Source: Promethearchaeia archaeon (GTDB lineage: Archaea; Asgardarchaeota; Lokiarchaeia; Sigyniarchaeales; SOKP01). Taken from it: 64,000 bases of DNA. The position numbers and the translations under genes are program-made. The notes below the pieces were generated by a model. That model had not been told where the DNA came from. It did no database searches and saw only the letters and a program-made list of their open reading frames with translations. The stretch spans positions 448,001 to 512,000 of the forward strand of contig JAHQWG010000016.1 in NCBI GenBank assembly GCA_029856045.1. The letters run 5' to 3'. Within the stretch, counting starts at the first letter, position 1. Every line of letters begins with the position of its first letter. This document shows positions 1 through 64,000 of this stretch, in pieces.

Positions 1-516
1 TGAATTCCAATAACTTAATTTAATTTTTTTAAAATCTTTTAAGAGATTTAAAATGGTTCTCTCATTATATCTTCTGAAATGGTTTAAAGCCTTGTCATGA
101 GAACTAAAAATAAATTGAAATGCAGGTACTGTAAAAACTAAATACCCTCCTTTCTTTAGTACTCTTCTTACTTCTGATATGACCTTAAAGTCTTCTTCAA
201 TATGTTCAAAAACATCAAAAGAACAAACAACATCAAAATAATCATCAGGATAAGATATATTCGTTATATCACACAATTTTTTTTCTACATATAGATTTTC
301 AGGAATTAGATCAAGAGCCTTTTGATTTATATCTATAACATAAACATCTCCATATTTATTCAATATTTTAAGATCTATGCCTGTTCCTGCTCCAATATCT
401 AAAATTTTTAATGTCTTTCCTTTAACTTTATTCATTAATACATTGATTAAATCCTTTTTACCTCGAAACCAAAAATTTTGTTCTGTTTGTCCAGCGATAA
501 AATCCTTATAATCCAT
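1..516 (-). CDS. Class I SAM-dependent methyltransferase (3' end runs off the window)
   Basis: Manual translation from ATG 516: MDYKDFIAGQTEQNFWF...ILDIGAGTG (motif I)...FDVVCSFDVFEHI...VPAFQFIFSSHDKALNHFRRY; open to position 1. Absent from the ORF track because it has no stop in the window. Confidence 0.85.
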   Translation of the reverse strand, partial: MDYKDFIAGQTEQNFWFRGKKDLINVLMNKVKGKTLKILDIGAGTGIDLKILNKYGDVYVIDINQKALDLIPENLYVEKKLCDITNISYPDDYFDVVCSFDVFEHIEEDFKVISEVRRVLKKGGYLVFTVPAFQFIFSSHDKALNHFRRYNERTILNLLKDFKKIKLSYWNS

Positions 517-798
517 AATTAGAAAGTTTTTCTCTCTATTAGTTTATAGTTTAATTAAGAAATATTAATTTTTAATATATTCTATTTCTTTTAACTTAAA
601 ATTGGAGTGTATAAAATTTATGCACGAAATTTAAAAAAAAGTATTAGATCTTCAAGTTCTTTTTAAATTCTCAAAAAAAAATCTAAAATATTCGTTCTAA
701 TCTAAATTTAAAAAAAATTATAAAGCATTATATATCTTTTCTACTTAAGGATTTTAGACTTAATTATTAAATTTGAAATTTTTAATGAAACTGACATT

Positions 799-1767
799 AT
801 GACCGAAATTATCCATGTAGAAAATTTAAGTAAAAAATTTATAAATAAAAAAGAGAAAACTGAAGTCTTAGCTGTTGATACCATCAATTTTTCAGTAAAT
901 TCTGGTGAAATTTTCGGTTTTTTGGGACCAAATGGTGCGGGAAAAACAACAACTGTAAGAATTTTAGCCTGTTTATTAAAACCAACTCTTGGAAACGCAA
1001 TTATCAATGGTATGAGTATATTAGAAGATCAAGAAAATATTAGAAGTATTATTGGATTTTTAACAGAAAATCATGGGAATTATGAAAATCTAACTGTTAA
1101 ACAGAATCTAGAATTTTTTGGAAAATTTTATGATATTCAAAATATCAATGAAAGGATTGGAGATATTTTAGAACAATTCGAGATGTTAGATAGAATTGAG
1201 ATGTACGCTGGTGAATTATCAAAAGGACTCAAACAAAGGCTGGCTTTAGCTAGGACCCTAATTCACGACCCTAAGATTCTTTTTTTTGATGAGCCTACTG
1301 CGGGATTAGATCCAATTGCTGCTGTAAAAGTAAGAGAATTAATTTTAAAATTAAAATCAAAAAATCGAACGATATTTATTAATTCTCACAATTTAGAAGA
1401 AGTACAAAAGGTTTGTGATAGAGTGGGGATTATCGATAAAGGTAGGATAAAACGGATTGGTACATCAGATGAAATTAGCAAAAATTTGTGGGAATTTAGA
1501 ATTTTAGAAATTAAATTGAAAAAACTATCCGATGAAATTATATCTCGATTATCAAAATTTGATTTTATAAAAGAAATATTTCTAATTAACGGTTGTATTA
1601 GAATCCATTTAAAAAATTTGGAAGAATTTACTCCCATTATTGTTGAAAAAATTGTAGAATTGGGTGGAAAAATAATATCAGTTGAACCTATTGAACATAG
1701 CTTAGAAGATATTTATGTAAAATTAATGGAAGATTCGAAAATTAATCAACCATCAGGGGAGAAATAA
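799..1767 (+). CDS. ABC-2 type exporter ATP-binding protein
   Basis: Walker A GPNGAGKTT, signature LSKGLKQR, Walker B FFDEPT, H-loop SHNL. Confidence 0.95.
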   Translation: MTEIIHVENLSKKFINKKEKTEVLAVDTINFSVNSGEIFGFLGPNGAGKTTTVRILACLLKPTLGNAIINGMSILEDQENIRSIIGFLTENHGNYENLTVKQNLEFFGKFYDIQNINERIGDILEQFEMLDRIEMYAGELSKGLKQRLALARTLIHDPKILFFDEPTAGLDPIAAVKVRELILKLKSKNRTIFINSHNLEEVQKVCDRVGIIDKGRIKRIGTSDEISKNLWEFRILEIKLKKLSDEIISRLSKFDFIKEIFLINGCIRIHLKNLEEFTPIIVEKIVELGGKIISVEPIEHSLEDIYVKLMEDSKINQPSGEK

Positions 1768-1769
1768 AA

Positions 1770-2573
1770 ATGAAAATAAAAAATTCCTTATACATTTTTA
1801 AAAAAGATTGGCAAGAAATCTATAAGAATAAAGAAATTTTATTGCCTATTATTATATTACCTATACTTTTTTCAATTATTTTTCCAATTCTACTTATTGG
1901 ATCTTCTTTAATCATCCCACCAGAAGAATATAATAATGGTGAAGGTCTTGAAGACTTAATTCCTTTCTTTCAAGGTCAAGAAAATGCCGTATTAAAAATT
2001 ATTATCTATTATAATATTAACTTTATAATGAAACCACTTTTCTTATTCACTCCCATGATCTTGACTATGGTAATAGCCTCTGATTCTTTTGCAGGAGAAA
2101 AGGAAAGAAAAACAATTGAAAGCCTTTTAATACTACCGATAACTGATAAAGAATTGATTTTAGGTAAAGTTTTTACTGCATTTATTCCTGCAATTTTAGC
2201 ATCATGGGGTGCTTTTGGAGCATTTCAAATATTGATATATTTTATGACTTATGATCTAATAGGGTTTAATATCATTGGATTTGACTGGTATCTATTAATG
2301 TTTCTATTTTCAACATTATTGTCTTTTTTTTCCGTAATATTAATGATAATAAACTCGTCAAGAGCAAAAGATGCCAAATCTGCCCAAAATGTGGCGGTAA
2401 TAGTCATACTTCCTGTAATCTCCTTATTTTTCCTACAAATGTTTAATGTTTTCGTATTAGATGTTATAAATACACTTATTTTATCAGGTTTTCTCGGATT
2501 ATTAGATTTATTGATGATTTATTTGGGGGGAAAACAGCTAAATCGAGATCGTTTAATATCACGAATAAGATAA
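1770..2573 (+). CDS. ABC-2 type exporter permease
   Basis: About 6 TM helices, SFAGEKERKTIESLL motif, 2 nt after the ATPase. Confidence 0.9.
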   Translation: MKIKNSLYIFKKDWQEIYKNKEILLPIIILPILFSIIFPILLIGSSLIIPPEEYNNGEGLEDLIPFFQGQENAVLKIIIYYNINFIMKPLFLFTPMILTMVIASDSFAGEKERKTIESLLILPITDKELILGKVFTAFIPAILASWGAFGAFQILIYFMTYDLIGFNIIGFDWYLLMFLFSTLLSFFSVILMIINSSRAKDAKSAQNVAVIVILPVISLFFLQMFNVFVLDVINTLILSGFLGLLDLLMIYLGGKQLNRDRLISRIR

Positions 2574-2597
2574 AAAAGTGAGGATAATAACAAATTC

Positions 2598-3269
2598 ATG
2601 AATCTTTTCGAATTATTTATATTTTCATTTTTAGTAGCTTTAACTGGAGCAATGTCTCCTGGACCCCTACTAACTTTTACAATTTATAAAACTCTTAAAA
2701 GTGAAAAAAAGGGGTATTTAATCGGAATTTTGGTTGTCGTTGGGCATGCTATCTTAGAATTTATTTTAATTCTATTACTTTTAACTGGAGTTTCATTTTT
2801 TCTTCAAAATATCACCGTTCTAATCTTAATCGGCTTAATTGGGGGCTCAATTCTATGTTTTTTTGGTATAATGGTTATTAAAGATGTGCTAAAAAATAAG
2901 TTCAATATAGAAATTAAAGAAGAAAATACAATAGATATTAAAGGTTATAAAAAAAATAGTATTTTAGGAGGAATTTTGGTCTCTATGAGCAACCCATATT
3001 GGTGGCTCTGGTGGGCAGTAATTGGTTTAAGCTTTATGGTAAATTACGAAGTAAGATTTGATCAACCCATTAACATTTTATTATTCTTTTTTGGACATGA
3101 AATGGGTGATTTAATCTGGTATTTCGCAATTTCTGCGTTTGTATATTTTGGAGGGAAATCTTTTAATAATAAAGTATTTAACATTATTCTGATTCTTTGT
3201 GGGCTATTTATGGTCGTGTTTGGTCTATATTTAGCAATTAACCCACTTATAAATCCACCAACTATATAA
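2598..3269 (+). CDS. LysE/RhtB family exporter
   Basis: GAMSPGP N-terminal motif, GH..E, SNPYWWLWW, hydrophobic helices. Confidence 0.9.
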   Translation: MNLFELFIFSFLVALTGAMSPGPLLTFTIYKTLKSEKKGYLIGILVVVGHAILEFILILLLLTGVSFFLQNITVLILIGLIGGSILCFFGIMVIKDVLKNKFNIEIKEENTIDIKGYKKNSILGGILVSMSNPYWWLWWAVIGLSFMVNYEVRFDQPINILLFFFGHEMGDLIWYFAISAFVYFGGKSFNNKVFNIILILCGLFMVVFGLYLAINPLINPPTI

Positions 3270-3403
3270 CTCAAAATATTTTTTCAAATTTTGAATAAAA
3301 TTGAAAATTTAGTAGTTTATATAGATTGAATTGATACTATGTTTGTACAAATTTGGAAATTTAATCACATTATCAAAATAAATTCCAAAAAAGGTTTTAT
3401 TAA

Positions 3404-3664
3404 ATGATAGAGTTGGATAAAAAGACTCAAACTTTTTTATCAAGTAAATTATTATGTGTCTGTCCTCTCTGTAAAAAATACATCTACGGTAAAGATATTG
3501 ACATTACAAAAATTGATTTATCTAAAATCAAAAGATGGCCATTATCAATTGTGCATTGTCATGCACATAATAAACATCCATTACATGCATTAACCATTTA
3601 TCTTGATGCTAATTTCTCAATCCGCGGAAGAGAAGCTTCTGGTTTTTTAAAAATTCAAACCTGA
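3404..3664 (+). CDS. Small putative Zn-binding protein (CxCxxC, HxH...H, YLDANF)
   Basis: 86 aa ORF with CVCPLC, HCHAH, H..YLDANFSIRG; own ATG and upstream AT-rich promoter region. Confidence 0.65.
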   Translation: MIELDKKTQTFLSSKLLCVCPLCKKYIYGKDIDITKIDLSKIKRWPLSIVHCHAHNKHPLHALTIYLDANFSIRGREASGFLKIQT

Positions 3665-3721
3665 TTAAAAAATATTTTCCGTTTGCCCAAATATTCTTAA
3701 GCTTCTTTCTGAGTAATTTTC

Positions 3722-4693
3722 TTATACATCATAAAATCTTTTAAAAACGCGACATATTGCCAGGTTTAGCCATAGATGCGTATCTTTATCTCGAGCTCCC
3801 ATCATTATTTTTAAATCCCAAAGCCCGTTATTTTGTTGCTTATCTTTAAACCATTGGAGAGCTTTGTCAATTTGCGGCTCATCTTTGCAAAATCCAAGTA
3901 AAGATACAGAATCTAATGATGATAAAAGGTCGGTCCAAAAAAATGGATAATAAAATTTAAACCAATAACTTTTATCCCCCCGAGAGGAATATTTGTCTTT
4001 TTGAAAAAAGCGTGATATTAGAAGTTTTCCAGCTTCCCTCGCTTCTTCCCTCTTTCTGTATTTTGGGTGAGCGGCAAACGTGCGTAACACCATTCCTGTC
4101 AACCAATGAGAGGAGGGCTTCGATTTATCTGGAGGAACAGGATCGGGTAAAGCATAAACTTCTTCCCAAGTAGAATGAATTGTTAACATTGCTAACCCCC
4201 ATCCTCCATCTGTATGACGCATCGAGAATAGCCACTGAAAGCCCCGCTCCATCCTAGGATCATCGTGATAACCCGCCATATTTAACAGTTCCATCAACGC
4301 ACCCATGTAATTCGTCATGTATTGATTACAATATATCCCTCTAATATCACCCTCTTCTGTTTGGCAACTAAAAACATATTCTGCGGCTTTTTGGATACAT
4401 TTATGTTTCTTATTAAACCCATATTTAGGCACTAGTTCTCTTAAACTTTTAAAAGTAGCAAATAAATTCATATTCTCGGGATACTTATGAGGTTTCCTAG
4501 GATGTTTCCACGATCCGTCGTCTAATTGTTTTTTTATTATTTTTTGAGCATATTGTTGATTCCATAAACTTTCGATTGGCTCCACTTCCCTTTCTAGTAA
4601 ATCTCTGTCAACAAAATATTGAATCGCTACATTACCTGAGGAATTCAAATAAGGCAAGGGATCAAATTTTAATTGTTTTTGCCACTCTTTCAT
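3722..4693 (-). CDS. Prenyltransferase/squalene-cyclase-repeat (QW-motif, alpha/alpha toroid) protein
   Basis: Repeats QLDDGSW, QTEEGDI, RHTDGGW, QQNNGLW; no DXDD cyclase motif; starts 16 nt downstream of the uvrA-like gene. Confidence 0.75.
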   Translation of the reverse strand: MKEWQKQLKFDPLPYLNSSGNVAIQYFVDRDLLEREVEPIESLWNQQYAQKIIKKQLDDGSWKHPRKPHKYPENMNLFATFKSLRELVPKYGFNKKHKCIQKAAEYVFSCQTEEGDIRGIYCNQYMTNYMGALMELLNMAGYHDDPRMERGFQWLFSMRHTDGGWGLAMLTIHSTWEEVYALPDPVPPDKSKPSSHWLTGMVLRTFAAHPKYRKREEAREAGKLLISRFFQKDKYSSRGDKSYWFKFYYPFFWTDLLSSLDSVSLLGFCKDEPQIDKALQWFKDKQQNNGLWDLKIMMGARDKDTHLWLNLAICRVFKRFYDV

Positions 4694-4709
4694 TTTTTCT
4701 TCATCAAAT

Positions 4710-7211
4710 TTAGTTTAGATAAGGACCTAATATGGAATGCGAGTTATTTTTTAAATCTTCAGGTGATCCTTCAGCGATAATTTCCCCACCTTCTGGTCCT
4801 CCTCCTGGTCCAAGTTCTACAATCCAATCGGTGAAGGATAAAATATCTAGATCGTGTTCTATTATAATTACGGTATTTCCCTTTTCAACTAATTCTTCAA
4901 GTAAGGTCAATAATTTAGAAACATCGTGAGAATGCAGTCCGGTGCTTGGTTCATCCAAAATAAATAGAGAGTGTGCTTTTTTCTCTTTCCCAAGTTCTTT
5001 AGCCAATTTAACTCTTTGGGCTTCACCGCCACTTAGAGTTAGTGAAGATTGTCCCAATGTTATATATCCCATACCTATTCTATCTAAAATCTCTAAGATT
5101 GAAGCGATTTTAGTTTGATCTTTAAAGACTTCTAATGCTTCCTTAACTGTTAAATTTAACACTTCTGTAATTGTCTTTCCCTTGTATTTCACATCGAGAA
5201 TTTCTGGTTTGTACCTTTTACCTTTACATTCATTGCATAGAATCGATAATCCAGGCAGGAACAGCGAAATTTGTAGATCCTGATATCCATTACCTTTACA
5301 AGCTGGGCACCGTCCCTTGTCGGAATTGAAACTAAAATGTCCAGCTTTATATTTTTTCCTTTTAGATAGTGGTTGTTTTGCAAATAAATTTCTTATTTTA
5401 TCCCATATACCTATGTAACTTGCTGGGAAGGAAGTTCTAACGCGACTGAGAGGTTTTTGATTTACAATAATAACTTCATCGATATCTTGCCACCCGATTA
5501 AATCTCCAGAAGTGGTTAAATCTCCCTCTAACCCATTTTCAACTTCCTTTAATGCCCCTATATTTTTATTGCTATTCTGTCTTTCAAAATAAGGTGTTAT
5601 TAAGGGAATTAATGTATCTGTAATAAGTGAACTTTTACCACTTCCTGATACGCCTGCAATTCCTATCATTACACCTAATGGAATGTCTATTTTAACATTT
5701 TTTAAATTATGTGTATTAACATTTTTAAGAGTTATTTTGGGATTATTTTTTGAAATTTTCCTTCTTTCATCAGGCTTCTTATTAGGAATTTTCAGTTCAC
5801 CACGTAGATATTTGCCAGTAATCGATCGTTTGGACTTTATAACACCTTCTAAAATTCCCTGATATACAATTTCTCCACCTTCATTTCCCGCTCCAGGACC
5901 CATATCGATTATCTCATCAGCGATGGATATTAGCTTTTTATCGTGTTCGACTACAATAATTGTATTTCCCAAATCTTTAAGTGAATTTAGCGCTTTAATG
6001 AGATTATTCTTCTCTATTTCATGAAGACCCATCGTAGGTTCGTCCAAAATATATACTAATGAATCTAACCCAGAATCAAGATGGTTCATTAAAGCTAACC
6101 TACTTATTTCTCCCCCGGAGAGTGTTGGTAATTCCCGGTTTAAGTGAATATATGGAAGTCCAACATCCACAATACTTTTTAACTTTTTTAATATCAAATT
6201 TTTAAGACCACGACCTTCAGATACTTTTATATGGGAATTATTTAGTCCCTCCAAGAACTCTATCAACTCAGTAATAGTCATCATTGCCAATTCACCTATA
6301 TGTTTTTCGTTTATTTTAATCTCTCGAGAACGATCGTTTATCCTATACCCACTACATTCAGAACAAATTTCCTTTTTCATGTAATACTTAGTAATTTTTC
6401 TCCTCCTATAATCACTTGTACCAGAAGTTATAGCTCGTTCAATATGGGGTATTATTCCTTCAAATTTTCTTGCTCTCAATACTCCCGAGAATGTTTTGGA
6501 TTCCCATCTAAAATTTAGTTTCTTATTGCTTCCATATAAGAATAAATGCTTAATCTCCTCTGGTAGGTCTTTATAAGGAGTATCGATATTAAAATTGAAT
6601 ATATCTCCCAATTGTTCTACCCAGTGGAGCTGATCAGCAAAACATCCAGATCCAGCTTTTGTAATCTCAATTAAGTTTAAGTTTGGGTCTTTAACAATTA
6701 AATCTTCGGTAAAATGCATAATATATCCCCTCCCTTTGCATTCCAAACACATTCCCGAAGCTTCATTGAAACTAAAATGTTTTATTTGTAGCGGTTCAAC
6801 CTGCATACCACATATGTCACACTCTAATGCTGGCTTTTCGACTGGTTCCTTGCAAATAGGACAAGTTATTACACCTTCTATTGCATAAAGCATTCTTAAT
6901 AGATTATATATAATAGTCTTAGTACCAACTGTGCTTCTAGGATTAGAAATTCTCGTTGTTCTCTGTTCTACAGCGATTGTAGGACTCAATCCAGTAATCA
7001 TATCGAATGGTGCCTCATCACTCCCTCGTGGTGGATAACCAACTGCTTGCATATATCTCCTTAATCCCTCATTAAATATGGTATCAAATGCTAAGCTTGA
7101 CTTTCCAGAGCCACTAACTCCTGTTATTAGTACAATTTTATTTTTTGGTATCGAAACATCAATATTTTTTAAATTATGTATTCTTGCCCCAATGATCTTA
7201 ATTTCATCCAT
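4710..7211 (-). CDS. uvrA: Class II UvrA-like ABC ATPase (DrrC/Ecm16-type, lacks UvrB-binding domain)
   Basis: GARIHNLKN, two GVSGSGKSS Walker A motifs, two LSGGE signatures, LDEP motifs, Zn fingers; CPIC..CDICG runs straight into FSFN with no UvrB-binding insertion; 833 aa. Confidence 0.9.
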   Translation of the reverse strand: MDEIKIIGARIHNLKNIDVSIPKNKIVLITGVSGSGKSSLAFDTIFNEGLRRYMQAVGYPPRGSDEAPFDMITGLSPTIAVEQRTTRISNPRSTVGTKTIIYNLLRMLYAIEGVITCPICKEPVEKPALECDICGMQVEPLQIKHFSFNEASGMCLECKGRGYIMHFTEDLIVKDPNLNLIEITKAGSGCFADQLHWVEQLGDIFNFNIDTPYKDLPEEIKHLFLYGSNKKLNFRWESKTFSGVLRARKFEGIIPHIERAITSGTSDYRRRKITKYYMKKEICSECSGYRINDRSREIKINEKHIGELAMMTITELIEFLEGLNNSHIKVSEGRGLKNLILKKLKSIVDVGLPYIHLNRELPTLSGGEISRLALMNHLDSGLDSLVYILDEPTMGLHEIEKNNLIKALNSLKDLGNTIIVVEHDKKLISIADEIIDMGPGAGNEGGEIVYQGILEGVIKSKRSITGKYLRGELKIPNKKPDERRKISKNNPKITLKNVNTHNLKNVKIDIPLGVMIGIAGVSGSGKSSLITDTLIPLITPYFERQNSNKNIGALKEVENGLEGDLTTSGDLIGWQDIDEVIIVNQKPLSRVRTSFPASYIGIWDKIRNLFAKQPLSKRKKYKAGHFSFNSDKGRCPACKGNGYQDLQISLFLPGLSILCNECKGKRYKPEILDVKYKGKTITEVLNLTVKEALEVFKDQTKIASILEILDRIGMGYITLGQSSLTLSGGEAQRVKLAKELGKEKKAHSLFILDEPSTGLHSHDVSKLLTLLEELVEKGNTVIIIEHDLDILSFTDWIVELGPGGGPEGGEIIAEGSPEDLKNNSHSILGPYLN

Positions 7212-7284
7212 ATTTTATCAAAATCACTTTCATCTAATAATTTTATTTTTAATTGAATTAAATTGCATAATATTTGTAATAAAT

Positions 7285-7324
7285 ATATTCCAATCATAGA
7301 ATATTATATCATAAGAATATATAA
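7285..7324 (-). promoter_or_regulatory. Operator array ATATT(C/A)-N8-GAATAT x2 overlapping the TATA box of the uvrA-like gene
   Basis: ATATTC caatcata GAATAT TA tatcataa GAATAT (7285-7320); minus-strand TTTATATA at 7317-7324; same architecture as 20328-20384. Confidence 0.7.
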
Positions 7325-7368
7325 ATATTATCATTTTTAAAAAATTAAAATATCATTCATGATATATT

Positions 7369-7715
7369 TTATGCTGAATGCTTAAATAATCTAAATTTGA
7401 GAAATATATCTCGATAAATATTGAAAATTTTTACTTGTTTTCTGCGATTATAGCTTTCACAGAATGATATTACAATCTCTTCTTTTAATCTAAATGCAAT
7501 ATTTTCCGATTTATCTTCTTTATCTCTTACTTTGTTCAAAATATTTTTTTTTTTCGTGAGGATTATTAAAAGAAACAGTAGATAAAACAATTAAAAATTC
7601 TTTCCGCAATCTGGGTATTTATTATAAAAAAGATAAATGATTAATTCTATCTTTTTGGTTAATTCGTTTATCTTCTATAATTTCAATAATTTTCCCATCG
7701 AATCCTTTTTTTTAA
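7369..7715 (-). pseudogene. Possible decayed small gene
   Basis: Minus-strand frame KKGFDGKIIEIIEDKRINQKDR...YPDCGKNF* continues in frame into the 73-aa ORF (..FCESYNRRKQ), resembling eroded CxxC knuckles. Confidence 0.25.
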
Positions 7716-8022
7716 TTCTAATTAAAAGTGAACCAAAATATAAAACTCTGAGAATTATGATATATAAATAAAATAAAAATTGTTTTAAATAAAATAATAA
7801 TCTTAAAACATCCACCAATTTAATCAAGATACTATTTAAATCAATTTTAAAGGAAGATATTTTTTAAAAATTAGAAAATAAATGTGCAGTAAGGGAAAAT
7901 TTTTCGATTTAGAGTGATTCTTTTAAACACTTGAAATTTTTAATTCATAAAGCAAGAGATAATCAAAAAATAATTCTTTTTTTATCCTAAAATTTATATT
8001 TTTGGAATTTATTTATAATAAT

Positions 8023-9330
8023 ATGAAAATCCTTTCTCAAATTCTAATTTTTATAATCTTTATGATTATTATTGTTTCATATACTAAAGAAAAATGGGAT
8101 TTTGTGAGTATTTCGCTATTAGGAATGATAATATGTGCTTTGATCGTTGGAGTTTCTAATTCTCTAACAATTGAGAATTTCATAGAATTTGTTGAAATTG
8201 AAGCATTAATTCTGATTTTAAGTATGCAAATAATAACCCAAATCGCTCGAGAATCCAATATTATAGAATATTTTGCTATTAGAATGTTTAGGCTCTCGAA
8301 AGGCAACCAGCATTTTTTCTTATATACAATTTGTTTAACTGGTGCATTTTTAGCAGCAATTATCTCAGATGTAATTGTAGCAATTATTCTTGTACCTGTA
8401 ATAATTAGGATTTGTAACTTTTTAAAAATAAAAGCTGGGACTTATTTACTAGCTTTAACAATCGTTATTAATATAGGTAGCCTTTTTACTCCATTTTCTT
8501 CTGGAGAAAATATAATAATTTCCCAGCATTTTCAATTAGATACAAAATTTTTTATCACATACTATTGGGGATTTTCTTTTATCGTTCTTTTTTTAACGAT
8601 ATTTTTAGTTGATTACTTTATTCTTAGAAAAGAACCAAAAATTGAAATTGCAAGGAAAGAATTATTATTAGAGATTTTAAACCCATCTATTGTAATAACT
8701 AATAAAAAATTATTTTATTTCAACACTTTAGTTTTTTTCGGGACGATAATTTCATTTATTTTTATATCTCAGATGTATATTATTGCACTAATCTCATCAA
8801 TGATATTAGTCTTAGTTAACAATAGACATGGGGAAGTTCCGTTAAAAGAAGTATTAAAAAAAATTAATTGGGAGATCATTTTTTTCTTTATCGCCATGTT
8901 TATCGTTATTGGGTGTATGCGGGAAATCGGAATATTTAATATTTTTCAATTACAATCTTTACAAAATTTTAATCCAATTATTGTGAGTATAATGATGTTA
9001 TTATTAGTGAGTTTCCTCTCGGGATTATTAGCAAATACACCTATAATGTTAATTTTTTTGCCTATAATTGATAATCTAATTAGTAATTTTAATTTTCCCT
9101 CAATTCCTTTAGTTTTTTCATTATTAGTTGCTGTAAATCTAGGTGGAAATATTTTACCTCAAGGTGCTATGTGTGATGTGTTAACCCTAAAAATAGCACA
9201 AGAAAATAACGTTAAAAATCTTACCTATAAGAGATTATTGAAAAATGGAGCAATTTTTGCATTAATTCACATATTAATATCCTCAATAATATTGATACCC
9301 CTCACAATATTATTCCCTAATGGTGTATAA
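8023..9330 (+). CDS. ArsB/NhaD/SLC13 (ion transporter superfamily) permease
   Basis: About 11-12 TM; INIGSLFTPFSSGENII, SGLLANTP and VNLGGNILPQG hairpin motifs; ATG 8023 preferred over TTG 8002. Confidence 0.85.
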   Translation: MKILSQILIFIIFMIIIVSYTKEKWDFVSISLLGMIICALIVGVSNSLTIENFIEFVEIEALILILSMQIITQIARESNIIEYFAIRMFRLSKGNQHFFLYTICLTGAFLAAIISDVIVAIILVPVIIRICNFLKIKAGTYLLALTIVINIGSLFTPFSSGENIIISQHFQLDTKFFITYYWGFSFIVLFLTIFLVDYFILRKEPKIEIARKELLLEILNPSIVITNKKLFYFNTLVFFGTIISFIFISQMYIIALISSMILVLVNNRHGEVPLKEVLKKINWEIIFFFIAMFIVIGCMREIGIFNIFQLQSLQNFNPIIVSIMMLLLVSFLSGLLANTPIMLIFLPIIDNLISNFNFPSIPLVFSLLVAVNLGGNILPQGAMCDVLTLKIAQENNVKNLTYKRLLKNGAIFALIHILISSIILIPLTILFPNGV

Positions 9331-9725
9331 AAAAAGATACAGAAAAAATTTCAACTATTATTATTATAATTTTTATAATAATCCTAGTTTCTTATAACAA
9401 AAAAGAGATTGACTATATAAATGTTTCAATTTTAAGTATGATTTTATGCATATATATAGTAAATCTAAACTGCTTTAAGATATTTTTTAGATTTTATTCG
9501 ATTTAAAGCGATTTTATTTTTTAAGTATATTTGAGAAGATCTAAAATTTCTCTAAGAAATATTTAATATAAAATATGGGAATTCAATTTATTAATTTATT
9601 CTTTCAAAATTAATTCAAGTACATGAATTCCCGAGATTAATTGATAAAGTTTGGGATACAGGTGTGGTTCTATAGAGAATTGCAATCCATCTATTTTTTA
9701 GTTTTAAACTCTTCCAATTTAAAAA

Positions 9726-10751
9726 TTAGATTTGTTTTTTTTCTTTTTTTAAGATTGATTCATAGACGCTAATATAATCGTCCACCATCCTTTCGACATT
9801 AAATTTTTTTTCAACCCATCTACGACATTCTGAACGATCAATTTTATTAACTTTTTTTAATGCATTAACAGCCTCTTCAATAGAATCGACTAAAAATCCG
9901 GTTTTTCCGTCTGCGATTACTTCAGGCATACTCCCCTTATTAAAAGCAATTACAGGCGTTCCGCACGCCATTGATTCCACAACCGACAGACCGAATGCCT
10001 CTTGAACATTAATAGGGTGCAATAAAGCAAAAGCGCCTCCTAATAATTCATTCCTCTTTTTTGGACCAGCAATACCGACGTATTTTATTAAATCATTATC
10101 AAGAAAAGGTTCGATATTTTCTTTATAATAACCTTTATCCTGGATAATCCCTGCGAAAATTAATTTCATTCCAACTTTTCGAGTGATTTCGATAGCTTCT
10201 TTAGGACCTTTATCCTGATGAATACGACCAAAAAATAATAAATAATTTTCAGGTTCAGAATTAAAAGTAAATTGGTTTAAATCTATACCGTGATAAACCG
10301 TAGCGATATAATCAAGATTAGGATCCCTAGCAGCATTGCTAATGGAAACATAATAGCTTTGATTGTTGTATTTTTTATAAACTGGTAAAATTTTGGGAGA
10401 AGAAAAGCCATGGATTGTTGTTACGACTGGGGTTGATGCCATTTTCATATATGTTAAAGGAAGATAATCAAAATGATTGTGAATGATATCAAAATCATTT
10501 CCTCTTTCGAACATTTCAGATATATGTAAACATTCCCAAACCTTTGGTATTAATTCATTATCTTCTTCATAACCCTGAGGGCAGACACTCACAAGATGTG
10601 CTTTAGTGATAGAATTCTTTGTCGCAAATAAGGTAACTTCAATTCCTTTCTCAACAAGCCCTTCTGTTAATAAAGAGACTATATATTCCCATGGACCATA
10701 AGATCGAGGAGGTGTTCGCCACGCAATTGGTGAAAGCATTGCTACGTGCAT
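9726..10751 (-). CDS. Glycosyltransferase family 4
   Basis: PPRSYGPWE, TVYHGID, FGRIHQDKG, EAFGLSVVESMACGTPV. Confidence 0.92.
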   Translation of the reverse strand: MHVAMLSPIAWRTPPRSYGPWEYIVSLLTEGLVEKGIEVTLFATKNSITKAHLVSVCPQGYEEDNELIPKVWECLHISEMFERGNDFDIIHNHFDYLPLTYMKMASTPVVTTIHGFSSPKILPVYKKYNNQSYYVSISNAARDPNLDYIATVYHGIDLNQFTFNSEPENYLLFFGRIHQDKGPKEAIEITRKVGMKLIFAGIIQDKGYYKENIEPFLDNDLIKYVGIAGPKKRNELLGGAFALLHPINVQEAFGLSVVESMACGTPVIAFNKGSMPEVIADGKTGFLVDSIEEAVNALKKVNKIDRSECRRWVEKKFNVERMVDDYISVYESILKKEKKQI

Positions 10752-11701
10752 TGTTTCCCTCCTGATAATGAATTATGTTTTTTAAGCCATTCAAGAAGTT
10801 CTGAGATACTAGCTGTTGCTAAAGCAATACAACTATCAGCACATCCATAATAAAGTAAGATATCATCATTTTTTTGGATCCAACCGCAGGGAAAAACAAT
10901 TTTATCTACATCACCATATGTCTCGTAAGATTCTTTTGGAGAAAAAACCCATTCGTCAGATCTCGCGATTAAGTTGCGAGGATCTTTTAGATCTAATAGT
11001 GCCAGTCCCAATCGATATATGACACCACTGACAGTAGTTTTTACCCCATGATAAAGAATTAACCAACCCTCATCAGTTCTTAAAGGTGGAGGTGATAAAC
11101 CAATTTTTTTTGCATCCCACCAGCTACCTTTCCTAGCACTAATAAGGACCTGATGATCCCCCCAATGTTTAAGATCCGGAGAAAATGAGATCCAAATATT
11201 AGCTTTTTCTGTTAACATGTATGAAACTGGCCGATGAATCATTGACCAACGTCCATTAAAGCGAATTGGAAACAATGCAGCATCTTTATTTTCTGGTGGC
11301 ATCACAGGGCCATAACGAATAAAATTTTGGAAGTCAGTAGTAGTAATTAATGAAATTAAAGGGCCATCCTTGGAGTAAGCTGTGTATGTAATAGCCATAA
11401 TTCTTTTTTCCTCTAAAAAGACAACTCTGGGATCTTCAATACCCCAAATTTCTTCAGGGTATTTATCTGGATTGGGTGTTAAAGTTGGTTGATTATCAAT
11501 TTGCCAATCATTTATACCATCTTTACTTCGAGCCAATGTTAGATGTGATATTCCTCGTCTATCTTCAACTCGCATTAATAAAAAAATTTTGTTGTCTAAT
11601 TTTATTGCACCAGCATTGAATACTGAATTTGCCATATAAGGAATATCATTGATGGAGATAATTGGATTATGTGGATAACGTTGAAAAAGTTCTTTTATCA
11701 T
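10742..11701 (-). CDS. GH130 family glycosidase/mannoside phosphorylase
   Basis: NPII, VFNAGA, GIEDPR, ENKDAALFP, LILYHGV, YYGCAD; five-bladed propeller family motifs. Confidence 0.9.
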   Translation of the reverse strand: MIKELFQRYPHNPIISINDIPYMANSVFNAGAIKLDNKIFLLMRVEDRRGISHLTLARSKDGINDWQIDNQPTLTPNPDKYPEEIWGIEDPRVVFLEEKRIMAITYTAYSKDGPLISLITTTDFQNFIRYGPVMPPENKDAALFPIRFNGRWSMIHRPVSYMLTEKANIWISFSPDLKHWGDHQVLISARKGSWWDAKKIGLSPPPLRTDEGWLILYHGVKTTVSGVIYRLGLALLDLKDPRNLIARSDEWVFSPKESYETYGDVDKIVFPCGWIQKNDDILLYYGCADSCIALATASISELLEWLKKHNSLSGGKQCT

Positions 11702-11725
11702 ATTATTTTTTATTTTTATCAACCT

Positions 11726-12952
11726 TTAAAATTCGGGTTCTATTATTATTGGTTTTTTAGAGATTTTAGCATTTCGTGCTAAATCGTAAGCCTGATTATA
11801 CTTGTTAGCAATTATTTCCCATGAAACAACCTCCTCAAGGTAGCGCTTTAAATTTTCACCAAACGTCATTCGAAGATTCTCATCACATGCTAATCGAATC
11901 ACATTTTCCTTAAGCATTTTTTTTGTCGTAAATAATAAACCACCACCACTTTCCAAAGTTTGTGCAGTTAATCCTTCCATTGGAGCTGTTGTGGCATAGG
12001 GTTTATTCAAAGCTATTATTCTTGCTAATGTTCCAGATTGTGTTTCGTCTATTGTTGGTAATATAATGAAATCGCAGATTGCCATCACTTTATAATAGAT
12101 ATCACCTCTTGGGATAAATTCGTAATAATGTGCAATCCCCTTGTCTTGAAGCTTAAGAACATCAGACTTCCACATTTCATAATCATGTTGATGGTTTGGA
12201 TCACGTAAAGTACCTGCAGCAAATAAATCCCATTTCTGACCACAATTTTTTATAATTTCTTCATGAATATCATCCCACATTGAAAGTAGAATATCCCATC
12301 GTTTATTGGTTTGTATCCATCCAATCATTCCCACAAGATGATCTGACAAATTTAAAGAATTTAAACCCAATTCAATTTTTAAATTATGAATTTCGTCAAT
12401 CCCCCACCTTTTATCAGGTCGTGCACCATGTGGCACCACCATAATGTTTTTTGGGGTTTCCCAACCTCTTTGTCTAAAAGACCAGTCCAATCTCCACTTT
12501 TGATAATGACACTTAAAAAAAACAATATCGCTTCTCTCACACATTTCATAAATAAATTCTGCTTCAAAATCATTAATTCGTCCATGAATTGTATGCGGTT
12601 CAACTACAAGGGGATAATGATCAATAGCCTCAAGAAGATTAAGAAAACCTTCATTTCTATCACCTATACCACGTTTATCCTTGTATTCATACAGCCCATA
12701 TTCGTGTTGTAAATGAATTGCATATGGGTCCAATTCATTGATTTTTTCCACTACAGGTTCATACCAATCGTATCTGTTTATCTCAATTAAAGGAAAAACA
12801 CCTTCTCCTTCTCCATCTGTGTGGCTAATTACCATTACATCCCTATTAGGATTAGCTTTTTGGATGAATTCTCTTGCTTCCTCAGCAAAAGTTGCGATCC
12901 CACAAAGTCGTGGTGGATAAGAACTTATCATAACAATTGGTTGATTAGACAT
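11726..12952 (-). CDS. Glycosyltransferase family 4-like protein
   Basis: SSYPPRLCGIATF, HLQHEYGLY, VVPHG, ETQSGTLA; ATG 12952 follows a GGTGAG RBS. Confidence 0.85.
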   Translation of the reverse strand: MSNQPIVMISSYPPRLCGIATFAEEAREFIQKANPNRDVMVISHTDGEGEGVFPLIEINRYDWYEPVVEKINELDPYAIHLQHEYGLYEYKDKRGIGDRNEGFLNLLEAIDHYPLVVEPHTIHGRINDFEAEFIYEMCERSDIVFFKCHYQKWRLDWSFRQRGWETPKNIMVVPHGARPDKRWGIDEIHNLKIELGLNSLNLSDHLVGMIGWIQTNKRWDILLSMWDDIHEEIIKNCGQKWDLFAAGTLRDPNHQHDYEMWKSDVLKLQDKGIAHYYEFIPRGDIYYKVMAICDFIILPTIDETQSGTLARIIALNKPYATTAPMEGLTAQTLESGGGLLFTTKKMLKENVIRLACDENLRMTFGENLKRYLEEVVSWEIIANKYNQAYDLARNAKISKKPIIIEPEF

Positions 12953-12959
12953 TTTTCTA

Positions 12960-15257
12960 TTACTCACCCACTTTTTCTGTTAAATCAATTTCAGTTAAAT
13001 TATCTAATGAATACATATTTAAAAGGGATAATAACCAAGCTAATGTTGATTCAGCTCCTTGATTTATATTAGGACCAGTAGATGTTATAGCATCATAACA
13101 CCCTCCAGTTTTATAGTTATAAAGCGGAGTATTCAAATCATTTCTACCTAAAAACCATTCTATACAACGACGTGCTTCCATGATCCATTTTTTATCTTGA
13201 GTAATTTTAAACGCCTCAACACACGCTTCAAGTATACTCTGAGCCTCAAGAGGTTGTTGATCAAATCTCGCTTTTTCTCCGTTTCGAGGATGCCATCCAG
13301 AATTACCGATTGGAGTAAGCTGTCCTTTATGATTCGTTTGAATTTTAATTAACCACTCTAATGACCTTAATCCAGCTTCAACCATATCTCCTCGCTGTAG
13401 CCATTGTCCAGACATTACCAAAGCTTGTGGAATTTTTCCATTATCATAAGTTAAAATGTCTTCTATCCACAACCACTCATCACTAGCATTTGAACAGTAA
13501 AAATCAAATAAACGATTGGCTATTTTTTCTCTAAATCGTTTTATTTTACTATCACCTCCAAATCTTGCCAGATAAGCATGAATTCCTACCAGACCAAAAG
13601 CTAAAGCTCTGGGAGAATTAAAGTCTGAAAGAACTGATACAGCTCTATTAAAGATAGTCAAAGCTTGATCTCCAAACTCTTTTATTTTTGCTAATGCTAC
13701 AGTAATTCCTAAACCCCAGATAGCCCGACCATGACAATCTTCAGAGCCTTTATCTTCAAGCCATTTACGATCATAACCTAAAAAATTTCGAAATCGGCTA
13801 TTTTTATCATTAAAAGCGTGTAGTAAAAAACTTAGATAACGACAATCAAGATTCTCTAATAAATCATCTTCAAATGACAAATCTTGAGCTAAAAGTATTA
13901 CAATTAATGCCCTTGCATTATCATCTGTGCAATAACCATGTTTGCGATTGGGTACAATAAAATTAGCATGCTGTAAAATGCCAACATCATCTGTCAACCT
14001 ATAAAGATGATCAAATTTAGGTTGAGGCATTTCGAATGAAGCAGATCGTAAGGATTTCATCCTAACAATAGTTTTTGGTCGCGATAACCGTTTTTCAACA
14101 ACTTCCGCAAATATCTCAATATAATTTCGAGCAACTTCCCTCCAAATCATATCCCTAGAAAATAAATAGGCTTTTTTACGCATAGTATGTCTCTCAATTT
14201 CGTTATCCAATAATTTAACAATTTGATCAGCCATACTATCTGGATCTTTGAAGGGTACGATTATTCCCTTTCCGTCAGCTAAAATTTCCTCAGCATACCA
14301 GTAAGGTGTAGAAATTATAGCTTTACCCGTTCCAAGAGCATATGCAAGTGTGCCAGAAACGATTTGCTCCTTGTTTAAATATGGAGTAACATAAATATCC
14401 GCAGTTCCTAAAAATTCACATAACTCCTTTAATTCTACAAATCTATTATAGAAAACTATATGATCTTCCACACCAAGCTCTCTGGCTCTTATCTGAAGAG
14501 AATGGCGATATAATTCGCCTTGTTCTTTCTTTATATTTGGATGAGTTGCCCCAAGGACGATATATATCACATCCGGATGTTTTTGGATAATTTTAGGTAA
14601 TGCATTAATCATTATCTCTATCCCCTTGCCAGGATTAATCAGACCAAAGGTTAAAATTACATTCTTACCTTCAACTCCAAATTGGTCTTTAAAAAAATTT
14701 GGATCAATAAATGGAACATCTGGGATACCGTGATGAATTACATTAATTTTTTCTGCAGATATCTTATAGATTTCTTTTAAAAGTGTTTTGGCATGATGGC
14801 TCATAACAATTAATCGATCTGATACTTTATCTATTGTTTTAATTATCTTTCGAATTCTTGGCTGAGGATTTGGTTGAAGAGTATGCAATGTCGACACAAT
14901 CGGCATGTGCAAATTACGAAGTAATGCTAAAATATGGCTTCCGTAATCCCCTCCATAAATCCCAAATTCATGTTGTAAACAAACGACATCAATGTCATTA
15001 ACATTGAGAAACTCAGCAGCTAATTGATAATCTGCCAATCGATTAACATTTAATTCAAAACGAACTTGTTTAGGATAAGAATAACCTTGAGGCTTATCAT
15101 TCATAGCAATTGCCCAGCATGTACTTTGTCGTAACTCATTTGAAATTGCTTGCAAGAGATCGTTTGTGAAAGTTGCAATACCACATTGGCGTGGTATATA
15201 ATTGCCAATAAAAGCAATATTTTGCAAATTTGGATGATATCGTCTTTTTAAGCTCAT
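12960..15257 (-). CDS. GT4 glycosyltransferase fused to a C-terminal six-hairpin (alpha/alpha)6 glycosidase-like domain
   Basis: N-half PRQCGIATF, QHEFGIYGG, SGTLAYA; C-half GILQHA, YCTDDNARAL, FDQQPLE, NQGAESTL. Confidence 0.88.
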   Translation of the reverse strand: MSLKRRYHPNLQNIAFIGNYIPRQCGIATFTNDLLQAISNELRQSTCWAIAMNDKPQGYSYPKQVRFELNVNRLADYQLAAEFLNVNDIDVVCLQHEFGIYGGDYGSHILALLRNLHMPIVSTLHTLQPNPQPRIRKIIKTIDKVSDRLIVMSHHAKTLLKEIYKISAEKINVIHHGIPDVPFIDPNFFKDQFGVEGKNVILTFGLINPGKGIEIMINALPKIIQKHPDVIYIVLGATHPNIKKEQGELYRHSLQIRARELGVEDHIVFYNRFVELKELCEFLGTADIYVTPYLNKEQIVSGTLAYALGTGKAIISTPYWYAEEILADGKGIIVPFKDPDSMADQIVKLLDNEIERHTMRKKAYLFSRDMIWREVARNYIEIFAEVVEKRLSRPKTIVRMKSLRSASFEMPQPKFDHLYRLTDDVGILQHANFIVPNRKHGYCTDDNARALIVILLAQDLSFEDDLLENLDCRYLSFLLHAFNDKNSRFRNFLGYDRKWLEDKGSEDCHGRAIWGLGITVALAKIKEFGDQALTIFNRAVSVLSDFNSPRALAFGLVGIHAYLARFGGDSKIKRFREKIANRLFDFYCSNASDEWLWIEDILTYDNGKIPQALVMSGQWLQRGDMVEAGLRSLEWLIKIQTNHKGQLTPIGNSGWHPRNGEKARFDQQPLEAQSILEACVEAFKITQDKKWIMEARRCIEWFLGRNDLNTPLYNYKTGGCYDAITSTGPNINQGAESTLAWLLSLLNMYSLDNLTEIDLTEKVGE

Positions 15258-15519
15258 AACAATCTATTATAATTTTTTGACTAAGATTTTAAATTCTTAT
15301 TGACTTTAAGAAGTTATATTTATATTTGTATTCGAAAATTTTTAAATTTTAAGATTATTTTAAGATTTTAGATTTAAATTTTAATCCTTTAAATGTTTAT
15401 ATTAATATTTTAAGAGTTTAAAACTAACAATTGAGAACTAAATTCAATGTGGTAAAATCATCAAAAATTAAGAGTAAATTAAGGAAAAAACAAAAATTCA
15501 TTATTATTTTAATATCAAT

Positions 15520-15776
15520 CGTGCTCTTCCACTCCACAGCAATTATGGAGTTCAGCCTATTAAATATATCAAATGGTACTTCATCACTTCACCCTGAAGG
15601 ATAACCATCTGCTTGCATATATCTCCTTTATTCCTCATCAAATATAGTATCAAAGGCTAAACTCGACTTTCTAGAGCCATTACTCCAGTTATTAATACAA
15701 TTTTGTTTTTTGATATCGAAAAATCTATATTATTAAGATTATGAATTTGAGCACCATTTATTTCTATTTTATCCAC
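15520..15776 (-). pseudogene. uvrA: Degenerate 5' fragment of a uvrA-like gene (paralog of 6955-7211)
   Basis: GTG 15776 after a GAGG RBS: MDKIEINGAQIHNLNNIDFSISKNKIVLITGV / 1-nt deletion / GSRKSSLAFDTIFDEE*RRYMQADGYPSG*SDEVPFDIFNRLNSIIAVE; 25 of the first 32 aa are identical to the intact copy. Confidence 0.92.
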
Positions 15777-15806
15777 TTTTTATCCCTCTTTCTACATTTT
15801 TTTCTT

Positions 15807-16430
15807 TTAGATAAACGGTTGCCTTATAACGGTTCTCAGCTTTTCTGGAGCAATTTTTCTAGGATCACTTAGATAAATCTCGTGATGTTTTTGCTTATTT
15901 CCGTCAAATTTACCACCCTGTTTCTCGATAAACTCATGAATTTTATCAATTGTTGGTCCTTCATCTGTGAACGATCCAATATGCAAGATTTGAGCGCATT
16001 TTCCCTCTTTGTACTTTTCAAGTCGAAGATTAGATATCACAGTAGGAATCTGAGGCTTTTTTTCCATAGTAATTTTAATGGCTTCGTCAATCATTTTTTG
16101 AGTAATCCAATCAGGTTGCATTATTATCATTGTCCACTTCCATTTATCTCTGTGCCCTGCTCTAAAATCTCTCATGTCATCAGCCCACCAGAGTCCTTCT
16201 AAAGGGGGAACTACGTAATCTTTACCTTTTGCTTTGCTAAGAAATTTAGTTTTAAATGCTACGGGGTAAAGAACGGCAAGTGCATCTAAGTATTCTTTTG
16301 AATCACCAGGTGAACCCATTCCATCTATCATTAGGAATTGAAAAACTGGAACTTCAAGAACTACAACCTCATTTGTGTCTGGTTTATACAATTTTTTATA
16401 TTTATTCTTAAAATCTACTTTAGTCACCAT
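15807..16430 (-). CDS. GyrI-like small-molecule-binding protein (Lin2189/YtkR7-like cyclopropanoid hydrolase group)
   Basis: FLMIDGMGSP, DYVVPPLEGLWW, WKWTMIIMQP, HIGSFTDE, HHEIYLSDPRK...LRTVIRQP. Confidence 0.88.
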   Translation of the reverse strand: MVTKVDFKNKYKKLYKPDTNEVVVLEVPVFQFLMIDGMGSPGDSKEYLDALAVLYPVAFKTKFLSKAKGKDYVVPPLEGLWWADDMRDFRAGHRDKWKWTMIIMQPDWITQKMIDEAIKITMEKKPQIPTVISNLRLEKYKEGKCAQILHIGSFTDEGPTIDKIHEFIEKQGGKFDGNKQKHHEIYLSDPRKIAPEKLRTVIRQPFI

Positions 16431-16471
16431 TTTTTCTTTCCAATTTATTCTATTATTCTTTTTAATTTGTT

Positions 16472-16900
16472 TTAAGTTATATTTGGATTATATTTATAAC
16501 CGCAGTCATAACATTCAGAATCATGAACACAAATTTCCCCTCCACATTCTGGACAAGTATATAGAATTGCTTGTTCCCCAACCCATTTATTAACTCCTAC
16601 TTCTTTTATTTTCTTTAAATTTTCTAATAAACTAACATTATACCTTGTAAGGTATATATTATCCATTCTCTTCAAATTTTGGCAGGGAAATTTTTCACAT
16701 TCAAAACAATATTCAATTTCTTTCTTTCTTAATTGCGGACAATCTCGTACTATAAAAGCACATTTCTTATTTTGAAGGATACAACCTTTACATCCTCTTT
16801 TATAACCTTTAATTTTTAATAAATCTTTTTTTAATACCAAGTAGGTTCTACATGCTCCACAATATATCCCACAATGACCAACTAAATATTCACTTTTCAT
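16472..16900 (-). CDS. DUF3795-like Cys-rich protein with C-terminal zinc ribbon
   Basis: CGIYCGAC...CKGC...C....C...YCFECEKFPC, terminal CPECGG..CYDCG. Confidence 0.8.
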   Translation of the reverse strand: MKSEYLVGHCGIYCGACRTYLVLKKDLLKIKGYKRGCKGCILQNKKCAFIVRDCPQLRKKEIEYCFECEKFPCQNLKRMDNIYLTRYNVSLLENLKKIKEVGVNKWVGEQAILYTCPECGGEICVHDSECYDCGYKYNPNIT

Positions 16901-16912
16901 ATTAGATCACTT

Positions 16913-18052
16913 TTATAATTTAATTTTTGATAATTTTTTAAACAAATCTTTCTCATTACTTAAAATATACAAAGCTGTATTGCCTAGTTCATTGAAATCT
17001 ACATGATTTAGGCATTCACTTTCATATTTGTCCGCCGCATTTTTTAATGTTTCTGCAATAAGCGTCCAATTTTGAGCAGAATTATTAATTAATGGCAAGG
17101 ATTCCTCGAGTATCCTAAATTCTTCTTTATTCCACGCTTTAGGTCCTTCTTTAAGCTCTGGATGATCTATTAGTTCTTCCAAGAATTCCTTGTATAACTT
17201 ACGAAAAGCACTCCCCCCTGTACCCCATGTTTCGATGTAACCATGAGTTAATTCAAACATTAATCTCGCTAGGGAAATAATTTTACCATTATATGGATTT
17301 TTAATACTGCCTTTCAAAGTTTCGCCCCACTTGGGAATAGAATTGGCAAATAAGTTTAAACCTTGAATACCGATATTATTTATGGAAGGTCTTAACATAT
17401 TATTAACAACTTCTTGTATTGCAAGTTTAACTCCTGCTGCCAGTGGTGGATGTTTTCCATCTGGGCGCCTTTCCATAGAAAATTGCGTATTTTCTGGAAA
17501 CATGAATGAATCCCCCTCTCTAGAACTTCTTCCCTCCTTTAAAATTTCAATTGGAACTTCTTGAAATCCTTCAAATTCGGTATCACCTACATATGCAACT
17601 CCTTTTTCTTCGTCATATCCGCCTAATGTTATCGCATGTCCACCAAAATGTATTTCTTGTTCGTGCTCATAGAAAGGTAAGTAGCCAATATCAACCTTGA
17701 GAATTAATGGTATATTCTTGCTTAATAGAATTTTCGATTCTTGCCACGCTTTATCTGCACTTGAGAATGATTGCTTCCTCAACTTAATTCCTAAAACTCT
17801 ACATGCTAAAGAATTTGGCTCAATTTTTCCTTGTTTTCCTCCCACAAAGAAAGGGATCTCATTAACTACGCCATCTAAAGTTGATAACTTGTTTGTTTTA
17901 TCATAAAAACCAAATCCCATTGTTGCATCGAGCCCGAAAGCCATTGCTTCTGACATCGGAAATCCGTAAAATTCAAATAAATCTCTCATTGCGGACGATT
18001 CGCAGTGAAATCCAACTTTATGACTGAAGTTCTCAACCATTAGTCTGACCAT
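16913..18052 (-). CDS. BtrH N-terminal / DUF4872 family papain-like Cys-His protein
   Basis: GFHCESSAMRDL, SEAMAFGL, DIGYLPF, HFGGHAITLGGYD, TWGTGGSAFRKLYKEFL; ATG 18052 follows a GAGG RBS. Confidence 0.82.
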   Translation of the reverse strand: MVRLMVENFSHKVGFHCESSAMRDLFEFYGFPMSEAMAFGLDATMGFGFYDKTNKLSTLDGVVNEIPFFVGGKQGKIEPNSLACRVLGIKLRKQSFSSADKAWQESKILLSKNIPLILKVDIGYLPFYEHEQEIHFGGHAITLGGYDEEKGVAYVGDTEFEGFQEVPIEILKEGRSSREGDSFMFPENTQFSMERRPDGKHPPLAAGVKLAIQEVVNNMLRPSINNIGIQGLNLFANSIPKWGETLKGSIKNPYNGKIISLARLMFELTHGYIETWGTGGSAFRKLYKEFLEELIDHPELKEGPKAWNKEEFRILEESLPLINNSAQNWTLIAETLKNAADKYESECLNHVDFNELGNTALYILSNEKDLFKKLSKIKL

Positions 18053-18636
18053 GGTGTCTTTTCCTCCTCGATTTTTTCTAACATCCAATTTATAAATTCA
18101 ATATGAGTTTCCATCATTTTTATAGGGCGAACGAAAAGAGCTTTAATATTCAATGGATACATGCCCCATTGTGTCATTGATTGTTGTCTTGATATCTTTT
18201 CTTTTTTATTCAGCATTTCAATATCATTTTTTATAATTTCAACTGAATTTTTAAAAGCTCTTATCAATTCCTCTTTAGATAATAATGGATACATTGAAAG
18301 TGCTATATCATAATCATGATCTCTTCGACCCTTAAATTCACTTATAACTTTGTAAACCTTATTTTTTAAGATGACAAACCCAAAATCTGTTATTCTATAG
18401 ATTTTTCGAATTCTATTATCAACTTCTTCAATATACGATTCAACCAATTTATCCTCCTCCAACTTATTAATAATTTTATATATTGATGAGGTTCCAATTT
18501 CGGTCCAATCTCTCATTCCTCTCTCATCTATTCTTTGATTAATACTATAAGCATGGCTTGGTGTCTCGGAAACTAAACCCAATATTACAAACGCTCGATG
18601 ATTTAATTCGTATTCGTTTCTAAAATCTCTTTCCAT
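18040..18636 (-). CDS. PadR family transcriptional regulator
   Basis: VILGLVSETPSHAYSI...IGTSSIYKIINKLEEDKLV...RKIYRITDFG winged HTH plus C-terminal helices. Confidence 0.9.
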   Translation of the reverse strand: MERDFRNEYELNHRAFVILGLVSETPSHAYSINQRIDERGMRDWTEIGTSSIYKIINKLEEDKLVESYIEEVDNRIRKIYRITDFGFVILKNKVYKVISEFKGRRDHDYDIALSMYPLLSKEELIRAFKNSVEIIKNDIEMLNKKEKISRQQSMTQWGMYPLNIKALFVRPIKMMETHIEFINWMLEKIEEEKTPWSD

Positions 18637-18640
18637 TTTA

Positions 18641-19795
18641 TTACCCCACAATATTATTCAGTGTTGAAAACGCAATTTTATCTTTTTCATACACTTGCAT
18701 TATCTTATCTTTGATATCTCTTAATAGTAATTCAATATCCTCTTCCTCTGAATTATCTAACTTTTCTGCAGCTTCTATCATAACTTTTTCTGATTTTTTA
18801 GTAATTTCCCTCATTTTTTTCAATGCCCCTGGCTTTTGTTCTTCAAAAATTTTATTTTTTTCAACCGCCAATTCTCGTGACTTTTTAAGCAAAGGCCATG
18901 AATCGGGAAGAGCTGCAATAGCGAGTTCACTCCAATATTTTCCAGCTTCTTCAAATAATTTAACAGCATCCATTAATTTTGGTTCATCTAATATTAAACT
19001 CGATTCTTTTAAAAATTGCGCATATGTATTGCGATATCCCCCACCTCCTGAACCACTTTCTTCAATAAAGATATAAGTATTGAGAAGACACCCAAATAAA
19101 TTTAATCCTTTAAATTGTTTCGGCCAAGATAAAACAAGACCTGCCCACTTCTTAATACCCAGTTGACCAATATTTTTTATTGGAGGATATAAATAATTAT
19201 CTATACATTCCTTAATTGCATCTGTTATTCCACTTTTTAAATTTTTGAGTTTTATAGGATATTTTATTTTTAGGATTTTATGTTTAGGAGCGTAAGGTGG
19301 ATACTTCGAACTTCGCGCCTTTTTTAAATCTTCAATAGAAATTATTAATGGTGTTTTTGCAGCATCAGAAACATAAACTTTATCTTCTTTCTCATCAAGA
19401 CCATAAACAACAATTGAATGAGCAACTCCTGGAAGAGCAAGATAAGGAAGATATGCCATGTCCGCGAATACAAATACGGGTTCTCCCTCGCGCAAAACAT
19501 TTATCAATTCTTCATAACCTCTTTTGATACTAGTAGTCTCAAAAATTGTTGCGTCGCCGCCAATCCGCTGGCAAGTTTTTATTAAAGAATTAGTCTTCCC
19601 ATACCTAGTACCAATAAACGGTGCGAGCATCATTTTCATATACCAATACATAAAACCAACTCCAGCACCTAGACCAAAAATCATTTCTTCGGAAAATTCT
19701 AAGTTATGATACGCAAATAGATTCCTTAGAGACGTGGTCCAACAATGAATACCGCCAATATGCCTATAATTTTCAATAATTAACTTTTCATTCAT
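18641..19795 (-). CDS. BtrH N-terminal / DUF4872 family papain-like Cys-His protein (paralog)
   Basis: GIHCWTTSLRNL, SEEMIFGLGAG, DMAYLPYL, HSIVVYGLD, ESGSGGGGYRNTYAQFL. Confidence 0.82.
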   Translation of the reverse strand: MNEKLIIENYRHIGGIHCWTTSLRNLFAYHNLEFSEEMIFGLGAGVGFMYWYMKMMLAPFIGTRYGKTNSLIKTCQRIGGDATIFETTSIKRGYEELINVLREGEPVFVFADMAYLPYLALPGVAHSIVVYGLDEKEDKVYVSDAAKTPLIISIEDLKKARSSKYPPYAPKHKILKIKYPIKLKNLKSGITDAIKECIDNYLYPPIKNIGQLGIKKWAGLVLSWPKQFKGLNLFGCLLNTYIFIEESGSGGGGYRNTYAQFLKESSLILDEPKLMDAVKLFEEAGKYWSELAIAALPDSWPLLKKSRELAVEKNKIFEEQKPGALKKMREITKKSEKVMIEAAEKLDNSEEEDIELLLRDIKDKIMQVYEKDKIAFSTLNNIVG

Positions 19796-19836
19796 TTTTT
19801 TCAGATTTTCATTTTATAATTTTCTTAAAAAAAAAA

Positions 19837-20280
19837 TTAATATTTATGAAATTTTCTCCCATAAATAAGAAAAGCAAGAATATATGTCTCAATTATTATA
19901 GCTGGATAGAAGTATCCTGTGGTTGTTTCGATCCAGAAATAGGATAGCAAATTCCTTCCCATAATGCCGAAAAATAATGCATCTAATAAGAAATTCATTC
20001 CACAAATGATTACACCAAGAATAATTGCATCAATCGCCCATTTATTAGCTATAATAGGATTATTTTGTTCATATTTCCAAATATATAATGCAAATATTAC
20101 TATACTCACTATCGCATTAATAAATATCATTGTCACATAAACCCCAATATTAGGATTTGCAATGGGTTGATTAGTGGTATAGTCAAAAAATGCTGACCCT
20201 ACAATCATAAATGCCCAGAACCACGCCAAAAGTCCAAGAATAATTGCCAATATCAAGGATTTTTTATTAATTTCGCTTAT
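19837..20280 (-). CDS. 4-TM membrane protein, first gene of the PadR operon (probable ATA start at 20280; TTG at 20256 is the alternative)
   Basis: Four hydrophobic helices; in-frame ATA AGC GAA ATT AAT AAA AAA after AAGGGA; in-frame TAA at 20305-20307. Confidence 0.75.
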   Translation of the reverse strand: MSEINKKSLILAIILGLLAWFWAFMIVGSAFFDYTTNQPIANPNIGVYVTMIFINAIVSIVIFALYIWKYEQNNPIIANKWAIDAIILGVIICGMNFLLDALFFGIMGRNLLSYFWIETTTGYFYPAIIIETYILAFLIYGRKFHKY

Positions 20281-20327
20281 ATTTTTTCCCTTTATTTTAT
20301 TGATTTATATATTTAAATGTTGATTTA

Positions 20328-20384
20328 ATATTCTAATTACAGAATATTATCAATATAGAATATTATGAGTCAAGAATATTTAAA
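20328..20384 (-). promoter_or_regulatory. Operator array ATATT(C/A)-N8-GAATAT x3 overlapping the TATA box of the PadR operon
   Basis: ATATTC taattaca GAATAT TA tcaatata GAATAT TA tgagtcaa GAATAT; AATATT at 20327, 20343, 20359, 20375 (exact 16-bp period); minus-strand TTTAAATA at 20377-20384. Confidence 0.78.
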
Positions 20385-20659
20385 TGTTTCTATATTAAAA
20401 AAATAAAAAAAATGCCATAATGAAACCAATTATAATAATAAAAAATCCAGAAGCGTTATTAAACTAGAAATCGGTAGTTATCCTTTCTTAAAATCTCTGA
20501 TTTCTTATTTGAAATTTTATTTCTTATTGTTTTCATTTAAAAATATCATTCAAAAATGTGGGTTAAAATTCGAATTACAATTATTCTACTAGGTAAATTT
20601 GTTTTACTCATATAAAAAAAAATTAGAAAATTATTTTTTAAATTCTGCTTTAGAGTTTT

Positions 20660-21352
20660 TTATTTAATTCCGATATATAAGAAAACATTATCTGCTATAA
20701 ATCCGAATCTTGCAAGAAATAAAATTATTCCAGGCTCTAATAATGCGTCCATCACAGCAGCGATACAAAACAAAAAAAATCCAATTGTTAAATATATAAA
20801 TTTCTTCCTTAATTCGCCAGTTAATTGTATTGCCTTTCGTAATGCTCCTACCCCATCAAATAACAAGACAGATACAATAAAAACTGCAATTATAATGAAT
20901 GTAAGAGACGCCGTATTGAAAGATGCATCTATTATATCCTCACCAAGTGGATCTACAAATGGCTTAAATGATCCACTATGTTGAAAGAATAGAAAATATT
21001 CAAAGATAATGCCAATAACAGTATAAATACCAACAAGATACCACTTTGCCTTTTTAGCAATAAGTTCGCCCCCAATCCACATAATAAAAACTATTCCTGG
21101 AGCTACCCACATGTAACTTAAAACGCAATACAAATAATAATCAATGTTATTCCCAGTTAAAAGCACAAACCAAAAATCCGTAGCTGGACCGAGAAGTAAG
21201 AGTCCCATTAAAATCGCCATGAATCCAAAATTCCTAAGAAGTTTTTGTTTCGTTTTTATTGATTTAATAAGGGCAATTAGTCCAACTATTACACCAAAAA
21301 TTACAACAAATAACGCACTTGTTCCCGTTAACCAAAAATTAACTGTAACCAT
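20660..21352 (-). CDS. Stand-alone 7-TM membrane protein
   Basis: Seven hydrophobic segments, no soluble domain; ATG 21352. Confidence 0.75.
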   Translation of the reverse strand: MVTVNFWLTGTSALFVVIFGVIVGLIALIKSIKTKQKLLRNFGFMAILMGLLLLGPATDFWFVLLTGNNIDYYLYCVLSYMWVAPGIVFIMWIGGELIAKKAKWYLVGIYTVIGIIFEYFLFFQHSGSFKPFVDPLGEDIIDASFNTASLTFIIIAVFIVSVLLFDGVGALRKAIQLTGELRKKFIYLTIGFFLFCIAAVMDALLEPGIILFLARFGFIADNVFLYIGIK

Positions 21353-21703
21353 ATCAATCAATCCTTTTTAAATATTTTTTATTTGTAATTATATCTTTAA
21401 TTCTTTTTACTTATAAATATTTTTTATAATATTGTCTACATATTCTATTATTCTAATTTATTATTTTTTGGTATAATTACTAATTATGACATTTATTATT
21501 AAATTAATTTAAGATCCCCTTAAAAATTAATATATAATGATTCCTTTTCAAATTTTTTGCGATTTTTCTTCAGACAATAAATATTTTGGGGGCAAGAATA
21601 AGAAAATTAAGAATATTCAATCCAAATAATTATAAAAATATGAAATTGCTTAAATATTTTCAAAAATTTTATTTAAATTATTAGAATATAATTCAAGATT
21701 AAA

Positions 21704-22975
21704 ATGAATTTCGAAATCGTTATCATTGGAGCGGGTATCACTGGGACTTCATTTGCTTATAAGATTGCAAAATTTGCAAAAACACTACTTCTTGATGCTC
21801 AAGATATAACTCAGCGCCCAAAATCGACAAATATATTTCCATTTCATAATAAATCTTATATTGAAGAATCTGAGTGGTCAAATGAAGAGTTATTCCCAAA
21901 ATATCATCTCAAAACTAATTATATGGGAAGTACATTCAATGGAATTATTAATTCTGAAGAATTTGGTCGCCCTTTGGGTAAAGTAGTTTATTTAGAAAAA
22001 TTACTAGATAGATTAATTCAAAAATTCGAAGAAAAAGGTGGTATCTTTAAAGATAAACAAAAAGTAATAAAAATAAATAAGTATAATGACCATTTAGAAA
22101 TAATTACTAATAGTGGTCAAACTTATTCATGTAAATTATTAGTTTTTGCAACAGGGTCTCGAGCTTTAGATTTACAACGATCAGTGGGATTTGAAACACC
22201 AGATGAGTTTGTAGGTATTTATACACACTTCTATGGAGATGAAGATAAATTAAATGAAAATTTGGATGTAAATTATCTCTTTCATATTAATATGAAAATA
22301 AGTCGTAATGGCCCACTATTTATAAATAAGGGAATAGAGAGACTATCTATAGGTTTCTTAGGAGATAATCAGCCAATTCAAGAACTCGGTTTAAAATTAA
22401 ATAATATTATTAATAATTATAAAAAAATTCAACCATTTATTAAAGGATTAACACGGGATTCTAAAGCAATTGTAGCAAAAATCTCAAAACACCCAATTAA
22501 ATCATTTTCTCGTGATAGAATGCTAGTTTTGGGTGAAGCTGCAGGTTTAGTTACCCCATTTTTCTGGGAGGGAATTTTATGTGGGTTGGTATCAGCAGAG
22601 GTTGCATCATATATAATTAAATCGTTAATGGAAAATAATAGTGATTTTAACCAACTATCTCTTAAACAGTATGATAACGAAATCACTCGTGTTTTTACAA
22701 ATTTTTTTAAAAATGGAAAAGGTTCAGAATATATCTTCTATAATGCTGGTTCTAATATGCAATTAATTTGGGATTCTTATACAAAATCGATTTTTAAAGA
22801 TAAAAAACTAAGAAGATATATTTATGAAGCATATCAAATCGAGGACATTGAAGCTCTCACTAATTATGATACAAGTAGAGATCGATATGCTGGGGAGAGA
22901 ATGTTAGCTAATTTGCCCTTCTTATCCAAAATAAGTTTAGCCCCCTTTTTTTTAAAGGCTATGTTAAAATTATAA
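21704..22975 (+). CDS. FAD-dependent oxidoreductase, geranylgeranyl reductase-like
   Basis: IIGAGITG dinucleotide fold, VFATGS, LVLGEAAGLVTPFFWEGI. Confidence 0.8.
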   Translation: MNFEIVIIGAGITGTSFAYKIAKFAKTLLLDAQDITQRPKSTNIFPFHNKSYIEESEWSNEELFPKYHLKTNYMGSTFNGIINSEEFGRPLGKVVYLEKLLDRLIQKFEEKGGIFKDKQKVIKINKYNDHLEIITNSGQTYSCKLLVFATGSRALDLQRSVGFETPDEFVGIYTHFYGDEDKLNENLDVNYLFHINMKISRNGPLFINKGIERLSIGFLGDNQPIQELGLKLNNIINNYKKIQPFIKGLTRDSKAIVAKISKHPIKSFSRDRMLVLGEAAGLVTPFFWEGILCGLVSAEVASYIIKSLMENNSDFNQLSLKQYDNEITRVFTNFFKNGKGSEYIFYNAGSNMQLIWDSYTKSIFKDKKLRRYIYEAYQIEDIEALTNYDTSRDRYAGERMLANLPFLSKISLAPFFLKAMLKL

Positions 22976-22997
22976 AAAAGATTTAGTAAAGATTATT

Positions 22998-24989
22998 TTA
23001 TTCTCCTTCTTGATCTTCAAATAAACCTAAATTGGGGTCTAGGAATTGATTACTACACATAGGACAAGAATTAAATTTTGAAAGCCAATAAGCAACGCAT
23101 AGATAATGAAACACACTGCCGCAGAATGGACACACAATAATATTTTCTTTCGCAATATTAATATATTTATGGCATACAGTGCAGTGGACATCAGAGACTG
23201 AAATTCCTTCCCGTAATTTAATACGAGAGGATAGAATTTCTTCCAATTTTGACATTTCTTCTTGATAAAGTCTTTTTTCTCGATTTGATTTTTTTATTTG
23301 GGAATCAATTGATTGAATTCTTTCCTTTAATTCATCATCAGATAATTTTTCTGGAAAAAGTGTTGTAAAACGATAATTCAGTGGAATCTCATGTTCATGT
23401 AATCCAATATTTTTTATCGTACTAAAAAGTATTTCTTCTTCTCCAAGTATTTCTTTAAATGAAATAAAAAGTTTAGAAATTAATAAGTATAGTGCAAATT
23501 TCATTTGATTTGTTTTTTCAGTAAAATTTTTTTCCCATTTTTTTATAAGACTGTATGGACTAACTCCTCTCTTTCTAATATCTTCAAATATTTTTGTAAT
23601 CTCTTTTTGGATTTTAGTAGTTTCTACCGTATATTTTCTCAGCATATTTTTTATATTTTCTAATTCAGGAAACTCCTGATTTATAGTCTTAGAGGTTTCT
23701 TGTTGATAAAAATCCAGCATATGATTTAATTTTGCCATATTATTATCAATAAGAGTTTTTACTTCAGCTTTTACATTCTCTTCATATATAGATTGAGCAG
23801 AATTCTCAAAGATTTCCACCCTGCGCTGAATTTCTGAATTTATATTATTTATCGTTTTTCTTATATTTAATGTGACCTCATCATAAGGTTTCAAATAATT
23901 TTCAAATTCTAAAATCCAATCTACAATATCATCTAATAGCTTTACTATCTGGCGTTTTTTTAAGTTCAACTGGGCTGTACAATCTTGTTCTTCAATCTTC
24001 TCTTGATAATAAGTTTCAATTTTTTCAAAAATCTTAAATATTGTTTTAGAAATGAAATTATTAATATCACCTTGCTTTAACTCTTCTAAAATTTTATTTA
24101 ATTCTCTCTTAGTAATAATTTTTATCTCATCATAAATTTCATTCCTTTGTAAAAGCAAATCAGTTATGAAATCCTTTAATAACTCAATAAAAAATGAACG
24201 TAATTTCTTTTTAATCTCTGCTTTCTCTGTAGAATCTTTAAATTTTTCAATTTTACTAATATAAAAGATTCCTATTGAATAACATAGATATAAATAATCA
24301 TAAATAAGCACGGATTTGAAGTTACTAGATTCTTTAAAATCAGAAATTATATCATGTATATAAAAAACACTATTATTTTCACGACCTTCATTAATAAAAG
24401 GGATTTCGCCGTGCTTTTTTGTGATTTCATATAATTCTTTTATTGGCTCCCAAATTTCAAGATCAAGTGGAAGTTTTTTGGAAATAAAAGCAATTTTCTT
24501 AAGTATCGAACTTTCAATAAATATATAAATTTCATTTTTAAATTTGGATTGGAACTTTTGCTTATTAGCTTGAATAAAATCAATAAGATTTTCGCATTGA
24601 TCTCTTGAATATTTAATTTTTTTAAATATTTTCTCAAATAGTTTCTTATTTTTAATTATCCCTCTTACATTTCTCATGTCTAAGAAGATAATTCTAATCC
24701 TCCGCTTAATTCGTATTAATTCCCCTAAAATTTCTGATAGAAAATAAAATAGTTTATTTAAATTCCCAATATCGAAATAATTGCTAAAGAAATCTTCTAA
24801 ATTTATTAAGTATTCAGAAATACTATTAAAATCTTCTAAATTAAATTTTGAGGAAATAAAGTTTGTAAATTCTAATTTAGTTGATCTTTTTTTCTCAAAA
24901 TCAATTATTTGTTTTTTTATTTCTTCAATTTTTTGTTTTGTAAACCCTTTTACATCATTAAAAATAAATTTGTTACTATTAAATAACAT
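22998..24989 (-). CDS. Long helical/coiled-coil protein with C-terminal C4HC3 RING finger (putative E3 ligase)
   Basis: CTVC-x13-CPFC-x4-H-x2-C(VAYW)-x10-CPMC after a long coiled coil. Confidence 0.78.
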   Translation of the reverse strand: MLFNSNKFIFNDVKGFTKQKIEEIKKQIIDFEKKRSTKLEFTNFISSKFNLEDFNSISEYLINLEDFFSNYFDIGNLNKLFYFLSEILGELIRIKRRIRIIFLDMRNVRGIIKNKKLFEKIFKKIKYSRDQCENLIDFIQANKQKFQSKFKNEIYIFIESSILKKIAFISKKLPLDLEIWEPIKELYEITKKHGEIPFINEGRENNSVFYIHDIISDFKESSNFKSVLIYDYLYLCYSIGIFYISKIEKFKDSTEKAEIKKKLRSFFIELLKDFITDLLLQRNEIYDEIKIITKRELNKILEELKQGDINNFISKTIFKIFEKIETYYQEKIEEQDCTAQLNLKKRQIVKLLDDIVDWILEFENYLKPYDEVTLNIRKTINNINSEIQRRVEIFENSAQSIYEENVKAEVKTLIDNNMAKLNHMLDFYQQETSKTINQEFPELENIKNMLRKYTVETTKIQKEITKIFEDIRKRGVSPYSLIKKWEKNFTEKTNQMKFALYLLISKLFISFKEILGEEEILFSTIKNIGLHEHEIPLNYRFTTLFPEKLSDDELKERIQSIDSQIKKSNREKRLYQEEMSKLEEILSSRIKLREGISVSDVHCTVCHKYINIAKENIIVCPFCGSVFHYLCVAYWLSKFNSCPMCSNQFLDPNLGLFEDQEGE

Positions 24990-25027
24990 TAAATAGTCTT
25001 TTTTATTCTAAAATAAGTTAATAATAT

Positions 25028-25645
25028 CTATTCGCCTAATTCATTTAACTCGAAATATTTTTCCTTATATCCTGCATCAGTTATTGTTAAAATATCAATA
25101 CCATTACCTGACATTGCATCTCTTGCTATCGCAGAACGTATTATTTTTTCTATTAATTTTTCACCTTTTACAATTGTAATTTCTGAGTTATATTCTGATT
25201 CAAGCATTCCGACCATCATCAGCATACTCGTACCCCCTACTCCGTAGTCATCAGGCATCAAAGATCCGATTGCATCTAATGTATAAAGCTTTGGTCCATC
25301 AAGATCTACTCCAGCTATAACAACATTTGTAAATAATGGAAACATTTTCCGATAATACAGATAATTACTTAACATTTTACCCATACTTTTTGTAGAAATT
25401 CTTGAACCAGCTTCGTATTGATATAAATTTGCTCTAGCTTTCATAATTTTCACCAAAATCTGAAAATCTCCAATTAACCCATATGCTGAAAGGCCAATAT
25501 GATCGGTTAATGGAAATACCTTTTTGGTTGATTTATTAGTAACAGTATAACCTAAAGTAGCCCGTCGATCATTACCTAAAACCACCCCATCTTTGCATTT
25601 TATTGCGACCGAAGCCGCTCCTGGAACCATGAATTCCATGCTCAT
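25028..25645 (-). CDS. psmB: 20S proteasome beta subunit (probably non-catalytic)
   Basis: PG|AASVAIKCKDGVVLGNDRRAT...KKVF, GLIGDFQ, RDAMSGNGIDI; Thr1 replaced by Ala. Confidence 0.93.
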   Translation of the reverse strand: MSMEFMVPGAASVAIKCKDGVVLGNDRRATLGYTVTNKSTKKVFPLTDHIGLSAYGLIGDFQILVKIMKARANLYQYEAGSRISTKSMGKMLSNYLYYRKMFPLFTNVVIAGVDLDGPKLYTLDAIGSLMPDDYGVGGTSMLMMVGMLESEYNSEITIVKGEKLIEKIIRSAIARDAMSGNGIDILTITDAGYKEKYFELNELGE

Positions 25646-25937
25646 TTCCCTTCGCTTTTTTTCTTATTTAATCCTTATTCTCATTATTAAATTAGAACTT
25701 ATTAATTTAATATATAATTTACCTTAAATTTCTTTTCCAAATATTTAATAAATCTAAAGCCTAGCCTACCTTTGATCAAATATTTTTCTCTTGTCAAAAT
25801 AATATATAGATTGAATTAATATTATATTTTATATAACTCACTATATTTATTATACCGATAAGTATAGTTAGATAAATTAATCCAAGAGAAAAAAAAAAAA
25901 AATAAAAAAAATGATATTTACTAATCTGGAACTCGAG

Positions 25938-26156
25938 TTAGAAATATTTGATTGCTAAAAGCAAATCATCCTTTGTTACTTTCTTTCTTCCTGCATGATT
26001 ACAGAATGTGATAGCTTGTTTAGTAATAGCGGTAGCTGTATTTTCTAAATTTTCAATCAAGAGATCTACTGCATCTCTCGCAACAATGGTTGCACCTTGC
26101 TTTTTCATTAATCTCCTAACTGGACTCCAGGCGAAAGAGTGTTTCTTTTTTGCCAT
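25938..26156 (-). CDS. Archaeal histone (HMf-like fold)
   Basis: FAWSPVRRLMK..GA..VARDAV...A...HAGRKKVTKDD histone-fold motifs; GGAGG RBS. Confidence 0.93.
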   Translation of the reverse strand: MAKKKHSFAWSPVRRLMKKQGATIVARDAVDLLIENLENTATAITKQAITFCNHAGRKKVTKDDLLLAIKYF

Positions 26157-26837
26157 AATTTTATTCCTCCAATTTTTTTTTCTAAAATTTCAGTTTTTAA
26201 TTTTTTTTAATTTAATTTTTATTAGAGACTTAGTTTAAATTATAAGCATTCGTATATTTAAACCTTTTGCCAAGAAGGATATTTTTAAAAACATAAAGTA
26301 AAAATCGACAAAAATTGGAAATTATATTTTGGTAAAATTTTCTTAGAATAAAGCCAATAAAAATTACTTAAAGAAGGAAAATGCAAAGTTAAAAACTTTT
26401 ATTAAGAATAATAGAAAAAATTTTTAGGTTATATATTGAAATTGAATGTGATATTTCATTAAAAATTCTTATTTTAAAGGACTTAAAATTAAAATCTATA
26501 GCCAATATTAGTAATATTTGTTTTTTTTTTAAGATTTTCCATAAATCTTCATATGAATGTTAAATACAATGGATCTTAGCATTTTTAATAAATATTTAAT
26601 AAATTTTAAATTCAATTAAATTTATTCAATTTAATTTTTCTTGTAGAAGATCAGCTTATAAATAATTTTTGCTCTTTCAAACATAAGTAATAATACATTT
26701 ACTTTGATAGTGTGATTTAAATTAAAAATTTGTAAGATTATTAAATATATAGCAGTTTTAAAGCATTCTTAAAAATTATTAAATAATACAAAAAATTAAT
26801 TTAATTATCACAATCAAATCCAACTATTTTGATAAAT

Positions 26838-27503
26838 ATGGTTCTGAAAGAAGAATTAGAAAAGAAAAAAATAGCTGAAGAACACGAAAAAAATGGCAAA
26901 ACTAAGCAATATTTATTTGATTCGATGAAGTTAATTGTTGAAAATATAAATAAAAATATAAATCATCTTTCCGATAATTGGAAATTTACAAAGTCTTTCA
27001 TAGATATTATATATGAAGGAATAAAAACCAAAAGACATTTCTTCTTATTAGCATCAGGCAGGAGTGCTATGATATTACAATGTTTTGCAACGCGATTAGT
27101 CCATTTGGGAGGGAAAGCGTTTATGGTTTCTAATTTACAAAGCATTCCTGCTATGAAAAAGAAAGATATATTAATTGTTCTGTCAGGATCAGGGACTACT
27201 TCAGTAGTTCAAAGTCTTTTGGGGTCTTATGTAAATTCTGTAATTCCACACGCAATAATTGTAATAACATCATATCCTGATACCACTATTGGCAGAATGG
27301 GGGATTTAACAATCAAATTATTAGGAAGAACAAAAAGAGATCAAGAAGCAAAAGAGGATGAGCTCGAAGCAATTCTTACTCCAGAAGGAACAGCGTTTGA
27401 ACAAATTGCTTTTACCTATTTAGATGCGGTAGTTGCTGAACTAGCAGTACGCTTGAATAAAACTAATAAAGACATGTTAAAAAAGCACTCACAAGGGACT
27501 TAA
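26838..27503 (+). CDS. hxlB: SIS-domain 6-phospho-3-hexuloisomerase-like protein
   Basis: ASGRS...FATRLVHLG, DILIVLSGSGTT, LTPEGTAFEQ...YLDAVV. Confidence 0.8.
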   Translation: MVLKEELEKKKIAEEHEKNGKTKQYLFDSMKLIVENINKNINHLSDNWKFTKSFIDIIYEGIKTKRHFFLLASGRSAMILQCFATRLVHLGGKAFMVSNLQSIPAMKKKDILIVLSGSGTTSVVQSLLGSYVNSVIPHAIIVITSYPDTTIGRMGDLTIKLLGRTKRDQEAKEDELEAILTPEGTAFEQIAFTYLDAVVAELAVRLNKTNKDMLKKHSQGT

Positions 27504-27604
27504 ATTCAATTTATTAAATTATGATATTTAATTTTTGATTTAAGTCAATTTTTGATTATTTTTTTTACCCAAATATTAAAATAACTAATTAAATTTTATA
27601 TCAA

Positions 27605-27713
27605 TGCACCTGTCTATAGTATTTTTTTGAGATTCTAATTTTGGAAACAATGAAAAAAAAACTCCAGCAGGTGCACATCAAATTAACTTTACTTTTACAA
27701 ATCAACTTGGAGT
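27605..27713 (+). ncRNA. Candidate structured RNA / 5' leader upstream of the radical SAM gene
   Basis: TGCACCTG (27605-12) and CAGGTGCA (27668-75) close an extended imperfect hairpin containing TTG-GAAA-CAA; ACTCCAG (27661-67) is complementary to TTGGAGT (27707-13). Confidence 0.35.
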
Positions 27714-27725
27714 AAAAAATATTAA

Positions 27726-29030
27726 ATGAGTTTGGAAAAAAAATCTTTAATTTTATTTAATTATTCAAAACCTAATACTTATTCCTATGCTGCTTTAATG
27801 GGCTCATTAGATTCTTTCTCTGATTTTTCTGATAATTTTGAAATAAAAATAATCAACCAAAATTTATTTAAATTTCTTAAAAATGAACAAAATTGGCAGA
27901 ATTATTCCAATTATAAACATATTATTTTATTATATTCACTATTCTCTGAGCAGTTTCTTGGATTTTCAGATAAAATATTTAAAATTAAAAAATTATTTAA
28001 AGAACATATAGAGAAATCACCTATAATAATTGCTGGTGGCCCTCATCCAAGCGCAAGACCTATAGAAGTGTTAAATACAGGCGTAGATATTGTTATTCAG
28101 GGAGAAGGAGAGTATAATTTTCCGAGAATTATAAATTGGATCCATCAAAAAGATTATTTAGATGAATCTTATGATGATTATCGAGGTAAAGGTGGAATAT
28201 ATTATTACTATAATAGCAAATTATGTTCAAAAGAAAGTTCGGAACGTTTAAATTTAGACAATTACTCATCGATATCTTTCAAACACAGATTATTTGGTCC
28301 AGTAGAAATTTCTCGTGGGTGTCCATTCTGTTGTAAATTTTGTCAATATGGAAATTTCTATAACAATATGAAGCATAAATCTATTAAGACAATATTTAAA
28401 ACTATAGAAAAAGCAGTTGAAGTGAAATATGATAAAATATGGTTTCTTTCATCGAATTCTTTTGCTTATGGATCAAAATCTCTAAACCCAAATCCAGGGA
28501 AGGTGAAAGAATTATTAGGTAAACTTTATAAAATTGAAGGTTTAAATGAGATCTATTTTGGTACATTTCCAAGTGAAGTTAGACCTGAATTTGTAACACG
28601 TGAAATTATAGACGCTTGTCTACCATACATTTCAAATAAATATTTTGTTATTGGAGCTCAAACGGCTTCAAATCGATTATTACAATATATTAACCGAGGT
28701 CACACATTTGAAGATGTCTTGAATGCTATAGACATTTTAAAGGAATATGGATTTAATTGTCATCTAGATTTTATTTTTGGACTTCCCTCAGAAACTTCAG
28801 AAGATATTGACAAAAACATCAATTTTTTTAAATATGTTCTTAATAAAAATAATATTAAAATTCATTCACACACTTTTATGCCTTTACCTGGTTCTAAATT
28901 TGAAAATGAGCCCGCCGGAAAAGTTTCAAATCGACTGCAAAAAATTTTGAGACAATTAATTAGTCAGGGTAAGGCATACGGTCAATATCAAAATCAATTG
29001 AAAGTAGGTCAATTGATCGAAAATCTTTAA
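27726..29030 (+). CDS. B12-binding-domain radical SAM protein (MJ1487/TIGR04013-like)
   Basis: IAGGPHPS, GEGE, EISRGCPFCCKFCQ, GTFPSEVRPE, RGHT, DFIFGLP, HTFMPLPG. Confidence 0.88.
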   Translation: MSLEKKSLILFNYSKPNTYSYAALMGSLDSFSDFSDNFEIKIINQNLFKFLKNEQNWQNYSNYKHIILLYSLFSEQFLGFSDKIFKIKKLFKEHIEKSPIIIAGGPHPSARPIEVLNTGVDIVIQGEGEYNFPRIINWIHQKDYLDESYDDYRGKGGIYYYYNSKLCSKESSERLNLDNYSSISFKHRLFGPVEISRGCPFCCKFCQYGNFYNNMKHKSIKTIFKTIEKAVEVKYDKIWFLSSNSFAYGSKSLNPNPGKVKELLGKLYKIEGLNEIYFGTFPSEVRPEFVTREIIDACLPYISNKYFVIGAQTASNRLLQYINRGHTFEDVLNAIDILKEYGFNCHLDFIFGLPSETSEDIDKNINFFKYVLNKNNIKIHSHTFMPLPGSKFENEPAGKVSNRLQKILRQLISQGKAYGQYQNQLKVGQLIENL

Positions 29031-29111
29031 AAAGAATTTATAATGAAAGGTGGAAAATTTATTCTAATATATTGAAAAGCTTTAATAAAATAAAATCTAG
29101 ATTAAATTAAA

Positions 29112-30506
29112 ATGAACAATGAAGTTAGTGTCTCTATAACTACGGGTGATAACCCAAAAGACGCTGTTATAAAAGGGATCAATAATCTTGGTGGGATCTC
29201 TAAATTTATAGAAAAAGACGAAACTGTTTTTATAAAAATTAACTTAACTTCGATTACTGGATTTCCTTCTAATGTTAATTTTAATACACTTATTGAAATA
29301 ATTAAACTTTGTAAAACAGCCGGGGCTAAAAAAGTTTATATTGGCTCATTTCCATATGAAAATCTTTCAATTAAAGATGTTTCTGATGAATTAGGGCTAA
29401 AAGAATTTCTCGAATATTATGGCGGTGAATTAGTTTTTTTAGATAATAGTGATAAATTAAAAATATCAAACGAGGAGAAATTAAAACTTCAGAAAGATAG
29501 TTTTAAGGAGGTTGAGGTTCAAGATTTTATTATTCAGTATCCCAAAATAATCTTAAATATTGATAAATTTATTTGCTTAAATCAAGTAAATGTCCATCCT
29601 TTATTTAATATTCATTTATCTTTATTAAATCTATTTTCATGTATTCCGTTCAAATTTAGGAAAATTTTTGCTAAAGAAAATGCAGAAAAAGATTATATTA
29701 TTACAGATCAATACAAAAAAAAATTGATTTCAAGAATTTTTGATATTTACGATATCAAAAAACCAAATTTAGTAATAAATGATCTTTTCCACTTTATGGA
29801 AGGAGCAGGCCCATTCATTTACAAAGATTCTAAAATTAATCCTTCAAAATATATTGTATGTGGAAATGAAGCAATAGCAACAGACTATACAACATTAAAA
29901 ATTCTAGGACTTAATCCTGAAAAAAATTTCTTAATCTCTCATTGGATTGAAAAAAATATTGGTATTTTAGATTTGGAAAAAATAAATCTCTTGGGTGAAA
30001 ATCTTGAAGAAATTAATTTAACCTTTAAACAGTGTAAAAAAAGAATAGAAGATATTTACGTACAAAAATTTAATATCAAAAAAGGTCAGATTTGTAGTGG
30101 ATGCTTTTTGCAATCATATTATCTATTAAATTTTTTGAAAACTTTTTTGTTAAAAGATTTGAACTATTTACCACAATGCTCGTATCTTTTTGGAGCAAAT
30201 CCATTGGAACCTGATTCGCCTAATAATATAATACTATACGGAGATTGCGCAATAAAGACAACTGAAAAAAGAGAATTTCGAACTATTGAAAAAGAGGGAA
30301 GAGATATAAAGACTCTATTTCTAAAAAAAGCCATTATGGAAAAAAAGAATAAAAGAATTTTAGAAATCCCTGGATGCCCTCCAAATATACAAGACACATT
30401 GAATCGTTTTTTAAAATATTTTAAAAAAAATAATCTTCCTACACTAAATTTCTATATGAAAAAATTGAATAAAACTAAAAAAACAGTTGAATTTGATGAG
30501 TCTTAA
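29112..30506 (+). CDS. DUF362 domain Fe-S protein
   Basis: LGGISKFI...VFIKIN, MEGAGP, ATD; C-terminal CSGC, GDCA, IPGCPP. Confidence 0.8.
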   Translation: MNNEVSVSITTGDNPKDAVIKGINNLGGISKFIEKDETVFIKINLTSITGFPSNVNFNTLIEIIKLCKTAGAKKVYIGSFPYENLSIKDVSDELGLKEFLEYYGGELVFLDNSDKLKISNEEKLKLQKDSFKEVEVQDFIIQYPKIILNIDKFICLNQVNVHPLFNIHLSLLNLFSCIPFKFRKIFAKENAEKDYIITDQYKKKLISRIFDIYDIKKPNLVINDLFHFMEGAGPFIYKDSKINPSKYIVCGNEAIATDYTTLKILGLNPEKNFLISHWIEKNIGILDLEKINLLGENLEEINLTFKQCKKRIEDIYVQKFNIKKGQICSGCFLQSYYLLNFLKTFLLKDLNYLPQCSYLFGANPLEPDSPNNIILYGDCAIKTTEKREFRTIEKEGRDIKTLFLKKAIMEKKNKRILEIPGCPPNIQDTLNRFLKYFKKNNLPTLNFYMKKLNKTKKTVEFDES

Positions 30507-32040
30507 TAAGATATTTAAAGAAAATTGGTTGAAAATTTTAGATTTCAATGCTAAAATTAAAGAAAAAAAGGATTTTGATAAATCTCAAATAAAAGTAAGA
30601 ATTCCGGTCACACCATTAGAAATAGACCTGTCTTTATTATATAAATTAGTTTCACATATTTATCCGGATTTTGTTAATGATAAACAAAATGTTTTAGATA
30701 TTATAATCTCAAATGATCAAAAAAAAATTGAGAAAAGCTATTTACATTTAACTTATAAAAATGGAAATCATTACCAAGTAAAAAAAATTGACTATAATAA
30801 CGGATTCCTTAAAGACCAAAATTTAAATAATTTGGGAGAAATTTTTAACAAATGTCAGAATAATTTAAGGGAGAAAGAAGGTATCACAATTTCTGGGTTA
30901 AGAATTTACACAGAAAAGGCAATAGATAAAATAAATTCATTAACTAGCAACATAAATAGTGTTGATCTAAAAACTTATTTGATTAATCTGTGCCATACAT
31001 TCTATAATCTCATAAATAAAAACATGTTATATATTTATCCTGAACCATCTTTCATGATATTTCTTAAACAATTAGTAAAATTTTTAAATTTTATTGACTC
31101 TAGTAAAATTTTTATCTCCATTTATGAGTTATTCCCTAAATTTAATAGTGGTATATTATTTACTCAAGAAAATTTGCACTTTTTAGTTTTAATTAGGAAA
31201 TCAACTTCGAATTTTGACATTAAATTATTAGATCTTGAAGGTTTTGATTATGATTTTAATACAATAAACCAAAAAACCCTTTTAAAAAAATTATTAAAAA
31301 AATTTAAAATTAAATCTATATACCATTTTAACTTTCAGCAATTTTTATATTATTTAGATGATTTAATTGAGAGTGATATTCCCTTCGAACAGGGACGCTT
31401 TTCATTTCTACTTCAGAAATTACTTTATGCTTATAAAAGCTATGAAATTAATTGGTACTCTTATCCAAGACCAATTATTTATAATTTCTTTATAAAATTC
31501 TTTAGCCGGTTAGTTGGATATAACGTAAATTTAAAAAAATTAAGCTACTGGGCTATTCCAGAATTAATTATTAATGTACAAAATTCAATTTTGGGATTAT
31601 TAAATAAAATTATAATAATTATTACTGATTTTCAATCAATAAAAATAGATAAATCCAAAAAGCAAGAATCTTTAAAAGAAACATTATCAAATGCCTACTT
31701 AATAAAAACATTTAATGGAAAATTAAAAAACATTCAATTACTTAACAAATCCGATGTTATTTCAGAAAATCAAAATAATTCCTTAAAAAATATCAGGAAT
31801 GAAACTTCCTCAAGATTTGGATATATTTCTTCTGTAATTAGTATTGATAAATCATTAATTAAATTAATAATTCAAAATTTCTTGTTAAATCAGCATAGAT
31901 TTAATCCCTTTTCTAATTTAATCACTCTAAGAAAATTTCGAAATCCTCTTTACTTTAATCTTTATCCAAATAGAAAGATATATCTAAATTTAAAGATGAG
32001 AACTTTATTACCTATTTTAATTGATAAGTTTGAATTCTAA
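30496..32040 (+). CDS. Hypothetical protein
   Basis: Long ORF overlapping the DUF362 stop; no recognisable motif. Confidence 0.65.
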   Translation: MSLNKIFKENWLKILDFNAKIKEKKDFDKSQIKVRIPVTPLEIDLSLLYKLVSHIYPDFVNDKQNVLDIIISNDQKKIEKSYLHLTYKNGNHYQVKKIDYNNGFLKDQNLNNLGEIFNKCQNNLREKEGITISGLRIYTEKAIDKINSLTSNINSVDLKTYLINLCHTFYNLINKNMLYIYPEPSFMIFLKQLVKFLNFIDSSKIFISIYELFPKFNSGILFTQENLHFLVLIRKSTSNFDIKLLDLEGFDYDFNTINQKTLLKKLLKKFKIKSIYHFNFQQFLYYLDDLIESDIPFEQGRFSFLLQKLLYAYKSYEINWYSYPRPIIYNFFIKFFSRLVGYNVNLKKLSYWAIPELIINVQNSILGLLNKIIIIITDFQSIKIDKSKKQESLKETLSNAYLIKTFNGKLKNIQLLNKSDVISENQNNSLKNIRNETSSRFGYISSVISIDKSLIKLIIQNFLLNQHRFNPFSNLITLRKFRNPLYFNLYPNRKIYLNLKMRTLLPILIDKFEF

Positions 32041-32133
32041 ATTAATATAAATATTATATTTAAAGAAGAAAAAAAATAAAATATTATATTTTAATTAAAA
32101 AAAATTTTGTAAAATTAATTCATATTAATTTTT

Positions 32134-32799
32134 TTAAGACATCTCGGAAGGTAATCCAGCATGTCTAATTTTTTCTCGTTCGGAAATGTTTTGAGAAAGT
32201 CGCTTTCTTAAATCAGCTAATTTATCTTCATTTTCTTTAATGTTTTTTTCTTTATCCAATACATCTTTTTTCTCGGCTAATAATTCTTTATGTAGCTTTA
32301 AATATTCACTTTCGGCTTTTAATATCTGTTCTTGTGGTTTTTTCGCTTTCACAGCTTTTACATAAGCTAGCTGTTTTTTAGCTAAATTTTCTCGTCCTTT
32401 TGCTACATCCATTTTCTCATCAGCTAATTTTCCTCTATCTTTTGAAATACTTTCCTCAGATTCAGCGATTTTTCGGTTGGTTTCTGCAATTTTCTTTTGG
32501 ACTTTCGCAACTTGTTCGAAATAAATTGCAGTTTTTTTTTGACTATTTAATTCACCCTCTGTAAACTTTAGAATATCTTTAACCTTATTTTTTCTCTCTA
32601 CTAAATTTTTATTTTTTTCTGCCAATGTTTCTCTAGCTTCTGCTAATTCTATTTCCTTTTTACACAAGTGCTCTCGCGCTTTTGCTCGTTCAAATTCTAA
32701 TTTTGCTGCAGATTTCAACTTCTGCGCAAGATCTTTTATTTCTCTTGCCAATGCTGAATTTTCGCTAGCCATTCTTTCTACATTTTCAACTTCAACCAT
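32134..32799 (-). CDS. All-helical coiled-coil protein
   Basis: K/E/A-rich heptads throughout; GAGGTGGTGA RBS. Confidence 0.8.
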   Translation of the reverse strand: MVEVENVERMASENSALAREIKDLAQKLKSAAKLEFERAKAREHLCKKEIELAEARETLAEKNKNLVERKNKVKDILKFTEGELNSQKKTAIYFEQVAKVQKKIAETNRKIAESEESISKDRGKLADEKMDVAKGRENLAKKQLAYVKAVKAKKPQEQILKAESEYLKLHKELLAEKKDVLDKEKNIKENEDKLADLRKRLSQNISEREKIRHAGLPSEMS

Positions 32800-33194
32800 A
32801 ATTTCACCACCTCTTATAACTAAAAATATTTATTTTTAATTTTTCTGTGCCAAATTTTTTAAAAATTATACTTATTCTTAAATATTGCATTTAATAAGTA
32901 AGATTACTTACTATTTAAAAATTAAAATTAGAAAAAAATAAAGGAAAAATTTTTTTAAAAAAGTTGAATTTAATTAATAAAAATAGAATTTATTAAGATA
33001 CTGCAGAAATAATTAAAAAGTTAGGATAAGAACTCGAATTTGAACAATATATGACGCTTCTTCGAAAATCCAGGCTTTAATAAGAGAAATCTTTTTTAGG
33101 AAATATTATATTTTAGGATCACAAATTTTTTAAATTAGCAAATTCAAATTATTTTTAATTTTATTTAATTATTACAAATTGGTGAACTCGTTCA

Positions 33195-33914
33195 ATGGAT
33201 AAAAAGAGAGTATTGATAATTTCTGGTTTAATAAACATAATTGTTTTAATTATTATTTTAATAAATATAATAATAATTTTTCCTCTAACTTATGAAACTT
33301 TATGGATCTATGGATTTTACATTGTCATCGCTGGTTTAATTACATATCTAACAGGAATATTTCTCACAGATAAATACTACTTAGAATTTATTGGAACATT
33401 TATTGTGATAATCGGAGAAATATTCATTATTATTTATTTTGCAGTAGCTCAACCTTTGTGGGCTAATTGGATTAGTATTTATTTTATTTTTCCAACGACA
33501 ACTTTTTTTACAATGATGATTATCGCTTATTATAATGGAAGAGACGATTTAGAAAATAAGAGAGCTTTAAATGTTGGTCTTATGTTGGTCTCTGGTTCAT
33601 TCTTCTCATTGATGGTTGAATCTGCAATAAAAATACCTGAACTGTTCCAATCGGTGAATGTTCCAATCTGGGCTATAATTATTATCGTTGGTGGATTAAT
33701 GCTATATGCTTTTACCACTTGGAAAATATTTGAAGGAGGAAGTTACATAATGGCTTTAACTGGTGCTTTTATTGTAAATATTGGTGTAATAATGCTTGAA
33801 TTATTTTATAGAATTCACGAAATTACTGGTATTTTTACACTCTTGTTTTTACCTCCAGCTGGAATTTTCTTTCTTTTGATTTTCATTAATTACAAAATCT
33901 CCCCCTACGATTAA
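33195..33914 (+). CDS. Multi-pass membrane protein (about 8 TM)
   Basis: Hydrophobic helices, apparent 4+4 internal duplication; GGTGA RBS. Confidence 0.75.
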   Translation: MDKKRVLIISGLINIIVLIIILINIIIIFPLTYETLWIYGFYIVIAGLITYLTGIFLTDKYYLEFIGTFIVIIGEIFIIIYFAVAQPLWANWISIYFIFPTTTFFTMMIIAYYNGRDDLENKRALNVGLMLVSGSFFSLMVESAIKIPELFQSVNVPIWAIIIIVGGLMLYAFTTWKIFEGGSYIMALTGAFIVNIGVIMLELFYRIHEITGIFTLLFLPPAGIFFLLIFINYKISPYD

Positions 33915-34259
33915 TTAAGCTCTTAATAACTTTGAAAATCTTACATACCTCTTTTTTTTATTAAATACTCTCAATTTAAATTTAGCTTTAATCAAAACAT
34001 CGCTCTTTATTATGAATTTTTTAGATCTCTAATATCTTTTAAACGAATTCAAGTCTTAATTTACCATTTAGTCAAAATTATATACTTGTATTGTCAAAAA
34101 AAGATAATAAATTTATATCCTTATATGTTTTAAAAGAATTCTGACCAGTTAATTTTTTAAGTTATTCTTTCTCTATTGTATTATGTTTTTTTTACTATTG
34201 GCGATATTAATTTAAATGAATTGAAATAGTAGTACAATTTAATTGTTTCTAGATGTATA

Positions 34260-34474
34260 ATGGGGAAAAAAAAATCTAAAAGTAAAGACAAAAAGAAGTA
34301 ATTTTTTCACTATCAAATTTTATTGGAGTAAAAAAAGTAGGTAAAATTCTCGAACAAATAGAAGAAGAGCTTGAAAATTATCCAATAATAGAGACCTTTC
34401 TCAAAATTCTTGATTTAAAAAGGGAAAATATCTCATCAAAAAAATTTATTCACTATTTAAAAGAAGTAATTTAG
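34260..34474 (+). pseudogene. Small gene split by a -1 frameshift (or a 13-aa basic peptide)
   Basis: ATG 34260 gives MGKKKSKSKDKKK*; the -1 frame continues KEVIFSLSNFIGVKKVGKILEQIEEELENYPIIETFLKILDLKRENISSKKFIHYLKEVI* across GAC AAA AAG. Confidence 0.4.
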
Positions 34475-34705
34475 ATTATTGTTTATCCTATATAATAGGA
34501 TTTAAAGAGTTGATTAAAAAAAAATTATCTCTAATTTAATTTTAAAAATTGCAATATTTCTAAAATTTTTTAATTTGAAAATATAAATTTATATATATTT
34601 AATCTCCTTAATAAAAAATTATAAAACGACTTAGATTTTAACTTATTATGCAGAAAAATTTCACATTATATCCAAAATAAAAAAATTTTTGAAAAGGAAT
34701 AAAAT

Positions 34706-35533
34706 TTGGCTGTAAAATCTCATAAAAAACTTAAAGGAATTAATCTATTTCAAACTGTTAAATATCCGTTATTTATTATTGTTATTTTTTTTCTTATTAT
34801 TATTCAGTTCCATTGGGTTCTTTCTATTCGCAACATTCAAATTTCATACGATTTAAGTAATTATACTAAACAAGAACTGAAAGTAACTAATTTGAATGAT
34901 TTTTTTGAAGCTAAATTTGCTTATATGAAGGAAAACCCGATTAATTTAACTACTGCTTCCGAAAAGGTTCTTGAAAATGAAACTTTAATGTATCAGATTG
35001 AATCTCGGTTAAATAGCTCAGTTACATCAGTTCAAGAAATTTATAATGCTTATCTAAATGGTTCTTTGGATAACTTAATTATCGATTTCTTTCGAGAAAT
35101 GTGGCATTATGCTTTTACTGAATTAATTCCAGAAGAATACTATAAACCAGCATTTATAAATCTCACAAACCAAGGATGGGCATCAATTAATAATATTACT
35201 GTTTATGGTGATTTTTTATTAGAGAATAAATCAGCAAGGTTTTTAAAAAGTATTACTAATATTTTAAGTTTTAATGAACCATTGATTCTGGAAATATCAC
35301 TCGCTAATCTAATTAATGCAATCGCAAATATCACATATGATATTCTTATTGATCTTACCATAACTCTTTTAGAAAATAATCATATTGTTAATGAAACAGT
35401 TTTAGCATATTTTAAAGAATTGATTAAAAATTTTCAGCTAAGTGTTTCGCTTTATGTAAATGGAAGATGTGGGTTTGTTATTACCACTTTAGATTTGAAA
35501 ATTGATTTAAATTTTATAATAAAGAACTTATGA
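34706..35533 (+). CDS. Membrane-anchored extracellular hypothetical protein
   Basis: Single N-terminal TM; many N-x-S/T sequons (NYT, NLT, NET, NSS, NGS, NIT, NKS). Confidence 0.7.
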   Translation: MAVKSHKKLKGINLFQTVKYPLFIIVIFFLIIIQFHWVLSIRNIQISYDLSNYTKQELKVTNLNDFFEAKFAYMKENPINLTTASEKVLENETLMYQIESRLNSSVTSVQEIYNAYLNGSLDNLIIDFFREMWHYAFTELIPEEYYKPAFINLTNQGWASINNITVYGDFLLENKSARFLKSITNILSFNEPLILEISLANLINAIANITYDILIDLTITLLENNHIVNETVLAYFKELIKNFQLSVSLYVNGRCGFVITTLDLKIDLNFIIKNL

Positions 35534-35551
35534 ATATTAAATAAGGGAAAA

Positions 35552-37192
35552 ATGAAATTATTCTATCTTAATATTAAAAAAGGTAAAGTTATTGCCATTA
35601 TTGGAGGCTTAATTCTATTAATTTTCCTAGCAATAATAATTTTCATAAGATTGCTTAGCAATATTATGCCAATAGTTGATGATTTTACAAAAAGTTTTAA
35701 ATTTATAATTTTAGGAATCGAGATGACCTATATTGAAATCTTTCTTATGGTCTTTTTATTTTTATTTTATGAAGCAATTGATGCCTATGTTGAAGGATTC
35801 ATTATGGTTTTGATAAAAATTTTTTTTATACTTTTTATTTTCTTTATTATTTTTCAGGCAGGAAAATTGCCAATTATTTTTATTTTTGACTTCTTTGAAT
35901 TAAATCTTGTTTTTGATTTTTCTTTTATTTTTCAAATTCTGCTTTTAATATATTGTTGGGTTTTATTCTGTGAAATTTGTATATTTTTCATAAGATTGAA
36001 ATCTCCTTTACCTGAAATTTTAACTACTTCGGAAATAAGAAAACAACTTCTTCTAAATAGAAAGAAAGTTGATAAAGAAAAACCAAAATTATTTCAAATT
36101 GCTGAAAAAGATTTAATAAAGAAAAAAGAATGGGTCAATCGTGATGAAGATAAAATTATTATTAAAAAAGAAGAATCTATTTTATTAAATAATTGGACAT
36201 ATGTGAATGCTTTAAATAAAGAATCGAAATTTAACTTTTATTTTTTAAATTCTGCAGCTTTAATCTTTGGTGGTTTTATTTATGGTTTAATCCAATATTT
36301 TCTTTTTGATATACCTGCTGAAGGAAATTATTTTAATAATTTTGTATTAGGTTTATTTTTCCCCATCTGGTCAATATTAATAACTTCTTTTTTATCGATT
36401 AGACATTACATTAGAGGATTTGGTTTTTTGGTTTTAATTCTAATCGTACAAACAACACTGAGAGAAAATGGAATTATAACTGTAGAAGGATACTTCTTTT
36501 TATCAATAATTCTTAAGATTACTAACATATTTTACCCCGAATTTTCAAATTTCTTAAATGACTTAACGACAGAACAACTTTTGGATCTAAATTTAAATAT
36601 TTTTGGAATTATCATGCAAATACAGTTTTTCTTACTTCTGATAAAATTAATTATAGATTATCTTAAGAAAAAAAGATCAGCAATGGAAATTCTTATATCG
36701 AATAGATATTTATATTTAAGGCAAATTGAAACTTTCAATAGTTGGAACATGCTCTTTGATCTTATTAATATAGGTATTTGGCCTTTCAATCCAATCAATT
36801 GGAAAGATTTTATACAAAAATTAAGATATAAGAGAAAATCAATACAAGAAGGGTGGTTCCATAGCTATGGTCGGTTATCTTATCTAAAAGCTATAAAAAA
36901 AATAAAGAGATCTATACATCCCAGGGATATAACATACATAGGAGCAATATTATTATTAATTTTAGGAATTATTACATCTAGATATCTTTTTGGCTATGTA
37001 TTTATAATAATTGCATTTATAAAAATTTGGACTATTATAAAGATTAAGAAGGGTCCAAAAATAAAATTATTATATCGTAGAAGTAAAGCAGAAGGTTCTG
37101 CATTTATGTTAGGATATAGTGATATTCTAATATTATTTGATATTTCTGAAAATGTAGCAAATTTATTATCTTCTCTAAAAATAAATCAATAA
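35552..37192 (+). CDS. Multi-pass membrane hypothetical protein
   Basis: Many TM segments with charged cytosolic loops; 18 nt after the previous gene. Confidence 0.7.
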   Translation: MKLFYLNIKKGKVIAIIGGLILLIFLAIIIFIRLLSNIMPIVDDFTKSFKFIILGIEMTYIEIFLMVFLFLFYEAIDAYVEGFIMVLIKIFFILFIFFIIFQAGKLPIIFIFDFFELNLVFDFSFIFQILLLIYCWVLFCEICIFFIRLKSPLPEILTTSEIRKQLLLNRKKVDKEKPKLFQIAEKDLIKKKEWVNRDEDKIIIKKEESILLNNWTYVNALNKESKFNFYFLNSAALIFGGFIYGLIQYFLFDIPAEGNYFNNFVLGLFFPIWSILITSFLSIRHYIRGFGFLVLILIVQTTLRENGIITVEGYFFLSIILKITNIFYPEFSNFLNDLTTEQLLDLNLNIFGIIMQIQFFLLLIKLIIDYLKKKRSAMEILISNRYLYLRQIETFNSWNMLFDLINIGIWPFNPINWKDFIQKLRYKRKSIQEGWFHSYGRLSYLKAIKKIKRSIHPRDITYIGAILLLILGIITSRYLFGYVFIIIAFIKIWTIIKIKKGPKIKLLYRRSKAEGSAFMLGYSDILILFDISENVANLLSSLKINQ

Positions 37193-37694
37193 ATAATAAG
37201 ATTAAAATATTTAGAATTTTTTCTCTAAAAAAATAAATGAAATTTGTTTAACTTGTGAAATTTATAAAATTTTTCTATTCTATATAATATACACGACAAA
37301 TCAATCTAAGAAATATACTATAATATCAAATCCGAATCCGTTTTTTCTTTTCTCTTTATAGAAAAATTGTACTACGTTATTTATTCTTTCTAATTAAAAA
37401 TAATAAAAGCATTATTTTAGAATTAAAGATATCTTTTATAAAAATTTATTAGCAAAATTATCTCTTTACTTACATATCTAAATTCTTACAAAATTGTAGA
37501 AAAACCAAATTTTTCCTGTTATATATTAATCCATTAAACAATTGGGAAAAATATAAAAAATAAAATTAGTAAAATAATCTCGAGATCGTTTGTTTTTGTT
37601 ATAGATTATCAATATAGTTAAATAATTTTTTTAAAAACAATTATATTATTTAAATATATCACAATTTAAAGTAATTTAAAAATACTTTTTAAAA

Positions 37695-38759
37695 ATGCCC
37701 AAATTAATTAAAAAAATATCAAAAAAAAGTGGTTTGCCACCCGGTACTCTTGAATACACAGGAGAGAAAATATCAAGAAAGGTTAAAATCACTGTAATTG
37801 ACTATAATGAAAAAAATTTTCAAATGAAAGAAGTTTCAAAAATCGATCAAGAATTAATAAATTTAGAAAAATCAACAGTTAGATGGATTAATGTCGACAA
37901 TATTAGTCTTAAAGATATTGTAGAGGAAATTGGAAACCAATTTGAACTCCATCCTCTTCTTCTTGAAGATGTTATGAATCCAGAACAACGACCTAAAGTT
38001 GATGATTTTGAAAGGTACCTCTTTATTACCATAAAAATGTTGAATTGGGATCAAGAAAAAAGAGAGATACTTAGTGAGCAAGTTAGTTTAATTTTAGGTC
38101 CAAATTATGTAATAAGTTTTCAGGAACGTGAGTTAGATATGTTTGATCCAATTCTGGAAAGATTAAAAACAAGAAAAGGACAGATTAGGAAAATGGGTTC
38201 AGATTACCTTACTTATACTTTAATTGATTATATTATTGATAATTATTTCATAATCTTGGAAAATATTGGAGATATAATAGAAGATATGGAAGAAGAACTT
38301 ATAACAAATCCGTCACCTGTAACTCTACAATCAATTCATAATTTAAAAAGAGAGATCATCACACTTCGTAAATCAGTTTGGCCTTTAAGAGAAGTCATAA
38401 ATAAATTACAGAGAATAGAAGTCCCTATTATAAAAAATACAACGAAAATTTATATGCGAGATGTTTACGATCACACAATACAAATTATTGATACAATAGA
38501 AAGTTACCGAGATATAATTTCTGGAATGCTTGACATTTATCTTTCAAGTATAAGCAATAAAATGAATGAAATTATGAAGGTTTTAACAATAATTTCTACA
38601 ATATTTATACCTTTAACTTTTCTTGCAGGCGTTTACGGGATGAATTTTAAATATATGCCAGAAATTGAATCCACTTTAGGTTATCCCTTAATTTGGCTAA
38701 TAATGGTTATTATAACAGTTATAATGATAATTTTTTTTAAGAAAAAAAACTGGTTATGA
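37695..38759 (+). CDS. corA: Magnesium/cobalt transporter CorA
   Basis: GLPPGTL, LHPLLLEDV..QRPK, MNEIMKVLT, PLTFLAGVYGMNF..MPE. Confidence 0.96.
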   Translation: MPKLIKKISKKSGLPPGTLEYTGEKISRKVKITVIDYNEKNFQMKEVSKIDQELINLEKSTVRWINVDNISLKDIVEEIGNQFELHPLLLEDVMNPEQRPKVDDFERYLFITIKMLNWDQEKREILSEQVSLILGPNYVISFQERELDMFDPILERLKTRKGQIRKMGSDYLTYTLIDYIIDNYFIILENIGDIIEDMEEELITNPSPVTLQSIHNLKREIITLRKSVWPLREVINKLQRIEVPIIKNTTKIYMRDVYDHTIQIIDTIESYRDIISGMLDIYLSSISNKMNEIMKVLTIISTIFIPLTFLAGVYGMNFKYMPEIESTLGYPLIWLIMVIITVIMIIFFKKKNWL

Positions 38760-38779
38760 AAGAAAACAATTTTATCTTT

Positions 38780-39208
38780 TTATTTTTTATTGTCTTCTTC
38801 TTTTTCTTCAAAGCTTTTCATTTCCAATTCTGCTTTATCCATATCGATTAATTCTTCAATTCTTGATAAGTAACGTTTAATAGCATTTAATTTTAAATCT
38901 TTATCTTCTTCTTTCTTGAAAAAGAGGCCTAAATTACTATTCTCTCCAAGTTTTATGATAATGAGAGATATATTTTCAGTTTCGAAAATCAATTTTTTAT
39001 AATCGACTAAATCAAAATTACATATTTCATAGAGTTTTTGCACGTGACTTAACATCTTAGCAATATTTTCACCTAATTTAGGTATATTTATATCTTGTTC
39101 AAACGTAGTTTGGAAAATTATTCCATTGTTATAAAACATTACAATATGTAAGACTTCAGGTAAAGCGGTTTGAATCCGTTTAATATTTTTAAATACCATT
39201 TTTTTCAC
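38780..39208 (-). CDS. Roadblock/LC7-like small alpha/beta protein
   Basis: Helix, two strands (HIVMFYNNGIIF), helix, three strands (KLIFET/SLIIIKL/LGLFF), helix; 4-nt start/stop overlap with the permease. Confidence 0.55.
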   Translation of the reverse strand: MKKMVFKNIKRIQTALPEVLHIVMFYNNGIIFQTTFEQDINIPKLGENIAKMLSHVQKLYEICNFDLVDYKKLIFETENISLIIIKLGENSNLGLFFKKEEDKDLKLNAIKRYLSRIEELIDMDKAELEMKSFEEKEEDNKK

Positions 39209-40650
39209 TTAATTATTATGTTTTTAAATTTAGTTATAATTTTATCTATTTTTATTTTCATGCTATTGGGTCCATATTTTTGAAGCAAATAAAAAATTGC
39301 AATCATTATTGAAATGGTTATAATGATTACCATCCCAATTATAAATTGAAATATTAATGTGAAATAAATTGTTACTATTATCAATTGATAAATTGTAGTG
39401 CAAAATCCTAATTTAAAAAATTGTTTAAAACTAATAGGACGATTATTTTGTTCAGCAAGATTAATAACAAGAATATTATCTCCCAATGGAGTTAAATTAT
39501 CTCCCCAATTAGCACCTATGGAGAGACTATAAAACAATTGGTTTTTATCTATTAAAGAAACACCTTCCGACATACTACCTATAACAGGGGTTAATACTTT
39601 CGTTATTGGAATATTGTCAATGGAGCTACTTAAAAAGGCGGAAATCCACAAGACCATTATTATCTGTAAAAATAAATTCCCAGCTCCTAAGTTTGATAAT
39701 ATTATTCCGAAAGAGCTAACAATCCCCGTTATTTCTAGCCCTCCTGAAATAATAAAAATCCCTAACAAATAGAAAATTAGTTCGAAGTCAATTTTTTTGA
39801 TCAATTCTTTTGGGTCCAATCCACTTATTATTATTAATATGATTGCGATACTTAACGCAATCATATCAGATGTAATTAAAGAAGATGGAACAAAAATAAA
39901 CAAAATAATTAAAGTTATAATTGATATAATAGATTGGAATAATAACCTCTTATTTTGTACAAAATTCCAAATATTAAATTCCTTTAAAACTTTAAAACCT
40001 TCTTCTGGAAAACTCAATTCTTTTTTAAATAAAAAAATAAAAAAGAGTGAAGTAAATGGGAAAATAATCAAAGATATTAAACCCACATTCAAGAAAAATT
40101 CCAAGAATGATATTCCAGCATAAGTTGTTATTAATATATTAGGAATAGAGGAAATTGAAAAGAATGTGCCACCAATATTTACTAAAACAGCTTGAGTTAA
40201 TATATAAGGAGATGGATTAATATTTAAAATACGTGATACTGTGATTGTAAGTGGAATAAGAATAATAACAGTCAAAATATTATTTAATATTGCTGAAATT
40301 AAAATTGTTATTATACAAAATAGAATCAATAATAATACAGGTTTCCCCCTTGATAATTTAATTAATCTTATTGCAAGAAATTGAAATGTACCTGCTTCAT
40401 GTGAAATTTGAACAATAATCATCATTCCAATAATTAATACCAATGAATGTAAATTCACATAACCTTCATCTTGAGAACTAAACAAAAGATCAACAATTAT
40501 TGAGAAATCTAACCCTTCAATAAAAATTAATACAAAATATGTGATTATTGCACCCGCAAGAGAAGCAATGGCTCGATTTAACTTATCTGTCAAGATAAGA
40601 ATAATTACACCAATAAAACAAGAGGAAATAATAATTGTACTGATGATTAT
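39205..40650 (-). CDS. ArsB/NhaD/SLC13 permease (probable ATA start at 40650)
   Basis: SAILNNILT, NIGGTFFSISSIPNI, SSSIDNIP, GANWGDNLTPLG; the hydrophobic frame extends 19 codons upstream of TTG 40593 to an ATA 6 nt after GGTGA. Confidence 0.85.
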   Translation of the reverse strand: MIISTIIISSCFIGVIILILTDKLNRAIASLAGAIITYFVLIFIEGLDFSIIVDLLFSSQDEGYVNLHSLVLIIGMMIIVQISHEAGTFQFLAIRLIKLSRGKPVLLLILFCIITILISAILNNILTVIILIPLTITVSRILNINPSPYILTQAVLVNIGGTFFSISSIPNILITTYAGISFLEFFLNVGLISLIIFPFTSLFFIFLFKKELSFPEEGFKVLKEFNIWNFVQNKRLLFQSIISIITLIILFIFVPSSLITSDMIALSIAIILIIISGLDPKELIKKIDFELIFYLLGIFIISGGLEITGIVSSFGIILSNLGAGNLFLQIIMVLWISAFLSSSIDNIPITKVLTPVIGSMSEGVSLIDKNQLFYSLSIGANWGDNLTPLGDNILVINLAEQNNRPISFKQFFKLGFCTTIYQLIIVTIYFTLIFQFIIGMVIIITISIMIAIFYLLQKYGPNSMKIKIDKIITKFKNIIIK

Positions 40651-40980
40651 TTTGATTCACCTTATTATGCTAAATATGTAATTTGATAATAGAATTGTTA
40701 AAAATTTATTGTTTAAATTCTTTAAAACATTTATATTTTTTTAATATCTATTCCAAATTATGATTTTAAATCGATATATTTTGCTTTTCCTTTTCTTAGT
40801 AACTATTTCCTTGTTTCATTCATTATTAGGATAAACGCTGGACCCAAAAAAATTATTAATTAATTATACCATTGATTAATAGGAATGATATTAAAAACAA
40901 TAATTAAAGATAAATTGTAAGTTAATTTTACAAAAGGAAAAAAAGGGGAAAATATTTAAAATAGTTAAAAATTAACTGTA

Positions 40981-41793
40981 TTACTGAATTTGGCGTAAAA
41001 TTTCTGGCGTACTTATGTCTATATCGTATTTTTTGAATGTATCAAAAACCGCTCTATATAGATTTCCTTCAATTCTTTTAATTCTTTTAATTTCTCTAAT
41101 ATAAACGTACAATCTGTATTCAACGGCGAAATTTAAAAAATTTGTCATCATAACATATGGTTTAGGCTCCTTTAATATAGCAGGAACGGTTACTGCTGCC
41201 TCCAATAATGCCCTTTCGACTTTATTAGGGTCTTCATCATATCCTGCTGAAATTACTACTTGTCTTCTAATCACTTTAGTCTTACCTAAAGATTTAATCG
41301 ATTCTGTTAATAATTTCTGATTAGGAACAGAAATTTTTACTCCATCCAAATCAATCAATACTGTATAAATTAATTTGATCTCAATTACATCCGTCAGTGA
41401 GTCATCAAATATTATTCGATCTCCCTTAACAAAAGGTTTGCTAGACATTATAATAAGACCAGCTATAACGTTTCCTAGAGTGTTCATAGATGCAAATCCA
41501 ATTATTGTTCCAAGCGATAGAGTTAAAAAACCAGCAATTAAACCAATGGCTTCGGTAAATTGAGAAAAGATCATTAGTACAATTATAATTATGAAAATAT
41601 ATTTAAAGAATTTCAAGATTAATTTTCCTGTACGCTCATCTATCTTTCCATGTTCTGTTCTTTTGGTAATTTGTCTTTTTAAGATTTTGTAAATAATATA
41701 TCCAACAATTATTGTTGCGAAAATGAATATTAATGTCCAAAAATTAGTAATAAACCAATTAATTAAGTCATCTAAAAAAGTTTGCATTATCAT
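40981..41793 (-). CDS. mscS: Small-conductance mechanosensitive channel
   Basis: IGFASMNTLGNVIAGLII...KPFVKGDRI, ISVPN, V.ISAGYD.D. Confidence 0.92.
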   Translation of the reverse strand: MIMQTFLDDLINWFITNFWTLIFIFATIIVGYIIYKILKRQITKRTEHGKIDERTGKLILKFFKYIFIIIIVLMIFSQFTEAIGLIAGFLTLSLGTIIGFASMNTLGNVIAGLIIMSSKPFVKGDRIIFDDSLTDVIEIKLIYTVLIDLDGVKISVPNQKLLTESIKSLGKTKVIRRQVVISAGYDEDPNKVERALLEAAVTVPAILKEPKPYVMMTNFLNFAVEYRLYVYIREIKRIKRIEGNLYRAVFDTFKKYDIDISTPEILRQIQ

Positions 41794-41873
41794 TTTTTTT
41801 ACACCTTTTATTATAGAACAAAATTTAATTTAAATTTACTTTGCATTATTTTAATATTTTTTTTTTTAAAAAA

Positions 41874-42941
41874 TTATATGTATTTCTTAGCAATTAAATA
41901 TTCAGCTGATAAAACCCCTCCCCTCCCAGCTCCTAATTCTGTGTTATGACTTAAAACGGTAAATTTTATACCATTAGGAAAATTCGTTTTTTCAAGTCCT
42001 CCGACGTAAGTAATCATCCCTGCTTTCTCATTCCCTTTATTCTCAAGGTCAATTCTGGGTTGAGGTCGGTAAGGGTCATCAAAAACCTTTATTGGGTGTT
42101 CAGGAGCATTTGGCAAATCTAGACCGGCTGTTTGTCCTTCAAAATCTCTCAATGTTTGTTTAACTTCTTCAATATCCTCAAATTCATTTACAGTTTCTAT
42201 AAAAACACTTTCCATATGACCATTTATTGAGGGTACTCGATTACACTTACAATCGATTAAAAATTCAATATTTTGTATTTTATCCTCAATTATTGTACCA
42301 AAAATCTTTTTAATCTCTCTCATTACTTTTTTTTCTTCCCTCTCTATATGAGGAACAATATTTGCAACTATATCATAACTGGGAACGCCAGGATAACCTG
42401 CTCCTGTAATTGCTTGCATGGAAACCATATGAACACTTTTAATACCATATTTTTTTAAAATAGGATATAATGAAATTGCCAATCCGATAGCTGTGCAATT
42501 AGGACCAGGAACAATAAAACCTTTCCACCCACGTTTCTTTTTTTGTATATCTAAAATTCTATAATGCTCTCCATTAACAATAGGTAAAAATATTGGAACA
42601 TCTTCTTCATATCTATAAGTAGCTGCTGTACTTACCACAGGTTTACTTGTTGCAATTTCACCCTCAATCTCTCGAGCATACCCTGAAGGAATTGCAGAAA
42701 AAACAATGTCAATTGAATTTAGATCTAAATCTTTAATATCCGTAACTGTCATTTCTTTTATTTCCTCTGGATATTTATAACTCGTAAAGCCCCTGATTGA
42801 TTCCCCAAATTTTTTGCCAATCGAGGCGTGTCCATGCAATGACATGATTTCAAACCAAGAGTGTCCTATTAGTGCTTCCATAAACTGTTGTCCCGCCATT
42901 CCAGTAGCTCCAATTACGCTCGCTCTATATTTTTTAGGCAT
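41874..42941 (-). CDS. asd: Aspartate-semialdehyde dehydrogenase (archaeal type)
   Basis: IGATGMAGQ, PNCT catalytic Cys, MQAITGAGYPG, CNRVP..NGH, SHNTELGAG. Confidence 0.92.
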   Translation of the reverse strand: MPKKYRASVIGATGMAGQQFMEALIGHSWFEIMSLHGHASIGKKFGESIRGFTSYKYPEEIKEMTVTDIKDLDLNSIDIVFSAIPSGYAREIEGEIATSKPVVSTAATYRYEEDVPIFLPIVNGEHYRILDIQKKKRGWKGFIVPGPNCTAIGLAISLYPILKKYGIKSVHMVSMQAITGAGYPGVPSYDIVANIVPHIEREEKKVMREIKKIFGTIIEDKIQNIEFLIDCKCNRVPSINGHMESVFIETVNEFEDIEEVKQTLRDFEGQTAGLDLPNAPEHPIKVFDDPYRPQPRIDLENKGNEKAGMITYVGGLEKTNFPNGIKFTVLSHNTELGAGRGGVLSAEYLIAKKYI

Positions 42942-43126
42942 AATTCTTCTCTACTCAAATTTGAACATAATGAAATTTAAAAAATACTATATTATTTTAT
43001 TTTTGAAGAAAATATTTAAAACTTATTTTCTATTTATATTATTAGCAAAAATTTCTAACTGGGTTAAATTAAATCTCTTAAAAATTTTCCCAATTTAGAG
43101 TAAATTTTTGAAGGATTGAGGTATAG

Positions 43127-43651
43127 GTGATAAAGATAGTAGATTCCATAGCACTTCTTGAATCACAAGCTGAAGAATTTGAAAATAAAGCAAAAATAGA
43201 GATGAGAAAAAAGAATTACGGAGAAGCCATCTTATTTTTTGAAGAGGCTGTAGATATCTATCTCAAATTAAGGTGGGATGGAAAAATTAAGATGTTAGAA
43301 AAAACAATTAAACGGCTTCAAAACGTTATTGGGTTTGAAAACAACAATCACGTAAACTCTGATTTTGTCAATATTAAGCAAGAAATGGAGCATAAATCCA
43401 ATAATCTAACCATAAAAAAAGAAGTACCGGAAGAAATTAAAAATAAACTTGTAAAAATCGAAATGCTCGAAAGAAAAGCAGATAATGATGAGATACAAGG
43501 AAATGTGAAAAGAAGTTTTGATAGGTATCAAATAATCTTGGAATTAACAACTGATATAAATTCTTTAGAACAATTTAATTTTGAAAATAAAATTGTAGGA
43601 ATTAAAGAGAAAATAAATAAATTGACTGAAAGATTAAAGTCCAATTTATAA
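43127..43651 (+). CDS. Helical repeat (TPR/MIT-like) protein
   Basis: Two units of A...E.K.NY.EAI..F..A..IY..L; the true start may be ATA 43136. Confidence 0.6.
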   Translation: MIKIVDSIALLESQAEEFENKAKIEMRKKNYGEAILFFEEAVDIYLKLRWDGKIKMLEKTIKRLQNVIGFENNNHVNSDFVNIKQEMEHKSNNLTIKKEVPEEIKNKLVKIEMLERKADNDEIQGNVKRSFDRYQIILELTTDINSLEQFNFENKIVGIKEKINKLTERLKSNL

Positions 43652-43692
43652 AAAAAAATTTATTCTTTGTGTTCTTTAACATTTTAGATATA

Positions 43693-44721
43693 ATGAATAA
43701 TCCTTTCGCAAATTTTTATCGTGTACCGACATCTTTAGAACTCCTAGATATTGCTTTTAGTAGAGCTATGAAAAGCAGTGCTCAAGTATCTAAAAATGCA
43801 CCTAAAATATTAAAAGCAAGAAAAAAGGAAATTAAAAGAATTCAAGTCGCAATCAAAGAAATTATAGATAGAATATTAAAAATTATTAAAATGGTTCCGA
43901 TTATTGAGGAAATACCCGAATTCTATCGAGAATTGGCTTCATTAATCGTTAATACTGATGAATTAAGACTAACTCTAGGGAAATTAAATGGTATATTGCC
44001 TATCTTAAGTAAAATTGAAAGAGAATATAAAACTCGAATTAAAAAAACAGAAATACCCAAAGAAGCTGTGAAATATAGACGAGAAGTATTTGGAAGAATA
44101 TCTTCAATAATAAACAAACAAAAGCATAATCTCGACTATTTAAATGAAATTAGAGGAGAATTAAGAAGAATCCCTTCTATTGATTATGAAATTCCTTCAA
44201 TTGTTATTGCTGGCTATCCTAATGTGGGAAAAAGTAGTCTTGTAAGTTTAATTTCCACAGTAAAACCAGAAATTCAACCATATCCTTTCACTACGAAGAA
44301 AATTATTATCGGACATCATATAGTAGAAAAAAATTATGATAAGATGAAACTCCAAATAATTGATACCCCCGGAATCTTAGATAGACCTATGTCAAAAAGA
44401 AATAAGATTGAACTGCAAGCAATATTAGCTCTTAACTTGATTTCTGATTTAATAGTCTTCATATTTGACCCTACTCCAGCTTGTGGATATGATATTGATT
44501 GTCAGGTGGATTTATATTATGAAATTTGTAATAATTTCTCTAAAGATGGCAAAATTCCAATTATCATCGTTTTAAATAAAATGGATCTAGCTAATGAGGA
44601 GGAAGTTCAATTTATAAAGAATAAATTAAATTTAAATGAAGATGATTTTTTTCTAATTAATGCTTTAAATGGAAAAAATGTAAAGGAACTACTTGAATTC
44701 GTAATAAATAAGTTGATATAA
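43693..44721 (+). CDS. NOG1 family GTPase
   Basis: ELLDIAFSRA N-domain, GYPNVGKSS, YPFTTK, DTPGILDRP, NKMD. Confidence 0.93.
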   Translation: MNNPFANFYRVPTSLELLDIAFSRAMKSSAQVSKNAPKILKARKKEIKRIQVAIKEIIDRILKIIKMVPIIEEIPEFYRELASLIVNTDELRLTLGKLNGILPILSKIEREYKTRIKKTEIPKEAVKYRREVFGRISSIINKQKHNLDYLNEIRGELRRIPSIDYEIPSIVIAGYPNVGKSSLVSLISTVKPEIQPYPFTTKKIIIGHHIVEKNYDKMKLQIIDTPGILDRPMSKRNKIELQAILALNLISDLIVFIFDPTPACGYDIDCQVDLYYEICNNFSKDGKIPIIIVLNKMDLANEEEVQFIKNKLNLNEDDFFLINALNGKNVKELLEFVINKLI

Positions 44722-44853
44722 TCTTACTCTTCATATTTAAGATATTATTGATTTTTGTCTATTTTTTTAAAAAAAAATAAGGTAAAGCTATATATATGAG
44801 AAAAATAAATGTATTTTCGTTAATACAAAATACCTATATTTATCTATAAAACA

Positions 44854-46101
44854 ATGCAATTAGAAATTAAATCACTTTACACAAATTTTTTTAATTTTGT
44901 TATATGGGATGTCATTAAACCATTATTTAGTGGATTATCAATTAATATTCCTTATAATGAATTAAAAAAATCTGTTGGTAAGGTTTTTGTGAAGGGAGCT
45001 TTACATTATAAAGTCAATTACGACAATATTTTGAAAATATTAAAGAAATCTAATCTCCCAAGTGCTATTATAGATTATATTATTGATTTATTATCAAAAT
45101 TTGCTAATCAATTAGATAGTTACTTCTTAAAAAACGTAAATGATATAAAGTCAGTATATAAAGGTGAAGAACTCGAGAATATTTTACATGATTTTAATAA
45201 TATTATCAATGAATACATCTTAATTTCCTATTTCGATTTAATCGTATTAAAACAAGCAACTTCTTTACTCGTTTATGCATCTGATCTTTCATTAGCAGAT
45301 ATATATCAATGCAGAATGGAATTTACAGAGCTACTTAGATCAGCATTAGTTAAAGATTCATCTTTGAAAATTGCAGAACTACTAGAATCGATAAGAGAAA
45401 AATTGAGTAGTATTACTGATAACGAAAAAATAATTAATTTAATTATGATTCAATTAGCTAGTTTCTTTGAGTGGTTAGTATCTTCTGATGATTTTGAGAC
45501 AATTATTCCTATAATGAAGGAAATTCTCTCGCATGAAGTTATTAATTACCATCAAGTTTCTTCCTTAATTCCATCTAATAATGTAAATATTATAACTGAA
45601 TGGTTTAAACAACAGGTAATTGAAATACCAATAATTCTTTTAAAAAAATCATTATCTAATGATTTCACATATGAATGTGAGAACTTAAAACATGAGATTT
45701 TAGAGATTTTCAAATTATTTTTAAACGGAACCATAACATATGATATTCTCGAAAAGAGATTACAAGAAATTGGAAAAAAATTAGGTTTGGAAAAATTATA
45801 TAAAATTGAAGAAAATATTTTTGAATTTTTAGAATTAGACCAATCCCTAGATTTAGTGAAATCTTACCCTCTTCAAAAGATACATACAAAATTCAACTTT
45901 AATTTACCAAAATTTCAAAAACGAGAAAATGATCAAAAATATATTGAACAAGTAAATTTAATTATTCTTTATCAAATTTATAATAACAGTTTAACCTACT
46001 GTAAGTTTATTGAAGAAGAAAAAGCCATTGACCCATCATTAAAAAGATTAATCCAATATATTAAGAGCAAGATTCAAATTACCGAGACTTTATATATCTA
46101 G
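44854..46101 (+). CDS. Hypothetical helical protein
   Basis: 415-aa ORF, no motif recognised. Confidence 0.65.
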   Translation: MQLEIKSLYTNFFNFVIWDVIKPLFSGLSINIPYNELKKSVGKVFVKGALHYKVNYDNILKILKKSNLPSAIIDYIIDLLSKFANQLDSYFLKNVNDIKSVYKGEELENILHDFNNIINEYILISYFDLIVLKQATSLLVYASDLSLADIYQCRMEFTELLRSALVKDSSLKIAELLESIREKLSSITDNEKIINLIMIQLASFFEWLVSSDDFETIIPIMKEILSHEVINYHQVSSLIPSNNVNIITEWFKQQVIEIPIILLKKSLSNDFTYECENLKHEILEIFKLFLNGTITYDILEKRLQEIGKKLGLEKLYKIEENIFEFLELDQSLDLVKSYPLQKIHTKFNFNLPKFQKRENDQKYIEQVNLIILYQIYNNSLTYCKFIEEEKAIDPSLKRLIQYIKSKIQITETLYI

Positions 46102-46175
46102 ATGATGATTCTTTTTTTAATTTCACTAAGTCTTTAAAAAATTATAATATTTTATGAGAATAGTTAAAAATATAT

Positions 46176-47258
46176 ATGACAGACAAGACATATTTGCTAG
46201 GACTTGACATTGGAGGGGCAAATTCTAAAGCTGCGTTAGTGGAATTTGATAATAAAAAGTTAAACAAAATTCGCACTGCTATTAGGTATTACCCATTTTG
46301 GGAAAAAAATATAAAAGAATTCCCTAAAATGCTAAGAAATTTAAGCACACAACTGTTAGGAGAGAGTAATATTGATTTCAATGATATAAATAAAATTGCA
46401 GTTACTATTACGGCCGAGTTATCTGACGCTTTCCAGACTAAAAAGGAAGGGATTCAAACCATCTTAGAGGTGCTAAAAAAAGTCTTCGAGTCAGATAAAA
46501 TCATGGTGATCAACAATCAAAATGTATTCTTTAAAGTTCAAGACGCGTTGGAAAATTATCTAAATGTTGCTGGAGCAAATTGGGTTGCAACAGCTCTATT
46601 TCTCGGCTCATATAAACCGGACTGTATTTTAATTGATGCTGGTTCAACAACTATTGACCTTATCCCTATAAAAGATGGAAAACCTCAAACAATTGGTAAA
46701 GATGATGTTTCAAGAATAATGAATCACGAATTAATTTATACTGGTGCTTTAAGAGCTACCATTCCCTCAATAACTCATTTTGTTCCATTTAAGAGGAAAA
46801 ATTGTAGAATTTCATTTGAAAAGTTTGCATTAATTGCAGATGTTCATCGTATTTTGGGGCATATTACCGAACAGGAATATTCTTGTGATACTGCAGATAA
46901 TCGCTCAAAATCCTTTTATAATTGCTATGCTCGGCTTTCACGTATTATATGCGGTGATTTAGAGCAATTAACAAAAGATGAGTTGAATATAATTGCTAAC
47001 TATATATATCAAACTCAACTTAAAATTATTATGAGTGAAATTCAGTTGTTTATAGAACAAACATCTTATAGACTGCCAGATTTAACGCAAAATCCATTAT
47101 TTATTACAACGGGTTTAGGTGAGAAATTTTTAATAAATACTGCGCTAAAAAATTTGGGATATAATAATATAGTAAGCTTTTCAGACGTAATCAAGTTTCC
47201 AGATAACGTGATATCCTCCGCTATTGCTGTTGCGGGGGCATTAAATCTATTTATATAA
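46176..47258 (+). CDS. mfnF: Methanofuran biosynthesis protein MfnF-like (hydantoinase A / H4MPT-linked C1 pathway family)
   Basis: GLDIGGANSK, TITAELSDAF.TKKEG, ANWVATA, IDAGSTTIDLIP, ELIYTGALR, CDTAD. Confidence 0.85.
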   Translation: MTDKTYLLGLDIGGANSKAALVEFDNKKLNKIRTAIRYYPFWEKNIKEFPKMLRNLSTQLLGESNIDFNDINKIAVTITAELSDAFQTKKEGIQTILEVLKKVFESDKIMVINNQNVFFKVQDALENYLNVAGANWVATALFLGSYKPDCILIDAGSTTIDLIPIKDGKPQTIGKDDVSRIMNHELIYTGALRATIPSITHFVPFKRKNCRISFEKFALIADVHRILGHITEQEYSCDTADNRSKSFYNCYARLSRIICGDLEQLTKDELNIIANYIYQTQLKIIMSEIQLFIEQTSYRLPDLTQNPLFITTGLGEKFLINTALKNLGYNNIVSFSDVIKFPDNVISSAIAVAGALNLFI

Positions 47259-47277
47259 AAAATGTTGATATTTATAG

Positions 47278-48045
47278 ATGATTGATGATGTTCTTTTATT
47301 TAAAATCGGAGGAAAAATAATCGATCACAAGCCTGATTTAGATAATACTATCTCCCAATTACGTGCCATTAAAGAAATTAAACCATCGATAAAATCAATA
47401 ATTTTAATAGCTGGAGGGGGCTCTAATGTTGATCAAATTCGAAAATCCTATAAAAGAGGAGAAATCAATGATGAGGTTGCGCATTGGCAAGCAATTAAAA
47501 TTATGGATCTGAATGCTATAAAAATTCAAGATCTCAATAAAGATTTTACTCTTACTGATTCATTCATTGAATTAACAAGGTTAGTGTCGTCATCTGGACA
47601 GTTTAAAATAATTAATTTTCCAACCTTTAAATATCTAAAAAGAAATGATGAGCTTCCCCATAACTGGAATACTACTTCAGATTCGATTTCATATTTTATA
47701 GCCAGTAAATTGAATCTCTTAAAATGTTTTTTAATTAAAGATATGGATGGAATTTATCTCAAAGACGGTAAAAAAATAATAAAGAATTTATCAATAAATG
47801 ATTTTCAAAAATTACAAAAAAACGATCAATTATTCAATCCCATAAAAATTAACAGAATTACTGGAATACCTATATTTAAAAAAAAATCTACGCCAATAGA
47901 TTCTTACTTATTAAACCTGATAAAAAAAAATAAATTAAATTGTATTATATTAAATGGAAAAATGCCATCTACAAATATTACAAAATATTTTCAATCTATA
48001 AACGAATATGAGAAAGTTTATACAAAATTATACTGCAACGCTTAA
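47278..48045 (+). CDS. mfnE: Amino-acid-kinase-fold MfnE-like kinase
   Basis: FKIGG, AGGGSNVD.IR, AHWQAIKIMD, LPHNWNTTSDSI, KDMDGIY; adjacent to mfnF. Confidence 0.8.
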   Translation: MIDDVLLFKIGGKIIDHKPDLDNTISQLRAIKEIKPSIKSIILIAGGGSNVDQIRKSYKRGEINDEVAHWQAIKIMDLNAIKIQDLNKDFTLTDSFIELTRLVSSSGQFKIINFPTFKYLKRNDELPHNWNTTSDSISYFIASKLNLLKCFLIKDMDGIYLKDGKKIIKNLSINDFQKLQKNDQLFNPIKINRITGIPIFKKKSTPIDSYLLNLIKKNKLNCIILNGKMPSTNITKYFQSINEYEKVYTKLYCNA

Positions 48046-48070
48046 AGGTAGTGAAGCTATCACGCATAGA

Positions 48071-48472
48071 TCAAACCGAAGGATTAATCTTTTTAAAGCA
48101 TTGACAGCAAGGAATCCCTATAATAATTTTATTTTTATAATTTTTTGGTTTATGCATTAATTTTAACAAATTTTCTTTTAATTTTTTCGCAAATTCAGTT
48201 TCTTCAAAATAAAATCTCATTAAATCATCTTTATGATTTTCTCCTTTACAAATAGGACAAATAGAATAAAATTCTAAGAAATTATCACAAATTTTCTTTT
48301 CTTCATCAGATAAGGCTTCATAGTCTTGATTAACAGCATATGTATCTTCAAATAATATTTCTTGTATTCTTTCAATATCTGCTAGCATTTGCTCTCTAAT
48401 CCAAGTTATGGTATCAATATCTCCCTCATGATTTTCCTCTGATTCAAATGGATTCGAAGAAAAATAAGACAT
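48071..48472 (-). CDS. Small zinc-binding hypothetical protein
   Basis: CPIC...IGIPCCQC; acidic N-terminus. Confidence 0.65.
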   Translation of the reverse strand: MSYFSSNPFESEENHEGDIDTITWIREQMLADIERIQEILFEDTYAVNQDYEALSDEEKKICDNFLEFYSICPICKGENHKDDLMRFYFEETEFAKKLKENLLKLMHKPKNYKNKIIIGIPCCQCFKKINPSV

Positions 48473-48540
48473 ATCTATATCTTAGAAAATAATTTAATTA
48501 AATAAACTTTAGTTTCCCTTTTCTTTATTCAAATCGGGAG

Positions 48541-49671
48541 CTACTTTTTTTTTCCTTTTTTTAATTCTTGCTTTATTTTTTCAATCTTTCGGTCTTTTAT
48601 CCAATAACGAATTTTTTGATTCGATAATAATGATTGAACTCGATCATTTAATTTTTGGAATATTTTCTTGTCAGCTTCAGATAATTGCGGGATCTTCTCT
48701 AAAGAATAATCTTCTTCAGAAGGAATGATTTGTTCTTCTTCAGGAAAAGGAATCGTTATCTGCTTTTTTTTATCCAATAACTTCTCTCTTAAAATTCTCT
48801 TGATATTTCTTCCCCACCCTTGTATCCATGGAAAATTCTCAGAATCTTTTGGGTCCTCGATTTCAATGTCAAAACGTTTAACTATTATTAGATCTTCAGG
48901 ACAACTGTTTTGGCATGCTCCACAATATATACAATCATCATCTTTCACTGCAATTTTCCCATATTTTTTAACATCCTCGGCAGTTTCAGGAATAAAAAAG
49001 GATTCAGTCGGACAGATATTAACACAGGCCTTGCAACCTGTCGGATCGCATCGATGAAGCATATTTTGTTTAATTATAACCTCTCCTTTAATCGGAGATT
49101 CTATTTTAAAGCATTTTGTTGGACATTCTTTTTGAATTTTTAAAAAATCTTTAATAAAATTTCCTTCCCTGACTTTTAAACATAAGTTACATATCTCATT
49201 TTTAGTGTCCTTAATGCATTTCTCAAAATCAATCTTATAAAAAGGTTTAAGTTTTGGATACTGGGCTAAAATTATTTGTTCTTCAGGTTTTATAGTCGTT
49301 TCATATACATCATTTATACAAACAACAGGACATAACATGCAATAACAACATTTATCATAATCAATTATGATATAAGGTGCATTTTCTATAATACCTTGTG
49401 CGATTTCGGGAACTGGACCTAATTCAATTGCGTCTGTGGGGCAAACTAATTTACAAAAACTGCATCCAACACATTTATTCAAATCATAAATTAATTTTTT
49501 ATTAACATCTTTAAATTTCCAAGAAAAAACTAAGTTTGCGCCTTCAACATCTGAGGCTTTTAATATATCATCGATTTGCTCTTCATGAGCATTTAAATCT
49601 TTAGCTTCTTTATCGTTAGATCTCGAAATTATAATCAGAGTCCAATCGTTTATGAAATTTACCAGTTCCAA
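48541..49671 (-). CDS. Polyferredoxin, FwdF-like
   Basis: Multiple CxxCxxCxxxCP motifs (CVGCSFCKLVCP, CCYCMLCPVVC, CKACVNICP, CIYCGACQNSCP), AIELGPVPEIA. Confidence 0.85.
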   Translation of the reverse strand: MELVNFINDWTLIIISRSNDKEAKDLNAHEEQIDDILKASDVEGANLVFSWKFKDVNKKLIYDLNKCVGCSFCKLVCPTDAIELGPVPEIAQGIIENAPYIIIDYDKCCYCMLCPVVCINDVYETTIKPEEQIILAQYPKLKPFYKIDFEKCIKDTKNEICNLCLKVREGNFIKDFLKIQKECPTKCFKIESPIKGEVIIKQNMLHRCDPTGCKACVNICPTESFFIPETAEDVKKYGKIAVKDDDCIYCGACQNSCPEDLIIVKRFDIEIEDPKDSENFPWIQGWGRNIKRILREKLLDKKKQITIPFPEEEQIIPSEEDYSLEKIPQLSEADKKIFQKLNDRVQSLLSNQKIRYWIKDRKIEKIKQELKKGKKK

Positions 49672-49796
49672 TTAAAATATAATATTTACTAAATAAAAAT
49701 TTCACTTCTATAAATTTTTAATTAGCCGCACTAAATAAGCTTCTTAAAATTATGTTTTTAGTAGCATCGAATAAGTAAAACTAATTTTTTTTCTAA

Positions 49797-50564
49797 TTAA
49801 AAATCAAAAAACCAATCATTTTCATCTTCTTTCCATAGAAAATCCATCAGTTTTGACATGTCTTCAAGTAAGATTTTAACAGATAACTTATTTTGGGCTC
49901 TCTGAATCCTAGGAATCTCTTGAAAAAACATCTCATCAATTAGTTCTTCAATACTGAATCTCCCAAAAAATTTATCTGTATTGAAAAAGAAAGTTGTTAA
50001 AATTTCCGTACTTTGATTTTTATATTCTCCTAATTCGTCTTTGTAACTTTTTTCTAAATTTTTCTTAATTTGTCTTAATAAACATTCTTTTCGTATAATC
50101 AGTTGATTTCTTTTTTCATCAAAATCTCTTAGTTGCTTATCTATTTTTTTAATTTCTGAACCTAAATAATGAATTTTTTCCGATTCATCTTTTAATCCCT
50201 CTAAATCAGCACAAATTTCTGAAAATTGTGTCTTAATTAAATTTTCACTTTCTTTTTCTAAATTGTGTTTAATATTAAAATAATTAGGGGAAATATCAAT
50301 ACTCAGTGATATATTATCTTTTATTTTATATCCTTTGCCCCTTTTATTTAGAATATCAACCTCCTCTATGAGATCAAAGATTTTAAGCACCTCTATTTGA
50401 GAATGAACCGCTTGTCTAGATATATTTAGCACTTTTGCTAATTCTGCAATTGATAATGGAACTTTTGAAATTTTACTCAAAATAGATCTTCTTGTTGGGT
50501 TTCCGATAATTTCTAAGAAATCATCAAGATTTCTTTTAATTTTATTTTTTATTATTTTAGACAC
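49797..50564 (-). CDS. ArsR-type wHTH heat-shock regulator (HSR1/Phr-like) with coiled coil
   Basis: LEIIGNPTRRSIL...ELAKVLNISRQAVHSQIEVL; last gene of the hsp20-cdc48 operon; GGAGG RBS. Confidence 0.82.
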   Translation of the reverse strand: MSKIIKNKIKRNLDDFLEIIGNPTRRSILSKISKVPLSIAELAKVLNISRQAVHSQIEVLKIFDLIEEVDILNKRGKGYKIKDNISLSIDISPNYFNIKHNLEKESENLIKTQFSEICADLEGLKDESEKIHYLGSEIKKIDKQLRDFDEKRNQLIIRKECLLRQIKKNLEKSYKDELGEYKNQSTEILTTFFFNTDKFFGRFSIEELIDEMFFQEIPRIQRAQNKLSVKILLEDMSKLMDFLWKEDENDWFFDF

Positions 50565-50594
50565 TATCTTTCTCCTCCAATCTCTTTTATAATT

Positions 50595-52823
50595 TTATCC
50601 ATATAAAGATTCTTCTGGACCCGCCGTTTTCTTAGATCTCATATAAGATTTCGTATGTTCATCTGCCCGCTTTAAAATTTTATTAATAGCTTCTTCAAAA
50701 TGTTTTTTTTCAATATTAATAGTTTCGATTTTTTCCAGTTCTTCATTAAATATTTGCTTTTGTAAAACTGCTTCTCTAATGGCCAGTAATGTAGCTTCTT
50801 CACTTATAGCTTGAACATCTGCACCAGTATAACCATCTAATTTTTCCGCTAATTCTTCTAGATTTACATCTTCACCAGTTGGCTTTTCTTTTAAATGGAT
50901 TTTAAAGATTTCAATAAGCGCTTCCTTATCCGGTAAATCAATTTGAACATGTCTCCCAAATCTACCTGCTCTTAATAGAGCTGGGTCTAACATATCTGGT
51001 CTGTTCGTGGCTGCAACTAATACAACGTCCCTTAATTCTTCTAAACCATCCATTTCAGTTAAAAGTTGAGAAATCACTTGTTCAGTTACCTGAGAACCTA
51101 TATGCATACCTCTTATACCCGCAATTGCATCGATTTCATCGAAAAATACTATACAAGGAGCTGCCATTCTTGCCTTTCTAAAGGTCTCTCTAACGGCTTT
51201 TTCGCTCTCTCCAACCCATTTTGATAAAAATTCAGGACCTTTTACGGAAATAAAATTTACTTCACTCTCGTGAGCTAAAGCTCTTGCTAATAATGTTTTG
51301 CCTGTTCCAGGTGGGCCAAATAGTAATATTCCATTTGGTGGTTTTGAATTCATATGCTTATATAAGTTTGGATATTTAAGTGGCCATTCAATAATCTCTT
51401 TTAATTGCTGTTTTGCATCTTCTAATCCGCCAACATCATCCCAAGTTTCTTTAGGCGTAGATATTAATACTTCCCTTAATGCCGATGGTTCAATACTAGT
51501 GAGTGCTTGATTAAAATTCTCCATCGTAATCTGAATTTTATCTAAAATCTCTGCTGGTATTGGTTTCTCCATATCTATTTCGGGTAGAATACGTCTTAAA
51601 CTTAACATAGCTGATTCTTTAGCTAATGCTTCAATATCTGCTCCCACAAATCCATGGGTTCTATCTGCTAATTCTTCTAAGTCAACATCCTTATATAAGG
51701 GCATTCCTCTTGTATGAATTTGCAAGATCTCATACCGTCCATCTCTATTTGGAACACCAATAACGATTTCTCTATCAAACCTTCCAGGACGCCTTAATGC
51801 TTCGTCAATATCGTTCACTCTATTTGTAGCTCCAATAACAATTATTTCTCCTCTTGATTCTAAACCATCCATAAGAGATAACAATTGAGCAACAACCCTT
51901 CTCTCAACTTCCCCAGTAACTTCCCCTCTCTTGGGAGCAATAGAATCTAATTCATCAATAAAAATAATCGAAGGAGCATTTTTTTTCGCGTCTTCAAATA
52001 TATTTCTCAAATTTTCTTCACTTTGCCCATAAAATTTACTCATTATCTCTGGACCTGAAATAGTTATGAAATGTGCATCTGTTTCATAAGCAACTGCTCT
52101 TGCTAATAACGTTTTACCCGTTCCTGGTGGTCCATGCAATAGAACTCCTTTTGGTGGAGATATGCCCGCTCTTTTAAATAATTCTGGATGTCTCATCGGT
52201 AACTCAATCATTTCTCTAATTTTTCTAATCTCTTCATTTAACCCACCGATATCTTCATAGGTTACTTGTTGTTTCTCAGCAGCCTCGACCTCCTCTATGG
52301 TCTTCTCTGAAACTATAATTTTGGTTCTAGAATGAATTCTAACTGCCTCAGCTTGAGGAGTAAATTTCATAATCATAAAATCAAATCTTTGTCCCATTGC
52401 ATAAAAACTAATGATATCTCCTTTTGTAACTACACGATTATCTAATAAATTGGCTAATGCTTTTGAATCCCTTATAACTACGGGCCTTCCAATTGAAGCA
52501 AATGTTATACTCTCTGCGAGTTTCGCTTCTATTTTTCTTATAATAACCCAATCATCAATAGAAGCGCTAAGATTTCTCCTTAATGAACTGTCTAATCTAA
52601 TGATACTCGATCCAACATCTTCTTTTCGGCCAGGATATAATAATCCAGATGTTCTCTTGTCCTTATATTCATTATAAACTTCAATTACATCTCCTGTTCC
52701 TAAATTGTGTTTTCTAGCTATCATTGGATCTATACGTAAAATCCCACGACCAACATCTTCTTTTAATGCATCAGCAATCCTTAGATAATCCTTCGCTTTA
52801 TTTTTATTTGATATTGAACTCAA
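50595..52823 (-). CDS. cdc48: CDC48/VCP family AAA+ ATPase
   Basis: N-domain [10 protein letters not shown], two [11 protein letters not shown] modules, [10 protein letters not shown]-terminal LYG; TTG 52823 follows GGTGA. Confidence 0.97.
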
Positions 52824-52947
52824 AATTTTCACCTATAATATGATCTTTTAGATTAATTTAATTAAATTTCTTGTTAAGATTTAAATAAATATTAATTATA
52901 AAAAAAAATAATTTTCCTATTTTTTCTCAAATTTTTTAATTTTACTT

Positions 52948-53577
52948 CTATTTTTTACGTTTCAACTTTAAAGATGCAATACCATTCTTTAATTCTAAAG
53001 TATAATCATTGATATCAAGATTTATAGGCAATTTAATTTCCTTATAAAACTTTCTACCATCTCTCTTAGCCTCTACTGTTAATTCTTCTCCTTTCTCATC
53101 AAAATTCAACTTAAGATCTTCCTTTTCAACGCCTGGAAGCTCTAAACAAATTTCAATTTGATCTTCAAAATCCGTAATTTCTATATATGGTTCGATATCT
53201 TCTTTCATTTTTTGACTGGCTTTTAACTCTCTTCTCTCTTCCTTACTTTCAGGTACTAATGATATTCCCTTTATCGTAGGTCGTTCTGTAATGAATTTCG
53301 GAATCCCTTTTAAGAATTTAGAAAGTGTCTCATCATCAACATCACCCTGTACTCTGATCTCAGGCTTATCCATTCCCGTCTGATAATTATATGATATAGA
53401 ATACGACTTGGTATCATTATTCTTGAAATTAAGATCATTATTAAAATCTATACTCGGAAACTCTGAGAAATCCATAAAACCGAAATTTTTATCAAAAAAA
53501 TCTGAAAAACCTTCAACTAAATTACGAAGTCTTTTCGTAAATCTCTTATAATTCTCATCAAATATATCATCATTCAT
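52948..53577 (-). CDS. hsp20: Small heat shock protein Hsp20
   Basis: EPYIEI...ELPGVEKEDL...FYKEIKLP...KNGIASL alpha-crystallin domain; GGAGGT RBS. Confidence 0.92.
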   Translation of the reverse strand: MNDDIFDENYKRFTKRLRNLVEGFSDFFDKNFGFMDFSEFPSIDFNNDLNFKNNDTKSYSISYNYQTGMDKPEIRVQGDVDDETLSKFLKGIPKFITERPTIKGISLVPESKEERRELKASQKMKEDIEPYIEITDFEDQIEICLELPGVEKEDLKLNFDEKGEELTVEAKRDGRKFYKEIKLPINLDINDYTLELKNGIASLKLKRKK

Positions 53578-53614
53578 AGTTGTTTACCTCCATTTTTTTA
53601 TTTTTCAAATTCTC

Positions 53615-53637
53615 ATTGTCAATAAAGGATTGACAAT
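53615..53637. promoter_or_regulatory. Perfect inverted repeat ATTGTCAAT-N5-ATTGACAAT, putative heat-shock operator
   Basis: 9-bp arms at 53615-23 and 53629-37, between the hsp20 start and a minus-strand TTTAAATA box near 53664-53671. Confidence 0.8.
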
Positions 53638-53872
53638 CACTAATTATCAAATAATCAACTATATATTTAAATCTTATGATTATATTTAGAAAAATTCTAA
53701 AAGGATAAATTGGGTCAATTAATTTAAGTTCAATTACAAAAAAATCAAGATTATATAAATATTTCTACAATTCAGCATGAATTTTTAATAAAAATTCAGA
53801 GAGAGAGCTTTTAAAAAAATATAAATCTTCGAAAAATGATTATAATTTTAAGAAGAAAATGTCAATAGCGTC

Positions 53873-54736
53873 TTATTTTTTTTCCTTCAATTCTAGTATA
53901 AATCTATAAACAGAACCCCACATATAATCATCTTCTCTTTCTTTTACTTCGAAGTTATTGGTATGTAACCAGTTTTTTAAAGCTTTCTTTGTTTTATTAT
54001 CATAATCTCCAGTGATTTCTCCTTCATAGAATCTATCGCCTTTTAGTATCTCTTTTACGATTTTCAGTACTTCTCCCTCTAACTTGATAATGTCGTTGGG
54101 ATCATCTCTTTGAAGCAAGCACATATCATAAATCTCAAATACTTTTCGCAGCTCACGGATAGGATTAGGGTGCTCATCAACTCGAATGTCAATATATCTA
54201 TCTGTACCTCCATCATATGCTCCTTTTTCTTTTACTATTAGAATTGCAGCTGATTCTCGACCTCTCTTATCACCACCCTGTTCTTGTCCGGCTTCTAATG
54301 TGGCTAATAGTTTTTCTATCAAATCACCCTTAGTCTCCAGAAATGCCTTTGACATTGCTGATACGACCTTTTCTGAAGCCAAAATATTTCCTTGGCATGC
54401 ATGGTTTTTTCCGATTATATGTCCAGCCCAATCAAAGCATTCTTTTCCTGTAAATGATGCTGTGTTACCATAAGAATCTGCAACACCTACCTGTCTTTGT
54501 TCTTTTAAATCATCATGCTCAATCAATTTTTCAATCGTTTCTTCAGCTGTGAGACCCTCTATAAGTAAAGATAATCCCTTAGGACCATAACTGGTATTAG
54601 CATAAGCTTGAGTTGCAATTGCTCCAACACCTGCCTTTGCAAATGGGACTATTGCTCCTACAGCAACAAATTTTGATTGAACTGCAACACCCCATTCATT
54701 ATTTTTTGGGTCATATGCCACAATTGAAAATGTCAT
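53873..54736 (-). CDS. DUF1028 family Ntn-hydrolase-like protein with C-terminal peptidoglycan-binding-like domain
   Basis: MTFSIVA, GVAVQS, GAIATQA, QGNIL, GGDKRG.ESAA, DIRVDEH. Confidence 0.88.
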   Translation of the reverse strand: MTFSIVAYDPKNNEWGVAVQSKFVAVGAIVPFAKAGVGAIATQAYANTSYGPKGLSLLIEGLTAEETIEKLIEHDDLKEQRQVGVADSYGNTASFTGKECFDWAGHIIGKNHACQGNILASEKVVSAMSKAFLETKGDLIEKLLATLEAGQEQGGDKRGRESAAILIVKEKGAYDGGTDRYIDIRVDEHPNPIRELRKVFEIYDMCLLQRDDPNDIIKLEGEVLKIVKEILKGDRFYEGEITGDYDNKTKKALKNWLHTNNFEVKEREDDYMWGSVYRFILELKEKK

Positions 54737-54899
54737 AATAAATTTCAGTTATTTTATTAGATCATATTTTAAAAATGAAATTATACTTTAAAGAAGTAGC
54801 AATAAATAATGGTTATAAGTTTTTTTGATGAATTTTAATAATATCAATATAGAAAACTAAATATTTACTATTAATTATTTTATCTTTGGAGTGACTTAG

Positions 54900-55772
54900 A
54901 TGGAGATATATTTCCGAGCATTAAAAATTGAAGATATTCCTGCTATCAAAGATATTAGCAAATATATCTGGGAAGGTGATGATTATATCCCAAATGTTAT
55001 AGAAGAGTGGCTTCAACAAAAGGAATGTATGAATTACGGAGCTTTTAAAGATGAAGAAAAAAATAATTTAATTGGATTTGGGAGGATTAAAATATTGTCA
55101 AAAGATTTAGTGTGGTTGGAAGGTGGGCGAGTAAAATTTTTACTTCAACACCAGGGGATTGGCAAGGCGATGATAAAATATGCATTAGAATATGCTAAAC
55201 AAATTAAGGCAAAAACCGCTCAATATAGTACTTGGTCTAAAAATTTTGGTTCAATTTCGCTTGCTAAAAAATTTGGATTTCAAAAAAAGGAGATAATGGA
55301 TATCCTTGAATCAGATATAAAGACTCTCAAGCTAATTAACAAACCCTCTTCAGAAGTTGAGAATATCTCAGCAAAAGAAGCATTAAAAATTTATAGAATT
55401 ATACCAAATGGTCCAGGAGATGAATTGTGTGTTGGTTGGTCCTATATCCCCTTAAAATTAGAATATCTTGTGAATAATAACTGGCATTGGATAAAAAATT
55501 CTAGAGCAATTTTACAAATAATTGAATTTAAAAGAACACACTTTCAAGAAGATCCAAAAAATAATGAAATTTGGATGATTGTGTATGGAGAACCAACAGC
55601 AGTTCGCGAGTTATTACAACATATTATTCAAAATGAGCTTCAAACTAAAGATTTTGAAAAAATCATGGTTTTTTGTCATCCTAAAATTACAGCAATAATT
55701 AAAGAAATTGGATTCTCATATTATGACGGCGATCTCTCCGGTGTGTTATTGTTTGAAAAACATTTGGGCTAA
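54900..55772 (+). CDS. GNAT family N-acetyltransferase
   Basis: IWEGDDY, WLEGGRV...QHQGIG, N..SISLAKKFGF. Confidence 0.85.
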   Translation: MEIYFRALKIEDIPAIKDISKYIWEGDDYIPNVIEEWLQQKECMNYGAFKDEEKNNLIGFGRIKILSKDLVWLEGGRVKFLLQHQGIGKAMIKYALEYAKQIKAKTAQYSTWSKNFGSISLAKKFGFQKKEIMDILESDIKTLKLINKPSSEVENISAKEALKIYRIIPNGPGDELCVGWSYIPLKLEYLVNNNWHWIKNSRAILQIIEFKRTHFQEDPKNNEIWMIVYGEPTAVRELLQHIIQNELQTKDFEKIMVFCHPKITAIIKEIGFSYYDGDLSGVLLFEKHLG

Positions 55773-55917
55773 AAAAAACAATTTCTCTATTTCAACTTTT
55801 AGTGAATGCTTTATTATAAGTGAAATAATTAAAATCACCTACAATATAAAGAACTTACGTAGTATCACATAGAAGTATTAGATATATAATGAAAATTTTA
55901 GAAAAATAAAAGAAGAA

Positions 55918-57651
55918 TTACATTTTTCTTAAGACTTTCTTATCTACTTTACCCACGGAAGTTAAAGGCATCTGTTCAAGAATTTTTATTATCCTAGGTA
56001 CCTTATATTTGGCTAAATTATCTTCCGCAAATTTTAAAATATCTACTTTTATTTCTTCAGAGTCTTTATATCCTTCTTTTAGAAGTACAAATAATTTTAC
56101 TATTTCAGAGCCTGGACGATCTGGGTCAGGAATGCCAACGGTAGATGCAAGTTCAATTGCTGGATGTTTATTTATTTTATCGTCAACCTCAACACTGAAA
56201 ACTTTATAGCCGCTAACTATTATCATATCTTTTGTACGGTCAACTATTCTTATATAACCATCCTCGTCCATTACCCCTACATCTCCAGAATAAAACCAAC
56301 CCTCTTTTAGAGCATTTCTTGTCTCCTCTGGTTTATTCCAATAACCCTTAAAAATTTGGGGGCCCCTTATAACAATCTCACCAGCCTTACCAATAGGTAC
56401 TTCTTTTTCTCTATCACTAACATCTACTAATTTTACTTCTGTATTTGGAAGAGGAACACCAACAGTTCCAATTTTTTTTTCCCCAAGATAAGGGTTCATA
56501 GTAACACCGGGAGATGCCTCTGTCATACCATAAGCTTCTAAAACTTTGCCTTTACCAACTAACCCTTCAAATTCATTGATACTTTCTGTTGCAAAAGGAG
56601 CTGCGCCAGAAATAAAACCTTTGATAGAACTGAAATCTAACTTTTTAAATTTTCGATTGGTTAAAAGCATCAAATAAAGAGTGGGAACGTTATATGCTAA
56701 GGAAATTTTACCTTCATATTCTTTCATTTTATTTGCAATATAAGCCGTATCCCTGGGATTAGCTACTAAGATTTGAGCTGCTGCGTTATATACTGTCTGT
56801 AAATTGAATTGTAATCCCGCTAAATGAAAGAAAGGAAATCCAGAAATATAATAATCATCTCCTGGATTAGCAACTGGTTCAAACCAATGATAAACCAGTT
56901 GCATCATCGATATCATATTTTCATGTGTAAGTATTGCTCCCTTTGGAGGACCGGTGGTTCCGCCTGTATATTGAAGTAATGCGATGTCTTTTTTTGGATC
57001 AATTTTAATTTCAGGAGTTTTTTCACTTGAATAATTTGCTAAAATTTCTTTAAAGGTAAAAAATTTTATACCTTCTATTGGTACGACTTCACCACAAGGA
57101 ATTTTACCGATTTTTATTAATTTTTCTTTCATTTCTGGCTCTAAATCTAAAGTATCTGCAATATTTGTTGTTATCACGATTTTAACATCTGTCCCTCCCA
57201 TAGAAAGAGCTTCACGCACATTTTCTTCATAAAAAGAATCCATTGTTATTAGAGCAACTGCTCCGCTGTCTTTTAATTGATAAGCTATTTCATTTGATTT
57301 CAAGAGAAAATTCATCCCACTTTGAACACATCCAGCATAAAAGGTTCCAAATAAGGCTATAATATATTGAGGGCAATTAGGTAGATTTATTACAACTCTA
57401 TCGCCCTTTTTAACGCCATTCTCTACAAGAAAATTAGCAAAACTAATAATTAATTTTTCTGCTTCCTGAAATGTTTTACAATCTCCTTGAAAATCGTAAC
57501 AAAGGCTCTTTGGAAATTGTCTTGCTGTTTTCTTCATCATATCAGCCAAAGACATTAACTCTAAATCAATCTCTGGCTTTACATGCTCATCATAAGATTT
57601 TAACCATATTTTTGAAGCATAGGGACTTTTTTCGTTAGAATTTTTACTCAT
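55918..57651 (-). CDS. Long-chain fatty acid--CoA ligase
   Basis: YTGGTTGPPKG, YGMTEASP, SGD, DRTKDMI, GKVDKK. Confidence 0.93.
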   Translation of the reverse strand: MSKNSNEKSPYASKIWLKSYDEHVKPEIDLELMSLADMMKKTARQFPKSLCYDFQGDCKTFQEAEKLIISFANFLVENGVKKGDRVVINLPNCPQYIIALFGTFYAGCVQSGMNFLLKSNEIAYQLKDSGAVALITMDSFYEENVREALSMGGTDVKIVITTNIADTLDLEPEMKEKLIKIGKIPCGEVVPIEGIKFFTFKEILANYSSEKTPEIKIDPKKDIALLQYTGGTTGPPKGAILTHENMISMMQLVYHWFEPVANPGDDYYISGFPFFHLAGLQFNLQTVYNAAAQILVANPRDTAYIANKMKEYEGKISLAYNVPTLYLMLLTNRKFKKLDFSSIKGFISGAAPFATESINEFEGLVGKGKVLEAYGMTEASPGVTMNPYLGEKKIGTVGVPLPNTEVKLVDVSDREKEVPIGKAGEIVIRGPQIFKGYWNKPEETRNALKEGWFYSGDVGVMDEDGYIRIVDRTKDMIIVSGYKVFSVEVDDKINKHPAIELASTVGIPDPDRPGSEIVKLFVLLKEGYKDSEEIKVDILKFAEDNLAKYKVPRIIKILEQMPLTSVGKVDKKVLRKM

Positions 57652-57750
57652 TTTTGATCAATTCAAAAAAAAAAATTATTGATTTTGATTAATTCTAATA
57701 ATAAGATTTGCGATAAATTAATATTTAAAATTAACTAACTTTGAAGTTCG

Positions 57751-59553
57751 TTATACGGAATAATATTTAGAAATAAGTTCTTCTATTATTTTTTCATTTA
57801 AATCAAATAAAGTAAAAATTAATTTATCAATATCTCTTTTATATAATTCTATTTTCCCTAAATCTTGCAAGGAATTAGCAATTAAATCTCTTGAAAGTTT
57901 CCGAATAGTTTTATAAATATCCCTTTTTTTTTGAGTTTTAAGATTCTCAAAACTAATAATGGGTATCTCATTTTCAAGTTTACTTTTGGATCTTTTAATT
58001 TCTAATCCTTTTGCATAAAAAATGAACCTCATCAATTTAGAATTTAAATAAGCAATTAAAAAAAGATAATCCGCTTTCTTTCCATCATTGTGTAAAAAAT
58101 AGGTATCTGATGTTGCATAAAAAGGGTTTTTTGTAAATCCAAAAATATTTTCCTTTGAAATATAAGAAAAAAATATTTTTAGTTGGTTTTCATAATAAGG
58201 TTCTAAGTATTCAATTCCACTTTCATTTCTCAAGTTATGAATTTTAAAACCACGTCTCGGAAATAACCAATTTCCTGGAGATTCTTTGCATTTAATTAAG
58301 GTATTTTTCAGGTCATCTTCAAATTGATATAAATATCTCATTAAAACCGGGTATTTTTTATCTGGGTCAAAATTATCAGATTCAATTTCATTCTTATCAA
58401 AAAATATCATCCATCCTAAATATTCATCTTCATTAAAACCATACTGATGAATAGATCTCCCTTTATATATTTTCTTCAAGCGATTTTTTTCAAATTCATT
58501 TAGTTTTAAATGATCTTTTTCAATTTTGAGGAAAAAATCTCCATTTTTTCTAATAATATTCTCATTTTCCTTTAAAATAAATATATTATCTTTAATGGAA
58601 ATTATACCATTTCTTATTTGAAAAAAATCTTTTAGATATATAATTCTCCCACTATCATTTTTACATGTATTTTCGATTTTATCTATAATTACTTTTACGT
58701 CCTCAGGAAAAAGAAGATTCCAACTCCCATTTTTTTTCAAACATTGATTTGTTATCGCGCTATCATATGATATAGAATTAAAATCAACAAATTGAAAAAT
58801 AGAATTACAATTTTGAAATTTCGAGTGTTTCTTGAATTGAATAATTCTAATTTTTTTCTCCGTTTTATTTCTTTTTTCCTCGTTGTTTTTCTTTTGTAAG
58901 ATGAAAATACAATTATGCTGCCCCGGAGCGTCTTTAAAAACTTTCAAATTTGTTAAATCTACATAAGTTTTGAGAAAGCATTCTTCTATAATATGGGGTT
59001 TTAATTTTGCTACACCTGTTTTTTCTCCCTTTTTTATCCAATAATTCGTTGTAATGAAGCATAATAAACCTCCAGGTCTTAATTTTCGAATACCTAAATG
59101 AAGAAACCAGTAAAATAAATCCATATTTCCACAAAAAAACTCTTTACAAATTGGATATTTACGAATATAACCTTGGAATATTTCTGAAGCATAATTTTGT
59201 CCAAGATATGGAGGGTTTCCTATTATTAAATCATATTTTTCATCTTCATTTGATTCTAAAAAATTAGAATTTTTTAATTTTATATTATCTCCAAATTTTT
59301 TTTTTAGCAGATTATAATAATACTTATCAATCTCAAACGCTGTAATGTTTTTATAACCATATTCGATGAGTGTTTTAAGAAAAGCACCATCGCCAGCAGC
59401 AGGTTCTAAAAGAGATAAATTTAAAACTTTAAAATCATCCAAGTTATTATCCTCTTTAAACACTTTCATAACTAAATTTACCATAAACTCGGTAATAGAA
59501 GTAGAGGTAAAATATTGACCAAAGTTTTGTTTTTGACAGGGTTTTAAAGTCAT
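57751..59553 (-). CDS. N6-adenine DNA methyltransferase (gamma class, Eco57I/TaqI-like) with C-terminal specificity domain
   Basis: GQYFT, LEPAAGDGAF (motif I), IIGNPPY (motif IV), DLFYWF, LIAYLNSKL. Confidence 0.88.
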   Translation of the reverse strand: MTLKPCQKQNFGQYFTSTSITEFMVNLVMKVFKEDNNLDDFKVLNLSLLEPAAGDGAFLKTLIEYGYKNITAFEIDKYYYNLLKKKFGDNIKLKNSNFLESNEDEKYDLIIGNPPYLGQNYASEIFQGYIRKYPICKEFFCGNMDLFYWFLHLGIRKLRPGGLLCFITTNYWIKKGEKTGVAKLKPHIIEECFLKTYVDLTNLKVFKDAPGQHNCIFILQKKNNEEKRNKTEKKIRIIQFKKHSKFQNCNSIFQFVDFNSISYDSAITNQCLKKNGSWNLLFPEDVKVIIDKIENTCKNDSGRIIYLKDFFQIRNGIISIKDNIFILKENENIIRKNGDFFLKIEKDHLKLNEFEKNRLKKIYKGRSIHQYGFNEDEYLGWMIFFDKNEIESDNFDPDKKYPVLMRYLYQFEDDLKNTLIKCKESPGNWLFPRRGFKIHNLRNESGIEYLEPYYENQLKIFFSYISKENIFGFTKNPFYATSDTYFLHNDGKKADYLFLIAYLNSKLMRFIFYAKGLEIKRSKSKLENEIPIISFENLKTQKKRDIYKTIRKLSRDLIANSLQDLGKIELYKRDIDKLIFTLFDLNEKIIEELISKYYSV

Positions 59554-59845
59554 ATTTGCATTTTATTTATTTTATTCCTTTTAAAATATTGAAAATATCT
59601 TCATATGATACTAAAAAAATCTATACGATCTATTAGAGTTCTAAAATTCTTTAAGATTAAATATATAATTATATGAATTTTTACTATATTTTTTTAATTC
59701 TATAGTTTATACACAATAAGTAAAATCTTTTTAAGCTATAGGTCTTTTTTATTAATGATAATACTAAATTCTAAAAAAGTCATACTAGATATTGAAATGT
59801 TTTTTTACTCAAGGGAAAAAGAAAACTTATGTTTAAACTATTAAA

Positions 59846-61858
59846 ATGACACATTATAAAGCATATCCTTTTACTGCTATTGTTGGACAAGATTTAATGA
59901 AATTAGCTTTGTTATTAAATGCTATAAATCCAAAAATCAGTGGAGTTTTAATAAAAGGCACAAAAGGAACTGGAAAATCTACGGCAGTAAGGGCATTAGC
60001 AGATCTACTCCCAGAAATTGAAGTTATAAAAGATTGTCCATTTAATTGCAATCCTTACAATTTAAAAGAAGCATGCCATGCATGTCAGGACAGAATAATT
60101 GCTGAAAATTTAAAGGAAAAAGATACAGAATTTCGAAAAATGCAAGTGATAAATCTTCCAATTAATGCTACTGAAGATAGAGTTATAGGCACAATAGATA
60201 TTAAGAAAGCTTTAGAGGAAGGTTTAAAAGCTTTAGAGCCCGGAATTTTAGCAGAAGCAAATAGGAATATATTATATATTGATGAAGTTAATCTTCTTGC
60301 CGATAATGTAGCTGATGTTCTGTTAGATAGTGCAGCAATGGGAATTAATATAATTGAAAGGGAAGGAATAAGCCTTCATCACCCATCAACTTTTATTTTG
60401 GTAGGTACGATGAATCCTGAAGAAGGAAATTTAAGACCTCAGCTTCTAGATCGTTTTGGATTAAGCATTGATGTGGAAAGAATTGAAGATATCGATAAGA
60501 GGGTTCTCATCACGAAATATGCAGAAGAATATCAAAATGATCCTAATTTATTCTATAAAAAATTCAAAAAAAAGCAAAAAGAATTAAAAAATAAAATAGT
60601 AAATGCTCGAAAAATTTTACACTCAGTAGAAATTTCAGATAACCAGCTAAAACAAACAAGTAAGATCTGTGTAAAATTAAAAGTTGACGGTCATAGAGCA
60701 GATATTACAATAAGTAGAACTGCTAAATCAATTGCTGCATTCCATGGTCGAAAATTTGTAGAGGATGATGATATTAAGACCGCAGCAAAATTAGCTTTAT
60801 CACATCGCTTAAGACGATTACCCTTTGAAGATAAAACATTAGATGAGAGCGAACTCGAAAACTTATTTGATAATAAAGAAGATGAAGTAAAAAAAGAATC
60901 AAATGATATCCAACAAGAAAAAAAACAGTTAGAAGTGGAGCCTAATCAAATTGATAACAATCTGTTAAATAATATACAGAATGATAATCAAACTTATAAT
61001 TTACGGGAAGAAACATTTGAAATTAAAGAAAATGTTATAGCCGATCAAATCATAAAGAATAAAAAAATAAGAGAGGTTATGAATACTTCTGGAAAAAGAG
61101 TTATACACCCAACATATAGCCCTCATGGGAAATATGTAGGTTCTGAGAAAAAAAGAGAAATAAATATGCCTAATTCTACGGATATTGCCTTCAATGAGAC
61201 ATTAAATGAAGCTGCATTGGACGCTTTTAAAAATGGTAATAAATTAGAAATAAAAGGAGAGCACATTCACATTAAAAAAAGAATGGGAAAATCTAGTTAT
61301 TTAATTATTTTCTGTGTAGATGCTTCAGGATCTATGGGTATTAAGGACCGAATGGAAACTGTTAAAGGAGCAATTTATTCTATTTTACAAACTAACTATA
61401 TTCATCGTGATAAAGTTTCTCTTATTGTGTTTCGTCAAGATAGGGCTGAAACTATTTTACCACCCACCAGAAGTACTGACTTAGCTTATAAGTTATTAAA
61501 AGATATTCCGACAGGAGGGACTACACCTCTAGCAGCAGGATTGCTAAAGGCGTTGGATGTAGCTAAAGAAGAAATTCGAAAAAAAAGTGGTTATATCCCT
61601 TTAATTATATTATTAACTGATGCAAGAGGCAACGTCTATTTTAAAGATGCAATTGAAGATGTATTAAAAATTGGTAAGGAAATTGCTCAACAAGAAATAA
61701 ATTTAATTGTTATGGATACAGAATTTTCAGATGTAAAATTGGATTTCTCTAAAAAATTAGCAAATGTTGCAAACGCCGTATATTACCATATAGATCATCT
61801 AGATCAGGAAGATTTAAATGAAATTTTAACCATTGAAGGAATTTTTGAAAATATTTAA
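59846..61858 (+). CDS. Chelatase ATPase, ChlI/ChlD-type (AAA+ fused to vWA)
   Basis: [42 protein letters not shown], acidic linker, DASGSM MIDAS, GGTTPL, TDAR.N. Confidence 0.92.
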
Positions 61859-61877
61859 CTTTTTTTAGTGCATTATT

Positions 61878-64000
61878 ATGGGAAAAAAAATTAATATTGA
61901 TAGAAAAATCCCAAAAATTACACTTATTTCAGCTAGTATTTTTATGAAACATATAACTGATGGTATTCAAGAAATCTATAATGAATTAGGCAAAATTTTT
62001 GAATTTAAGAGTTATTTTTTAAATGATGTAGATTCTGGAAAAGTCAAAAAAGAAGACTTTATCAAAAAAATCTATGAATCAGAGGTTATGCTTATTGACA
62101 TTCGTGGAAATTGCCCTACTGTTGAGATTTTAGTTGAAACATACGATAAAATGGAAAGAGAAAACCCTGAACTCTTCCAAGAAAAAACTATTGTTGCGCT
62201 TGTCGGAGGAAACAGTGAAATAAGGAGGCTTACTCAAATGGGTCCCTTTTTGGCGCGAAAAATACCTGCTCCTAAAAGCACAGAATATGGAACCGATGAG
62301 ATACCCGATTTGACTACCGCGGTAAGGTTTGGGCAAAAAATGACCGAAATGATGAGGTTCTTAGGAAGAATATTGCCAATTAAATCACTTAGGCACGCGC
62401 GTTATTGGGTTCTTATGATGAATTATTGGACTTATGGCTTTGCAGGGATGGCATCAAATCATAAAAATATGATTTTATTTCTTTTAAAACATTATTTAGG
62501 ACACAAGGATTTAGATGTATCTAAACCGGCAAAAATTCCATCATATGGAATTTATGATGTTAAAATGAATAAATATTTTGATAAATTAGATGATTACTTA
62601 ATTGAAAAACCTTTAAACGCGAATAAACAAACAATTGGCCTTTTTTATTATGGAGGTCTTTATTTTGAACAATCATTACCTATTGTTGAGGAATTTACTA
62701 ATTATTTATCAGATTATAATATAATTCCCGTGTTTTCAGATATTTTGACTAATGTGGAAGCACATGAGAAATTCTTTTTTAAAAAAGGATTAAAAATTGT
62801 TAGCCTAATCATAAATCTTCAATATTTTCAACTAAATGGCGGACCTTTGGGAGGTGATGGCTCAGTTACATTGGAATTATTCAAAAAAATGGATATACCA
62901 CATTTCAATCCAATTATTCAATTTGATATGTCTTACGAGGAATATCAAAATTCACAAGAAGGAATTATTCCAATTAATCAAATCATTGCGGTGGTAATGC
63001 CCGAATTGGACGGACGATTCGAAATGCTAACAGTTGGATGCATGAAAAATTTAGGTTATTCAGAAGAGATACATTCAGATGTCTTAGAAGTGGCACCATT
63101 AACAGAAAATATTAAATTCACAACTGAAAGAATAAGAAAATGGCTTAATTTACGAGAAAAATTAAATTCCGAAAAAAAAATTGCAATTATTATCTATAAT
63201 TACCCCCCAGGAGAAGATAAAATAGGAAATGCTGCATATTTAGATGTTTCAGAGTCATTGAGAAATTTATTAAACACTTTAAAAAAAGAAGGATATGCTA
63301 TAGAAAGTTTGCCCGAAGATAAAAACCTTGCAGAAATTTTTCTCAAAAATGGTTCTGTTAATAGTCCAAAATATACAAGTGTAGATAATTTTAATGGTAC
63401 ACTCTTAAGTAAAGGCAAATATTTAGAGTATTTTAATAGTTTGTCTAATAAGCTTCAACAAGAAATCATAGAATTTTGGGGTGAACCAATTGGAAAGATC
63501 ATGGTTGAAAATTCAAGCATAAAATTGCCAATTACTCAACTTAAAAATATTTATATCTGTTTACAGCCTTCCAGAAGCACTGTTTCAGGTGATCCTAATG
63601 ATTATCACAATAAAAATTTACCTCCTCATCATCAATATCTCGCCTTTTATAGATATATTGAAGATATAATAAAAGCTGACGCGATAATTCACATTGGAAC
63701 TCATGGAACAGAAGAATTTTTACCAGGAAAGGAATGTGCTGGAAGCTTTAATGATTATAATCTTAATTTATTAGGGTCCTTACCGAACATATATTATTAT
63801 CATATAACTAATACAAGCGAATCAGCCATTGCGAAAAGAAGGGCAAATGCACTAATAATTAATCATGCAGGACCTTCTTTTAAAAATTCTGATTTATATG
63901 AAGATCTTGAAAGACTCGAATCTTTAATCGTAGAATATCAAAATCAGTTTTCATTAGGTTCTTCTAGCTCCGTTGAATCAGTTAAATCAGAAAGAATTCG
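61878..64000 (+). CDS. cobN: CobN/ChlH family chelatase large subunit (runs off the window)
   Basis: Manual translation from ATG 61878, with the frame checked at both ends: QLNGGP, VVMPELDG, IIIYNYPPG, AAYLDV..S, QPSR, YHNKNLPPHHQY, HIGTHGTEEFLPGKE, ESAIAKRR. Confidence 0.9.
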   Translation, partial: MGKKINIDRKIPKITLISASIFMKHITDGIQEIYNELGKIFEFKSYFLNDVDSGKVKKEDFIKKIYESEVMLIDIRGNCPTVEILVETYDKMERENPELFQEKTIVALVGGNSEIRRLTQMGPFLARKIPAPKSTEYGTDEIPDLTTAVRFGQKMTEMMRFLGRILPIKSLRHARYWVLMMNYWTYGFAGMASNHKNMILFLLKHYLGHKDLDVSKPAKIPSYGIYDVKMNKYFDKLDDYLIEKPLNANKQTIGLFYYGGLYFEQSLPIVEEFTNYLSDYNIIPVFSDILTNVEAHEKFFFKKGLKIVSLIINLQYFQLNGGPLGGDGSVTLELFKKMDIPHFNPIIQFDMSYEEYQNSQEGIIPINQIIAVVMPELDGRFEMLTVGCMKNLGYSEEIHSDVLEVAPLTENIKFTTERIRKWLNLREKLNSEKKIAIIIYNYPPGEDKIGNAAYLDVSESLRNLLNTLKKEGYAIESLPEDKNLAEIFLKNGSVNSPKYTSVDNFNGTLLSKGKYLEYFNSLSNKLQQEIIEFWGEPIGKIMVENSSIKLPITQLKNIYICLQPSRSTVSGDPNDYHNKNLPPHHQYLAFYRYIEDIIKADAIIHIGTHGTEEFLPGKECAGSFNDYNLNLLGSLPNIYYYHITNTSESAIAKRRANALIINHAGPSFKNSDLYEDLERLESLIVEYQNQFSLGSSSSVESVKSERI

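Follow-up and report, generated by a model that had tools for sequence, protein, structure and literature searches.

A candidate PadR-repressed regulon for defence against DNA-reactive small molecules in an Asgard archaeon

Introduction

LmrR-LmrCD and PadR-PadC are drug- or phenolic-sensing modules in which the gene of a PadR-family repressor accompanies the detoxification genes under its control, and the LmrR/PadR-type operator has the form ATGT-N8-ACAT. The aureolic-acid self-resistance module of Streptomyces, which lies within an actinobacterial polyketide cluster, is formed by a PadR-like protein (CmmRII/SrcmRII), a UvrA-like protein of 825 aa (CmrX/SrcmJ) and an ABC-2 exporter (CmrAB); in the chromomycin clusters, the gene of the PadR-like repressor CmmRII has a UvrA-like gene and that of an ABC exporter as neighbours (PMC5992853). 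The UvrA paralogues D. radiodurans UvrA2 (2vf7), Ecm16 (7sh1) and DrrC are about 830 aa long and lack the UvrB-binding domain, while keeping their ATPase sites and occurring alongside a canonical UvrA. Ecm16 confers an echinomycin resistance that is independent of NER and dependent on its ATPase, and class IIa UvrA proteins are reported to lack the first zinc-finger motif (PMC9328131). Within the GyrI-like subfamily, Lin2189 and YtkR7 are cyclopropanoid cyclopropyl hydrolases (PMC5684135), and the papain-like transacylases CtaG, AsbE, BtrH, CcbD and AziU3-U2 all depend on a carrier protein.

Here we describe a locus of an Asgard (Promethearchaeia) archaeon (3.34-Mb genome), analysed in a window of 64,000 nucleotides, in which proteins related to several of these are encoded in two units with the same putative operators. 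As in the aureolic-acid module, a PadR-family repressor is combined with a UvrA paralogue (about 830 aa) and a DrrAB-type exporter is encoded near; in contrast to that module, the host is archaeal and a biosynthetic cluster is absent, and the cargo additionally includes BtrH-like, DUF3795, GyrI-like and toroid proteins. We found no description of this system in the literature.

Results

Every gene of the two units lies on the minus strand in the Pfam annotation. Unit A, behind promoter A (20327-20384), encodes a membrane protein with four transmembrane segments (4-TM; 19837-20256) as first cistron, BtrH-like protein 1 (18641-19795), the PadR repressor (18040-18651), BtrH-like protein 2 (16913-18088), a DUF3795 protein (16472-16900) and a GyrI-like protein of the Lin2189/YtkR7 type (15807-16430), and ends in a remnant of the 5' end of uvrA2 (about 15520-15776). 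Unit B, behind promoter B (7269-7325), encodes the 833-aa UvrA paralogue (UvrA2; 4710-7211) and a QW-repeat alpha/alpha-toroid protein (3722-4693), whose gene starts 16 nt 3' of the UvrA2 gene. The padR gene overlaps the BtrH-like genes on both sides, and BtrH-like protein 2 probably starts at an internal ATG near 18052. The repressor is a two-domain protein of 203 aa with a winged-HTH PadR domain (PF03551; 52.7 bits, cut-off 27). Near the two units lies a DrrAB-like ABC-2 exporter (799-2573), whose proximity we count in favour of a defence function; a search for a PadR operator before the exporter found none.

The gene calls of an earlier, sequence-only reading were all upheld, the uvrA remnant that it had noted is a real pseudogene, and the host that it had called Asgard-like does belong to the Asgard archaea. 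It had also listed the 4-TM gene in the operon, but this gene falls outside the conserved set: the protein has no match in Pfam or NCBIfam, 10 of 134 family genomes have homologues (56-70% identity), whose contexts are unrelated, and the sister genome has none. The gene is a lineage-specific addition to unit A.

The putative operators common to the two units form a 16-bp-phased AATATTCT-N6-AGAATATT array over the TATA box. At promoter A, half-sites AATATTCT at 20373-20380, 20357-20364 and 20341-20348, together with the inverted half AGAATATT at 20327-20334, combine into three interlocking AATATTCT-N6-AGAATATT palindromes, the first half-site being overlapped by the TATA box TTTAAATA (20377-20384). 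Promoter B, upstream of UvrA2, has two good half-sites (7314-7321 and 7298-7305) and two degenerate ones, down to 7269, in the same register to its TATA box TTTATATA (7318-7325). The single octamer AATATTCT shows no enrichment in the window (14 occurrences against an expected 15), but the 25-nt core ATATTCTT-N5-ATAATATTCTAT is matched perfectly at just two places in the genome, promoters A and B, and the sole further match with at most two mismatches sits within array A. The local alignment of the two promoters scores 66, against 29.7 +/- 5.1 (maximum 55) for 3000 composition-matched controls, and their homology extends past the motif, the regions being about 78% identical. The 4-N8-4 geometry (here ATTC-N8-GAAT) is common to the LmrR/PadR type, whereas the half-site sequence and the cargo differ from those of LmrR-LmrCD and PadR-PadC, and the array here is triple, phased by 16 bp and placed over an archaeal TATA box.

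Conservation of the array could be followed in relatives. The sister genome has the same array, with the half-sites kept and the spacers changed, and 11 of 18 relatives have the palindrome, with at most two mismatches, upstream of padR, compared with 22 of 2508 control windows (0.9%). The 16-nt phasing recurs in these palindromes, and across genera the operator variants track variants of the PadR helix and wing. At padR's own promoter, the putative palindromic operator overlaps the TATA box and is conserved in relatives, which is consistent with autoregulation. The array that the sequence-only reading had described as shared is thus both confined to these two promoters and conserved, and this supports the assignment of units A and B to one putative regulon.

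The remnant is 78% identical over 253 nt to the 5' end of the intact uvrA2, with a 1-nt deletion that falls in Walker A and in-frame stops, and the place where it joins the GyrI-like gene is the orthologue of the intact GyrI-UvrA2 junction in the sister genome. It is what remains of the 5' end of the operon's original uvrA2. Since GyrI and UvrA2 are contiguous in the sister genome, the window holds a split operon, the second half of which kept, or regained, the PadR promoter; the ancestral arrangement is a single operon, here divided, with homologous promoter/operator regions on both halves. The retention of the same repressor sites on both pieces of a split set is natural evidence for their co-regulation.

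Among the conditions that would refute it, the sequence-only reading had named a lack of co-occurrence of these genes elsewhere; they co-occur widely, and the reading is not refuted on this count. At each of the 21 family loci sampled, BtrH-like and UvrA2 genes lie together in a single cluster with a common orientation, which PadR heads in 19 of the 19 loci that are uncut by a contig end, and all other family genomes sampled have UvrA2 as one of the cistrons of their PadR operon. No other cargo in the family is as well conserved as the UvrA-like genes, which occur in up to three tandem copies. Other Asgard families contain PadR-BtrH-GyrI, PadR-BtrH-UvrA2 and PadR-BtrH...UvrA-UvrA-QW arrangements, and many bacteria have PadR-BtrH(-GyrI/-QW) modules (PadR-GyrI-QW-BtrH in an Anaerolineae bacterium). 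PadR with BtrH, with or without GyrI, is the most widespread form, and many genomes carry this PadR-BtrH core and no UvrA-like gene. The accessory slots vary (a SAM methyltransferase replaces GyrI, and in other phyla a GNAT or FMN reductase stands beside BtrH), which is typical of detoxification islands.

The alignment of the UvrA paralogue with D. radiodurans UvrA2 (2vf7) runs over the full length, and against class I UvrA the paralogue gives two aligned stretches with about 130 aa missing between them. The missing part is the UvrB-binding domain (model positions 129-252), residues 126-255 of the host's own class I UvrA being replaced by about 10 aa. Two Walker A, two LSGGE and two Walker B motifs are present, so that both ATPase sites appear intact, as are the three zinc modules, and a canonical UvrA-UvrB pair is encoded on another contig. 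In the absent UvrB-binding domain, the length, the ATPase sites and the coexistence with a canonical UvrA, the protein resembles D. radiodurans UvrA2, Ecm16 and DrrC. Unlike class IIa, however, it retains the four Zn1 cysteines (CPIC117 and CDIC131 align with those of class I and are kept in all 11 orthologues), and it scores higher with class I UvrA (about 660 bits) than with D. radiodurans UvrA2 (517) or Ecm16 (451). The proposal that it is a class II UvrA therefore stands as regards the absent UvrB-binding domain and falls as regards membership, by sequence, of the DrrC/Ecm16 class IIa group, which we rejected. The domain was probably lost independently, and because of the closer class I scores and the Zn1 cysteines, functional equivalence to DrrC/Ecm16 would be analogy and not orthology.

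The GyrI-like protein is about 50% identical to Lin2189 (3B49, E = 8e-50). The equivalents of the catalytic Glu pair (Lin2189 E157 and E185) are present, those of the aromatic cage (Y46, W85, W99, F154 and Y187) are all conserved in the 3B49 alignment, and neither the Glu pair nor the Tyr varies among 10 PadR-linked homologues. The earlier assignment to the Lin2189 type is borne out, with all catalytic residues kept, and the protein is predicted to be a cyclopropanoid cyclopropyl hydrolase; it differs from Lin2189 and YtkR7 in being archaeal, under predicted PadR control and unlinked to a yatakemycin-type cluster. It may also act by sequestration, as in CtaZ or the albicidin binders.

Both BtrH-like proteins have the Pfam domains BtrH_N and DUF4872. 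For BtrH-like protein 1, the AF2 model (pLDDT 89.5) is bipartite, with a papain-like N-domain and a helical C-domain, and its top Foldseek matches are AziU2-U3, CtaG and CcbD (probability 1.0, full length). C18 and H126 do not vary among 39 homologues, at least 90% of which also keep D144; the resulting Cys-His-Asp triad, in which the Asp is assigned by analogy with CtaG, nearly matches the positions of CtaG C11/H128/D144. BtrH-like protein 2 shares about 28% identity with its paralogue, protein 1, and has HC and GGH motifs, and its orthologues (57-71% identity) occur at every sampled family locus. Sequence identity to the papain-like transacylases is 12-15%. In contrast to these carrier-protein-dependent enzymes, no carrier-protein or adenylation gene was found in the operon or in sampled relatives, and the BtrH-like genes are coupled to a PadR repressor, whose gene they adjoin in Asgard archaea, other archaea and bacteria, and not to biosynthetic genes.

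The DUF3795 protein has 15 Cys, including a CxxxCxxC motif (residues 10-17) and a C-terminal zinc-ribbon-like motif, and is probably a metal- or Fe-S-cluster-binding protein; its gene is retained in most family operons, and a search for a characterised relative found none. The QW protein (323 aa, PF13243; AF2 pLDDT 94) is an alpha/alpha-toroid with QW repeats that matches only generic toroids in Foldseek (SHC, drimenyl-diphosphate synthase and RabGGTase beta, TM <=0.5); the catalytic DxDD motif of class II terpene cyclases is absent. Members of its family adjoin UvrA in a close relative, lie within the Anaerolineae operon and are also found next to a PolB-like gene in methanogens.

Discussion

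With moderate confidence, we consider the two units to form a defence regulon that PadR represses and xenobiotics probably induce, directed at small molecules that react with DNA or bind to it. In the mechanism that we propose, based on the biochemical roles that we infer for the proteins, PadR dimers would bind the phased operators cooperatively at both TATA boxes and block access of TBP/TFB, until a ligand frees the repressor (as the behaviour of the PadR family suggests) and expression is induced. Derepression of unit A would then provide two papain-fold Cys-His-Asp enzymes, acting as acyl transferases or hydrolases, together with the Cys-rich DUF3795 protein; the third enzyme to be made, the Lin2189-type hydrolase, would open the cyclopropane warheads of CC-1065/yatakemycin-type alkylators. 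Unit B would supply a UvrB-independent UvrA paralogue, which may find and clear drug-loaded or distorted DNA by means of ATP, and alongside it the toroid protein.

Some observations count against this regulon. Linkage alone would be enough to keep padR together with its own promoter, UvrA2 scores closer to class I UvrA than to D. radiodurans UvrA2 or Ecm16, and the nearest structural relatives of the BtrH-like proteins, as modelled, are biosynthetic carrier-protein-dependent ligases and not resistance enzymes. The latter point bears on a different explanation, in which the locus would serve to synthesise or modify an endogenous small molecule. The BtrH-like proteins would then be ligases or transacylases, assisted by a methyltransferase, the DUF3795 protein and a terpene-cyclase-like toroid, with the GyrI-like and UvrA-like proteins providing self-resistance and PadR acting as pathway repressor, as it does in chromomycin clusters. 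All the best fold matches are indeed biosynthetic (AziU3/U2 for azinomycin, CtaG for closthioamide and CcbD for celesticetin), a homologue in a Clostridium isolate lies between a radical-SAM gene and two methyltransferases, and PadR, UvrA-like and ABC proteins together are a known self-resistance module within gene clusters. We nevertheless regard such a pathway as unlikely, given that the operon and the roughly 40 sampled Asgard loci contain no carrier protein, adenylating enzyme, NRPS/PKS or other scaffold-forming gene, that the commonest form (PadR and BtrH, with or without GyrI) is too small for a pathway, and that the QW protein lacks the DxDD motif.

It is decidedly unlikely, in our judgement, that the locus is a specialised repair operon for endogenous lesions (e.g. 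DNA-protein or aldehyde adducts), with UvrA2 as the sensor of damage, the papain-fold proteins as proteases and no sensing of xenobiotics. The prominence and tandem copies of UvrA-like genes in the family, the PolB-like neighbour of the QW family in methanogens and the compatibility of the papain fold with peptidase activity would agree with repair, but control by a PadR-family protein suggests small molecules, as do the partners that recur (GyrI-like, methyltransferase, GNAT and FMN reductase), UvrA-like genes are missing from many genomes that have the PadR-BtrH core, and the bipartite tunnel architecture fits small-molecule transacylases. Finally, the shared motif could be a relic of segmental duplication with no regulatory meaning, the units being functionally unrelated neighbours. 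One old duplication fits the similar identity of the promoter regions and of the uvrA 5' ends (about 78% in both cases), but half-sites and TATA register are preferentially kept at this overall identity, the operator is conserved across genera although the spacers differ, and UvrA2 lies within the PadR operon in all the other family genomes sampled, which makes a mere relic very improbable. We thus return to the PadR-repressed defence regulon: this conserved, repressor-led gene set most likely shields the DNA of an Asgard archaeon from toxic DNA-binding compounds.

Results

Gene content of the window

Pfam searches confirmed all the genes named in the sequence-only reading of the window, which corresponds to C27:448001-512000 (C27 being one of the 55 contigs of a 3.34 Mb genome) and has a G+C content of about 28%. 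Unit A (15520-20256, minus strand) comprises, in order, a four-transmembrane (4-TM) ORF, a BtrH_N+DUF4872 protein (BtrH1), the PadR regulator, a second BtrH_N+DUF4872 protein (BtrH2), a DUF3795 protein and a GyrI-like protein, and ends in a uvrA 5' fragment of about 255 nt, which starts 30 nt past the GyrI-like gene and contains a 1-nt deletion in the Walker A motif as well as in-frame stops. Unit B, on the same strand, is formed by a UvrA-like gene (UvrA2, 833 aa, 4710-7211) and, 16 nt downstream, the gene of a QW-repeat protein (323 aa, 3722-4693). The 8.2 kb between the two units (7330-15519) contain three GT4-type glycosyltransferase genes, a GH130 gene and a CitMHS gene, and no link between this block and the regulon was detected. 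The first four genes form a tightly packed minus-strand operon (GT4, GT, GH130 and GT4, 9726-15257), and the CitMHS transporter gene lies on the plus strand (8002-9330).

Convergent to UvrA2-QW (799-3664) are a DrrAB-like ABC-2 exporter, a LysE translocator and an 86-aa Cys/His-rich ORF. The exporter ATPase shows a weak match to the DrrA C-terminal domain. The LysE and ABC-2 genes likewise neighbour UvrA-QW in a close metagenomic relative (L076), and in two further genera (L046 and L049) padR is flanked by ABC ATPase genes. Additionally, the window encodes a 663-aa protein (22998-24989) with a RING-type zinc finger at its C-terminal end (weak Pfam matches). The organism is an Asgard archaeon, and a relative from its family encodes actin.

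Predicted operator arrays

In promoter A (20327-20384), three AATATTCT half-sites follow one another at intervals of exactly 16 bp, the first of them overlapped by the archaeal TATA box TTTAAATA. With the inverted AGAATATT that comes after them, they make up three interlocking AATATTCT-N6-AGAATATT palindromes. Promoter B (7269-7325), in front of UvrA2, has a TTTATATA box in the same register and four half-sites, two good and two degenerate. The octamer AATATTCT by itself is not enriched in the window, where it occurs at chance level, and the significance is limited to the phased array. The 25-nt core ATATTCTT-N5-ATAATATTCTAT has only two perfect matches in the whole genome, at promoters A and B, which align over about 115 nt with a score of 66 (versus 29.7 ± 5.1, with a maximum of 55, for 3000 matched controls) and are, among the significant blastn matches, each other's best match in the genome (78% over 60 nt).

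The predicted operator is a phylogenetic footprint. In the sister genome (Promethearchaeia archaeon WORB4), the four half-sites are the same and the spacers are different. Among 18 other family members, 11 have the palindrome (with at most two mismatches) within 280 nt upstream of padR, compared with 22 of 2508 control windows, and the 16-nt phase is frequent among these upstream palindromes. The operator variants fall into three classes, with AATATTCT, ATCATTCT and GGTCTC cores (loci L042, L044 and L080 versus L048, L082 and L085), which co-segregate, across genus boundaries, with changes in PadR, namely HAY to HGK in the helix and R to L/I/V in the wing. This co-segregation is consistent with operator binding by the cognate PadR; linkage between padR and its promoter alone would also yield it. 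The crossing of genera suggests that operon lineages were horizontally exchanged or, alternatively, that they are old paralogous lineages.

Two further candidate sites were rejected. A AATACTCT-N6-AGAATATT palindrome at C25:36111-36132 (locus L078, on another contig), between divergent Imm63-like and ParA/CbiA-like genes, is the sole other intergenic near-perfect match in the genome and, being a single site with one mismatch, is probably due to chance; a phased pair with one mismatch (8265-8288) falls within the CitMHS gene. Upstream of the DrrAB-like exporter, no operator array was found.

Synteny in Asgard archaea and beyond

The sequence-only reading had staked its proposed regulon on these genes co-occurring elsewhere, and they clearly do, both in Asgard families and outside them. 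BtrH1 homologues are present in 173 of 400 genomes of the phylum, from which 40 loci (each up to 20 kb) were sampled. In all 21 loci of the organism's own family, a single co-oriented cluster was found with the order BtrH2-(toroid)-(DUF3795)-(BtrH1)-(SAM methyltransferase)-UvrA2, often with two more divergent UvrA-like units and a toroid protein after UvrA2, and PadR heads the cluster in each of the 19 loci that are uncut by a contig end. The sister genome contains BtrH1-PadR-BtrH2-toroid-DUF3795-DUF3795-GyrI-UvrA2, contiguous as far as the contig end, and the arrangements in other Asgard families include PadR-BtrH-GyrI (Hermodarchaeota), PadR-BtrH-UvrA2-BtrH and PadR-BtrH...UvrA-UvrA-toroid (Thorarchaeota). 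Three tandem UvrA-like units are seen in many members of the organism's family, namely L041, L044, L048, L080, L081, L086, L088 and L098, one of them being 60-65% identical to the UvrA2 of the window and the other two just 33-36%; where the locus is long enough, a toroid protein (24-30% identical to the QW protein) follows them, except in L081, where it was not seen.

Outside Asgard, the BtrH family (46-59% identity) is found in Dehalococcoidia, Verrucomicrobiota, Planctomycetota, Aminicenantia, Thermodesulfobacteriota, Bathyarchaeia, Theionarchaea, Methanofastidiosia and others. PadR lies directly upstream of BtrH in at least 24 of 59 species, and 12 have a Lin2189-type GyrI-like gene next to it. 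The PadR-BtrH core extends to Dehalococcoidia, Verrucomicrobiota, Planctomycetota, Bathyarchaeia and others; one Anaerolineae contig carries PadR-GyrI-QW-BtrH.

Protein components

The model of the BtrH-like protein is confident (pLDDT 89.5) and, in a fold search, matches AziU2-U3, CtaG and CcbD across both domains; a sequence search of the PDB with BtrH1 returned nothing useful, the fold search alone being informative. C18 and H126 are invariant and D144 is near-invariant, mirroring C11/H128/D144 of CtaG. AziU2-U3, CtaG and CcbD use carrier-protein thioesters; the operon encodes no carrier protein. No literature on DUF4872 was found.

The GyrI-like protein is about 50% identical to Lin2189 (E = 8e-50) and has equivalents of Y46, W85, W99, F154, E157, E185 and Y187 (residue roles taken from PMC5684135); in ten PadR-linked homologues, both archaeal and bacterial, neither the Glu pair nor the Tyr varies.

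UvrA2 retains intact copies of the two Walker A, two signature and two Walker B motifs. The protein aligns end-to-end with D. radiodurans UvrA2 (2vf7) but only in two stretches with class I UvrA and, relative to the genome's own class I UvrA (which adjoins UvrB on contig C35), has about 10 aa in place of residues 126-255. All four Zn1 cysteines are retained in all UvrA2 orthologues, whereas class IIa UvrA is described as being without the first zinc finger (PMC9328131), and class I UvrA scores higher than 2vf7 or Ecm16. For these reasons, UvrA2 is treated here as a protein that would work like a class II UvrA, outside the DrrC/Ecm16 clade.

The QW protein is confidently modeled as an alpha/alpha toroid (pLDDT 94), for which the fold search returned generic toroid matches only, and it has no DxDD motif. 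The window's QW subtype is also found without UvrA. Its closest non-Asgard homologues (54-57% identity) lie directly behind the gene of a short PolB-family protein (about 595 aa; L073:596-2377 and L074:5205-6995), followed by a ferredoxin gene in L073 (another euryarchaeon) and by methyltransferase, GNAT and ferredoxin genes in L074 (a methanogen); this adjacency is a second link of the toroid family with DNA enzymes. The DUF3795 protein contains 15 cysteines, including a CxxxCxxC motif. We found no characterized relatives (an atlas look-up returned its own family only) and, in the literature, one passing mention.

The 4-TM gene is a real gene, given its homologues (56-70% identity) in three other genera, which lie in unrelated contexts; it is absent from the sister operon. 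Only in the window genome does it lie directly behind a predicted PadR-controlled promoter. Its homologues begin with MNKKS, and the window has ATT at this codon instead of ATG (20257-20275), which makes the start uncertain (ATT, or a downstream TTG at 20256).

Discussion

Three features are specific to the window: the division of the operon between two units whose operators are homologous, a predicted Lin2189-type hydrolase in the slot held by a methyltransferase in other genera, and a pseudogene recording the ancestral gene order. The sister genome has an intact GyrI-UvrA2 junction that is orthologous to the one between the GyrI-like gene and the remnant; this orthology marks the remnant as the site of the original uvrA2 cistron. 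The remnant is 78% identical (over 253 nt) to the 5' end of the intact uvrA2, the same value as between the two promoters. These identities fit an old operon duplication, or the acquisition of a second copy, which would have been followed by reciprocal losses; a recent insertion fits less well. In the 790-nt gap upstream of promoter B, no remnants of other operon genes were found. Whichever the origin, UvrA2-QW kept a PadR-type promoter after its physical linkage to padR was lost; a meaningless duplication relic seems to us very improbable.

The best-supported reading of the observed co-regulation signals, conserved linkage and family assignments, and one that we consider probable, is that of an inducible defence, repressed by PadR, against xenobiotics that react with or bind DNA, in which a ligand would induce both units, the BtrH-like proteins would modify the toxin and UvrA2 would clear it from DNA, with some role possible for the QW and DUF3795 proteins. 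Among known systems, the module formed by CmmRII (PadR), CmrX (UvrA-like) and an ABC exporter in chromomycin clusters comes closest in regulatory logic. Of the alternatives, we regard a small pathway for biosynthesis or tailoring that includes self-resistance as unlikely, and a lesion-specific repair operon as slightly less likely still. We found no literature combining PadR, UvrA and Asgard.

Within the xenobiotic defence reading, a more ambitious proposal can be put forward, though tentatively. PadR and BtrH_N/DUF4872 may be the pan-prokaryotic core, sensor plus effector, of a system for inactivating xenobiotics that has so far gone undescribed, in which a papain-fold transacylase/hydrolase (a new class of resistance enzyme) would directly inactivate a DNA-targeting natural product; the Asgard extension, a separate lineage of UvrB-independent, Zn1-retaining UvrA paralogues with toroids, would then be a DNA-clearing machine independent of nucleotide excision repair. 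Given the predicted Lin2189-type hydrolase, the search for inducers can concentrate on alkylators with a cyclopropane warhead and on similar planar DNA binders, and the split operon makes a prediction that can be tested cleanly, namely that a single repressor acts on two promoters through one shared operator.

Asgard archaea are the closest prokaryotic relatives of eukaryotes. If the defence reading is correct, many of them would possess a dedicated inducible DNA defence against the natural genotoxins of anoxic sediments, built in part from families to which no function has been assigned (BtrH_N/DUF4872, DUF3795 and the QW toroid) and, since the PadR-BtrH core is widespread across phyla, a function assigned here would annotate many genomes.
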